A DNA stretch of 64,000 nt from Octopus vulgaris (lineage: Eukaryota). The notes below the pieces were generated by a model. That model saw only the letters and a list, made by a program, of their open reading frames with translations. It made no database searches and had not been told where the DNA came from. Shown in pieces: positions 1 through 64,000 of the stretch. How positions within the stretch are numbered: the stretch's first letter is position 1; every line of letters begins with the position of its first letter. A program made the translations under genes and the position numbers. The DNA is taken from NCBI GenBank assembly GCA_951406725.2, contig OX597814.1, forward strand, positions 111,600,001 to 111,664,000. Direction: 5' to 3'.

Positions 1-1873
1 ACAACTATGAGAATTTGTAAACATTTTTGAATATAAATAACTGCATCTACTGAAATATGCAAAAAAAAAAAAAGAAAAAAGAAAAAAAGGGGAAAAAAAT
101 AGAGAAAAATGTATTTTTTTTTCTTCTGTTCAACCAACTGATGGTTGTGAACTATGTGTGTTCACTCAAACTTTTTTTTTTAAAGATGGGTGAACTTTGG
201 GCTGTGAGGAAGAAGTTGAAATGGAAGACGGCTAAAGGCTACCATGGCAGAGCAAACATTGGTGGCCTTTCAGCTGAATTCTGTGTCTGGTGATCCAGTA
301 GATCATCATATTGCTGTATTTATGGACAATTATTTCAAATATCAATAAAACTTTTCTATGAATATAATGCTTGCAAACGGGAGATTGTCGTCAAAATATT
401 TGCTGAAATAAGTGCTATTTTTGTATGTGAATATATATGCTGACTATGACCATGGAATGTAAAAGTGTTCTTTGTTACTTATTGAATTTTTCTGTGAGCT
501 GTGTCATTCTATGGTCGATCTGCAGTCCAGCTCCGAAACAGCTGGTTTTTCTTATGTCACTTCTAATGATTGGTTTTACATGTTCGCACACTGATGAATC
601 TCATCAGTTGGATCATGTAAATTTAGAAAGAAATTGATGTTCTCTCTGCCCAGCCTTTTATTAATATTATTATTATTATCATTATTATTATTACTATCAT
701 CAGCATTATAATTATTATTATTTTTTTTTTTTTTGTTTTGCAGGACTTGTATGCATTCAGATATATCCTTTATATGTTTGTAGATAACTATGCCAATGGT
801 TCTTACGAAGTTAAAAAGTCTATTGTGATGTTGATTCTTATATTGGCAGGGCTTCATAACGTTTTGGATTCTGTTAGTGCAAAAGAAGAAAAAAAAAAAC
901 CCAACAAAAAACAAAAAAACTAAAGCATATTTTAACCAATAGTTCAGATGAATGTTAAACAATATTTATAGATAGAAGAAACTTAGACTAGTTAAATATT
1001 GTACTTAATTAATTTGCCTTGTTAAGTATAAAAAAAAATGCAAAACGAAAACACAAAAAGTCTTATACTTGCAAACGTTCAGTATAAAGATATCTCTCGA
1101 CTAAGGGCTTAGTGTTATGATTTCTCTCTCCATGCATTAAATGAAATGAAATATCTTCAGTTTTAGAATCCGTTAATGTAACTTAATGCATGATGTCTAG
1201 TGCTTCGACAAAACGTCCCTCTTTTTCGAGATATTTAGAGGCGATCCTTGCAAACCAGCAGCATCAAAGTTGGATTTGTGAAGGACTTAAATTGTTGCTT
1301 TTCACATCCAACTTTGATTTCTTTTAGCTTTAACTTCATCATTTTTTGGGGGATTTTTTCCTTTATTTTTTTTTTTAAAGATTTCCCCAAATCAAATTAA
1401 AACTCAAATACCTGAATGATCACCTAATTAATGATTATTATTATTATTATTATTATTTATTTATCTATTTATTTTAATTTCTGTATCAGACTAATGAGTT
1501 CCTCGTAGGAATACTTACATACGCTTAAGTATTTCCGTAAAGCACTTTGATGTTTTTGTACTTTTTCAAAGATTGTGTGTTATTGATGATGATGATGGTG
1601 TTGGTGGTGGTGAGTTGTTCTAGTCAATTCAGACTACGACCCATGACAGTAAGTAATCTATCAGTGATAACCCACAAAGTAGGCACGCATGGCTCAGTGA
1701 GAAATTGACTATGTAGCCGTAGCTATCCTGTGTGTGTAATATGTATGCATAATTATATATATACATATATATATAAGTTCAGATGAATATGGTACTTAAG
1801 TTAAAGGCACTTAAGTTAAAGGCACCAGAATTTTGTATGGTATTATCCATATAAATCAAATGGGGTGATTATA

Positions 1874-2148
1874 ATCAAAATAAGCAACAAGGATATCCAA
1901 GGCAGTGTAGTACAATTGTTTCATGCTACTTCATTTTATTAAACACTGTAAGTATTAGATCATTTTTAAAATGTCGAGCAATCTTCAGCCACATACAGAA
2001 TTTTTTAATTAAACGGACAATTGTCCGTTTATTTAAAAAAGATTGCTCAACATTTTAAAACTGATGTAATACTTAGTGTTTAATAAAATGAAGTAGCATG
2101 AAACAATTGTACTACACTACCTTGGATATCCTTGTTGCTTATTTTGAT
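1874..2148. repeat. long imperfect palindrome (fold-back element)
   Basis: ATCAAAATAAGCAACAAGGATATCCAAGG ... CCTTGGATATCCTTGTTGCTTATTTTGAT; centre AAACGGACAATTGTCCGTTT. Confidence 0.9.
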
Positions 2149-3000
2149 GCATACATACATATATATATGTGTGTGTGTGAAGGATGGTTCCCTGAAATAT
2201 ATGTGTTCACACACACAAACACACAATGATATGTTGAAAATATCACATTTTAACCTTAGGTTATAACTGCAAATTCTCCTGTCATAATATTCTAGCTGAA
2301 ATTTAGTTAAAACTTTATTTATTTGTTATATATTCTTCTACTTCCACAAAAGCTGAGCATTGTGAAGTTTCCTACACATTGTTGTAAACAAGTTGCTTGC
2401 TGCTGCTGCTGAAGTTGGATAGAATGGCTAAGTTCTATTCCAGACCAAATGTTCATATAGGTTCATTTAATTTGATATGTATTTGTTAGATACTTTTGGT
2501 TCTTAGGACCACTCAATCTCTCCTTTTTTTTTTCCTATTTTTCTTTCTTTTTTTTTAAACTTTCTTTTCCTTCTTCTTTCAATTTGCATATTGCAGATAT
2601 ATAAGAAAAAAAAAATTAAATTGGCACTTTGGGTATTGGAAACCGATTCTTGTCTAACCATTTTCTGTCCACATATTGTAGAACAGAAGTTCTGGCTAAG
2701 AATGGCACCAGAGCTATTGTAAAGGTTTCATAACAAATAAACATAACTATTTTACTATTTGTCTAGTTGTCTTTCCCCTGCCCCTGACCTTTTGAAGATT
2801 CCTCCCAGGTTACGTTTTATTTTGTTTCAGTCATTAGACTGTGGTCATGCTGGGGCACTGCCTTGAGGGATTTTAGTCAAATGAATCGGGGCCCCTTTTT
2901 TAAGCCTGGTATGTACTCTATTGGTTTCTTTTGCAAAACCGCTAAGTTATGGGGATGTAAACACACCAGCACTGGTTGTCAAGCAGTAGTGGGGGGCACA

Positions 3001-3049
<49 letters not shown>

Positions 3050-3097
3050 ATGTATGTATGTATGTATGTATGTATGTATATATATATATATATATAT

Positions 3098-3292
3098 AGT
3101 TAATCCAAACAAGAAAGCACAAAAAACACAACAACGCGAGGACGTGAAACAAATATAGTATTATTGGACGCTCAAGAAAGGAGGGTTTAACGTTTTGAGC
3201 GGAGCTCTTCATCGGAAACATAGAAGGAAAGATCCAGAGAAGGGAAGACAGGGGGAAAAAAATCGCCAACGGTACACACGCAGTCACATTTA
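3098..3292 (-). repeat. repeat with a degenerate hammerhead (third family); second copy at 23012-23225
   Basis: Minus strand GTTT-CCGATGA-AGAGC TCC GCTC-AAAAC-GTT-AAAC. Confidence 0.65.
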
Positions 3293-3719
3293 CACACACA
3301 CACACATATATATTTCGTTTTGGGATTCGGTTTGCAAGATTCTTTATGTGAGTTCGTTTTGAAGCATATTCTGTTGTGTCTGGAGGGGGGGAGTCATTCT
3401 CTTTTGGTGCCTTATAATTTAAACACACTCACCGGTAAAATTTCCACTTATTTCATCAACATCATCGTTTAACGTCTGCTTTCCATGCTAGCATGGGTTG
3501 GACGATTTGACTGAGGACTGGTGAACCAGATGGCTGCACCAGGCTCCAATCTTGATCTGGCAGAGTTTCTACAGCTGGATGCCCTTCCTAACACCAACCA
3601 CTTCGAAAGTTATTTTATATAAAAAAATAAGAAATAAGTGGAAATTTTCCTGGTGAGTATTAAATTATAAGGCTCCAAAAGAGAATGACTCTCCCCAGAC
3701 ACAACAGTATATATATATA

Positions 3720-4075
3720 TATATGAACGGCAAAATGTCTGCGTGCGTGTCCTTTATACAAATCCACAAATTTTCAGTTAGAGGGCTCGTACTTTCTATG
3801 GTCTTTCAAAACCGTCCAAGGGTAGTCGTGCACATCTTTACATTTCCCCAGTCAGCCCGTAAAGCCATTAAGAAAATCAATAGAAGTGACTTTTTTGTGA
3901 ATTTTCTATCCAAAACCCAATCAAAATGCCCAAAACTTGATACGCCAATTGAATGCCAACTAGCTGTATGTGATTGGTCGGAGATTTGGACAGTACTCGC
4001 ATGTATGTGTGCACGCACGCAACTCTATATGCATGCACTAGCACTATGACTCGGCAACGCTGGGTCATAGTGCTA

Positions 4076-4076
<1 letters not shown>
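3720..4076 (+). mobile_element. non-autonomous Helitron-like element
   Basis: Ends CGGCAACGCTGGGTCATAGTGCTAG|T with a long terminal hairpin (4037-4077); the 5' end is buried in (TA)n. Confidence 0.7.
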
Positions 4077-4109
<33 letters not shown>

Positions 4110-5989
4110 GAAGCAGAAAATGGAGAAGTGCTGATTAACAACAGTTGACTTACATCAATTATTTGTTAATTTAATACAAATAGACTTCATCCTATCTAAC
4201 AGGCCCATTGTGCAACACTTTGGGAATGTGTCTTCTACAAAGCCCCTAGGCCAGCTGAACCTTGAATTTGGTAGGCAGAAAGTGTGTGAAAGCCTGTCGT
4301 GCATGTGTTGGAATGCATGCATGCATAGATGTTTGTGTTGTCTTTCCCTACCACCGCTTGACACCAGTACTGGTAACTTAACAGTTTGGCAAAAGAGATT
4401 GATAGAAGTACTGCGGTTCATTGGTTGATCTAAACCCTTCAGGGTAGTACCCCAGCATGGCCATAGTCCAATGACTGAAATTAGTCAAGATTTGTTATTG
4501 TGATACATTGTATTTAACATTGAGGTGATTCACTTATAAATTAGAACTTCCTGTATTTATGTTCAAAGCCACTATTATTGACTTCAAATTTTCACAGAAG
4601 GCCAGCAATTTCAGGGAAAGGATTCAGTTGATCGCATCAATGCCATTACTCAGCTGGTATTTATTCTATTGAAGGCAGTGAGCTGGTAGAAACGTTAGCA
4701 CGCCGGGCGAAATGCTTAGTGGTATTTCGTCTGCAGTTACGTTCTGAGTTCAAATTTCACCAAGGTTGACTTTGCCTTTCATCCTTTCGGGGTCGATTAA
4801 ATAAGTACCAATTACGCACTGGGGTTAAAGTAATCGACTTAATCCCTTTGTCTGTCCTTGTTTGTCCCCTCTACGTTTAGCCCTTTGTGGGTAGTTTATT
4901 CTATCAACCCTGAGAGGACAAAAGGCTAAGTCGACCTTGGCAGAATTTGAACTCCAGATTGTAGAGATTGATGAAATACCACTAAGCATTTTTCCTGGTA
5001 TGTTAACGATTCTGCCAGCTCGTTGCCTTAATAACAGACAATGTATTGATAAGCTTGTGCCATAGATGGTCTCCAATGAAATTGGTTCAGCTTTACCATG
5101 ATGCGGTAGTAATTATAATGATTAATTAAATCTTGTATATTATTGTTTTTTACACAGCAACACTTATCATCCCTCGTTTGTAGCACCAAACATCCTGCAT
5201 CTTTTTTTGTTCTTTTTAAACCAGTTTCTATTGTTTCTCCAGCATGGCATATCTCTATTCATTTCAGCTTAGCACCATTTTCTTCTCTGTGAGTCTTGGT
5301 ATTGTTAGGTCTGGCCTCAATACTGCTTCCCAAGTCTTTGTAGGCCTGACTTTAACCCGAGGCATATCCCCTGTCAACAACCAGTAAGTACTTCATCAAA
5401 ACGGCATGGTTGCCTCTAGCTGGTTGCTAGATACAGCAGCCAAGTTGCTTGCAAATCATATCTTAATGCTTTTTAATTAAGGACAGGAAACATTAGTGTA
5501 GTCCAATGTCCCCTGAAATAAATGGAATGGTTGGTGCTCTTTTACTTGTTTCAGTCATTTGACTGGAGCACCGCATTTAGTCGAACAATTCGACCCCAGG
5601 AATTATTCTTTGTAAGCCTAGTACTTATTCTATCAGTCTCTTTTGCTGAACCGCTAAGTTACAGGGACATAAACACACCACCATCTGTTGCCAAGCGATG
5701 TTGGTGGGGACAAACATATTCACACACACATACATATATACATATATACAATGGGCTTCTTTCAGTTTCTGTCGACCAAATCCACTCACAAGGCTTTAGT
5801 CAGCCTGAGGCTATAGTAGAAGACATTTGCCCAAGGTGCCACGCAGTAGGACTGAACCCGGAATCATGTGGTTGGTAAGCAATCTACTTTATTTCAATGA
5901 ATTGGCCATACAGGTCTTACATAGAAGCAACTGCAGGCTGGACAAAACACAAGATGAATGAATGACAAAGCAAATAATGAAATTGGTGA

Positions 5990-7560
5990 AGGAAGGCAAG
6001 CAATGCCTTGCTGTTTCCCAAAAGCATTGTCCTTTTCTTTTCTAACAAATTGAGGTTATAAACCTCTTACTTTAATTCAATTGGACTCAAGATCCTTACA
6101 AATGAGGCACTAAGCCTCTTGACTTTTTTCATTATTTTCCACCCCACTGGTGCCCGACTAAGCCTCACTCAAGCATATCGATGGTGCTAAGTCAGGGTGA
6201 TTCAGTAGGAAGTGGATGGAATGTGTCTTTGGGGAAGGAGTTCATCACCTTGCACAAATCTGTTCCCCACATGACCTCCACAGCTACCTGCGGAGGCCAA
6301 TCAGGGTCCTTTGTACAGGTTAGAACCCCTCCCCTCCAACCTTCTTTGGTAAACTTTTTCATAAACTCTTGAATTGCCCCTTCCTTGTGGAATAGGATTA
6401 CAAATTCCTCCTCCATATAGGGCGAGGCCCGTTTCCACTGTCGGTGACACAATTCCCACTAACAGGGTTTCGGGAAAAGCCGGCAGTGTATTAGTAACTA
6501 CCAGCAATGCCTTATTTTTATTTTTCTTCTCTTTTACCATGGGAGGGTGCAGTTCTGTTTTGTCTGGAAGATTTTCCTTCCCTCCCACAGCCTTAGGATC
6601 ACTCAGTGGGCAACCTTCTTCCTTTTTTGGCTCTTTTTCGAGGAGGTGGAAGCCTCCTTGACCGTCATCTCTCCCTCTGAATGAGGAATGGGGAGTGTTT
6701 CTGCCACTAACTGCTCCAAGACCCTACTCTGATCCTAGGGACAGTTCTTTTTTATGTGACCTAGTTCCAGTCACAGGTGACACTTGGGAGGAGGCATCCC
6801 TCAAGTATCACCAGATACCTGTTACCAGCCATGGTCAGAAAATCTGGGAAGACCAGATTTCTTGTGGCTGATTGGGTCCACAGGGTCAAAACAGCTTTTG
6901 ACCCAACCCAATCAGCCGCTGGCAACAACTTTACATTTAGCAGCTTGGATCTGCTGCCACCCAGACCCTGGCGGAGAGTGTCTTCTAACCACTCGGGCTC
7001 CATCACAGGTGGCAACCCACAGACCCAAGCTCTTGTCAACTTTTTCCCACAATATGTGGGAAGAAACAGGATTTCCTGGCCCTCCAAGGGCTAGTTCACA
7101 AACCTGCGAGCCTCCTCAGGGGTGTCTAACAGCAACCACACCATTGCATATTTGGCACCCCTGAAAATAAATTTTATGGTTGGCAGATACTCTGCCAACT
7201 CTTTCTCTATCTCAATTTTCTTGAAGACGGTGATGGTGTCGAGCGACTTTGAGTATGTCCTCAACACCACTGTCCTCTCTTCAGAGTCTTTCACCCACTC
7301 TTTGGGTGGGACAATCTCCCACTCAAACACAGTGTCTAGTTTTTTCGCCATGTTCTTTAGAAGAAAAAAAATTCCAAAGAAAGTCAGAAAAGGAGACGAA
7401 GGAAGAAGGAAAGAAAACAGTTCAAGAACACAGTGACCACAATTTTCCGGCCAACTGGTACTCCAAATAGCAACAGGAACACAGCTCCACAATTTTTGGA
7501 GGTGGGATACACCCCCTAAACAACACACTTCTCACTACTAAGTGAGACAGTAAGCGCAAC
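5990..7560 (-). mobile_element. degenerate second ORF1-type element of the same family
   Basis: RTVVLRTY...FRGAKYA, ILFLPTYCGKKLTRAWVCGLPP, a broken knuckle C-H-L-*-L-E-L-G-H-I-K-K-N-C-P near 6740-6785, and C-terminal ELK*EVYNLNLLEK, all collinear with the 29.5-31 kb copy. Confidence 0.72.
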
Positions 7561-9398
7561 TACAGGCAGACAAATGCCTGGAATCCAGTAGAGATTACTT
7601 GTTTGAAAAAAAATAAACACAAACAACAAAACCCCACTGAATCCCCAAAAAACAAATGCCTTACCTTGTAGTTGTGCCTCACTAGTTCAATAATTCATGA
7701 TGCTGGTGTGCAGCATGATGCACGCCAGCATCATGACTCCTCCCAGTGTGAAGGAAACACTGACACATGCAAGCTACTTACCACACAGCCACTCCTGTGA
7801 AAAAAAAAGCACCCATGTTGGCACCATGTAAAACACACCCTGTACATTCTGTATAGTAGTTGGCATTAAGGGCATCCTCCGATGCCAAAACATGACTGGA
7901 GCCTGGTGGGCTTGCCAGCATGGAAAATAGATATTAACTGATTGATGTCACAGCTGTAATGTCTTTGAGCATAAAGTCAGCTTGACCAAAGAACACTTTA
8001 TCACCTCTCTGGTTAATTGCCTTTGATATGACATCAAAATAAAAATCAATTGGAAATTGTAGTTAAGATACCTGTGCCGGTGACACGTAAAAAGCACCGT
8101 CCAAACGTGGCAGATGCCAGCGCTGCCTGACTGGCGTCTGTGTTGGTGACACGTAAAAGCACCAACCGATCGTGGCCGTTTGCCAGCTTCCTCTGGCCCC
8201 TGTGCCGGTGGCACGCAAAAAACCCCCACTACATTCACGGAGTGGTTGGCGTTAGGAAGGGCATCCAGCTGCAGAAACACTGCCAAATCAGACTGGAGGC
8301 TTGTGCAGCCTCCTGGCTTCCCAGACCCCGGTCAAACCGTCCGATCCATGAAAAACGAACGTTAAACGATGATGATGATGATGATAATGCAACCACTTTC
8401 TCAAGTTGCTCAAGTCATTCATTGTCAGCCCTAAAGAAATTTGTGATACATTACCAATATCTCACAACCATGTAGCATCTCACATCTGATACTCCATGCT
8501 GAGGAGGAGAAACACTTTGTTGGGAACACAGATAACTCCTTAACCCTTTTTTTATGCTGATCCATCAAAGACTACTCTTGGTTTTATGATACACACTTTT
8601 CTTGAAGTTATCTAAATTCAAACCATCTCTTTTACTTGTTTCAGTCGTTTGACTGTGACCATGCTGGAGCACTGCCTTTAGTCGAGCAAATCAACCCCAG
8701 GACTTATTCTTTGAAGGCCTTGTACTTATTCTATCAGTTTCTTTTGCCGAACCGCTAAGTTACGGGGACATAAACACACCAGCATCAGTTGTCAAGCGAT
8801 GCTGGGGGGACAAATACAGACACGCAAACATATACACACACATACGTACACATATATATATATATATATACGATGGGCTTCTTTCAGTTTCTGTCTACCA
8901 AATCCACTCACAAGGCTTTGGTCGGCCCAAGGCTATAGTATAAGACATTTGCTCAAGGTGCCACACAGTGAGACTGAACCCAGAACCATGTGGTTGGTAA
9001 GCAAGCTACTTACCACACAGCCACTCCTGCGCATCTGCTAAAATTACTCAGTAAATACTAGCTTAACCCTCTTCTATACCCAACCAATTTGGTTGTATGG
9101 TATAACATTCCTATTTTAAACATTTGATCAAAATTTCATGTCGGTCTAGAAATCAGCTTAGACAATTATTTTAATTAATTCATTATTTTCAAAATTAATT
9201 GAAACAAAGACTGTAATTACAACAGAAATAAGGCAACAAATGGGTTAAACTGCTTCCATCTGTTTTTACAACAGGCACCATGTTTTCGCTCCAGTCACTC
9301 TGCTGTTGTAACTCATCTTAGCAGAACTTAATGACATGCATCTTGCAGTCTATGCTATCCTTTTTTTGTGGGGGGTTTTCTATAGATAACAAATATAT

Positions 9399-9813
9399 AT
9401 TTCTGTACTACCCACAAGGAGCTAAACATAGAGGGGACAAACAAGGACAGACAAAGGGATTAAGTCAATTACATCGACTCCAGTGTGAAACTGGTACTTT
9501 ATTTATCGACCCCGAAAGGATGAAAGGCAAAGTTGACCTCAGCGGAATTTGAACTCAGAACGTAATGGCAGACGAAATACCTATTTCTTTACTACCCACA
9601 AGGGGCTAAACACAGAGAGGACAAACAAAGACAGACAAACTGATTAAATCGATTATATCGACCCCAGTGCGCAACTGGTACTTAATTTATCGACCCCAAA
9701 AGGATGAAAGGCAAAGTCGACCTCGGCGGAATTTGAACTCAGAACGTAGCACCAAAAGAAATACCGCTAAGCATTTTGCCCGGCGCGCTAACGTTTCTGC
9801 CAGCTTGCCGCCT
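9399..9813 (-). mobile_element. SINE family A dimer (head-body-body)
   Basis: TSD TATAGATAACAAATATAT at 9381 and 9814 encloses both units. Confidence 0.88.
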
Positions 9814-10746
9814 TATAGATAACAAATATATGTATATCAAATACTATAGAACATAAATTCCTGATTTATTAACCCTGTCACACTGCACCCACTCTAGCAG
9901 AAATAGCTTAAATGTCATCTCTGTCAGATTCCTTGTACACTGGAAATGAACAACACGTGTTAAAAAAAAATGTTTTAAAGTAGATAGAATACTAAAATTA
10001 GACCCCTGATCATATTGCAGTTTTGTAGTCAAAGTGTGTTTACGACTCACTGTTAATGGTTCCCCCCTTATCAAAACTGTTGTTTACTTCTTTTAATGGA
10101 AAAAGAAAAAACGATTTTGTTTGTGATATAAACCCAGCTCTTCATCTTGTAAACAAGCAAGGCTGAGGCTCTTTGCTGTTGAGGAGATTATTGATGATAT
10201 TTATTCTTTGTTTGAAGAGTTTACTCTTACACCAGTAATGAGTGATTCGAACCATCAAACTGGTAAAAGTAATGAGGAAAATAACAATTTGGATGAGTAA
10301 ATATGGTAGTTAAGAGATGGGCCTATTACTGTTATTCTGTCCTTTAGTTTGCCTGCAGTTGTTACTCTTCAGCTGTATCTGCAACTACTTATTTTTTTGC
10401 TCAGGAGCCCAGGCGGAAGATAAAGTTAGACTCAGAGGGGCCCAAGTGTATTTGGAGGTTAAAACCATCCCTGCCTCTAGAGGATGTGTCCTACTTGACA
10501 CCAGCTCCAGGGGAGATAATCACTAGAATCAAATTCCTCTTAAGTTGACTTATTAAAAAAAAGGGACAGGTTTATTTCCTCTTTTAGTTTTATTGTCTGG
10601 AGATAAGAGAAGAGTACTGGACACATGTTTCTGACTGAATAACTGTCATTAGTGTAACACTTGTCCAATTTTATTTCCAATAGCCATAGGATAATGGCTT
10701 TACAGGTCAAAACTTCAAAGTCACTGTCAATGGTATTCTTGTTTAA

Positions 10747-10954
10747 CCCTTTCGTTATCAACCCGGCTGAAACTAGCTCTGGCTCTCAGTACAAATGTCT
10801 TGTTTTCATAAGTTTTGAATTCAAATCTTCCACCAATTTATGTGCCTAACACTAGTTTAATTATAACTGAGTTATTTTACTAAATTCTTTGTTATATTTA
10901 AAATTAATTGAAAAAAACACAGAGCATCTCAAAATAAATAGAGTAACAAAAGGG
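10747..10954. mobile_element. piggyBac-type MITE
   Basis: TTAA|CCCTTTCGTTA ... TAACAAAAGGG|TTAA. Related copies at ~20484-21142 (split by a SINE), ~9063-9248 and ~47260-47485. Confidence 0.8.
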
Positions 10955-12420
10955 TTAAGAATAAATTTGTCCTCTACAAAAGTACAGAGTAACCTCTCAG
11001 ATTCATGTAAAATTGTTTTTATTATAACTATATAAAAACAAACGAGTGTGTGTGTAGTGTAATATATGTATTCATAGAAGCACAGGTGCCAGTAAGGCAT
11101 GATCGTTACCAACGTCGCCTTACTGGCACCTGTGCCGGTGGCATTTGTAAAAAGATTTGAGTGAGGTCATTGCTAGTACCACCTAACTGGCCCTGTGCCG
11201 GTGACATGTAAAAGGCACCCACTACACTCTTGGAGTGGTTGGCGTTAGGAAGGGCATCCAGCTTTAGAAACTCTGCCAGATCAAGATTGGGGCCTGGTGC
11301 GGGCGTCTGGTTCACCAGCCCTCAGTCAAAATTGTCCAACCCATGCTACCATGGAAAGTGGACGTTAAACGATGATGATGATGATAGAAGTGTGTGGTGA
11401 TTGAAGAAAGCTCCTCTGGCAGATGGCATAGTAATCCGAAAGGTAGGAGTACAATACAGAGTTTCTATGCGACTGAAACTCAGATTCAATCAATGAGATT
11501 ATTTCATGAGGAAATGGCTATAATCCTAAGGATAGCAAGTGGTTAAGTAAATATATTCACTTCTCATACCTCCTGACTTTTTATTGTTTATATAGACACA
11601 CACACACACATTGGTGTTTGTATCTGCAATCAATTGCATGTCAGCCACAGTGAGTGGTATTGTGGTCAGGTCTCCTTTCAACAAATAATCAGGTCACTTT
11701 GAACATTCAAAGCTATGAGAATATGTGATCCCTTATTTGTGAGACAGGTAAAGGTTAGGGATAGAAAGGGCATCCAACTGTAAAACAATGCTTCATCGTC
11801 ATTAACATCCATTTTCCATGCTGGCATGGGTTGGACCTTTTGACAAGAACTGGCAAGCTGGAGAGCTGCACCAGGCTCTAGTTGTTTGTTTTGGCAAGGT
11901 CTCTACTACTGGATGCCCTTCCTAATGCCAACCACTGGATGATTTTCACATGGCAGTAACACCAGGGCTTTTTACATGGCAGCAGCATGAGTGCTTTTTA
12001 TGTGGCACCAACACCATGAGGGTTGCCAAGTGGCTTGCAAGACAAAGACCTCTCAACTGATAGAGGGAATGGAACCAAGGGAAGTCTCTGTGTGCCTAAT
12101 GAGGGCTGTGATGGAGAGACAGAGATAGCTGGCTTACTAAGAGGAGATATTTGGCCACCCGAGAAGGATGAGGAAGGAAGGAAAGAGTTGTTCAACCCAT
12201 GCAAGCACAGGGAAAGTGAATGTGAAATGAATGATCAAATGTATTCATTGGTGATGTAGCCATTTACATTATTTACATTTGATGGATATTTGTCCTCATT
12301 TTCTTTGTTGTTAACACAATGTTTTGGCTGATATACCCTCCAGCCTTCATCAGGTGTCTTGAGGAAATTTTGAACCTGGGTTCTCATTCCTAAGTATTTT
12401 TAGATATTATTATTATTATT

Positions 12421-12861
12421 CAGTAGTTTTATTTTTATAGCGTGCTTTCACTTCACTACCGAGCGCAGCTCTGTGTGCCTTGGGTATGTGCTGTGATTTG
12501 TTGTGATGCTCTGATGGTTATTGTATGGAAAGTGTTCTGCGTAGGATGTGTGCAGTGCCTAGTAGTGCAATTTTCTGTATGTTATATGTGTTTGTAAGTC
12601 CTGGTGTTTTTGTTATGTATTTGTCTGAATATTTTTTTATCATGCCTAATGCACCTACTATGATAGGAATTGTTTCTGTTTTCAGGTTCCACATTCTAGT
12701 TACCTCTATTTCCAGGTCTTTGTATTTTGAGAGTTTCTCCATTTCTTTTAGAGACACGTTGTCATCTGCCGGTATTGATACATCAATTAGAAAGCATTTT
12801 TTTTCTTCATGATCTCTGACAACTATATCTGGTCTGTTGGCCTTAATTTCTCTATCTGTGT

Positions 12862-12864
<3 letters not shown>
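12421..12864 (-). mobile_element. 3' end of an R4/Dong-like non-LTR element (restriction-like endonuclease) in (TAA)n
   Basis: IHTDREIKANRPDIVV...CFLIDVSIPADDNV..KEMEKLSKYKDL...PIIVGALG shows the REL PD..D..K.KY pattern; flanked on both sides by (TAA)n. Confidence 0.88.
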
Positions 12865-12914
<50 letters not shown>

Positions 12915-13501
12915 CAGGTCACTGCCTGGAATCAAACTCGAAATCTTGGGGTTAGTAGCCTGCCACTATGCCATATATCCTTCAAATGTAAATAATGTAC
13001 ATAATTCCTCATCTCTTAAATATAGAACTGTATGTAGCCATTTGTTGAAGTTATATAGATGTATGGTTAAGCAGTTTTCTTTACAAATGTATGATTCTGG
13101 GTTCAATCTCATTGCACAGCTAACAAGGTGTGTCTTCTACTATAGCCTGAGCTGACCAATGCCTTGCAGGTGAATTTTGTAGACAAATACTGTGAAAGCT
13201 TGTCACGTGTATGTATGTGTATGTATATATCATCATCATTGAATGTCCATTGTCCATGCTGGCATGGGTTGGACGGTTTCACTGAAAACTGGTAAGCTGA
13301 GGAACAGCACCAGGTTCCATCCGATTTGGCATCATTTCTACAGCTGGATGCCAGCTGCTCCAATAGTGTAGTGGGTACTTTTTATGTGCCACCAACACAC
13401 GTGCCATTTATGAAACACCAGCATCCGGCCATGACTGTAATCTCACTTGGTTTAACAGGTCTTCTCATGCACGGTGTTATATATATATTTATGTGTGTGT
13501 G

Positions 13502-13832
13502 AAGGTGCATGGCTCAGTGATTAGAGTGCCGAGCTTACGATTATGATGTTGTGAGTTCAATTCCCAGACTGGGCTGCGTGTTGTGTTCTTGAGCAAGACA
13601 CTTTATTTCATGTTGCTTCAATTCACTCAGCTGTAGAAATGAGTTGCAATGTTGTTGGTGTCACGCTGTATTGGCCTTTGCCTTTCCCTTGGATAACATC
13701 GGTGGCACGTAGAGGGGAGGCTGGTTAGCATGGGTGACTGCTGGTCTTCCATAAACAACCTTGCCCGGCCTTGTGCCTCGGAGGGTGACTTTGTAGGTGC
13801 AATCACATGGTCATTCATGACCAAAAGGGTCT
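13502..13832 (+). mobile_element. tRNA-derived SINE family C
   Basis: TGGCTCAGTGATTAGAG / GAGTTCAATTCCC boxes followed by TTCTTGAGCAAGACACTT. Related heads at ~15910, 25465, 33005 and 33856. Confidence 0.75.
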
Positions 13833-14092
13833 CTTATGTGTATGTGTGTTAGGAAGGGCAGCCATCTGTGGAAACCAAGCCAAAACAGACAATGGGACTT
13901 GGTGTGACTCTTGGCTTACCAGCTCCAGTCAAACCGTTCAGCCCATGCCAGTATGGAAAATTGATGTGAAATGATGATGTGTGTGTGCATGGTGTATATG
14001 TTCCCTCATTACCTGATGTCTGATGTTGGTTTGTTTATGTTCCTGTAAGTTAGTAATGGGGCAAGAAAAAAAGAAACTGGTAGAATAAGTAC

Positions 14093-14326
14093 CTATTTCT
14101 TTACTACCCACAAGGGGCTAAACACAGAGGGGACAAACAAGGACAGACACACGGATTAAGTTGATTACATCGACCCCAGTGCATAACTGGTACTTAATTT
14201 ATCCACCCCGAAAGGATGAAAGGCAAAGTCGACCTCGGCGGAATTTGAACTCAGAACGTAACGGCAAACGAAATACTGCTAAGCATTTCGCCTGGCCTGC
14301 TAACGTTTCTGCCAGCTCGCTGCCTT
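14093..14326 (-). mobile_element. tRNA-derived SINE family A (central GCCTTTCATCCTTTCGGGGTCGATAAA domain) with TSD
   Basis: A/B-box-like head; tail GCCCCTTGTGGGTAGTAAAGAAATA; TSD GTAGAATAAGTAC(C) on both sides. The central domain resembles the Meta/Sauria-SINE domain as I recall it. Confidence 0.9.
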
Positions 14327-14648
14327 CGTAGAATAAGTACCAAACTGAGTTAATTTGTTTGACTAAATCCTTCAAGACAAGATCTGAAATAAGTTATATA
14401 TAAAAAACCGGTATACAATAAGTAGTCTATTTTGAGGGGCCAACCACAATATAGGCGATTGCATGTAAGAAAAAGTAGGAAAGCAAGTCTTACGGCCCAT
14501 TTGAAGAGTTTCGGTGGAGGTTGGGGGTGACCGCTGTTAACACATGCTGTGATGCAGTGACTGGACAGGTTTTTCATATCAGACACTCTTGAAAGCTGTA
14601 AGGTTGTTAAACAGCAGCAACATTCCTCTCTTACTTGTTCTCCCTTCT

Positions 14649-14683
<35 letters not shown>

Positions 14684-14687
14684 TGCT

Positions 14688-14718
<31 letters not shown>

Positions 14719-14790
14719 CTGTTGTGTACATCTGTGCAATATCACTATTCTATCTTCCACCTACGATCTTGACAAGTCATATCTTTATTA

Positions 14791-14842
<52 letters not shown>

Positions 14843-16245
14843 TACTACTACTACTACTACTACTACTATTATTATTATTATTATTATCAGAATTTGGCTG
14901 ATTTATACAAGTTTAGACAGGTGTGTTCTGTAGTCTGCAACATGTTGCTAATTAAGAGCATTAATATCAATTAGTTTTCCTTGTAATAGAGTAAAAGTAG
15001 TGAGTGAGGGGGATAATAATGATAATAATGATGATAATAATAATAATAATAATAATAACTTTCCATTGATTTGTTTCAGTTTGTTTCATAATTTTCTTGT
15101 GGCCAATCTTGTTAGGCTCTCTTTGTCAATAGTTAATATACAAAGGATGCGCAAGGCTCGTGTGTAAACTGGGTTACATGAAAGTTCCTTGTTAAAAAAT
15201 AATGATATTGCTTTTAATTTTGTATAGGTCTGTGTGTGTATGTGGTGTGGTGGGGAGCAGGGGGAAGGGGTTCCAGTTGGGAAATTCTTATTGCAAAGCT
15301 GAATTCAATGATGATATAGTAATTTGTTAATTAAACATGCAGCTCGTTTTGTTTTTGTTTTTTTTTTTCAGCACCGGAAAAAAAACAGTTTAATCTGAAT
15401 GCACCAGAGAATTACTGCAGTGTAAAAAACAAACCATAAAGCATATATTTACCATTTACGGCTTGACCAGAGGAAGAAGAAAAGTGTCCAGAATATTTGA
15501 GAATGATTTGAAGACAGTTTCTTCCTCCAAAGATTGCAACAAACATTACATGTATCTGTAATTTCCTGGGGTGTCAAGACTCCTGTCATCATTATCTTTT
15601 GAGGCTGTTGAGGCTGTAATGATCACCCACTCCCAGTTCCACTGCCGAAGTGTACTTCCACCTGTGTCTGTAATGTCACTAGCCCTATTTTCAGTTGTCC
15701 TCCAACATGGGAAGGGAGGTAGGTTGACCACCTTTCAGATGAGTTCCCCTCGGATAGTCCAGCCACCTTAGATGTCTTGTGAGTAGAGTTTGTTGCACAG
15801 AGTTTGACTCAGAAGACATCTTAGGACGGTCTAGATGCGTGCTCAGAAAATACATCTTTTCCAAGCTTCCTAATAATAGTAATTAATTATTGGGCATTAA
15901 TGTTATATGATGGAAGCATGTGGTCCACTGGTTAGAGTGTTGGTCTCATGATTATAGGTTCAATTCCTAGGCTTGGCAGTTAGTCATGTTCTTAAGCAAA
16001 GTACTTCATTTCATGTTGTTCCTGTTTACTCAGCTGAAAATAATTACAATCCCAGTGTTTGTGCAGCCCTCTCTCTCCTCCAGCTGTCACATCCTTGATG
16101 TTCCACTGGGTGATGAGGGGGAAGGCTGAGAGGATATCTTTGTTCTTGGCTCTATAGAAACATGAAACAATTAGCAAAAATATGGTAGACGCTTCCAAGT
16201 CCTACTTGTGAGTGATGGTCAGCTGTTTTGTTTTTCTTAAATATT

Positions 16246-17154
16246 CTTTTCTGCTCTAGGCACAAGACCTGAAATTTTTGGGGAGGTGGGGGCAGTTGAT
16301 TAGATTGACCCCAGTACACAACTGGTACTTAATTTATCGACCCTGAAAGGATGAAAGACAAAGTTGACCTCGATGGAATTTGAACTCAGAACGTAAAGAC
16401 AGACGAATACCACTGAGCATTTCACCCGGTGTGCTAACATTTCTGCCAGCTCACCACCTTACCACTAAATATAATAATCTGTTTTACTAAAGGCACAAGG
16501 CCTGAAATTTAGGGAGAGGGGACCAGTCGATTACATTGAATCCAGTGTTTCACTGGTTCTTAATTTATCAAGCCCAAGAGGATGAGAGGCAAAGCCAACT
16601 TTTGCAGAATTTGAACTCAGAATGTAAAGACAGATGAAATACCGCTAAGCATTTCCCCTGGCGTGCTAACGTTTCTGCTAGCTCACCGCTTTAGTACGTA
16701 TGTTAATATTCTTTTCTGCTCTAGGCACAAGGCCTGAAATTTTTGAGGAGAGGGCTAGTCGATTAGATTGACCCCAGTATGCAACTGGTACTTAATTTAT
16801 CGACTCTGAAAGGATGAGAGGCAAAGTTGACCTCAGCTGAATTTGAACTCAGAATGTAAAGACAGACGAAATACCGCTGATCATTTCACCTGGTGTGCTA
16901 ATGCTTCTGCCAGCTCACTGCCTTGCCACTAAATATAATAATCTGTTTTACTAAAGGCATAAGGCCTGAAATTTAGACAAAGGGGACCAGTTGATAACAT
17001 TGAATCCAGTGTTTCACTGGTTCTTAATTTATCAATCCCGAAAGGATGAAAGGCAAAGCCGATATCGGCGGAATTTGAACTCAGAATATAAAGACAGATG
17101 AAATACTGCTTAGCATTTTGCCTGGTGTGCTAACATTTCTGCCAGCTCGCTGTC
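16246..17154 (-). mobile_element. four tandem SINE family A copies (alternative tail)
   Basis: Two ~465-bp dimers; TTGTTTTTCTTAAATATT at 16228 and 17155. Confidence 0.88.
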
Positions 17155-17809
17155 TTGTTTTTCTTAAATATTATATGATGTTAAGGATGTGATCCAACTA
17201 GGAGTGAACATGTTTTTGGTGTGATCATCATAATCATCATCATCATCATTTAACGTCTGTCATCCATGGGTTGGATGGTTTGGCTTGAGGTGGGATGCTG
17301 CACTAGACTCCAGTCTGATGTGGCATGGTTCGCACAGCTGGATGCCCTTCCTAACATCAACCGCTTTACAGAGTGTGCTGGGTGCTTTTTACATGGCACC
17401 ACATGAGCGTTTTTATACATGGTGCTGCATAGGTCCTTTTATGCAGCACTGCCACATGTGCTTTTCCCCACTAGAAGGACCGATCTTAACACCTCTGCTG
17501 TAGAGTACAGGTCTTCTTGAGTACAGCAAGGCCCAGGCATCTTGGTCTTTTGTCATCTCGCCTGAAAGGCTCAATGTCTATTTCTTTACTACCCACAAGG
17601 GGCTAAACATAGAGTGGACAAACAAGGACAGACAAACGGATTAAGTCGATTATATTGACCCCATTGCGTAACTGGTACTTAATTTATCGACCCTGAAAGG
17701 ATGAAAGGCAAAGTCGACCTCGGAGGAATTTGAACTCAGAACGTAACGGCAGATGAAATACTGCTAAGCATTTCACCCAGCGTTCTAGCGTTTCTGCCAG
17801 CTCGCCTCA

Positions 17810-18070
17810 GTATACTGAGGTCATTCTTCAGTACCCCATTCCATGTCTTCCTGGGTCTCCCACTTCCACATGTTCCTTCTACTTTGAGAGATTGGCACTT
17901 CTTTATGGAACTGTTGGCAACCTTCCACATCACACGACCAAACCAGCACAGTCTTCTCTTTCGTACACTGAATCTAATTCCTCTCATTATTAATTTCCCT
18001 CTCAGAATACATCAGCATTCTGTCGAACATGTACACTTACATTACACACCCAGCGGAGCATGCCAGCCTC
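17810..18070 (-). mobile_element. degenerate RTE LINE fragment
   Basis: RKRRLCWFGRV...KVEGTCGSGRPRKTW matches the RTE at 42 kb. Confidence 0.8.
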
Positions 18071-18580
18071 GTTTCTTTCTAACCCATTAAACAATTACTA
18101 TGGTGATTCCAGAAATGGTTTAAAACTTGAATCAATCAAAGTTGAATTGCATAAAGCAGTGTTGAATAAAATATACACATGTATATGTGCAGGTGTAACT
18201 GTGGTAAGAAGCTTGCTTCCCATCCACATAGTTCTAGGTTCAGTCCCACTGCACTGTGTGGCACCTTGGGCAAATGTCTTCTGCTATAGCCTCGGACTGA
18301 CCAAAGCCTTGAGAGTGGATTTGGTAGACGCAAACTGAAAGAAGCCCATTGTGTGTATATCTAAGTATGAGTGTCTGTCCCTTCCCCTCAACACACATCA
18401 CTACCACCACCACAACCGTTTGATAACTGGTGTTGATGTGTTTGCATCCCTGTAACTTAGCAGTTCAACAAAAGAGACTGATAGAATACAGGTTTGAAAA
18501 GAAAGAAGAAAAAGTACTGGGGTTAACTCCTTTCACTAAAAATTCTTTAAGGCAGAGTGCCAGCATGGCAACAGTCTAAT

Positions 18581-18990
18581 TATTTCTTTATTGCCCTCAA
18601 GGGGTTAAACATAGAGGGGACAAACAAGGACAGACAAAGGGATTAAATCGATTACATTGACCCCAGTGCATAACTGGTACTTATTTAATTGACCCCCAAA
18701 AAATGAAAGGTAAAGTTGACCTCGGCAGAATTTGAACTCAGAATGTAGTGGCAGACAAAATACCTATTTCTTTACTACCCACAAGGGGCTAAACACAGAG
18801 GGGGACAAACAAGGACAGACAACTGGATTAAGGCGATTATATCCACCCCAGTGCGCAACTGGTACTTAATTTATCGACCCTGAAAGGATGAAAGGCAAAG
18901 TCGACCTTGGTGGAATTTGAACTCAGAATGTAGTGGCAGACAAAATACCGTTAAGCATTTCACTGGTGTGTGAATGATTCTGCCAGCTTG
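18581..18990 (-). mobile_element. SINE family A dimer
   Basis: Same head-body-body layout. Other family A copies at ~4672-5029, 17579-17807, 26350-26563, 45455-45673, 52057-52630 and 53315-53760. Confidence 0.85.
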
Positions 18991-20829
18991 ATTCTGGCCA
19001 CAGTCTAATAAACCAAGTAAAAGATAACAGATTACAGCCATGTTTAACATGTTTTGGTACATTTGGAAGTGAGAAGAACTTTCACTGAGGAAATAGCCTC
19101 TGGAGAAATGTCTCGTCTTAGACAATATATATGGAAACACATTGGGCTATGAATGATGTTGAATCATAGGACATCTATATTTCTGTACTGTTGCACATTG
19201 TCAGCTAGGGATACTGAATCCATGACATAGGGCATATCCTAGGTACTTCTAGACCTGGTGGAGCCCATCTGTTTCCAGGTCTGACTATAATCAGTTTCTT
19301 CCAGAAAGAGAAAAACCAATACTTTTATGGGAATAGTATTTTATTGATCAGCTAAACAAAATGATGGAAGCAAAGTTGGTCTTGGTGAGATTTGAACCCA
19401 GATTGCAGAGAATAAGAATGATTACCGCAAAGCAAGCTATCAGATACTCTAATGATGCTACCAATTGGCTACCTTAGGAAGGAATTACAACTGTGTTTCG
19501 TTGTCTGCTACCACAACAGCTCCTTTATAGGATCCAGTTAGCTCAAGACATCAGGAGGAACCACGTCTGGTTTTGGCCCCTACTCCTCTACCGTTCTGAC
19601 ATGGCGGGGCCCCGCCTTTCGGAGGTGTCTTCAGCTCTGGTGTTGGGTGCATGTCTTCTTTCTTCTTTCTTCTGTTCCCTGGCCTCTTCGATGTAGCGTC
19701 AACGAGTGTCAGCTGGCGACTGACTGACTAGTAAAAGTATGAGGAAAAGAATCCATGTTTTGTGAGGATGGACGAAAACCAATTTTTTTTTTAAGGGATT
19801 TGCATTCTACTTTTGCATCAATGACATTTGTTTAATTAAGAAATTATGGTGCTAATATCGTATGATATCTACCATCCATTTTCTACATCTACCAACTCTC
19901 AGTAGTAGGAAGCATGTGTGCCCCATGGTTCTTATTTATAAGCTCTGCATCAGAGTCCTCTGAGTTTGGAGGTTGATCACCAGTCAACATTTACCACAGT
20001 TCATCATCATCATCATCTTTTAACGTCCGCTTTCCATGCTAGCATGGGTTGGACGATTTGACAGAGGGCTGGCAAACCAGATGGCTGCACCAGGCTCCAA
20101 TCTTGATCTGGCAGAGTTTCTACAGCTAGATGCCCTTCCTAACGCCAACCACTTCGAGAGTGTAGTGGGTGCTTTTACAAAAAAGGCTCTGGTCAGCATG
20201 ATGCTTGTGTGAACAACTAAATGAGCTAGAATTAATTGCTGAAGGTCATAAGTGGGTTGTTTGGTAGAGTAGATTGTTGTTTACAGTAGGTTGCAAACAG
20301 CAAAGTAAATATAATATAGTAACACCGAAATTATTTACACTTTCTAAATGATGTCATTTGTTTCTTTGAGATTATAAATTATTTTGAGTAATAAAGTTAA
20401 AATTTTTTATATTTTTAGGCAAAATAAAAAATTTACATCATCGTCACCATCTTTGCTTTCCATGCTGGCATAGATTGGATGGTTTAACCCTTTTGATACC
20501 AACCCGGCTGGAGCCACCTCTGGCTCTGTACTACAAATGTCTTGTTTTCATAAGTTTTGAATTAAAATCTTCCACCAAACTTTCTTTTATTCTTTTATTC
20601 TTTTACTTGTTTCAGCCATTTGACTGTGGCCATGCTGGAGCATCACGTTTTAGTCGAGCAAATCAACCCCAGAACTTATTCGTTGTAAGCCTAGTATTTA
20701 TTCTATTGGCCTCTTTTTGCCGAACGGGAACACAGACACACCAGCATCGCATGTCAAGCGATGCTGGGCGGGGGGCAAACATACATACACACACACACAC
20801 ACACACTCACACACACACACACACACACG

Positions 20830-20867
<38 letters not shown>

Positions 20868-21149
20868 TACATATACACCATGGGCTTATTTCAGTTTCTG
20901 TCCACCAAATCCACTCACAAAGCTTTGGTCAGCCCAAGGTTATAGTAGAAGACACTTGACCAAGGTGCCACACAGTGGGACTGAACCCGGAACCATGTGG
21001 TTGGTAAGCAAGCTACTTACCACACAGCCACTCCTAACAGTAGTTGAATGATAACTAAGTTATTTTACTAAATTCTTTGTTATATTTAAAATAATTGAAA
21101 GAAACACAGAACATCTCAAAAGAAATGCGGTAATGAAAGGTTTAGAGAT

Positions 21150-21703
21150 TAGAACATTGACCTCCTGGAAACTGTTCAGAGATGTGCAACCAAGCAAATA
21201 CTCTCCATCAGGCATCTACCATACTCTAAACGCCTTGCTTTTCTGGGCATAAATACATTGAAGCTCCAACATTTGGCAACTGACTTGGTAAACACCCACA
21301 AAATTATTAACCATTGTACCAACAACCACCTTGAACACCTTTTTGAGCTCCATGTGTCTAACACATGTGGGCATGCCTACAAAGTCAGAAAACAGCACAG
21401 CTCCCATGACATTCAGAAACATTTTTTCACACTCAGAGTTGCTGAAGCATGGAACAAACAATCTGCATCAGTTGTTAGTTGTGAAGACGTTGCTTCCTTT
21501 AAAACCTCCATGCTTCCTGAAATTCGCTAACACTACACCTGATACCCTCCTCTCCATACGCATGCACACATGTATATTATGACTCATACACTGTTCACTT
21601 TCCTGTCTTTTGTACATAATTCTATGTATTACAAATGCACCTTTGATGAGTTGTAGTGCACCTGAGCACTATACACAATAATTTCATTATTAGTATTATT
21701 ATA

Positions 21704-21748
<45 letters not shown>
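21150..21748 (+). mobile_element. CR1-like LINE 3' end with (ATT)n tail
   Basis: LPYSKRLAFLG..TL...DL...HK...TCGHAYKV...FFTLRVAEAWN...VVS...SFK matches CR1 ORF2 C-terminal motifs. Confidence 0.85.
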
Positions 21749-21750
<2 letters not shown>

Positions 21751-21751
21751 A

Positions 21752-22147
21752 CTAGCAGTATTGCCCGGCGTTGCTCGGGTTTGTAAGGGAAATAACTATA
21801 TAAGCATTTTTAGAGATGTAAAGTATAATAGCCATCTCAATATGGTTAACCACAAAGGGGGGTGTTACTGTAGCTTTTTACGTTCTGAGATTTAATAATA
21901 CTATTTTAGAGAGTTACTTCCCTTATATAAACCGAGCAAAAATGCATTAAAAATGCGGAAAAATTATGTTAAATTTTTTTTAAAATCGTAGACTCATCAT
22001 AGACGCGCGCTAATACCCAGAAGGGCTCAATAGGAATCACGACTATATGATACCCGCTTTTGGTTACACTGCACCGCAAAATGTGGGAGTAGTTAGGAAT
22101 CTAAATCGTAGGAGACAGACACACAACTTCACTTTTATATATAAAGA
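21752..22147 (-). mobile_element. non-autonomous Helitron
   Basis: Minus strand reads A|TCTTTATATATA ... CCCGAGCAACGCCGGG hairpin ... CTAG|T: TC 5' end, subterminal hairpin, CTAG 3' end, A-T target, no TSD. Confidence 0.85.
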
Positions 22148-22704
22148 TATGATAGAGAGACAGGTATTAGTTTCTTGCTGTTGGGTTCCACACTGGTAAT
22201 GCAAATTAACTTCTTATCACCCGGCATATGACTACCTCCCTTGTTGACTCATGTGTTTCTGCATAGTTGCCCATCATCAGCTAGGAATACTGAATTGATG
22301 CTCTTGTGACATAGGCCATATCTTGGGCACTTTTAGAACTGGTGGAGCTTATCTGTTTCTTCAAAAAAAGATAATAAATGAAAAATAAAAGGTTTGGAAT
22401 AAGAGTTAACTTGAGTAAAAACTGAAACATGTCAAAAAATGTTTCTTATTCTGGCACTTGGCCCAAAACAAATCGCCATGGAAATTAATACTTATTATTG
22501 GCTAATGGTAAGTGATTACAATCTGTTACCACAAACTATTTAGTCATTTGGTACATTGCAATCTGATTGGTCATACCTGGAAACACATTTTGATTAACAG
22601 AGAATATTTCAGATGCAGGCATGGCTGTGCGGTTAAGAAGTTGGCTATATAACCATGTTGTTTCAGATTCTGTCCCCCTCCATGCCTGAAACACGTAAAA
22701 GAGT

Positions 22705-22984
22705 AAACAGAAAATAGAGAAATATCAATGAACAGCAATTGACTTACACCAATTATTATTTATTGATTCAAAACAAATAGACTGCATACCATCTAACAGC
22801 TGTTTCTGCTTCCAATGTTGTATGGTACTGCCATTGATGTGCTAAAAATATCAGTGGTAATACCCTACAACATTGGAAGCAGAAACAGCTGTTAGATGAG
22901 ATGCAGTCTATTTGTATTGAATTAATAAAGGATAAATGATGTAAGTCAATTGCCGTTCATGGATATTTCTCCATTTTCTGTTTT
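22705..22984. repeat. long imperfect palindrome (fold-back element)
   Basis: CATCTAACAGCTGTTTCTGCTTCCAATGTTGTA / TACAACATTGGAAGCAGAAACAGCTGTTAGATG; ~130-bp arms. Confidence 0.9.
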
Positions 22985-23687
22985 CTTCAAATTTCAAATA
23001 TATATATATAAAGTTAATCCAAACATGAAAACACAAAGAGAAAACACAAAGAGAAAACACAACAATGCGAGGACATAGAACAAGTATAGTGTTATTGGAC
23101 GCTCAGGAAAGGAGGGTTTAATGTTTTGAGCAGAGCTCTTTGTCAGAAACATAAGAAAAGGAAAGATACAAAGAAGGGAAGACGGAGGAAAAAAATCGCC
23201 AAACGGTATACACGCGGTCACATTTTGATATATATATATATCATCATCATCATCATCATCATCATTTAACGTCCATTCTCCATGTTAGCATGGGTTGGAC
23301 GGTTCGACCGGGGATCTGGGAAGCCAGAAGGCTGCACCAGGCTCCGGTCTTATCTGGCAACGTTTCTACAGCTGGATGCCCTTCCTAACGCCAACCACTC
23401 CGTGAGTGTAGTGGGTGCTTTTTACGTGCCACCTGCACTGGTGCCAAGCGAGGCTGGCATCGGCCACGGTCGGATTGGTGCATTTTATGGAAGCCAGTCG
23501 AGGCTGCACTGGCATCTGCCGGGTGCTAGTCATAGGATTGGTTCAATTTCGATTTCAATTTCGATTTCACTTGCCCCAACAGGTCTTCGCAAGCAAGGGG
23601 GGTTGCCATAGGTGCCTGTCGTCGGATGAGGTTCAATATCGACTTCGCTTGCCTCAACAGGTCTTTGTGTGTCCAAGGGGAGAAAGG

Positions 23688-23743
<56 letters not shown>

Positions 23744-24655
23744 TATATATATAAATATGTGGTGTATATGTGTCTTCTTGTCTTGACTTTTTATGATTGT
23801 TGTAAAAGGATGTCATTCATTATCATCATCATCATCATCATCATCATCATTTAAAGTCTGTTTTCCATGCTGGCATGGGTTAGATGGTTTGACAGGAGCT
23901 GGCTAGCCAGAGAGCTGAACCAGGCCCTAATTGTCTGTCCGCTTTGGCATGGCTTCTGTGGCTGGATACCCTTCCTAATGCCAATCATTTTACTGAGCAT
24001 AATTATCAGCTCAGCAAAAACATGTCTGGCCATGGGGAAATATTATCTTGCTTGGAAAATGATAAGGGTTGGCACCAAGAAGGGCATCCAGCTGTAGAAA
24101 ATCTGCTTCAACAGATTCCATGTGACCCATGCAAACATGAAAAAGTGGACACTTAATAATGACAATAGCGATGATGATGATGACTTGAAGCAAAGTTTGA
24201 TTAAAATATCAATGTGTATAACATTCATAATTACATAAGTACTTATTCATGAACGAATTATTAATTTAGACAATTAAGCTTACGTCCAGTCAGTAATTTT
24301 ACTGGAAATGAGCAATGGGACAAGAGCAGAGATAGTTTCTATTGTATGGTTGTCTTGCAGTGAAAAACCTCCGTTGTTTGCTGGCTGTGGAAGTGTGTTG
24401 CTGTTGTTTAAGTTCTCGTACAGTCATCCAGTTGAATGACATTGAGTGACAGAGAATCAATTCTTGTCAATATTCAATAGAAGAGAAATCAATAAATAAT
24501 AGATCTGACACACATTCACGATGAAGGAGTGAAAAGTTGCTCTGTTTATTAGAACAAAAGACACAGACACAGACACACACACACACACAAGTAGAGAGAG
24601 CAAGCGATATATATATATATGTGTATGTGTATGTGTGTGGAGTGTGTGTATGTGT

Positions 24656-24687
<32 letters not shown>

Positions 24688-24699
24688 CATATATATATA

Positions 24700-24902
24700 C
24701 CGGAATAAGCACATAAATGTGAAACAAGGTGGAAAAAAGAGTAATCAAATACCAGAAGCAGAGTAATATGCTTTATTAAAATATCACAAAAACTGTTACT
24801 CAGAGTTTCATGTTCCAGTTCGTCGGACAGTTTTGTCTGACGAACGGCAACGTGAAACTCTGAGAAACAGTTTTTGTGATATTTCTGCTGCTTTTAACAA
24901 AG
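24700..24902. repeat. fold-back of the same hammerhead-bearing repeat (both cores mutated)
   Basis: Inverted arms centred at ~24832, homologous to 41307-41450; the + arm has GTA>GAA and the - arm has CTGA>CCGA. Confidence 0.8.
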
Positions 24903-25647
24903 TATATATACATATATATCATTATCATCATCATCATCACCATCGTTTAACATCTGCTTTCCATGATAGCATGGGTTGGACGATTTGACTGGAGACTGGC
25001 AAACCAGATGGCTGCACCAGGCTCCAATCTGATCTGGCAGAGTTTCTACAGCTGGATGCCCTTCTTAATGCCAACCACTCCAAGAGTGAAGTGGGTGCTT
25101 TTACGTGCCACCGGCATGAGGGCCAGTCAGGTGGTACTGGCAACGGCCATGCTCAAGTGGTGTTTTTATGTACCACTTGCACAGGAGCCAGTCCAGCGGC
25201 ACTGGCAACGACTTCGATCGAATGTTTTTCATGTGCCACTGGCACAAGTGCCAGTAAGGCGATGCTGGTAATGTTCATGTTTGAATGGTGCTTTATATGT
25301 ACCACCAACATGGAAGCCAGTCAGCTGCTCTGGCAGTGATCATGCTCGGATGGTGCTCATAGTGCCCCACTGGCACTGGTGCCAGTCATCGAATTTGTGA
25401 ATTTGATTCGATATCAATTTCACTTGCCTCAGCAGGTCTTCACAAGCAGAGTTTAGTGTCCAGGGATGTGGCCTAGTGGTTAAGGGTGTTGCACTCATGA
25501 TTCTTAGATTGTAGGTTTGATTCCCAGACCAGGCAGTGCATTGTGTTCTTGAGCAAAACACTTGATTTCACATTGCTCTGGTCCTCTCAGCTGTAAATGG
25601 CTCACCCTGCAACAGAATAGCCTGCAGATCAGGGGAAATATTGACCA

Positions 25648-25850
25648 GCATGCCTACAAAGTCAGAAAACAGCACAGCTCCCATGACTTTCAGAAACATT
25701 TTTTCACACTCAGAGTTGCTGAAGCATGGAACGAAATACCTGCATCAGTTGTTAGCTGTCAAGACATTGCATCCTTTAAAACCTCCATGCTTCCTGAAAT
25801 TCACCAACACTACAAGCAAATATACCCCACCCCACTTCATACGCATGCAC
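25648..25850 (+). mobile_element. shorter copy of the same CR1-like 3' end
   Basis: Near-identical to 21372-21568. Confidence 0.85.
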
Positions 25851-27449
25851 AGGAGTTAAACCTTAACTGTGGAAGTGAAAAATAGAGAGAGCGAGAGGTG
25901 TTTAGTTCAAACTAATTCCAATAACTCTGTTTTAATTCATAGAAATACAGGGATTGATTGATCCTGTTAACTAATTAATGGAATAATCATGTAGCTATAA
26001 ATAATGTATCATCATCATCTGAATGAATTACTAATGCAGCTGGTGTGATATATTCTAGCATTACTGACATGTAGAGTTATGCTAAACAGCTGTTGCTGTG
26101 TGTAGAATGGATCTGGCTGTTGGATGAGTTTGTCGTGAAGATCATCAAGTCAACCTTCCTTTAAAAAGGGAGGGAAAGCTTCGCTTTTTGGTGGCCTTGG
26201 TGAAAGAGATTGTGTAGGGGTCAAAGCTGAAAGGATTGAGAGCAGACATTTTTCTCTTCAGTCAAGCCTCTATTGAATTTTTGAAGCTCCACCTGAAAAG
26301 AAAAGGGAGGATGGAGTGAGAAGTATTCTTCAACTGTGAATTCATCTAATAATAATTATTTCAAATTTTTGCTCCAAGGGCAGCCTAGGGGTGGTGGGGA
26401 TGAGTTGATTACATCGAACCCCTCCCCCCAGTGTTCAACTGGTCCTTGAAAGGACAAAAGGCAAAGTTGACTTTAGCGGAATTTGAACTCAGAACGTAGC
26501 AATGGGCATAATACTACTAAACATTTTGTCCAGCATGCTAACCATTCTGACAGCTCGCTGCCTTAATTTGTCTAATAATAATGACATCAGTAAAAGATCA
26601 AAGAACTGACCGAAAGGTAGCTTTAGTTGGTACAACATGATGGCCTCTACTTTGAAGAGTGATAAATAGATCTGAAGAGTTGGGTCAGAAGTGGAGGAGG
26701 TGAACTGGAGCAGAGAAACTAAGAAGCTTACGCCTGATTTGAATGGCCAGCCTAATGTTTTCCCCAATTTAGCATCACCATTTTGTCTTTGGGGGATTAT
26801 AGCAAAGGTCATCCTTCAGCAGGTGTTTTAACCAGACCCTGGTTATTTTTCAGGTGGTCTTATTATTTACTCAGATAGGTGTGGGTCAATCAGACATATA
26901 ACACTTAGGTAATCATCATCATCATCATCATCATCGTTTAACGTCCGTTTTCCGCGCTAGCACGGGTTGGACGGTTTCGACCGGGGTCTGGGGAGCTCGG
27001 GACTGCCCCAGGCTCCAGTCTAGTCTGGCAGTGTTTCTACAGCTGGATGCCCTTCCTAACGCCAACCACTCCGCGAGTGTAGTGGGTGTTTTTTACGTGC
27101 CAGCTGCACAGGTGCCAGAGGGGTCTGGCATCGGCCACGTTCGGATGGTGCTTTTTATGTGGGGGGTGCAGAAATATAGGGGAGCACCAGTGGGGAGGGG
27201 TGGTTCAGAGAAATGATGACAGGTTCTAGGCAAGTAGAACGTAGGATATCGAGAGAAGGGTAATGCATGGTGAAATAGCGTATTGAAGAGGGGGGGTTCG
27301 AAGAGTAGACACCTATAATGGTGGTGGGAGAAGCGACATCCGGTATAGATGGAGCAAAAATATAGATATCCGGTATTGGTGGTGGGGGTGGGTATTGGCG
27401 GTGGGGGTGGGTATTGGCGGTGGGGATAATAATAATAATTAATAATAAC

Positions 27450-27514
<65 letters not shown>

Positions 27515-27522
27515 TAATAATC

Positions 27523-27995
27523 ATGCCTCCTCATTGATATGACTGTCCCAATCGATATAAACGTATCTGTCAAGACCTACCAAAAACTGAGCAAGTATAA
27601 AGATCTTGAAACAGAAATTAGCAAAATGTGGAACCTCAAGACTAAAACAACACCTGTTGTCATAGGTGCACTGGGAATGATAGCAAAAAAGGCTTATTGC
27701 TACCTAGCTCAGATACTAGGAAATCCAGAAATGGCAAAAATTCAAAAGATAGTGTTCATGGGAACTGCCCATATTCTACATAAAATAATATCTATGTAAT
27801 CTCAAATTTTAAAACAAACACAATTTTCTTATGGTTTTTTAAACATTCTCTAGAACAACAATATGTACAGAACCAAATATATGGCACTCTACGCATAACA
27901 CCAACATGAACTTCTACCTTGTTGTCTCTTAAGATCTCTGGGTGAGACTTGGAGCCAAATTGTACAAATGCAAAGCAATGGTCAAACATAAAATA
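27523..27995 (+). mobile_element. second R4/Dong-like REL 3' fragment in (TAA)n
   Basis: CLLIDMTVPIDINVSVKTYQKLSKYKDLETEISKMW...PVVIGALG; (AAT)n tracts on both sides. Confidence 0.85.
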
Positions 27996-28012
27996 ATAAT
28001 AATGATGATTAT

Positions 28013-28059
<47 letters not shown>

Positions 28060-28431
28060 TGATGATGTTAATAATAATAACATTTAAATTATTGAAGCTA
28101 CAAGGACAGGTCTTTACATTAATTGAGAGAGGCCATTTCGAATTGCAGTGGCCATCAAGCAAGGGAGATTACTCTTGTTGCCTTAGCAGAAAATCTTTTT
28201 TCGCTTGAATCCATCACCATTTCATGCAGTGAATATTACTAATAGCGAGGAAGATAGAAATTAACGCAAACATGTGGTAAATGATGGCGCCTGGATTTAC
28301 ACATAGAGTCAGTTAAATTATAATTTAAACGAAAGTAAATTCGGCAATCTGAGAAGAGTAGCGATAACCTACTTCGGCAACAATTCGAGAAAGTTCGAAA
28401 AAAAAAGGTAGCGTTTTGGAGCTTCTCCAAT

Positions 28432-28445
28432 GTGTGTGTGTGTTT

Positions 28446-28504
<59 letters not shown>

Positions 28505-28590
28505 GCAAGAGAAAAAGAAGAAAGGGAGAGAGAAAGAAAGAAAGAAAAAGAGAGAGAGAAAGAAAGAAAGAAAGAAAGGGAGAGAGACTG
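28432..28590. repeat. (TG)n/(GA)n/(GAAA)n compound microsatellite
   Basis: Direct reading. Many other (TA)n, (CA)n, (TATG)n and (ATT)n tracts occur in the window (e.g. 3004-3098, 14653-14887, 20780-20875, 27426-27521, 41630-41790). Confidence 0.95.
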
Positions 28591-29491
28591 TGTGAGTATG
28601 TGGTGGTCACTTTGGTTGAGGGCTACTCAAACTGGCATGAAATAAATCGTTGATAAAATAAAATCAAAAACTGAAACAACAATATTAAATATTATTAAAA
28701 GGGAAAACATTTTACTCCGAGTATTTTTCCTACATCCACCTAAGGTGGTATTCCGACAGTAATCCTTCGTTAGTAACGTTTTTTTCCCCCTTTTCCTTTT
28801 TTTTTTTTTTTTTAGCTGTAGGCGACTTAGGAAAATAAAGCTACATTTCAAAATTTTTATTATCGAATATTCTTGTAAGAGGTAAAATTCTAATTAATTA
28901 AAGACCGAAAATGAGTTGATAATTAAATTACATGTAAGAAAATGCTTCCTTTTTCTAGACAGGCTGATTTTTTTGATTTTTTAATTGCAGCCTTTCAAAT
29001 ATTATTTTTCTGCACAAGGATTGATTAAATGCTTAACATGGTCCCTTTCGAATGATAAGTATATCCCTATATTACATTATCCTGACCGTAATTGTTATAC
29101 AGAATTGGTAAAGAAGAATCCCTGTAAGTTAGTGACGAGCTAAAGGGAAATAACTGCTATAATTTTTTTAACTGTAAATACTATCCGTCATTTTATGATG
29201 TTCTTGGGGAAAAAAAAATCTTTTTGACAATTCTCTTAGAATCTTACGTTCCAAATTTGTATGAAATCCTATTGTAACTGCATTTAAAACCGAAGTTCCC
29301 AATTATTATAAACCCAAACTGGAATACCAACTTTACGAGCTAAAAATACAGCAGTCTACAATACAAACAAAGATTGCTAAATTGTAAGCAAAACCAAACT
29401 TCAACGCAATAACGATTTTATGTAACGAGTTGCTAGTCTCGACTAACTAAAACCAACACTGAACACGTCATGCCACAAACAGAACAGAACG

Positions 29492-31280
29492 ATTTTTTTA
29501 TTACCCATAAAGGGCCCACAAAGAGGGACATATATCACATTGGGGACATACAACAATTGCAAAAAATAAAATAAAATGAAACGGATGATATAATGAAAGA
29601 TGGAAAGATGTAAAAATGAAAATGGTGTTACTTGCCCCCTCAAGTAACATCACTTGCTTCCTTTCCTCTGTTTTCCACTATGTTTAAGCCATACCTCTTT
29701 TTCAGTTCTTTAAATTCGATAACCTGTGGAAGCTTTTCCTTGTCAAAGTCAATCTTCCACAGTTCATACTCCCCCTTGTGCCTCTCTACTTCCATCCTTT
29801 GCTGTTCCGTTAATAACAGCACCACACCTTCCACTCCATCCTCTGCCTCTACATCAACATCAACCGTGTTCTCCCATTCAATTGCCTTTTCAAACAGGCC
29901 CTCATCGTATATTATACAAGCAAAACAGCTAATGGGAGGGGAAATTTGTGAGTCATTGTGTGAATCTGATCTTTTCTTTTGTTTTTGTGATGGAGGGGAA
30001 TGGGAAGGCTTAGTGTCTGCAGGGCGAGGGTGGGACAAAGAAGGTATGGGTGGGCTTTGGGTAGTTGTTGGTGGAAGTTCTGTGTGTATCAGACTTGTCT
30101 TTTCCTCTTCCTTCTCTTTCTTTTTCTGGTATTTTCCCATTCTTCCCCTTTTTCTGGAACCATTTCTTCCTCTTCTTGTCCTTCCTGGGGTTCTCTTGTG
30201 TCTTCTCCTTATGGTCTTCTTGTATTTCCTCCACTCTTTTATCTGGTGGAGGGCATTTCGCTCTTATGTGGCCCTTCTGGCCACATTTAAAACAGTGAGT
30301 TATTCTGCCCTCCACCCTTACATTCATTATGGTTTCGTTTACAGTCACCATTTCCACCATTTCTTCTATTGCCTCATTGGAACCTTGAATTATCCTGTTC
30401 AAAATTTGGCCTTTCCCAATTCATGCTTTCCGTCTTTGTGGCCTGGTGCACCGCTATTTTGTCCTCGGTTTCAGCTAAGACAACAGCCGCTATCCAGGCC
30501 ACATCTATCTCTGGTGGAATTCCTTCTACCCTTATCTGAGATGTTCTCTGTCCCAGGTACGTAGGTAGAAGTACTAACTCACTTAGTGGTGTTGCCGCGT
30601 GCTTTTCCACCATGTTTTCATTTATGAATATATCTTCAACTTCTCCAAATATCGACCCTCTGCCAAGATATGTTATTTCTTGCCAAATTGGCCTCAGCAC
30701 CTTCTTTATTTGCTCTGTTGTCATGTGGTCAATTTTTCCCTTCTTAATCAAGTAGGTCTTGTATGTCACCGTTCTTCCTTTCATTATTTTTGTCGTTTCA
30801 TGTGGTGGTGGTGATGGGGGGGGGTTACTTGCATGTTGTAACCATCCCAACTTAATAATTTCTTGAATTTATCTATTTCGTTCTCCACATTGTCATCTGA
30901 TTCTCCGGCGACATCTGCGAACTTCCTCTTTCTTCCTTCCAATTCCTTGCCCGTAACATCAATAGACCTTAACAGTTCTTCTTCAGATGTTGACATCTCT
31001 GACCCGCTTAGGTCTGAGTAAAATAAATTCCTTTTGCTAGCCATCACTAACTCTGGAAGAGAGAAAACATGACCAAATTGCTGCAAAACAGCACACAGCA
31101 ATCAAAACTTCACAAAAGCAATTCAACAGGCAAACAGAACAGAACTCCGTGCATATAACAACAATCAAGACAATCAAAATCACGTAATCAAAACTAAAAT
31201 CACAAAACCAATTTGAAACTGAAATCCCCATTTGAAATATCAAGACACTGACATTTTTTAAAAAGAACTTCATAGTTTCA
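29492..31280 (-). mobile_element. ORF1-only non-LTR retroelement (Tx1/L1-like ORF1 with CCHC knuckle), frameshifted
   Basis: Chained ORF pieces 31044->29640 (MASKRN...; ...LPTYLGQRTSQIRVEGIPP...; CFKCGQKGHIRAKCP; K-rich linker; C-terminal domain), then ~150 nt of 3' UTR ending GCCCTTTATGGGTAATAAAAAAAT. No RT is present. Confidence 0.8.
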
Positions 31281-34200
31281 AAAGGTAAATAACAACAACA
31301 ACAACAATAAATGCCCTGATGCAGTACCAGGCAGTGGCTCTCGTGGCTTCTGATCTTTACTGATTGGAAGTGTTATCATGTACATTGTTCTGTCTTGGTA
31401 TAAAAGATGAAATACAGCAAATATTCTGCTCAATGCCACATATTTGCTTGTCACTTGTTTGACCTTAACCAGTTGAACATGTCCCTTAGTGGCTGGTGAT
31501 ATGTGAATCTCTGATCACAAGCAGAAGTAGTGGGGGAGCATCATAGCCATGTGTTGAGAGGGATTCTTTGGGGTTTGAATGATTCACCTCTGGAAACATA
31601 GATGTTTCGTTCAACATTCTTAAACAACCCTTATTCAAGGACCTTTTGAATGGGATGGGTTACTCGACCAGAAAAAAATTCTAACTGGGCCCCACCTGCA
31701 AGGTCATATGCTGTTTATCTTGATATGAGATCACCATGTCACCCACATTTGGTTGTGATGCATGTGCCTGGTGTACCCTTATCAGACAGGTAGTCATGAT
31801 GGGTATACTGGGCTTCGTATATTTTACCCCAGTGTCACTTTGATGGCATGCACTGCTCTCTCATTCAATAATAATAATAATAATAATAATGATTCTTCAA
31901 TTTTAACACAAGACAGCAATTTTGAGGGAAGGGATTAGTCAGTTACATCTATTCTGGTACATGACTAGTAATTTATTTTATTACCCTCTCCCCTTGTAGG
32001 ATGAAAGGCAAAGTTGAACTTAGCAAGATTTGAACTCAGAACACAAAGGGCTGAAAGAAATGCTGCTAAGTACTTTGTTTGGTGTGAAGGTGCTCCTGCT
32101 ATGTGATGCCATAAATGGTTTCAAATTTCAAATGAAGGCTGGCAGTTTTGGCATGGTTTCTATAGCTAGATGCCGTTCTTAACACCAGCCACTTGGTACC
32201 CTTTTTATCATAGTAGCAACACTATTGAGATCAGTAAGTAACTAACAAGATAAGACCCCTCAACTGGGTGAGGGTGTAGTATTAAGGCAGGCAGCTTTGT
32301 TGCAGGTGATGAAAGGGGGTTAAAGTATGACAGAGGGACAGGAATAGGTGTCTTGCTGTAGAGGAGATAAAAGGTAACCCCAGCTGGAAAGGGAGAAAAG
32401 AAGTGGCAGTGATGAAATGTCAGGATATTCCTTCAAGGTACAAGAAGGTGAGTATAAAAGAGAATTGGGATCTATTCTATCTCAATCACAGAGTTTTTAA
32501 TTAATTTTTTTAACTAAACAGTTTGAAACTTCAAATACTGATAGAATTTCTCACATAGAACACGGTTTACTCTGAACGTTTTTGGCAAAAATTTCCTATT
32601 TTAGAAGTCATTTCATGTTAAAGGCATGATTTTATCTTACAATAATCAACAACAAACACATTTCGTCAATATAAAAGTCTTTATTAGATAAAAAATAACA
32701 TTATCAAAACATGAAGGTAAAACAAAACAAATAGCAGCTTATATACCAGAAAATACGGTAATTGTAGTGGCAGTGACAAGTTTGCTTGCTGGTTGCTAGT
32801 GTATAAGAGAGGGAAAGAGTAAGGCATGCATGGTGCTGACTAGAATAGAACAGAGTGGCGACATTTAGTAGAGGTGACCCGGAAATTGTTCCTCTTCGAT
32901 TACTATCGCAAACAGCAGTAGCTTTCTTCAACCGAATACACGTTGATTGGTTAAAATTACCCAAATATGACAACTTTAACACGAAATAACTTCTATAATA
33001 GGAAGATTGCGGTTTCGATTCCAAGACCGGGCGTTGTGTGTGTTTATTGAACGAAAACACCTAAAGCTCCACGAGGCTCCGGCAGGGGGTGGTGGCAACC
33101 CCTGTTGTATCTTTCGCTCCAACTTCCTCTCACTCTTTCTTCCTGTTTCTTGTACCCGACTTCCTATACAACCACTGAGCCTGGATGCGCATTCATTCAT
33201 CTGTCGATGCTCTTGGTGTCGGGGGTTGACCTGCTTTCTCTTCCGCAGGTCTTACGAATAGCAAAGGACCTCATTGCGGACTTCTCCCACTACAGGAGAC
33301 GCGATCTGGCGAGCTCTGGGATGAAGACCACTTCGCTCAACAAACAAACAAACTGCAGCAAGTATATGATGCTTTGAAAGCCTGTTACTTGGCATTGATC
33401 AATTGAAGATGTACACTCCTACAACATGACAATGACCCAGCACACACTTCCAATGTCACTGAGTGTAAACTTGAGGGGCCGAATGGGCTGCCCCCCACTG
33501 CCTGTAGTCCATCAGATTACCACCTTTTCCAAGTCATGGCTTCATTTTCTGCATGGACAGAGGTTCGACAGTGTGAAAGAGGTTGAAAACTATGACTGGT
33601 TGTGCTCTTCAGCAGCTTGCTGTAAATAAAATACAGGATGACAGCAGGGATATCTATAAAGTGATAGATATATCACTAAGTGACATAAAGTGATATGTAT
33701 AAATGGGTTGGCATTAGGAAGGGCATCCAGATGTAGAAACCATGCCAAAGCAGTCATTAGAGTATGACACAGCTCCTTCACTCATCAGACTCTATTGAAC
33801 CATCCAACCCATCCCAAGCTGGATGGTATTGATATGTACCACTACAGTCATCATGGAGGCACAATGGACCAGTGATTAGTGCAGCGGACTTGCAATCGTA
33901 GGATCAAAGTTTCGATTCCCAGATCGGGTAGTGTGAGTGTTTATTGAGTGAAAACACTTGAAGCTCCACGAGGCTCCGGCAGAGGGTGGTGGTGAACCCT
34001 GTAGTACTCTTTCACCACAGCTTTCTCTCACTCTTTCTTCTTGTTTCTGTTGTACTTGTATTTCAAAGGGCCAGCCTTGTTGCACTCTGTGTCACGCTGA
34101 ATCTCCCTGAGAACTATGCTAAGGGTACATGGGTCTATGGAGTGCTCAGCCACTTGCATGTTAATTTCATGAGCAGGCTGTTCCGTTGATCGGATCAACT

Positions 34201-34357
34201 GGAACCCTCATCATTGTAACCAACAGAGTGCCACGACTACAGTCATAACTCAAAAGCAAGTATGTCTTGGTAGCATGTATCATGTTTTTGCTAATCGTTT
34301 CTGTGCCAGCAACATATAAAAACACTTGTCCTGATGCCACATAAAAACACCAATGAA

Positions 34358-34722
34358 CATTATTTACATTTGACAGATATTTGTCCTCATATTGTTTGTT
34401 GCTAACCCTCCAGCCTTCATCAGGTGTCTTGGGGAAATTTCAAACCTGGGTTCTCATTCCTAAGGTATCTTTCAATGTTATTAATTATTATTATTATTAC
34501 TATTATTATTATTCAGGTCACCTGAACACTAACACTAACAATAATAATAATTAATATCATTGAAAAATACCATAGGTTTGAAATTTGCCCAAGACACCTG
34601 ATGAAAGCTGGAGGGTATATCAGCCAAAACATGTTAACAACAAACAAGATGAGGACAAATATCCGTCAAATGTAAATAATGTAAATAATGTACATAATTT
34701 CTCATCTCTTAAATATAGATCT
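34358..34722. repeat. Penelope-like inverted repeat with a degenerate hammerhead
   Basis: Inverted arms; ACAC-CTGATGA-AAGCTG...CAGCC-AAAAC. A homologue at 12262-13030 is interrupted by the R4/Dong fragment. Confidence 0.75.
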
Positions 34723-34979
34723 GTAAAAACACCCATGGTGGTGGGATGTAAAAACACCCATGCCACTGCCATGTAAAATACACCCATACTAGTATTACAT
34801 ATATATATACATATATATAGATGTGAGTGAGTGATGGCTGTTGTAGTACATACCACCATCATTTAACATCCAGCTTCAAAACTAATAGTCTGGGGTCAGC
34901 ATCTGCTCTTGGATTATATTATATCTTTGACTTCCTTTGGAGTACACCAATACTTTGCCATCGATTTTATATATATATA

Positions 34980-35500
34980 TGTTTGAGATGAGATGTTTGA
35001 GGGGTATGGTTGGTGTGACACGGATGGACAGGATGAGGAATGAGGAGGTGCGAAGGCGAGCAGGAATGAGAAAAAAACTAACAACCAAAATGGATACACA
35101 TATGTTGAAGTGGCTTGGCCACATGAAAAGGATAGATGAGGAGTGGATGGTAAGGAGGGTGAGGAAGGCAGAAGTGGTAGGTAGCAGAACCAGGGGCAGA
35201 CCTCAGTCTGTGTGGATGGATGGAGTGAGGAAAGCTTTGGTGGTTAGAGGTGTTGGAGTGAGAGAGGCAAGAGACTTTGTAAATGATATGAAAGCTTGGA
35301 GAGTGTGGACGGATGAGTGAATTTGATGATGCTCAAAGGGAACCAGTATGATGCGGTGGGGGTGAACCAGCTTATGCTGTCAGGCCCTGTTGCTGATATC
35401 AGTGGTTGCTTTCTGTACATAGAGCAGGGCTTGCCTCTTTGAGGTGGGAAATGAATTGAACACCTTGTGTGTGTCTTGTGGCTACACTCCTATATTGAAT
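34980..35500 (+). mobile_element. RTE-type LINE 3' fragment (different family)
   Basis: FEMRCLRGMVGVTRMDRMRNEEVR...LKWLGHMKR...RGRPQSVWMD. Confidence 0.85.
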
Positions 35501-36279
35501 TAGGCCTTGGTAAATAATATATATATCATCATCATCATCATCGTTTAACGTCTGTTTTCCATGCTAGCATGGGTTGGATGGTTCGACCGGGGTCTGGGAA
35601 GCCAGGAGGCTGCACCAGGCTCCAGTCTGATCTGGCAGTTTCTACAGCTGGATGCCCTTCGTAATGCCAACCACTCCGTGATTGTAGTGGATGCTTTTTA
35701 CGTGCCACTGGCACAAGTGCCAGGGGGGCATACACACACACACAATGTAGATAGGTTAAAATCCAAGCTGTGTCTCCTTGAAGCACCTTTGCTTATTTCA
35801 GTATTCCAAATCTGTATGTAGATGTTATATATGTGTGAGGCATGAGTGAAAGCTGAAAATAACAGGAAATATTTCTTTTCTGCAGAGCAATAATATCCTT
35901 TTCTACTCTAGGCACAAAGCCCGAAATTTTTGGGGAGGGTGCTAGTCGATTAGATCGACCCCAGTATGCAAGAACAGAATACTTTAATCTTTAATGTTTA
36001 AAATAACATTTTTGTCAGAAATGGATACTCTTATATTTATTCACGAAATCAATAATTACATGTTTAAAAACTATTCCCAAATAACAGAGAAAGAAATATA
36101 TAAATTAACGCTATTGATTTGTTACATAAAACCACAAGTCATCTATTTCTAAGAATTCGCAAAAATTTCTGTTTTGTCTGGAGAGAGTCATTTTCTTTTT
36201 GTGCCTTATTATGTAACACACTCAGTAAAATTTCCACTTATTTCTTATTTTTATTTTCCTAAAATTTGAAATTTCCACT

Positions 36280-36372
36280 TTTTTTCTTATTTTTATTGTC
36301 ACAAAAATTTGAAATAAAAAAAAAAATGTGTAGAGTTCAAGGGAGATAACTGGATTTAAAGTCTCAAGCAAT
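36280..36372 (+). promoter_or_regulatory. probable PTPA proximal promoter / 5' UTR
   Basis: Immediately upstream of the proposed start exon; contains AAGGGAGATAACT (36339-36351). The TSS cannot be determined from sequence. Confidence 0.35.
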
Positions 36373-36385
36373 ATGGCTACCACGG
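36373..36385 (+). CDS. PTPA: PP2A activator (PTPA/PPP2R4), putative coding exon 1 (MATT+G)
   Basis: aatATGGCTACCACGG|gtgagt: ATG followed by a strong donor. The phase-1 end fits the GG that starts exon 2 (forms a Gly codon). Lies in a CpG-retaining, repeat-poor stretch. Too short to confirm by homology. Confidence 0.7.
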
Positions 36386-37780
36386 GTGAGTGTTTGTTCG
36401 ATCAACCGTTTTTAATATTTTTATATTTATTATAAAAGTCATTTTACACTGGTTTTCGGTTCAATTATTTTACCGTGATTCCTTATTCCCAAATTTATAT
36501 CACGCTTTTACATCTTTCATTAAGAATTCAATTAAATTTTTTTAAAAATTGAAACTATTTCTTCGCAGTTAAAATGTCTTGAAATGTTGAGATTCCACCA
36601 AGATTGCTTTCGATGGCTTATTCCACATTGTTCCACTCTTTTCCTTCCTGATTTCCAACAGTCAAGCTATGAAGAATCACCCAAATTTGTTTTGATAAAA
36701 TAAATTCGAAACAAAATAATTTTTTTACGAAATATCTGGATGGGGAGGAGTAGTTTAAGGCTACTTGCGGGAAACGAACCTGCATCTTTCTTAAACTAAT
36801 ATTTATTTCCGTTCCTTTCTTAGTTCAAATCTCGCCGAAATCAGCTTTAGCTTTCATCCTTCCAAGGGTCTATTTAATAACTACTGGTCAACTATTAAGT
36901 CTGTGTAATCGATAATTCCCGCTCCTTTATATATAGAAATCCTCTGCCAAAGTTAAGAATAACCGTTTTAAATTATTACGCTTTCACTTTCACTGTAAAC
37001 TTGTCTCTTTATGTGTTCACAGAATAAAGACCCATCATATCCTGTTATATTAAGTTAATAAACTATGTTGTCTCTACTTATATATTTCTGCTATAAACAA
37101 GAAATATGAATATTTCTTACTGTCAAAAAGAATAAATCTCGAAAAGAAATCTTTGAGCCGATGTATCTGGCTTCTGTAAATCACTGCACTTCACAACATA
37201 CATCTTTAAACTGCTTCTTAGAATATATTACTGCTATTTCTAGTCATTGCAAGGAGTGGCTTTGTAGTAAGTAGCTCGCTTACCAACCACATGGTTCTGG
37301 GTTCAGTCCCGCTGCGTGGCACCTTGGGCAAGTGTCTTCTTCTATAGTCTCGGGCCGACCAAAAGCCTTGTGAGTGGATTTGGTAGACGGAAACTGAAAG
37401 AAGAAGCTCGTCGTATATATATGTATTTATGTTGGTGTGTCCGTGTTTGTCCCCCTCCCCCAACATTACTTGACAACCAATGATGGCGTGTTTACGTCCT
37501 CGTGACTTAGCGGTGCTCTGGCATGGCCGCAGTGAAATGACTGAAACAGGTAAATAAAATAATAATTTCTTTAGATTGTTAGATAATTCTTTGCCTCACT
37601 AAATATTGGTTTCAAATTTTGGTACAAGGCCAGCAACTTGTACGTATTTTATCAACCCCCAAAAGGATAAAGGTCAAACTCGACACTGGCAGCATTTGAA
37701 CTCACGTAGGATAGAAGGACAAAATGTCAATTCTTCTAGCTCGCCGCCTTTGTCACACTAAATATTAACGAAATTAAATC

Positions 37781-38402
37781 ATGATCATCATCATCGTCCA
37801 TTTTCTATGTTGGATTGGGTTGGATGGTTTGATTGAAGCCTGGAGAGCCAGTGGCTGCCCCAGTCTCCAATCTGATCTGGCAGTGTTTCTACAGTTGGAT
37901 GCCCTTCCTAATGCCAACCACTCTGAGAATGTAGCAGGCGCTTTTTATGTGCCAGTGGCACAGGAGCCGGTCAGGTTGGCCTGGCATCGATCATGTTTGG
38001 ATAGTGCTTTTTATGTGCCACTGGTACAGGGGCCAGTCAGAGGGTACTGGCATCAGCCATATTCAGATGGTGCTTTTTATGTGCCACTGGTACTGGTGGC
38101 ATGTAAGAAGCACCATTCAAGTGTGATTGTTGCCAGTGCTGCCTGACTGGCTCCTATGCCATTGGTACGTAAAAAGTATCATTCGAACATGGTTGATGCC
38201 AGTGTCACCTGACTGGCCCTCATGCTGGCGGCACGTAAAAAGCACCCATTACACTCTCGGAGTGGTTGGTGTTAGGAAGGGCATCCAGCTGTAGAAACTT
38301 TGCCAGATCGGATTGGAGCCTGGTGCAGTCATCTAGCTCTCAAACCATCCAACCCATGCTAGCATGGAAAGCGGACGTTAAACTATGATAATGATGATGA
38401 TA
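37781..38402. repeat. head-to-head inverted pair of RTE 3' UTR fragments
   Basis: (CAT)n at the left end, (GAT)n at the right end, inversion centre near 38090. Many single RTE-tail copies elsewhere (e.g. 3455, 8040, 11080, 20000, 23240, 24920, 26913, 35525, 38782, 39480, 46505, 49110, 50310). Confidence 0.8.
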
Positions 38403-40507
38403 ATATAGGCATGTTACATAAGAAAAGGTAAAGAGGTTAGAGAGACCAGTTTGTTGCAACGAGTTCCAGAAACTCTGCTGGACGGCTTAGTGACTCTCTG
38501 GTCTGAGGTTGAATTTCCCAGCTTCTAGAATCTTTAGCTAAATTGGTGTTATTTTTTTGGTGTTATTTTGTTTGTTTATTCATTTTTTTGCCATGCCCTT
38601 ACTGTTTTTTTTAGTAAATTACATTGTAGTGAGGCTCATGCTGAGTATTGAACTATAGCTCTCAGATTTTCCCAGTCTAGAGCCACATCATAATGTATCT
38701 CCATAAATGAAATCAATGCCTACATGACTATGGCTTCACCAATCAGAATTGGTTCACTTATTGTGGTGGAGGCAGCAGACTCATCATCATCATCATCATC
38801 GTTTGACATCCACTTTCCATGCTGGCATGGGTTGGACGGTTTGACTGAGGACCGGCAAGCAAGGGGTCTGCACCAGGCTCCAATCTAATCCGGCAAGGTT
38901 TCTACAGCTGGATGCCCTTCCTAATGCCAACCACTCCGAGAGTGTAGTGGGTGCTTTTTATGTGCCACTGGTACGGGTGCTGGGAGCTGTCTGTCAGGTG
39001 GCATTGGCATCGACCACACTCGAATGGTGCTTTTTATGTGCCAGTCAGGTAGCACTGGCATCAGTCATGCTTGAATGATGCTTTTTATGTGCCACCGGCA
39101 TGGCTGCCAGTGAGGCGGCACTGGCAAATGTTGAAGAATATTAAGCTAAAAACATTCTTGAAATTAAAGCATTGCTTTTTTTATTTTATCTGTTTATCTG
39201 TTTTTCAAGTTCTTTGCCTGTCAGTACTCGTCACTCAACCTAAATGACTTGGCAAATAACATCAAAGTAGCATATCTACCGCCAAACACAACCGGCTTGA
39301 TTTAACATATGGGGCATGTGGCCTCTTGCTATATTCAAGGCCTACTTTTTGCAGTTGCACTTCTTATGAACTTAGCAACAACATTAAGCCAATGCTACTG
39401 GGAGTACTTCTTGGAAGCCTTATGAGTATTTGAGAGAATCTGTTTCCTTCTAAGCTTTTAGTGCTTATTGTCCCTGTACACATCATCATCGTTTAACGTC
39501 CGTTTTCCGAGCTAGCATGGGTTGGATGGTTCGACCGGGGTCTGGGAAGCCAGGAGGCTGCACCAGGCTCCAGTCTGATCTGGCAGTGTTTCTACAGCTG
39601 GATGCCCTTCCTAACGCCAACCACTCCATGAGTGTAGTGGGTACTTTTTATGTGCCACAGGCACAGGTGCCAGGGAGGCTGGCATCATCCACAATCGGTT
39701 GGTGCTTTTTATGTGCCACCAACACAGAAGCCAGTCAAAGCGGCGCTGGCATCAGCCACGTTCGGATGGTGCTTTTTACGTGCCACCGGCACAGTTATCA
39801 CAACTACACCTGCTATATATAAAATCTACCTTCTCTGTTAGCCTACCTATCATCCAATGCACCACTTGTGGACCCTCTATATCAGTTACATCTTATGGAA
39901 TATGACTTGTGTTTCCTTGATAACTGTAGATTCTGTTTTCAACTTTGAAGCTTCTCGATTCTAAGTTTCTGTTTCCATGTTTATAATCTCACACCACTTC
40001 TTTCTTCTCTCTTTAATTCCTTTGACTCCATTTTGAGTATTTGGCCCAGTAAAAGATCTCTCATTTGTCTCGATCCTTGGCATTGGACTGCAGCTGCCTA
40101 TCAGTGCTTCAGCTTGTATGGTTCTTCTCCGTGTTGTTTTTGGTCTGCCATGCTTTCATCTCCCTTGAGATAACCCTGGGCAGATTCAAAATTAGTTTAA
40201 TGGATACACATTTGAAAATGGTTTCGTTTCATTGCTCCTTTCAACTAACGGCCTTAAGCATGCAATGAACAAAATTGATCTTATTATAAAATCGAAGGAA
40301 ACCTTAAATCAGAGGACAGAGTTTGAATACACAGGGTAAATAATTATATGCAAAATATAAATCAATTAATACATTAAAAGTTCTATCCATTTAGAAATTA
40401 AAAATGTTCACACTGGATTACATATACATTGAGCAGCATATTCACATACTAAACCATCTATAATTTACACATATATACTAAAATGTACAGACGCATATAC
40501 ATAGTTA

Positions 40508-40890
40508 TCTATTATATAAAATCCGTTCTGTCTGTGTGTGTGTCTTCTAGGATCTTGAACATCCGCCATCTGATTGCACCCAAATTTGATTTGTAGATTG
40601 CGACAGTATCAGGGCGTGTATAAGTCTTGAAAAAAATGACAAAAATTGATTCCAGGTGAGAATGCGATTGATAAAGCTGTGGGAACATGCATTTGTACAT
40701 GCAAGTACATCAGCTGTTACGATCGAAACTATGCGTATGTGAGAAAAATGCACGGTGTCTCAAATTTAGGTTAAATCAGTGTTTCTCAAAGGGGAGGCCT
40801 ATGGGACAGTTGGACAAGTTGTTTTGAGAAAATTTGGTTTAAATGCTTGACAACTCAGTACCATCCATTATACAGGGGGCGTTTTGCTCG
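40508..40890 (+). mobile_element. probable non-autonomous Helitron
   Basis: A|TCTATTATATAAAA start followed by a (TG)/(TCTG) tract like the 22 kb copy; degenerate end GCTCG|T. Confidence 0.5.
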
Positions 40891-40932
40891 TATACATATA
40901 TAGATGAGACATAAATATATATATACAAATAC

Positions 40933-40970
<38 letters not shown>

Positions 40971-41306
40971 CATACATACACATGCACAAAATCTCCTGGT
41001 GTATGCAGGTCAGTTGTTACAGATGAAAGAAAGGGAAAGTATACATTAAGCATAGGGAGGAGGAAGAGAAAAAGAAAAAGAAAGAGAAGCAGAAAATTAA
41101 CAAGAGAGAGAAAAGTGCAAGGACATAAAAACGCTAGCAAGTAACGAGCAGGAAAAGATACTTCATAAATTTTGCAAAACGAACACACATATAAAATTAC
41201 ATATATATATATATACATTAGTATAGATATACATACAAATAAACACATATAAGTATTTATACAAATATGTGTTTGCTTATAACCTTATTTCTGTTCCATT
41301 CTAAAC

Positions 41307-41352
41307 AAAACTGTCTGACGAATGGGAACGTGAAACTCTGAGTAATAGTTTT
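41307..41352 (+). ncRNA. candidate minimal type I hammerhead ribozyme (Penelope-like-element type)
   Basis: AAAACTGT-CTGACGA-ATG GGAA CGT-GAAAC-TCTGA-GTA-ATAGTTTT: intact core, 8-bp stem I, 3-bp stem II, palindromic stem III, GUA cleavage triplet. Confidence 0.65.
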
Positions 41353-41927
41353 TGTGATATTTCTGCTGTTTTTCAAAAAATCATATTACTCTACCTCTGG
41401 TATTCGAGTTCTATTTTTCCCACCTTGTTTCACATTTATGTGCTTACGGTACACACACACATGCGCACATACACACACACACACACATGCATAAGATCCA
41501 GGTATCAAAGTGTAGGAAGTTTGTAAGGTTCAAGCAGTCCATGGCTGGTTTGGAAAACAAAAAGTGGATAGTGTACAATCAAGAACAATAACAATTTATT
41601 GCCATTGAAGGTTACACCCTTTTCCCCATATGCATATATGTATGTATTTATGTAATATATGTATGTATGTATGTATATATGTATGTATATCTATGTATGT
41701 AAGTATATGTATGTATGTATATCTATGTATGTAAGTATATGTATGTATGTATATCTGTATGTAAGTATATGTATGTATGCTTGTACATATACGTATGTAG
41801 GTAGAAACTCTATAAGCTATGGACACATAAGAGGTGCAGCAATGTCAAAAGAAGGCTAACTGGGAAGATAGTTTTTGTATGTGGCAGATGCTCAGGAACA
41901 ATAAACACTGGAAATGCTCTGAGACCA

Positions 41928-43073
41928 ACTTCTGTCACTTTCCAGGGAGAAAAACTAGAAATAGTTGATAGCTTCCGTTACCTGGGTGACCAAGTCAGTA
42001 GCGGGGGTGGGTATGCTGAAAGTGTAACTCCTAGAGTAAGAATAGCTTGGGCAAAGTTCAGAGAGCTCTTACCTCTGCTGGTGACAAAAGGCCTCTCGCT
42101 CAGAGCAAAAGGCAGACTGTATGACGCGTGTGTACGAACAGCCATGCTACATGGCAGTGAAACATGGGCCATGACTGCTGAGGATATGCGTAAGCTCGCA
42201 AGAAATGAAGCCAGTATGCTCCGATGGATGTGTAATGTCTGTTCATACTCGACAGAGTGTAAGTACCTTGAGAGAAAAGCTGGACCTAAGAAGCATCAGA
42301 TGTGGTGTGCAAGAGAGACGTTTGCGCTGGTATGGTCATGTGGCGAGAATGGATGAAGATAGTTGTGTGAAAAAGTGCCACACCCTAGCGGCTGAGGGAA
42401 CCTGTGGAAGAGGCAGACCCAGGAAAACCTGGGACGAGGTGGTGAAGCACAACCTTCGAACTTTAGGTCTCACTGAGGAAATGACTAGAGACCGAGACCT
42501 CTGGAAGTATGCTGTGTGTGAGAAGACCCGGCAGGACAAGTGAGACCATAACCCGTGGCCTTCTACACGGGATGTAGCCAGTCCACTTATGCATACCTTC
42601 CCTTCTTGGGACACAAAACTCTACTTGTGAAGACCTGTTGAGGCAAGTGAGAATCAGCATCAAAATCGATCAATGGAAATTGCAGCTGAGATACCAGTGC
42701 CGGTGGCACGTAGAGAACCATCTGAACGTGGCCGTTGCCAGCGCTGCCCCGACTGCCCTCCGTGCTGGTGGCACGTAAAAAGCACCATCCGTTCGTGGCC
42801 GTTGCCAGCCCTGCCTGGCACCCGTGCCGGTGGCACATAAAAGGCACCATCTGATTGTGGCCGTTTGCCAGACTCGTCTGGCACCAGTGCCGGTGGCACG
42901 TAAAAAGCACCCACTACACTCAAGGAGTGGTTGGCATTAGGAAGGGCATCCAGCCGTAGAAACATTGCCAGATCAGACTGGGCCTGGTGCAGCCTTCTGG
43001 CTTCCCAGACCCCAGTTGAACCGTCCAACCCATGCTAGCATGGAAAGCAGACGTTAAACGATGATGATGATGA
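41928..43073 (+). mobile_element. 5'-truncated RTE-clade LINE (RT C-terminus, 3' UTR, (GAT)n tail)
   Basis: LEIVDSFRYLG...AWAKFRELLPLL...YDACVRTAMLHGSETW...RRLRWYGHVARM...GRGRPRKTW with one frameshift near 42240; stop at 42543; UTR with internal repeats; ends GACGTTAAACGATGATGAT. Confidence 0.93.
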
Positions 43074-43457
43074 TATTATATATATGTAAGTCTGAGCGTT
43101 AAACTAATACATCTGTTGTTTACACACCTGTCTTCATCTTTTGTTTTTTTGTAAATTCTCACTATATATGTATAGATATATGTATGCATGTGTGTCTTTG
43201 TGTTTGTCCTCCTGCTACCATTTGACAACCAGTCTTGGTTTGTTTGCATCCTCGGTAACTCTTCAGATTGGCAAAATGAACCTATAGAATGAGAGTCAGG
43301 TTTTAAAAAATAAGTACTGGGGTTGATTTGTTTAGTTGTACCCTTCATGCTGGTGCCCAGCATGGCCACAATCTAATGACTGAAACAAGTAAAAATATAA
43401 GAGTATTTTAACAATGGAAAAGGATGTGAATTAACACGTTTCCTTCTTGAATTTTAG

Positions 43458-43570
43458 GGGCTGTTGAACCTTCAGTAATGAATCCCATTAATGTAGAAAC
43501 ACATGACTTCAGAATTCCTGTCAGGGAAATCCTTAAACCTGATGATATGGACAAGTGGAGAAAATCTAAG
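43458..43570 (+). CDS. PTPA: PTPA exon 2
   Basis: ttttag|GG...TCTAAG|gtaaac; AVEPSVMNPINVETHDFRIPVREILKPDDMDKWRKSK resembles human PTPA NFIIPKKEIHTVPDMGKWKRSQ. Confidence 0.93.
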
Positions 43571-43789
43571 GTAAACTATTTGTTTCTTCAAAATTGTTGG
43601 TTGATTTTCCTGAGCACAAAAAAAGCAAAAAGAAAAACCCTCCCAAAAAACCATTCCTGTGCTTGACATCCTTCAGCGCCTTTTAATGGTATTTATTGTT
43701 CTGTCTTGATTTATTAAATTTGTTCTCAAACAATCCAGAAGCAGAAAAAGTCATTTCATTGTTTTATTCTTCTTTATTCTTAGACATGG

Positions 43790-44445
43790 CAAGTGAAATC
43801 ATCATCGTGGATGATGACAGTACCGCCTGATTGGCATCTGTGTTGGTGGCATGTAAAAAGCACCATTTGAGCATGGTCGATGCCAGTGCTGCCTGACTGG
43901 TCCTGTGCCGGTGGAACATAAAAAGCACCATTTGAGTGTTGTCGATGCCAGTACCAGCTGACTGGTCCCATGCTGGTGGCATGTAAAATGCACCATTCAA
44001 GCATGGTTGATGCCAGTGCCAGCTGACTAGTCCAATGCCGGTGGCATGTAAAAAGTACCAGTTAAGCGTGGTTGATGCCAGTGCTGGTTGACTGGTCCTG
44101 TGCCGATGGCACATAAAAAGTACCATTCAAGTGTGGTTGATGCCATTGCCACCTGACTGGTCCTGTGCCTGTGGCACATAAAAAGCACCGTTTGAGCATG
44201 GTCTACGCCAGTGCCACCTGATGGTCTCGTGCCTGTGGCATGTAAAAAGCACCATTTGAGCGTGGTTGTTGCCATTGCCACCTGACTGGCTACTGTGCCA
44301 GTGACATGTAAAAGTACTATTCAAGTGTAGTTGTTGCCAGCACCGCCTGACTTGCCCTCGTGTCGGTGGCACATAAAAAACACCCACTACTCTCGGAGTA
44401 GAAACTTTGCCAGATCAGATTGGAGCCTGGTGCAGCCTTCTGGCT
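43790..44445 (+). repeat. RTE 3'-UTR-derived element with ~9 tandem 65-bp units
   Basis: GGTGGCATGTAAAAAGCACC recurs every 65 nt (GCACC at 43860, 43925, 43990...). Confidence 0.9.
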
Positions 44446-44719
44446 GGATGTCTCCTGGGGCTAAATTATAGCAACATTCGTCCTAAACCAGGACTGCCAT
44501 GTTGGTAAACAATCTTTACTCTGAAATAAAGTTATTGTATTTCAATCATCTTTCTAGATGGTGCTTAACTTTGGTTATAGGAAGAGAATTGGTGTTTGCA
44601 ATATGATATGGCTGTGTAATTAAGATGTTTGCTTCTCAACTGTGTTGAATGCTCATAGAACAGTCAAGCCAAGAAATTTTGAAAATTGTCCATAATTTTC
44701 ATCATAAAAAAATGCTAAA

Positions 44720-45155
44720 AATTATCTACCAACATAACATGGCAGTCTTGGTTTAAGACGAATGTTGCTGTAATTTAGCCCCAGGAGACATTGTCTCCAA
44801 CTGGCTATATGACACAATCTGTGTCCTTATTTTTTCGAACAAGGGCATTTAGCATTCCCACTCAGCTCAAAACAATATCTGTGTATCGCGATTTCTGGGT
44901 TATTTCCCTTCATCAGCATAGAATAATTGTTCGGCTGGGTGGGGCGCTGCCAAATTCCTGTTCAAAATATATAGTTTGAAGGGAAATAACCTGGAAATTG
45001 CAATACATAGATATTGTTTTGAACTGAGTGGCGGGTGCTAAATGCCCTTGTTTGAAAAAAAAAAAGAAAATATAAGGACACAATGTCTCCTGGGGCTAAA
45101 TTACAGTAATATTCATCCTAAACCAGGACTGCCATGTTATGTTGGCAAATAATCT
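44720..45155. repeat. palindromic MITE-like element, with an extra partial arm at 44448-44523
   Basis: TAATTTAGCCCCAGGAGACATTGT / ACAATGTCTCCTGGGGCTAAATTA and inner arms GTTATTTCCCTT / AAGGGAAATAAC. Confidence 0.85.
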
Positions 45156-45931
45156 TTACTCTAGAGTACTGTTGCTGAATATCTCTCATTGAGAGATTTA
45201 GAAATAGTAATTTTCTATAAAAAATGCTGTGCAGTTTTTTTCACCAATAGCCTGGGTACCCTCCATGACATTATCATATTATTCCCCTTTAATTTCCAAG
45301 TTGTTAAGATTTCCACCAGCAGAAAGGAGTCTGTACTTGGTAACACTCCAAACCACCAACAACTTGCTACTCGTGTTTTACATTTAAACTGTGATGTATG
45401 GTCAAAATCTTTTTTTTTATGTGTTAAAGGTTGATATAGAATCTGTTTTTTTTTTCTTGTACTCTAGACACAAGGCTGGAAATTTTTTTTTTGGTAGGGG
45501 AGGCCAGTTGACTAGATCGACCCCAGTATGCAACTGGTGCTTAATTTATCAACCCTGAAAGGATGAATGGCAAAGTTGATCTTGGCAGAATTTGAACTCA
45601 AAATGTAAAGACAGACAAAATACCGCTAAGCATTTCACCCAACGTGCTAACGTTTCTGCCAGCTCGCCGCCTTTAGAATCTGTCTTTGATACATGTCTAC
45701 GTTTTTACAACCAAAATATTGCAAGACTTCTGAGGAATTGATGCTGTCAACATTTATTATGCTTTAGCCTTGAGAACCTGATTATTCCATAAAAAACTGA
45801 AAAGTAGCTGCTCCAGTTTGGGCCAACTATTCCTTGTTCTAATATTTTATTCTATGCAACAAGATTAATGGAAACATTTGCAAGTATCTAGGGGTCCTCA
45901 CCCTCTATGTCTCATTAGATTTTTATCATAG

Positions 45932-46325
45932 GTGCAGGAGTGGCTGTGTGGTATGTAGCTTGCTTACCAACCACATGGTTCCGGGTTCAGTCCCACTGCG
46001 TGGCACCTTGCACAAGTGTCTTCTATAGCCTCGGACCAACCAAAGCTTTGTGAGTGGATTTGGTAAACGGAAACTGAAAGAAGCCTGTTGTATATATGTA
46101 TATGTATATTTATGTGTGTGTGTGTTTGTGTTTGTTCCCCCAACATCGCTTGACAACCAATGCTGGTGTGTTTACGTCCCCGTAACTTAGCGGTTCGGCA
46201 AAACAGACCGATAGAATAAGTACTAGGTTTACACAGAATAAGATCTGGGATCGATCTGCTTGACTAAAGGTGGTGCTCCAGCATAGCTGCAGTCAAATGA
46301 CTGAAACAAGTAAAAGAGTAAAAAA
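45932..46325 (+). mobile_element. tRNA-derived SINE family B (CORE-like CCTTGGGCAAGT, internal (TA)/(TG) tract)
   Basis: Head GCAGGAGTGGCTGTGTGG...GGTTCAGTCCC; tail GACTGAAACAAGTAAAAG. Other copies at ~5540-5890(-), 8629-9030(-), 18190-18580(+), 20600-21036(-), 37250-37560(+) and 48580-49040(-). Confidence 0.88.
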
Positions 46326-47582
46326 GTAATCTAGTACTTCCAAGTACCAATCCTTAGTCAGTTTAGTCCAATATCAAAGACCAGGCAGTATGAGTTTGCT
46401 GTTCCTGGTGTAAGAGGTATTACCAATTGCTCAACCTCCTGACTAAAGTGCCTGAAGCTAATAGAAGCAACAATCTTGTAACTGAGTGTATAATCAGACA
46501 GGTCATTATCATCATCATCATCGTTTAACGTCCGCTTTCCATGCTGGCATGGGTTGGATAGTTTGACTGAGGACTGGCAAGCCAGGAGGCTGCACCACGC
46601 TCAAATCTAATCTGGCAAAGTTTCTACAGCTGGATGCCCTTCTTAGTACCAATCACTCTGAGAGTGTAGTGGGTGCTTTTTACATTCCACAGGCATGGGA
46701 GCCAGTCAGGCAGTACTGGCATCAATCACACTCAAATGGTGCTTTTTACGTGCCATTGGTATGGGGGCCGGTCAGGTGGCACTAGCATCGACCATGCTTG
46801 AATGGTGCTTTTTACGTGCGACCAGCATGGGGGCCAGTCAGGCAGCTCTGGCATTGACCACATTCAAATGGTGCTTTTTACGTGCCACCGGCATGAGTGC
46901 CAGTCAAGCAGCACTGGCATTGGCCATGACTAGGTGGCACTTGGTGACTTATAATGGTTACTGAGTTACTGCTTGTTTTATAGTCTAGAGACTCAGTTAT
47001 TAGGACCGAAGACAAGTCACACGTCCTTATCAGAGACTGCAGCTAGGTAAAATGGTTGATCTTATGAAACAGTTTCAATAGATGTAAAGTGATTTGGCTT
47101 TCAGTAAATCTAAATGAAGACCCAACTGTCTCCAAGGGGTGTTGTTTAATGTTTGTTGTCTGAATGGTTGGTTTGTTAATGTTTCAGAACACAAGTTTGA
47201 CAAACCAATTACATATATGAAACTTACAATTTAAAAAAAAAAAAAATGTTTAATATATTTGACCCATTCGTATTTAAACCAGCCACATCCAACCCAAATA
47301 TTCAACCAGTTTTATGTTCACACTGGCCATATCTGGCCTCTCACACTTAGCCTACAATGTTATTCTAAAAATAAACAGTCACATCATGGAAATCTCAGTT
47401 ATGAAATATTGCATGATTAATTCAAAAGCAATCTGAATAAATAAGCATTATTTTTGATAAAATAATATGAATGTTGAAGCGTTAAGTGATGCTTCCTTCA
47501 TATAAATAATTTCTTCCTTTTTTTAAAAAACCTTAATTGATAATTTCGAAATACATTTGAATTTACTGACTTCTCATTGCAG

Positions 47583-47669
47583 GCAAACAACGATCTTTTG
47601 GGTTTCATTATTGCAATGAATAATTCAGTGAAATCAATGAAAATATCTGGCACCTACCCAATATCTGAG
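47583..47669 (+). CDS. PTPA: PTPA exon 3
   Basis: ttgcag|...GAG|gtaagt, 87 nt; ANNDLLGFIIAMNNSVKSMKISGTYPISE vs human AYADYIGFILTLNEGVKGKKLTFEYRVSE. Confidence 0.94.
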
Positions 47670-48428
47670 GTAAGTAAAACATGAATTTAATGATACATCA
47701 TCATCATCATCATTTAACATCCCTTGTCCATGCTGGCATGGATCGGACAGCATGACCAGGGCTGGTAAGCTGGAAGGCTGCACCAGACTCCAGTCTGATT
47801 TGGCATGGTTTTCCAAGAATGTAATGGGTGCTTTTATGTGCCACCGGCAAGGGTGCCATTTGTGTGGCACTGGTATCTGCCACTACTGCAATTTTGCTTG
47901 GCTTGATGGGTCTTCTTCTTAAGCATGATATAATACCAAAGGTCTCGGTCGTTGCTTCTGTGAGGCCCAACACTTGAAAGTAACTCAGCCACTTTGTCTC
48001 CATGAGGCCCGCCTCTTTTTACATGTAAGAAAGCACCATTCACGTGTGGCTGATGCCAGTGCTGCCTGACTGGCTCCCGTGACATGTAAAAGCACCCATT
48101 ACACTCTTGGAGTGGTTGGCATTAGGAAGGGCACCCAGCTGTAGAAACCTTGCCAATTCAAGATTGGAGCCTGGTGCAGCCTCTCAGCTTGCCATTTCTC
48201 AGTCAAGCTGTCCAACCCATGCCAGCATGGAAAGTGGACGTCAAACGACGACGACAACTTTTGTCCACCGTACTAACGATTCTTTCAGCTTGCCAATGAC
48301 ATGAACAACAATGGTGCTGATGATGATGATGGTGAGTGAAATGGATGATAATGATAACAATGAGGAAAAGGATCATAATTTTCTGATTGATTGAGTTGTA
48401 AGTGAATTTGATTTTCTAAATATTGTAG

Positions 48429-48554
48429 ACTGTGAAGAAACTGATGGGCCTTTTGGATACGTTGGATCAATGGATGACGGACATTCTTCCGATTGACCAA
48501 CCTCAGAGATTTGGCAACAAAGCTTTCCAAAAGCTTTATATTAAACTGAAAGAG
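48429..48554 (+). CDS. PTPA: PTPA exon 4
   Basis: ttgtag|...GAG|gtaagc, 126 nt; TVKKLMGLLDTLDQWMTDILPIDQPQRFGNKAFQKLYIKLKE contains the PTPA RFGNKA motif. Confidence 0.96.
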
Positions 48555-49843
48555 GTAAGCTTTTAATTCTCTTTTCATCTTTCATTTGTTTCAGTCATTG
48601 GACTGTGGTCATGCTGGGCACTGCTTTCAGGAATTTTTAGTTGAATTACTCGACCCCAATACTTATATATATTTTTTTAAAGCATGGTATTTATTCTCTC
48701 CGGTCTCTTTTGCTGAACTGTTTAGTGATGAGGACGTAAACATACCAACACTGGTTGTGAGGGACAAATGCAAACACACACACACACATATGTACATACA
48801 TACATACTCACACACATGCAAACACACATATATACACACACACGTACACACATACACATATGCACGCATGTGCACTCACATGATGGGCTTCTTTCAGTTT
48901 CTGTCTACCAAATCCACTCACAAGGTTTTGCTCAGCCTGAGGCCATAGTAGGAGACACTTGCCCAAGGTGCCATGCAGTGGGACTGAACTCGGAACCATG
49001 TGGTTGGGAAGCAAGCTTCTTACCACACATCCACGCCTGTGCCTTCACACAACCATGCCTGCACTTATGTAATTTATATACATTTAAAGTGTTAATCCTT
49101 TAACTGGTGTCAAGCAAATGGCACGTAAAAGCACCCATTACACTCTTGGAGTGGTTGGTGTTAGAAAGGGCATCCATCTGTAGAAACCATGCCAAATCAG
49201 ACTGGGGTCTGGTGCAGCCTTCCAGCTTGCTAGCCCTGCTCAAACCGTCCAACCCATGCCAGCATGAACATCATCATCATCATCATCTTTTAACATCCGT
49301 TTTCCATGCTGGCATGAGTTGGACGGTTTGACAGGACTGTCAAGCCAGGAGACAGCACCAGGCTCCAATCTGATCTGGCAGAGTTTCTACAGCTGAATGC
49401 CATTCCTAATGCCAACCACTCCGAGATTGTAGTGAGTCAGTCAGGCGGCACTGGCATCAACTACGCTTGAATGGTGCATTTTACGTGCCACTGGTACGGA
49501 AGCCAATCAGGCAGCACTGGCATAGCCAACGCTTGAATGGTGCTTTTTTATATACCAGCAGCACGGGAGCCAGTGAGGCGGCACTGGCATTGACCACACT
49601 CGAATGGTTCTTTTTACGTGCCACCGACATGGGAGCCAGTCAGGCAGCACTGGCATCAGCCACAACAACGATTTCACTTGATTCCGTAGGACAACAAATG
49701 CTAAATGATGCTGATGATGATGGTATGATACCTGTAACCTATGCAGGAGATATATAAACAGAGCTAATTTAGCTGATTTCTCTTTACATTGGAAGAAAAC
49801 GAGTCCTGTGGAAATATTTAGTTCTTTGTTTTTGTCTTTTCAG

Positions 49844-49961
49844 AATGTTGTAGAGGAAATGGAAAAATGTTTTGATGAAAAATATCACAAAGGTTTCCCA
49901 GAAATATCTACTTATCTGGTTGAAGGGATTGGTAATTCCACAAGAATTGATTATGGCACAG
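49844..49961 (+). CDS. PTPA: PTPA exon 5
   Basis: tttcag|...ACAG|gttagt, 118 nt; ...PEISTYLVEGIGNSTRIDYGT(G) contains the hallmark GNSTRIDYGTG motif. Confidence 0.97.
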
Positions 49962-51218
49962 GTTAGTCATGTCACCTTTGGATTTCTTTCTTTCCCATTG
50001 TTTGTCTTAAAAAAACGATATCTTTTTCATGAAAGCTGACACCTTGCTTGCATTAGTTACTGGGGACAAAAGTTGACAAGTGGTTAGATCAAGGGTGGAG
50101 ACCTCCCCCCCCCCGCAGGTACAACTGCACTCGTGGGTACGTTTTATTGTGCCCCCAGGCTGATATTCTCATGTACAGCCAGATCCAGCCTATCACACTT
50201 TCCCTTCAATGCCATTCTAAAATATACAATCACATCATAAAAATTTCAGAGCTACAAAATAACGTATGATTAGTTAAAAACAATATGAATGAAAAAGCAT
50301 TTTGACAGTATCATCATCATCATCATCCTCGTTTAATGTCTGCTTTCCGTGCTGGCATGTGTTGGACGGTTTGACTGAGGAGTGGTGAGCTAGAGGCTGC
50401 ACCAGGCTCAATCTGATCTGGCAAGGTTTCAACAGCTTGATGCTCTTCCTAATGCCAACCACTCCGAGAATGTAGTGGGTGCTTTTATGTGCCAACAGCA
50501 CATGTGCTGGTAAGGTGACGCTGTCAATGATCATGCTCGAATGGTGCATTTCATGTGCCAACAGCACATGTGCTTGTAAGGCGACGCTGTCAATGATCAC
50601 GCTCGAATGGTGCATTTCATGTGCCACCCGCAGTGGAGCCAATCCGTGGCCCTGGCGACGATCATGCTCAGACGTGCTTTTAATGTTCCACTGACACGAG
50701 TGCCAATGAGGCGGTACTGTCATTGGCCACGTCAGTGATTTTGATAAAGAGTTAAATATGTCGTATCTCAATGTGTTTCAAAGTCAGATTATTTCATATT
50801 CCAGCCCCATTCTTTCTACTGTCTTCACCTTCATCATCATCAAATGTCTGTTGTCCATGCTGGCATGGGTTGGATGGTTTGACCAGGGCTGGTAAGCCGG
50901 AAAGCTGTACCAGACTCTAGTCTGATTTGGCATGGTTTCTATGGCTGGATACCCATCCTAACACCAACCACTCAGAGTGTAGTAGGTGGTTTTATGTGCC
51001 ACTGGCATGACATCAGTATCTGCCATGGCTGTGATTTTGCTCAGCTTGATGAGTCTTCTTCTCAAACATGACATAATGCCAAAGGTCTCGGTCATTGCCT
51101 CCATGAGGCCCAACGCTCAAAAGGAACATCATTTTAAAATTTTCCCACTAGGAATTGAACTCATGTCCTTATGATCTATTGACTAACTCATACATTTCCT
51201 CTTTTTCTTTTGCTTCAG

Positions 51219-51318
51219 GCCATGAAATGTCTTTTGCTGCTTTCCTCTGTACCTTATATAAAGTAGGGATCCTTACTGAGGCCGATGCCCCAGCTATTGT
51301 CTTGAAAGTCAACGAGAA
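51219..51318 (+). CDS. PTPA: PTPA exon 6
   Basis: cttcag|GC...AA|gtgagt, 100 nt; HEMSFAAFLCTLYKVGILTEADAPAIVLKVNE(K) vs human HEAAFAAFLCCLCKIGVL. Confidence 0.96.
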
Positions 51319-51601
51319 GTGAGTATGATCACCCATCAGTAATAATGCTCTTTATATTGGACAGAGTCTTTCAGTCTTCTGTCAAACTTTGCTCTTCTTC
51401 AGGTGTCTTTAAAGAATGTTGAATGAAAGTTTTCCAGAATATTGTGATGAATGCAGTCATGGCTGTGCACAGGTGGCGTTTTGTGTAACCATGTGGCTTT
51501 GAGTTCTTTCTCACTGAGCAGTATCACAGATTGCTTCTGCTGTAGCTTCTGGCCTCGTGAGTGGATTTGGTAATGGAAACTGTTGGAAGCCCATTGTCAC
51601 C

Positions 51602-51657
<56 letters not shown>

Positions 51658-51800
51658 ATTGCAGCATGGAAGGTGTTTATAAGCCATTTATATACACACA
51701 AAAGCCGTTAGATTCACTTCAACATTTAAATTTAATTTGTCAAAATATTTTCGTCACTTTGAGACCATGACCTATTCACTGACAAAATTCCGTGCTGCAT

Positions 51801-51835
<35 letters not shown>

Positions 51836-52639
51836 AGAACTTTGCTTCCCAACCACATGGTTTTGGGTTCAGTTCTACTGTGTGTCACCTTAGGCAAATG
51901 TCTTCCACTAGTTCCAGGCCAACCAAAGCCTTGTGCATGGAATTGGTATACAGAAAATGAAAGAAGCTTGTATATGTGTGTCCATGGATGTGTGTGTTAG
52001 TGTCTTTTGTCTTGACATCATGTGCCAAAATTAGAAACAATATTTATTATTGTTATTAAGGCAGTGAGCTGGCAGAATCATTAGCGCTCTGGGTGAATTG
52101 CTTAGCGGTATTTCATCTGCCATTAAATTCTGAGTTCAAATTCCTCTGAGGTTGACTTTGCTTTTATCCTTTTAGGGTTGATAAAATTAGTACCAGTTAT
52201 GCACTGGAGTTGATGTAATCAACTTAATCCCCTTCCTCTAGAAAGGATTATTATTATTATTAAGGCGGCGAGCTGGCAGAATCGTTAGCACGCCGGACGA
52301 AATGCTTAGTGGTATTTCGTCTGTCGTTGTGAGCTCAAATTCTGCCGAGGTCGACTTTGCCTTTCATGCTTTTGGGAACGATAAATTAAGTACCAGTTAC
52401 ACACTGGGGTCGATGTAATCGACTTAATACCTATGTCTGTCCTTGTTTGTCCCCTCTATGTTTAGCCCCTTGTGGGTAGTAAAGAAATAGGTATTTTGTC
52501 TGTCCCTACATTCTGAGTTCAAATTCCGCCAAGGTTGACTTTGCCTTTCATCCTTTTGGGGTTGATAAAATAAGTACTAGTTACGTACTGGGGTCGATGT
52601 CATCAACTCATCCCTTCCCCCCAAATTGCTGCCCTTGTG

Positions 52640-53283
52640 GCAAAATTTGAAACTCTGTTTTCCTTTGCCTGATGACTGGCAAATGAGATTGTTTGGTGGA
52701 CAAGGCTGAAAGGCATGAGGACAGATATGTTCCTCTTTGGTAAAGCTCTCATTGACTTCTTCAAGTTTCACTTGAAAAGGGAAATGAGAGTGGAGAGGGA
52801 AGTGCTTTCCTTGAGTGAGTTATAGAAAGGTGAGTGAAAGTTACAAAAATGGCAAGAGTGGATGGTACCTTTCTAAGTGTAGAGTTGTGAGTTGGAGAGA
52901 AGGAATTGGAGAGGGCACTTGCTCCTAGGGTTTCAAGGAAATCTTGGAGAGTGGGGTTCCTCGATTAACCCTAGAGGCCTTCCTGTGTCAGGAAGGCCAC
53001 ATCTCTATCATCCACCCCCTCTTTTTTATTTATTTTAATTTTATTTTTAATTTCATTTTTAATTTTATTTTTTATTAAAATTTTTTTTTTTAACCTTTGT
53101 ATGCTATCCAAATGTCCCCTGTTATCCAATGTATATGGTGTATACTTTATTTTTGTTTTTTTAATGCTTTTATTTTTTATATTTTTTTTATCATTTCATT
53201 ATTATTATGCAAACCCCCCACACTTTATGTCTATCTCTGTATTGTCCCTCTTGTCCTTTGCCCTTGTGGCAAATAAATGAAAT
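52640..53283 (+). mobile_element. 3' end of a Tx1/L1-like LINE (ORF2 C-terminus plus 3' UTR)
   Basis: Degenerate frame LANEIVWWTRLKGMRTDMFLFGKALIDFFKFHLKREMRVEREVLS resembles Tx1/L1 ORF2 C-termini. A T-rich UTR ends GCCCTTGTGGCAAATAAATGAAAT. Confidence 0.6.
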
Positions 53284-53843
53284 CCTCATCATCATTATTA
53301 TTAAGATTATTTTTAAGACAGTGAGCTGGCAGAATTGTTAGCACACCATCTGATATGCTTAGCAGTATTTTGTCTGTCTTTATGTTCTGAGTTCAAATTC
53401 CACCGAGGTTGACTTTGCCTTTCATCCTTTGAGGGTCGATGTAATAAGTACCTATTTCTTTACTACCCACAAGGGGCTAAACACAGAGAGGACAAACAAG
53501 GACAGACAAACGGATTAAGTCGATTACATCGACCCCAGTGCATAACTGGTACTTAATTTATCGACCCCGAAAGGATGAAAGGCAAAGTCGACCTCGGCGG
53601 AATTTGAACTCAGAACGTAACGGCAGACAAAATATGGCTATGCATTTTGCCCGGCATGCTAACGTTTCTGCCAGCTCGCCGTTACCTACTGGGGTCAATG
53701 TAATTGACTTAACCCCTCCCCTAAAATTTTGGGCCTTGTGCCGATATTAGAAAGGATCATCATCATCATTATTATTATTATTTAAATTATACATTTTAAA
53801 TTTTGGTGTATTCTAACAAATGTTCACTGTGTTCTGAATGCAG

Positions 53844-53968
53844 GTATTTGCAGCTGATGCGTCGAATGCAGCAAAGATATCGAATGGAACCTGCTGGAAG
53901 CCATGGTGTTTGGAGCCTAGACGATTACCAATTCATTCCTTTCATCTGGGGAAGCAGCCAGCTTATTG
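53844..53968 (+). CDS. PTPA: PTPA exon 7 (gene continues past the window)
   Basis: tgcag|G...ATTG|gtcagt, 125 nt; [41 protein letters not shown] contains the conserved [13 protein letters not shown] motif. The C-terminal exons are not in the window. Confidence 0.97.
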
Positions 53969-54480
53969 GTCAGTGTCCTATTATCAGTTATCTCCCTTAT
54001 CTTCTCAATTCAAAATCTCACTGGAATAGGGCAGGAGGTGGTGGTGGTAACGCAACGTTTTGTTTCATCTTCCGAGTGATGTAAATTAGAGACCTACCAT
54101 TTATGTATCGTTTACTTTCAAAGTTTTTTTTTTGTTTTTTGATTTTGCAAATAACGTACCAGTCAAGTTCTTGGGATTGGGGGGGTTTGTTGCTTTAGTC
54201 AAATGGTACTGTTTAAGAATTTGTAGTCACATACCTATGTTGGAATTTAAGTTGGAATTGAAGAAGGAAGTGAAGATGAAAAATAGGGTAATGTCCGAAA
54301 AGACTTTTGTTGGAAGATGGGGTGGGGCGGTGGCGAGTAATGAGCCTGGCTTGAAATGACTTGTAGCATGCACATGTAGGCTGTGTGTATGTGCAGATAT
54401 GGATATAAGGCTAAAACAATGCGAACGCATTGTGACCAGCGATGTGTAACAACATCTGATGGTCTGGTCGTTCACGTGAT

Positions 54481-54510
<30 letters not shown>

Positions 54511-54512
<2 letters not shown>

Positions 54513-57500
54513 CTTAATATTTCCATTCGTTGTTACTACGTTTATTCATACATTGTTACGAAAATTTAACCTTTTAAGGCTACTTTCAAGCCTTCGCCAT
54601 AACTTGATTTATCTTTCTATCTCTCTCTCTACAAAATTTAACCTTAGGCGAGGCTACCTCAAGCCGTAATCCCATCTCTTCCCATCTCTTCCCATCTTTC
54701 AGCCATCTTTCAGCCATTGGCGGTCTTTTTTCCTCCTCTTACCATTACGATTCTACAATTTAAATTCCCAATTCAACTAACTTACTTCTTAAATTTCAAC
54801 TCCCGATCGATGTCCGCAGCAAGTTCTTTAAAAATTTATCTTAATATTTCCATTCGTTGTTACTACGTTTATTCATACATTGTTACGAAAATTTAACCTT
54901 TTAAGGCTACTTTCAAGCCTTCGCCATAACTTGATTTATCTTTCTATCTCTCTCTCTACAAAATTTAACCTTAGGCGAGGCTACCTCAAGCCGTAATCCC
55001 ATCTCTTCCCATCTCTTCCCATCTTTCAGCCATCTTTCAGCCATCTTTCAGCCATTGGCGGTCTTTTTTCCTCCTCTTACCATTACGATTCTACAATTTA
55101 AATTCCCAATTCAACTAACTTACTTCTTAAATTTCAACTCCCGATCGATGTCCGCAGCAAGTTCTTTAAAAATTTATCTTAATATTTCCATTCGTTGTTA
55201 CTACGTTTATTCATACATTGTTACGAAAATTTAACCTTTTAAGGCTACTTTCAAGCCTTCGCCATAACTTGATTTATCTTTCTATCTCTCTCTCTACAAA
55301 ATTTAACCTTAGGCGAGGCTACCTCAAGCCGTAATCCCATCTCTTCCCATCTCTTCCCATCTTTCAGCCATCTTTCAGCCATCTTTCAGCCATTGGCGGT
55401 CTTTTTTCCTCCTCTTACCATTACGATTCTACAATTTAAATTCCCAATTCAACTAACTTACTTCTTAAATTTCAACTCCCGATCGATGTCCGCAGCAAGT
55501 TCTTTAAAAATTTATCTTAATATTTCCATTCGTTGTTACTACGTTTATTCATACATTGTTACGAAAATTTAACCTTTTAAGGCTACTTTCAAGCCTTTGC
55601 CATAACTTGATTTATCTTTCTATCTCTCTCTCTACAAAATTTAACCTTAGGCGAGGCTACCTCAAGCCGTAATCCCATCTCTTCCCATCTCTTCCCATCT
55701 TTCAGCCATCTTTCAGCCATTGGCGGTCTTTTTTCCTCCTCTTACCATTACGATTCTACAATTTAAATTCCCAATTCAACTAACTTACTTCTTAAATTTC
55801 AACTCCCGATCGATGTCCGCAGCAAGTTCTTTAAAAATTTATCTTAATATTTCCATTCGTTGTTACTACGTTTATTCATACATTGTTACGAAAATTTAAC
55901 CTTTTAAGGCTACTTTCAAGCCTTCGCCATAACTTGATTTATCTTTCTATCTCTCTCTCTACAAAATTTAACCTTAGGCGAGGCTACCTCAAGCCGTAAT
56001 CCCATCTCTTCCCATCTCTTCCCATCTTTCAGCCATCTTTCAGCCATCTTTCAGCCATTGGCGGTCTTTTTTCCTCCTCTTACCATTACGATTCTACAAT
56101 TTAAATTCCCAATTCAACTAACTTACTTCTTAAATTTCAACTCCCGATCGATGTCCGCAGCAAGTTCTTTAAAAATTTATCTTAATATTTCCATTCGTTG
56201 TTACTACGTTTATTCATACATTGTTACGAAAATTTAACCTTTTAAGGCTACTTTCAAGCCTTCGCCATAACTTGATTTATCTTTCTATCTCTCTCTCTAC
56301 AAAATTTAACCTTAGGCGAGGCTACCTCAAGCCGTAATCCCATCTCTTCCCATCTCTTCCCATCTTTCAGCCATCTTTCAGCCATCTTTCAGCCATTGGC
56401 GGTCTTTTTTCCTCCTCTTACCATTACGATTCTACAATTTAAATTCCCAATTCAACTAACTTACTTCTTAAATTTCAACTCCCGATCGATGTCCGCAGCA
56501 AGTTCTTTAAAAATTTATCTTAATATTTCCATTCGTTGTTACTACGTTTATTCATACATTGTTACGAAAATTTAACCTTTTAAGGCTACTTTCAAGCCTT
56601 CGCCATAACTTGATTTATCTTTCTATCTCTCTCTCTACAAAATTTAACCTTAGGCGAGGCTACCTCAAGCCGTAATCCCATCTCTTCCCATCTCTTCCCA
56701 TCTTTCAGCCATCTTTCAGCCATCTTTCAGCCATTGGCGGTCTTTTTTCCTCCTCTTACCATTACGATTCTACAATTTAAATTCCCAATTCAACTAACTT
56801 ACTTCTTAAATTTCAACTCCCGATCGATGTCCGCAGCAAGTTCTTTAAAAATTTATCTTAATATTTCCATTCGTTGTTACTACGTTTATTCATACATTGT
56901 TACGAAAATTTAACCTTTTAAGGCTACTTTCAAGCCTTCGCCATAACTTGATTTATCTTTCTATCTCTCTCTCTACAAAATTTAACCTTAGGCGAGGCTA
57001 CCTCAAGCCGTAATCCCATCTCTTCCCATCTCTTTCAGCCATCTTTCAGCCATCTTTCAGCCATTGGCGGTCTTTTTTCCTCCTCTTACCATTACGATTC
57101 TACAATTTAAATTCCCAATTCAACTAACTTACTTCTTAAATTTCAACTCCCGATCGATGTCCGCAGCAAGTTCTTTAAAAATTTATCTTAATATTTCCAT
57201 TCGTTGTTACTACGTTTATTCATACATTGTTACGAAAATTTAACCTTTTAAGGCTACTTTCAAGCCTTCGCCATAACTTGATTTATCTTTCTATCTCTCT
57301 CTCTACAAAATTTAACCTTAGGCGAGGCTACCTCAAGCCGTAATCCCATCTCTTCCCATCTCTTCCCATCTTTCAGCCATCTTTCAGCCATCTTTCAGCC
57401 ATTGGCGGTCTTTTTCCTCCTCTTACCATTACGATTCTACAATTTAAATTCCCAATTCAACTAACTTACTTCTTAAATTTCAACTCCCGATCGATGTCCG

Positions 57501-60500
57501 CAGCAAGTTCTTTAAAAATTTATCTTAATATTTCCATTCGTTGTTACTACGTTTATTCATACATTGTTACGAAAATTTAACCTTTTAAGGCTACTTTCAA
57601 GCCTTTCGCCATAACTTGATTTATCTTTCTATCTCTCTCTCTACAAAATTTAACCTTAGGCGAGGCTACCTCAAGCCGTAATCCCATCTCTTCCCATCTC
57701 TTCCCATCTTTCAGCCATCTTTCAGCCATTGGCGGTCTTTTTTCCTCCTCTTACCATTACGATTCTACAATTTAAATTCCCAATTCAACTAACTTACTTC
57801 TTAAATTTCAACTCCCGATCGATGTCCGCAGCAAGTTCTTTAAAAATTTATCTTAATATTTCCATTCGTTGTTACTACGTTTATTCATACATTGTTACGA
57901 AAATTTAACCTTTTAAGGCTACTTTCAAGCCTTCGCCATAACTTGATTTATCTTTCTATCTCTCTCTCTACAAAATTTAACCTTAGGCGAGGCTACCTCA
58001 AGCCGTAATCCCATCTCTTCCCATCTCTTCCCATCTTTCAGCCATCTTTCAGCCATCTTTCAGCCATTGGCGTCTTTTTTCCTCCTCTTACCATTACGAT
58101 TCTACAATTTAAATTCCCAATTCAACTAACTTACTTCTTAAATTTCAACTCCCGATCGATGTCCGCAGCAAGTTCTTTAAAAATTTATCTTAATATTTCC
58201 ATTCGTTGTTACTACGTTTATTCATACATTGTTACGAAAATTTAACCTTTTAAGGCTACTTTCAAGCCTTCGCCATAACTTGATTTATCTTTCTATCTCT
58301 CTCTCTACAAAATTTAACCTTAGGCGAGGCTACCTCAAGCCGTAATCCCATCTCTTCCCATCTCTTCCCATCTTTCAGCCATCTTTCAGCCATCTTTCAG
58401 CCATTGGCGGTCTTTTTTCCTCCTCTTACCATTACGATTCTACAATTTAAATTCCCAATTCAACTAACTTACTTCTTAAATTTCAACTCCCGATCGATGT
58501 CCGCAGCAAGTTCTTTAAAAATTTATCTTAATATTTCCATTCGTTGTTACTACGTTTATTCATACATTGTTACGAAAATTTAACCTTTTAAGGCTACTTT
58601 CAAGCCTTCGCCATAACTTGATTTATCTTTCTATCTCTCTCTCTACAAAATTTAACCTTAGGCGAGGCTACCTCAAGCCGTAATCCCATCTCTTCCCATC
58701 TCTTCCCATCTTTCAGCCATCTTTCAGCCATCTTTCAGCCATTGGCGGTCTTTTTTCCTCCTCTTACCATTACGATTCTACAATTTAAATTCCCAATTCA
58801 ACTAACTTACTTCTTAAATTTCAACTCCCGATCGATGTCGCAGCAAGTTCTTTAAAAATTTATCTTAATATTTCCATTCGTTGTTACTACGTTTATTCAT
58901 ACATTGTTACGAAAATTTAACCTTTTAAGGCTACTTTCAAGCCTTGCCATAACTTGATTTATCTTTCTATCTCTCTCTCTACAAAATTTAACCTAGCGTA
59001 CCTCCTTCCCATCTCTTCCCATCTTTCCCATCTTTCAGCCATCTTTCAGCCATTGGCGGTCTTTTTCCTCCTCTTACCATTACGATTCTACAATTTAAAT
59101 TCCCAATTCAACTAACTTACTTCTTAAATTTCAACTCCCGATCGATGTCCGCAGCAAGTTCTTTAAAAATTTATCTTAATATTTCCATTCGTTGTTACTA
59201 CGTTTATTCATACATTGTTACGAAAATTTAACCTTTTAAGGCTACTTTCAAGCCTTCGCCATAACTTGATTTATCTTTCTATCTCTCTCTCTACAAAATT
59301 TAACCTTAGGCGAGGCTACCTCAAGCCGTAATCCCATCTCTTCCCATCTCTTCCCATCTTTCAGCCATCTTTCAGCCATCTTTCAGCCATTGGCGGTCTT
59401 TTTTCCTCCTCTTACCATTACGATTCTACAATTTAAATTCCCAATTCAACTAACTTACTTCTTAAATTTCAACTCCCGATCGATGTCCGCAGCAAGTTCT
59501 TTAAAAATTTATCTTAATATTTCCATTCGTTGTTACTACGTTTATTCATACATTGTTACGAAAATTTAACCTTTTAAGGCTACTTTCAAGCCTTCGCCAT
59601 AACTTGATTTATCTTTCTATCTCTCTCTCTACAAAATTTAACCTTAGGCGAGGCTACCTCAAGCCGTAATCCCATCTCTTCCCATCTCTTCCCATCTTTC
59701 AGCCATCTTTCAGCCATCTTTCAGCCATTGGCGGTCTTTTTTCCTCCTCTTACCATTACGATTCTACAATTTAAATTCCCAATTCAACTAACTTACTTCT
59801 TAAATTTCAACTCCCGATCGATGTCCGCAGCAAGTTCTTTAAAAATTTATCTTAATATTTCCATTCGTTGTTACTACGTTTATTCATACATTGTTACGAA
59901 AATTTAACCTTTTAAGGCTACTTTCAAGCCTTCGCCATAACTTGATTTATCTTTCTATCTCTCTCTCTACAAAATTTAACCTTAGGCGAGGCTACCTCAA
60001 GCCGTAATCCCATCTCTTCCCATCTCTTCCCATCTTTCAGCCATCTTTCAGCCATCTTTCAGCCATTGGCGGTCTTTTTTCCTCCTCTTACCATTACGAT
60101 TCTACAATTTAAATTCCCAATTCAACTAACTTACTTCTTAAATTTCAACTCCCGATCGATGTCCGCAGCAAGTTCTTTAAAAATTTATCTTAATATTTCC
60201 ATTCGTTGTTACTACGTTTATTCATACATTGTTACGAAAATTTAACCTTTTAAGGCTACTTTCAAGCCTTCGCCATAACTTGATTTATCTTTCTATCTCT
60301 CTCTCTACAAAATTTAACCTTAGGCGAGGCTACCTCAAGCCGTAATCCCATCTCTTCCCATCTCTTCCCATCTTTCAGCCATCTTTCAGCCATCTTTCAG
60401 CCATTGGCGGTCTTTTTTCCTCCTCTTACCATTACGATTCTACAATTTAAATTCCCAATTCAACTAACTTACTTCTTAAATTTCAACTCCCGATCGATGT

Positions 60501-63500
60501 CCGCAGCAAGTTCTTTAAAAATTTATCTTAATATTTCCATTCGTTGTTACTACGTTTATTCATACATTGTTACGAAAATTTAACCTTTTAAGGCTACTTT
60601 CAAGCCTTCGCCATAACTTGATTTATCTTTCTATCTCTCTCTCTACAAAAATTTAACCTTAGGCGAGGCTACCTCAAGCCGTAATCCCATCTCTTCCCAT
60701 CTCTTCCCATCTTTCAGCCATCTTTCAGCCATCTTTCAGCCATTGGCGGTCTTTTTTCCTCCTCTTACCATTACGATTCTACAATTTAAATTCCCAATTC
60801 AACTAACTTACTTCTTAAATTTCAACTCCCGATCGATGTCCGCAGCAAGTTCTTTAAAAATTTATCTTAATATTTCCATTCGTTGTTACTACGTTTATTC
60901 ATACATTGTTACGAAAATTTAACCTTTTAAGGCTACTTTCAAGCCTTCGCCATAACTTGATTTATCTTTCTATCTCTCTCTCTACAAAATTTAACCTTAG
61001 GCGAGGCTACCTCAAGCCGTAATCCCATCTCTTCCCATCTCTTCCCATCTTTCAGCCATCTTTCAGCCATCTTTCAGCCATTGGCGGTCTTTTTTCCTCC
61101 TCTTACCATTACGATTCTACAATTTAAATTCCCAATTCAACTAACTTACTTCTTAAATTTCAACTCCCGATCGATGTCCGCAGCAAGTTCTTTAAAAATT
61201 TATCTTAATATTTCCATTCGTTGTTACTACGTTTATTCATACATTGTTACGAAAATTTAACCTTTTAAGGCTACTTTCAAGCCTTCGCCATAACTTGATT
61301 TATCTTTCTATCTCTCTCTCTACAAAATTTAACCTTAGGCGAGGCTACCTCAAGCCGTAATCCCATCTCTTCCCATCTCTTCCCATCTTTCAGCCATCTT
61401 TCAGCCATTGGCGGTCTTTTTTCCTCCTCTTACCATTACGATTCTACAATTTAAATTCCCAATTCAACTAACTTACTTCTTAAATTTCAACTCCCGATCG
61501 ATGTCCGCAGCAAGTTCTTTAAAAATTTATCTTAATATTTCCATTCGTTGTTACTACGTTTATTCATACATTGTTACGAAAATTTAACCTTTTAAGGCTA
61601 CTTTCAAGCCTTCGCCATAACTTGATTTATCTTTCTATCTCTCTCTCTACAAAATTTAACCTTAGGCGAGGCTACCTCAAGCCGTAATCCCATCTCTTCC
61701 CATCTCTTCCCATCTTTCAGCCATCTTTCAGCCATTGGCGGTCTTTTTTCCTCCTCTTACCATTACGATTCTACAATTTAAATTCCCAATTCAACTAACT
61801 TACTTCTTAAATTTCAACTCCCGATCGATGTCCGCAGCAAGTTCTTTAAAAATTTATCTTAATATTTCCATTCGTTGTTACTACGTTTATTCATACATTG
61901 TTACGAAAATTTAACCTTTTAAGGCTACTTTCAAGCCTTCGCCATAACTTGATTTATCTTTCTATCTCTCTCTCTACAAAATTTAACCTTAGGCGAGGCT
62001 ACCTCAAGCCGTAATCCCATCTCTTCCCATCTCTTCCCATCTTTCAGCCATCTTTCAGCCATCTTTCAGCCATTGGCGGTCTTTTTCCTCCTCTTACCAT
62101 TACGATTCTACAATTTAAATTCCCAATTCAACTAACTTACTTCTTAAATTTCAACTCCCGATCGATGTCCGCAGCAAGTTCTTTAAAAATTTATCTTAAT
62201 ATTTCCATTCGTTGTTACTACGTTTATTCATACATTGTTACGAAAATTTAACCTTTTAAGGCTACTTTCAAGCCTTCGCCATAACTTGATTTATCTTTCT
62301 ATCTCTCTCTCTACAAAATTTAACCTTAGGCGAGGCTACCTCAAGCCGTAATCCCATCTCTTCCCATCTCTTCCCATCTTTCAGCCATCTTTCAGCCATC
62401 TTTCAGCCATTGGCGGTCTTTTTTCCTCCTCTTACCATTACGATTCTACAATTTAAATTCCCAATTCAACTAACTTACTTCTTAAATTTCAACTCCCGAT
62501 CGATGTCCGCAGCAAGTTCTTTAAAAATTTATCTTAATATTTCCATTCGTTGTTACTACGTTTATTCATACATTGTTACGAAAATTTAACCTTTTAAGGC
62601 TACTTTCAAGCCTTCGCCATAACTTGATTTATCTTTCTATCTCTCTCTCTACAAAATTTAACCTTAGGCGAGGCTACCTCAAGCCGTAATCCCATCTCTT
62701 CCCATCTCTTCCCATCTTTCAGCCATCTTTCAGCCATCTTTCAGCCATTGGCGGTCTTTTCCTCCTCTTACCATTACGATTCTACAATTTAAATTCCCAA
62801 TTCAACTAACTTACTTCTTAAATTTCAACTCCCGATCGATGTCCGCAGCAAGTTCTTTAAAAATTTATCTTAATATTTCCATTCGTTGTTACTACGTTTA
62901 TTCATACATTGTTACGAAAATTTAACCTTTTAAGGCTACTTTCAAGCCTTCGCCATAACTTGATTTATCTTTCTATCTCTCTCTCTACAAAATTTAACCT
63001 TAGGCGAGGCTACCTCAAGCCGTAATCCCATCTCTTCCCATCTCTTCCCTCTTCCCATCTTTCAGCCATCTTTCAGCCATTGGCGGTCTTTTTTCCTCCT
63101 CTTACCATTACGATTCTACAATTTAAATTCCCAATTCAACTAACTTACTTCTTAAATTTCAACTCCCGATCGATGTCCGCAGCAAGTTCTTTAAAAATTT
63201 ATCTTAATATTTCCATTCGTTGTTACTACGTTTATTCATACATTGTTACGAAAATTTAACCTTTTAAGGCTACTTTCAAGCCTTCGCCATAACTTGATTT
63301 ATCTTTCTATCTCTCTCTCTACAAAATTTAACCTTAGGCGAGGCTACCTCAAGCCGTAATCCCATCTCTTCCCATCTCTTCCCATCTTTCAGCCATCTTT
63401 CAGCCATTGGCGGTCTTTTTTCCTCCTCTTACCATTACGATTCTACAATTTAAATTCCCAATTCAACTAACTTACTTCTTAAATTTCAACTCCCGATCGA

Positions 63501-63752
63501 TGTCCGCAGCAAGTTCTTTAAAAATTTATCTTAATATTTCCATTCGTTGTTACTACGTTTATTCATACATTGTTACGAAAATTTAACCTTTTAAGGCTAC
63601 TTTCAAGCCTTCGCCATAACTTGATTTATCTTTCTATCTCTCTCTCTACAAAATTTAACCTTAGGCGAGGCTACCTCAAGCCGTAATCCCATCTCTTCCC
63701 ATCTCTTCCCATCTTTCAGCCATCTTTCAGCCATCTTTCAGCCATTGGCGGT
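54511..63752. repeat. intronic tandem array, 327/338-bp unit, 27 full copies plus 1 partial
   Basis: Unit starts (ATCTTAATATTTCC) at 54511, 54838, 55176, 55514, 55841 ... 63201, 63528. Length variants come from 2 vs 3 copies of CCATCTTTCAG. Copies are nearly identical. Confidence 0.98.
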
Positions 63753-63762
63753 GCGCCCGCCC

Positions 63763-63900
63763 CCCACCCCCACCACCAATACCGATGAACACTGTTCTCA
63801 CCCCCACCACCAATACCGGTGAACACTGTTCTCACCGCCAACACCACCAATACTGGTGAACACTGTTCCTCACCCCCCACCACCAATACCAGTATACCCT
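63763..63900. repeat. C-rich minisatellite, ~34-bp unit
   Basis: 3-4 copies of CACCCCCACCACCAATACCGRTGAACACTGTTCT directly after the array. Confidence 0.85.
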
Positions 63901-64000
63901 GTCCTCACCATCTACACCGGATACGCCTTACTCATCTACACCGGGTAAGCCCTACTCCCTCCTCCTCCCCCCACTACCCCTTCTCCTCATATGCTTTCAC

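Follow-up and report, generated by a model that had tools for sequence, protein, structure and literature searches.

Among LINEs that have lost their autonomy, those retaining an ORF1 include HAL1 in the L1 clade, HeT-A in the Jockey clade and Ag-Sponge in the CR1 clade, as listed in the relevant sections of PMC5786205 and PMC5753468. In the Drosophila telomeric HeT-A/TAHRE/TART arrays, about 40% of families are ORF1-only, according to the portion of PMC13534243 that treats them.

Here we analyze 64,000 nucleotides of the Octopus vulgaris genome (hereafter the window; contig OX597814.1), for which an initial annotation proposed that an ORF1-only element, a LINE fragment (LINE-B) and a SINE (SINE A) share one 3' tail and form a three-member system driven by a single reverse transcriptase (RT). 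This proposal turned out to be too narrow, in that the tail belongs to a guild of many families. From sequence comparisons we consider it probable that the tail is a 3' signal common to a radiation of L1/Tx1-group LINEs, ORF1-only elements and SINE variants, and that LINE ORF2 proteins copy the passengers into their own targets.

Three retroelement classes in the window end in similar tails

Each of the three tails is present, letter for letter, at its reported place (Table 1), and the tail is found in several classes rather than being confined to one. Over 38 nt from TGTCC, the tails share 27, 29 and 31 bases in pairwise comparison. None of 5000 shuffles scores as high; 2, 2 and 3 of 5000 random window segments do, and these are probably further SINE A copies. 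The three window tails are more alike than expected by chance. Each folds into the CCC-loop-GG(G) stem ascribed to it, but stability is unremarkable in two of the three: folding z-scores against shuffles are −0.96 for the ORF1-only tail, −2.59 for the LINE tail and −0.21 for the SINE A tail. That two hairpins fold no better than shuffles counts against the explanation we prefer.

Table 1. Retroelement features of the window (positions within the 64,000 nucleotides).
Feature	Positions	Strand	Basis
One SINE A head and two 184-bp units, the array flanked by an 18-bp TSD	9399..9814	-	copy search, TSD calls
Further SINE A copy, 14-bp TSD starting GGTA	14095..14326	-	copy search, TSD calls
Further SINE A copy	17580..17811	-	copy search
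15-bp target-site duplication (TSD), 3' copy	29476..29490	-	sequence
ORF1-only 3' tail, GCCC-TTTAT-GGGT hairpin and A-rich end	29492..29530	-	sequence, stem analysis, folding
ORF1-only non-autonomous retroelement (family H), 1.64 kb, ~25 nt short at 5' end	29492..31130	-	full-length relatives
ORF1, frameshifted into four pieces	29640..31044	-	reading frames, domain search; fold from intact relative
15-bp TSD, 5' copy	31131..31145	-	sequence
SINE A copy, comprising a head (box A/B-like motifs by eye), a body and a 55-nt tail	52262..52489	+	copy alignments
SINE A tail, GCCC-CTTGT-GGGT hairpin	52448..52488	+	sequence, stem analysis; best match ORF1-only family S
Remainder of second SINE, same body, other tail (TGCC-CTTGT-GGCA hairpin)	52490..52653	+	sequence, copy comparison
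LINE-B fragment, 5'-truncated: ORF2 end, 3' UTR, tail, then CAT/TAT repeats	52657..53283	+	copy alignments
LINE-B tail, TGCC-CTTGT-GGCA hairpin	53243..53283	+	sequence, stem analysis, folding
Further SINE A copy with its 3' junction at GGTA	53454..53685	-	copy search

ORF1-only elements comprise one or two old lineages

The ORF1-only element proved real, being a 1.64-kb unit flanked by a 15-bp TSD with a frameshifted ORF1 that encodes a CCHC knuckle. Its full-length relatives in family H span 1.58-1.71 kb at 69-87% identity, with ORF1 contiguous with the tail, and modeling of an intact relative gives a layout of two predicted RRMs, the CCHC knuckle, a charged linker and a C-terminal domain. 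More broadly, many independent full-length copies flanked by TSDs have ORF1 joined to a LINE 3' end and lack ORF2, and the same join lies within single contigs from two other organisms. These contigs do not bear on expression, and a search for RNA sequences containing a young ORF1-only unit listed none. Endonuclease or RT sequence on the same strand within ~6 kb after ORF1 is absent at 20 of 20 long-ORF loci and in 10 of 10 distant relatives. Against this pattern, a single locus (L164) among the 30 with short ORF1s carries RT sequence 0.4 kb past the ORF1 core. No tail match was found at 15 of 49 ORF1 loci, and two of the matches are other repeats.

In trees, the ORF1-only elements fall into one or two old lineages, and no LINE is nested in their clades. 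The best tree has two groups and a single origin is compatible (p-AU 0.305); the second ORF1 tree omitted three rows (the window's 7-kb element, LINE-E and one unassigned). Intact ORFs of 431-463 aa, these LINE-free clades and dN/dS values of 0.11-0.22 in six ORF1-only pairs (0.14 in a LINE pair; three more pairs saturated) indicate that ORF1 was kept functional after ORF2 loss, and by these ratios passenger ORF1 is under purifying selection. ORF1 identity across ORF1-only families falls to ~23-35%. Since homologue searches returned named ORF1 relatives from Octopus and Argonauta only, these elements were not assigned to HAL1 proper, which derives from mammalian L1. A C-terminal domain exclusive to ORF1-only proteins was also considered and dropped, because LINE ORF1s have a C-terminal region too; BLASTP of the C-terminal regions of ORF1-only proteins against LINE ORF1s gave no alignment.

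The LINE fragment belongs to the L1/Tx1 group

The reading of the LINE fragment as Tx1/L1-like holds, including the ORF2 homology on which it was staked: the region at 52.66-53.28 kb is the 3' end of an L1/Tx1-group ORF2, and the window piece aligns with intact ORF2s at 42-49% identity over 45-48 aa (E 1e-10 to 1e-11). A 145-aa C-terminal piece of LINE-B has no Pfam match, longer LINE-B copies have APE and RT domains (PF03372, PF00078), and PF13966 is matched in a copy of another family group, LINE-C. Intact LINE ORF2s are 1127-1133 aa long and combine an APE endonuclease, an RT and a C-terminal zinc-binding region, as in the L1/Tx1 group. The closest solved RT for the query from LINE Y1 is human L1 ORF2 (E 6.7e-65 over 865 aa), with R2 at 5e-26. 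No sequence named Tx1 is among the homologue-search matches, and the label 'Tx1-like' rests on architecture and targeting; the target-sequence preference of the strict Tx1 clade is seen in LINE-B, in LINE-C, which inserts at host-repeat and mariner sites, and in the LINE family Y4. Measured by pairwise identity, the LINE-B RT is ~51% identical to those of young LINEs that share targets with passengers.

The tail stem is kept through compensatory changes

Every L1/Tx1-group LINE family in the sample ends in the tail, as do many ORF1-only families. In a set of 39 tails (13 LINE and 25 ORF1-only rows, one or two per family, and SINE A), a 4-bp stem with at least three Watson-Crick pairs is present in 26, in 12 different stem sequences. 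Chimeric tails scored by the identical rule give 11.6±2.5, with a maximum of 20 in 5000, although kinship of the families makes this control overstate independence. An earlier count, using an anchor that missed true stems, gave 19 of 38 against 7.6±1.9 in chimeras. The stem is kept through compensatory changes, and a common tail with a covarying stem-loop is what characterizes stringent LINE/SINE pairs. The idea of shared-tail mobilization survives as one tail type with a covarying hairpin in three classes, but without the single-RT driver.

Of the alternatives, the one that survives best, though improbable, is that the tail is an inherited 3' UTR whose AATAAA-like signal and hairpin serve the RNA 3' end, with ORF2 loose on RNA and partners chosen through ORF1 co-assembly or RNA-target pairing. 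An AATAAA-like hexamer is indeed found in most tails, folding is weak, 3' junctions often carry a few target-matching bases (GGTA in L202), and passenger ORF1 proteins may multimerise with those of the partner, as part of PMC5786205 indicates. Yet the SINE makes no ORF1 and nevertheless has three hairpin variants, for each of which the closest tail is that of a different LINE or ORF1-only element, and ORF1-only families of both clades have the stem of the young LINEs with which they stack.

SINE A and the target site of Y4

SINE A is a short (~232 bp), non-coding element with a LINE-type 3' tail, and TSDs were called in 13 of 18 dispersed copies. Box A/B-like motifs were seen by eye in its head, which may be tRNA-related; ARAGORN found no tRNA, and Rfam gave no tRNA match at the one copy-bearing locus searched. 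Published octopus SINEs are reportedly named OK, OR1 and OR2. The SINE A tail is best matched by ORF1-only family S (52/55), the maximum for a LINE being 47/55, and a tight pattern for non-SINE elements with the full tail returned one SINE copy only. The LINE-B hairpin matches another SINE tail variant, that directly upstream of the LINE-B fragment.

This second SINE remainder begins at GGTATTT, the insertion site of both Y4 and SINE A, and probably served as the target into which the SINE A copy inserted. All 30 young Y4 copies enter the same SINE motif, with a 16-bp TSD in the full-length copy. SINE A runs on into this site in 10 of 28 copies; among the 935 GGTA words in 200 kb sampled at even coordinates, 13 are this site. 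There, head duplication and a 13-16-bp TSD are seen in two SINE A copies (L136 and L202). For head-plus-unit arrays, a dimeric SINE master was rejected because targeted insertion fits better (L136, L202, Y4); SINE-in-SINE units, most of which lack head duplication, could arise by recombination. The Y4 tail is no closer to that of SINE A than is the LINE-B tail (45/55 each), so that Y4 and SINE A are tied by target only.

It is very unlikely that passive capture gave SINE A its tail and that its movement depends on a different LINE clade (RTE, CR1 or R4-type) acting via GGUA microhomology, with recombination producing SINE-in-SINE units. Nine of the 13 called TSDs do start with GGTA at dispersed sites other than the full Y4 site, RTE-like fragments are present in the window, and active RTE, CR1 and Dong-R4 elements are listed for an octopus in part of PMC13282606. 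However, the 55-nt tail is whole in nearly all SINE A copies, SINE A inserts at Y4's nucleotide with Y4's TSD length, and a pattern search for Y4's exact junction on non-Y4 elements recovered three SINE A copies and no ORF1-only element.

Passengers and LINEs share target sites

Family H enters one host repeat at target 1 in 6/19 copies and target 2 in 3/19, the same targets that LINE-C uses in 5/30 and 2/30 copies. At target 1 the TSD is ~26 bp for family H, and it is at least 21 bp for a copy of LINE-C1, none of whose copies obtained is full-length. The window's own family H copy is in neither target, and 10/19 relatives lie elsewhere. At the targets, Rfam matches were confined to microsatellite noise, with no ribozyme, tRNA or snRNA among them. 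Young ORF1-only copies are also stacked head to tail with intact LINEs, as in the one-strand array Z1x5-Z2-Z4-Y1, where Z4 and Y1 have the same tail and 3' junction. The expected likeness of TSDs and targets across classes is borne out between L1/Tx1-group LINEs and both ORF1-only elements and SINE A, which share sites and TSD lengths. Flank sharing between LINE-B and the tail-1 SINE is weak (2/6 in ATT repeats).

Least probable of all is that the LINE-B RT mobilizes both the ORF1-only element and SINE A: its tail shares 27 and 31 of 38 bases with theirs, the 20 nt before TGTCC resemble those of SINE A (which rises to rank 3/38 for the LINE-B tail) and its ORF1 is near the second ORF1-only clade, but the tail ranks only 24/38 against the ORF1-only element and 27/38 against SINE A, the stem is TGCC/GGCA rather than the GCCC/GGGT of family H and SINE A, 15/23 LINE-B 3' ends enter ATT/ATC repeats against 0/19 family H ends, and LINE-B copies are broken and 74-88% alike, whereas SINE A's site is used by the young Y4 family (98-100% identical copies). 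Given its preference for ATT repeats and low tail rank, LINE-B is probably not the partner of either element and likely moves neither.

We instead infer trans-mobilization in which passengers would pair with LINE partners by target site, family H likely riding LINE-C families and SINE A likely riding Y4 or a relative. The LINE ORF2 protein would bind the tail hairpin and its endonuclease would set the target; each insertion would regenerate the target in its TSD, allowing later insertions to stack upstream, and passenger ORF1 would package its own RNA in cis. With slightly less than even confidence, we further suggest that one or two ORF1-only lineages in octopods outlived and switched among many site-specific Tx1-like drivers by exchanging the 40-nt hairpin tail, and that a very abundant SINE took its tail from an ORF1-only passenger, not a LINE, before becoming a landing site of its own driver.

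Comparison with known systems

The system bears on how an L1-group ORF2 chooses its RNA (poly(A) or folded tail) and on what an ORF1-only element gains from its own protein. The genome offers a panel for tests of tail recognition, ORF1 cis-preference and endonuclease specificity: LINEs that are young and intact, likewise young and intact ORF1-only passengers that match them in tail and target, variant SINE tails, and a dozen stems with natural compensatory changes. Thousands of octopod ORF1-like matches may be passengers rather than truncated LINEs or host genes. Searches of open-access papers turned up no description of this system; the repeat library of PMC13282606 may hold the families.

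The following comparisons are limited to the relevant parts of the sources. The octopus elements resemble HAL1, HeT-A and Ag-Sponge in joining a LINE 5' part with ORF1 to a LINE 3' end, in lacking ORF2 and in having many full-length copies with TSDs. Unlike in those systems, among which the sections listing them (PMC5786205, PMC5753468) give no target-specific Tx1-like example, one or two lineages in octopus have given rise to dozens of families at many targets with the hairpin tail kept. Head-to-tail arrays in which complete families are mixed with ORF1-only ones recall HeT-A/TAHRE/TART (PMC13534243), but those are Jockey-clade elements at chromosome ends, whereas the octopus elements are of the L1/Tx1 group and insert within other repeats at dispersed interstitial targets.

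Crocodilian Tx1-Mar and SINEU (PMC4494074) likewise tie a SINE to a Tx1 LINE via a common target within another transposon, and octopus too has a mariner-targeting LINE family. SINEU has snRNA heads and, in the sections concerned, no reported partner tail; in octopus tail and target are both common, the SINE itself can be a target, and ORF1-only passengers add a third class. The stringent L1-clade LINE/SINE pairs of maize, sorghum and Chlamydomonas (PMC3747384) also have a common 3' end and a stem-loop with compensatory changes, but these involve plant and algal L1s with poly(A), and the passages on them describe no ORF1-only partner or target specificity. Finally, as in bivalve SINEs with several LINE partners (PMC11481361), one SINE body has exchanged tails. 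The bivalve partners come from other clades, Tx1 being unmentioned in the part concerned, whereas all octopus tail variants fall within a single hairpin family, and for two or three of them an ORF1-only element is the best donor.

A common 3' tail in three element classes

The initial annotation held that an ORF1-only element (with ORF1, without ORF2), a LINE fragment and the SINE termed SINE A end in one 3' tail and are moved by one Tx1/L1-like RT. A sequence check placed the three tails in the window exactly as originally written, and the observation of a tail common to the three elements is confirmed. Pairwise identity among the tails is 27-31 bases over 38 nt, and their similarity scores were equalled by 0 of 5000 shuffles and by 2-3 of 5000 random window segments. 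All three can fold into a small hairpin, although two of them score weakly for folding.

Near full-length relatives of the ORF1-only element, among the 40 scored of 816 candidates in a DNA search, measure 1.58-1.71 kb. The corresponding search with LINE-B, the family of the LINE fragment, gave 3486 candidates; longer LINE-B copies contain APE and RT domains, and identity of their ORF1 to that of the window is only 29-36%. The protein relatives that carry a species name belong to Octopus and Argonauta. SINE A measures about 232 bp, and the same SINE body is also found with other tails (tail 1 and tail 3): counted by a loose rule, 200 kb taken at even coordinates holds 6-7 SINE A tails, 8 tail-1 and 9 tail-3 copies.

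Features of the window, which covers 111600001-111664000 of its contig, with positions on the window's own scale
Feature	Position	Strand	Remarks
ORF1-only element (family H)	31130-29492	minus	15-bp TSD
LINE-B fragment	52.66-53.28 kb		end of an ORF2
Host sequence of the ORF1-only element	29250-29491, 31131-31290		in locus L032 a related element occupies this site, 81-87% alike
Second ORF1-like element	5890-7530	minus	~28% to the 29-kb ORF1; different 3' end; long tree branch
Fragments resembling ORF2 ends of other LINE clades	12518-12913, 34931-35320, 41805-42543		0 Pfam matches for three scanned pieces
Tandem satellite	54400-64000		unit 327-338 bp, ~28 copies, mostly 100% identical

The elements at the same site in the window and in L032 reflect either independent insertion or an old duplication. 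The second ORF1-like element has one relative, in the flank of L317, and no ORF2 is detectable with it.

The same kind of tail ends the further ORF2-bearing LINE families C1, C2, C3, E and Y1-Y5, and open frames of at least 1128 aa occur in about 37 of 150 ORF2 matches (hand count). With one or two tails taken per family, a 4-bp stem with at least three Watson-Crick pairs forms in 26 of 39 tails as against 11.6±2.5 for chimeric tails, a control that is weakened because the families are related. The stems that form differ in sequence, with 12 versions in all, among them GCCC/GGGT, TGCC/GGCA, AGGC/GCCT and GAGC/GCTC.

ORF1-only lineages

Among loci drawn from an ORF1 search (13,492 candidates), a family tail lies 3' of ORF1 in 32 of 49. 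No EN or RT was found on the same strand within the roughly 6 kb examined downstream of 20 long-ORF loci, two of which have weak RT matches on the opposite strand; RT lies near one of 30 short ORF1 loci, and neither EN nor RT near any of ten distant relatives of the window's ORF1. The ORF1 of an intact relative is predicted (mean pLDDT 80) to comprise tandem RRMs, a CCHC knuckle, a disordered linker and a C-terminal alpha/beta domain. In pairwise comparisons of ORF1-only elements, dN/dS is 0.11-0.22.

In trees of the ORF1 core, which sample only 11 LINE ORF1s, the ORF1-only rows fall into two groups, neither containing a LINE. The first includes the window's element (17 rows, 85/94; 13-row core, 100/97) and the second (15 rows, 98/91) lies near LINE-B's ORF1; a single origin was not rejected on tree comparison. 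Proteins of O. bimaculoides nest within the second group, and in two other organisms the ORF1 stop and the tail are joined on single contigs, so the ORF1-only structure also exists outside this assembly.

Target sites and partners

The probable partners pair by target site. Under a strict rule, two sites of one host repeat account for 6/19 and 3/19 of family H and for 5/30 and 2/30 of the LINE family LINE-C, and the two families lie side by side at L065. The window's own ORF1-only copy is at neither LINE-C target. Young units, 99-100% alike, form one-strand head-to-tail stacks of ORF1-only families (Z1-Z5) with LINE Y1 (for example Z1x5-Z2-Z4-Y1 and Z1-Z5-Z3x3-Y1), and Z4 and Y1 share their tail and junction. 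LINE Y4 is also young (98-100%); all 30 copies run into one SINE-head motif, with a 16-bp TSD. Of 28 SINE A copies, 10 continue into this Y4 site, and in the remaining 18 a TSD was called in 13, nine of these starting GGTA; the site makes up 13 of 935 GGTA words in the 200-kb even-coordinate sample. L136 and L202 are true SINE-in-SINE insertions with a TSD.

The original three-member interpretation is thus partly supported. The tail is common to three classes, and targets and TSDs are common to passengers and LINEs, but the evidence argues against the LINE-B RT as mover of both passengers: its tail ranks 24 of 38 against the family H element and 27 of 38 against SINE A, and 15 of 23 LINE-B 3' ends run into ATT/ATC repeats.

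Several further insertions were seen among the sampled loci. A short, putatively Helitron-like host repeat with a CAAA microsatellite and a hairpin at its end has three separate sites, one on the opposite strand, used by different LINE and ORF1-only families (L064, L066, L083, L091, L116). A GAAA...CTGATGA motif lies directly 3' of insertions of several ORF1-only families (L182, L184, L187, L188, L192, L201); it resembles a hammerhead ribozyme core, and Rfam gave no match for these flanks. A LINE-C subfamily is inserted in mariner-like transposase sequence (L085, L088; L086 and L097 by eye), and tail-bearing elements occupy SINE-head positions other than Y4's site at L115, L123 and L169. An internally deleted element at L064 (9200-9830), with an ORF1 start fused to a LINE-C1 3' end, adjoins a family H copy, and L065 (1783-3429) holds a Penelope-like element in which RT and GIY-YIG domains are recognised.

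Proposed mechanism

The observed basis for a mechanism is the common hairpin tail, the common targets and TSDs, the arrays and the selection on ORF1. From these sequence features, it seems probable that LINE ORF2s recognise the tail hairpin and copy passengers into their own preferred targets. An ORF2 would bind the hairpin and nick its preferred target sequence, and a small number of bases resembling the target, at the end of the RNA, would aid priming; the TSD would recreate the target, allowing arrays to be built. Where SINE A lands in a SINE, the cDNA likely joins the homologous head, which would give the head-unit-unit structure seen, for example, at 52262-52653.

Origin of the SINE tails

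The 55-nt tail of SINE A best matches the ORF1-only family S (L316 52/55, L337 47/55), compared with 47/55 for LINE Y1 and 45/55 for both Y4 and LINE-B. Among 30 loci where the 5' half of this tail occurs in a similar but not identical version, 22 have ORF1 upstream, three are SINEs, five gave no match and none has ORF2. Tail 1 is closest to LINE-B and tail 3 to an ORF1-only family. A LINE outside the sampled set could be the donor of the SINE A tail; L316 alone could also be a convertant, but its relatives have the same tail type.

Comparison with known systems

Non-autonomous LINEs that retain ORF1 have been described from L1, Jockey and CR1 in two papers (PMC5786205, PMC5753468), the first of which argues that coding ORF1-present elements cannot be the source of SINEs. 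Donation of the tail only, from an ORF1-only element to a SINE, would qualify rather than overturn that argument. We found no account of the tail-sharing system in the literature searched, repeat databases and supplements being outside the search; in the available part of PMC13282606, L1-Tx1 occurs once, in a table. Other papers describe mixed arrays at fly telomeres (PMC13534243), crocodilian SINEs driven by Tx1 (PMC4494074), plant L1 elements whose tails form hairpins (PMC3747384) and tail exchange in bivalves (PMC11481361). The octopus system is one of known kinds in an unusual combination.
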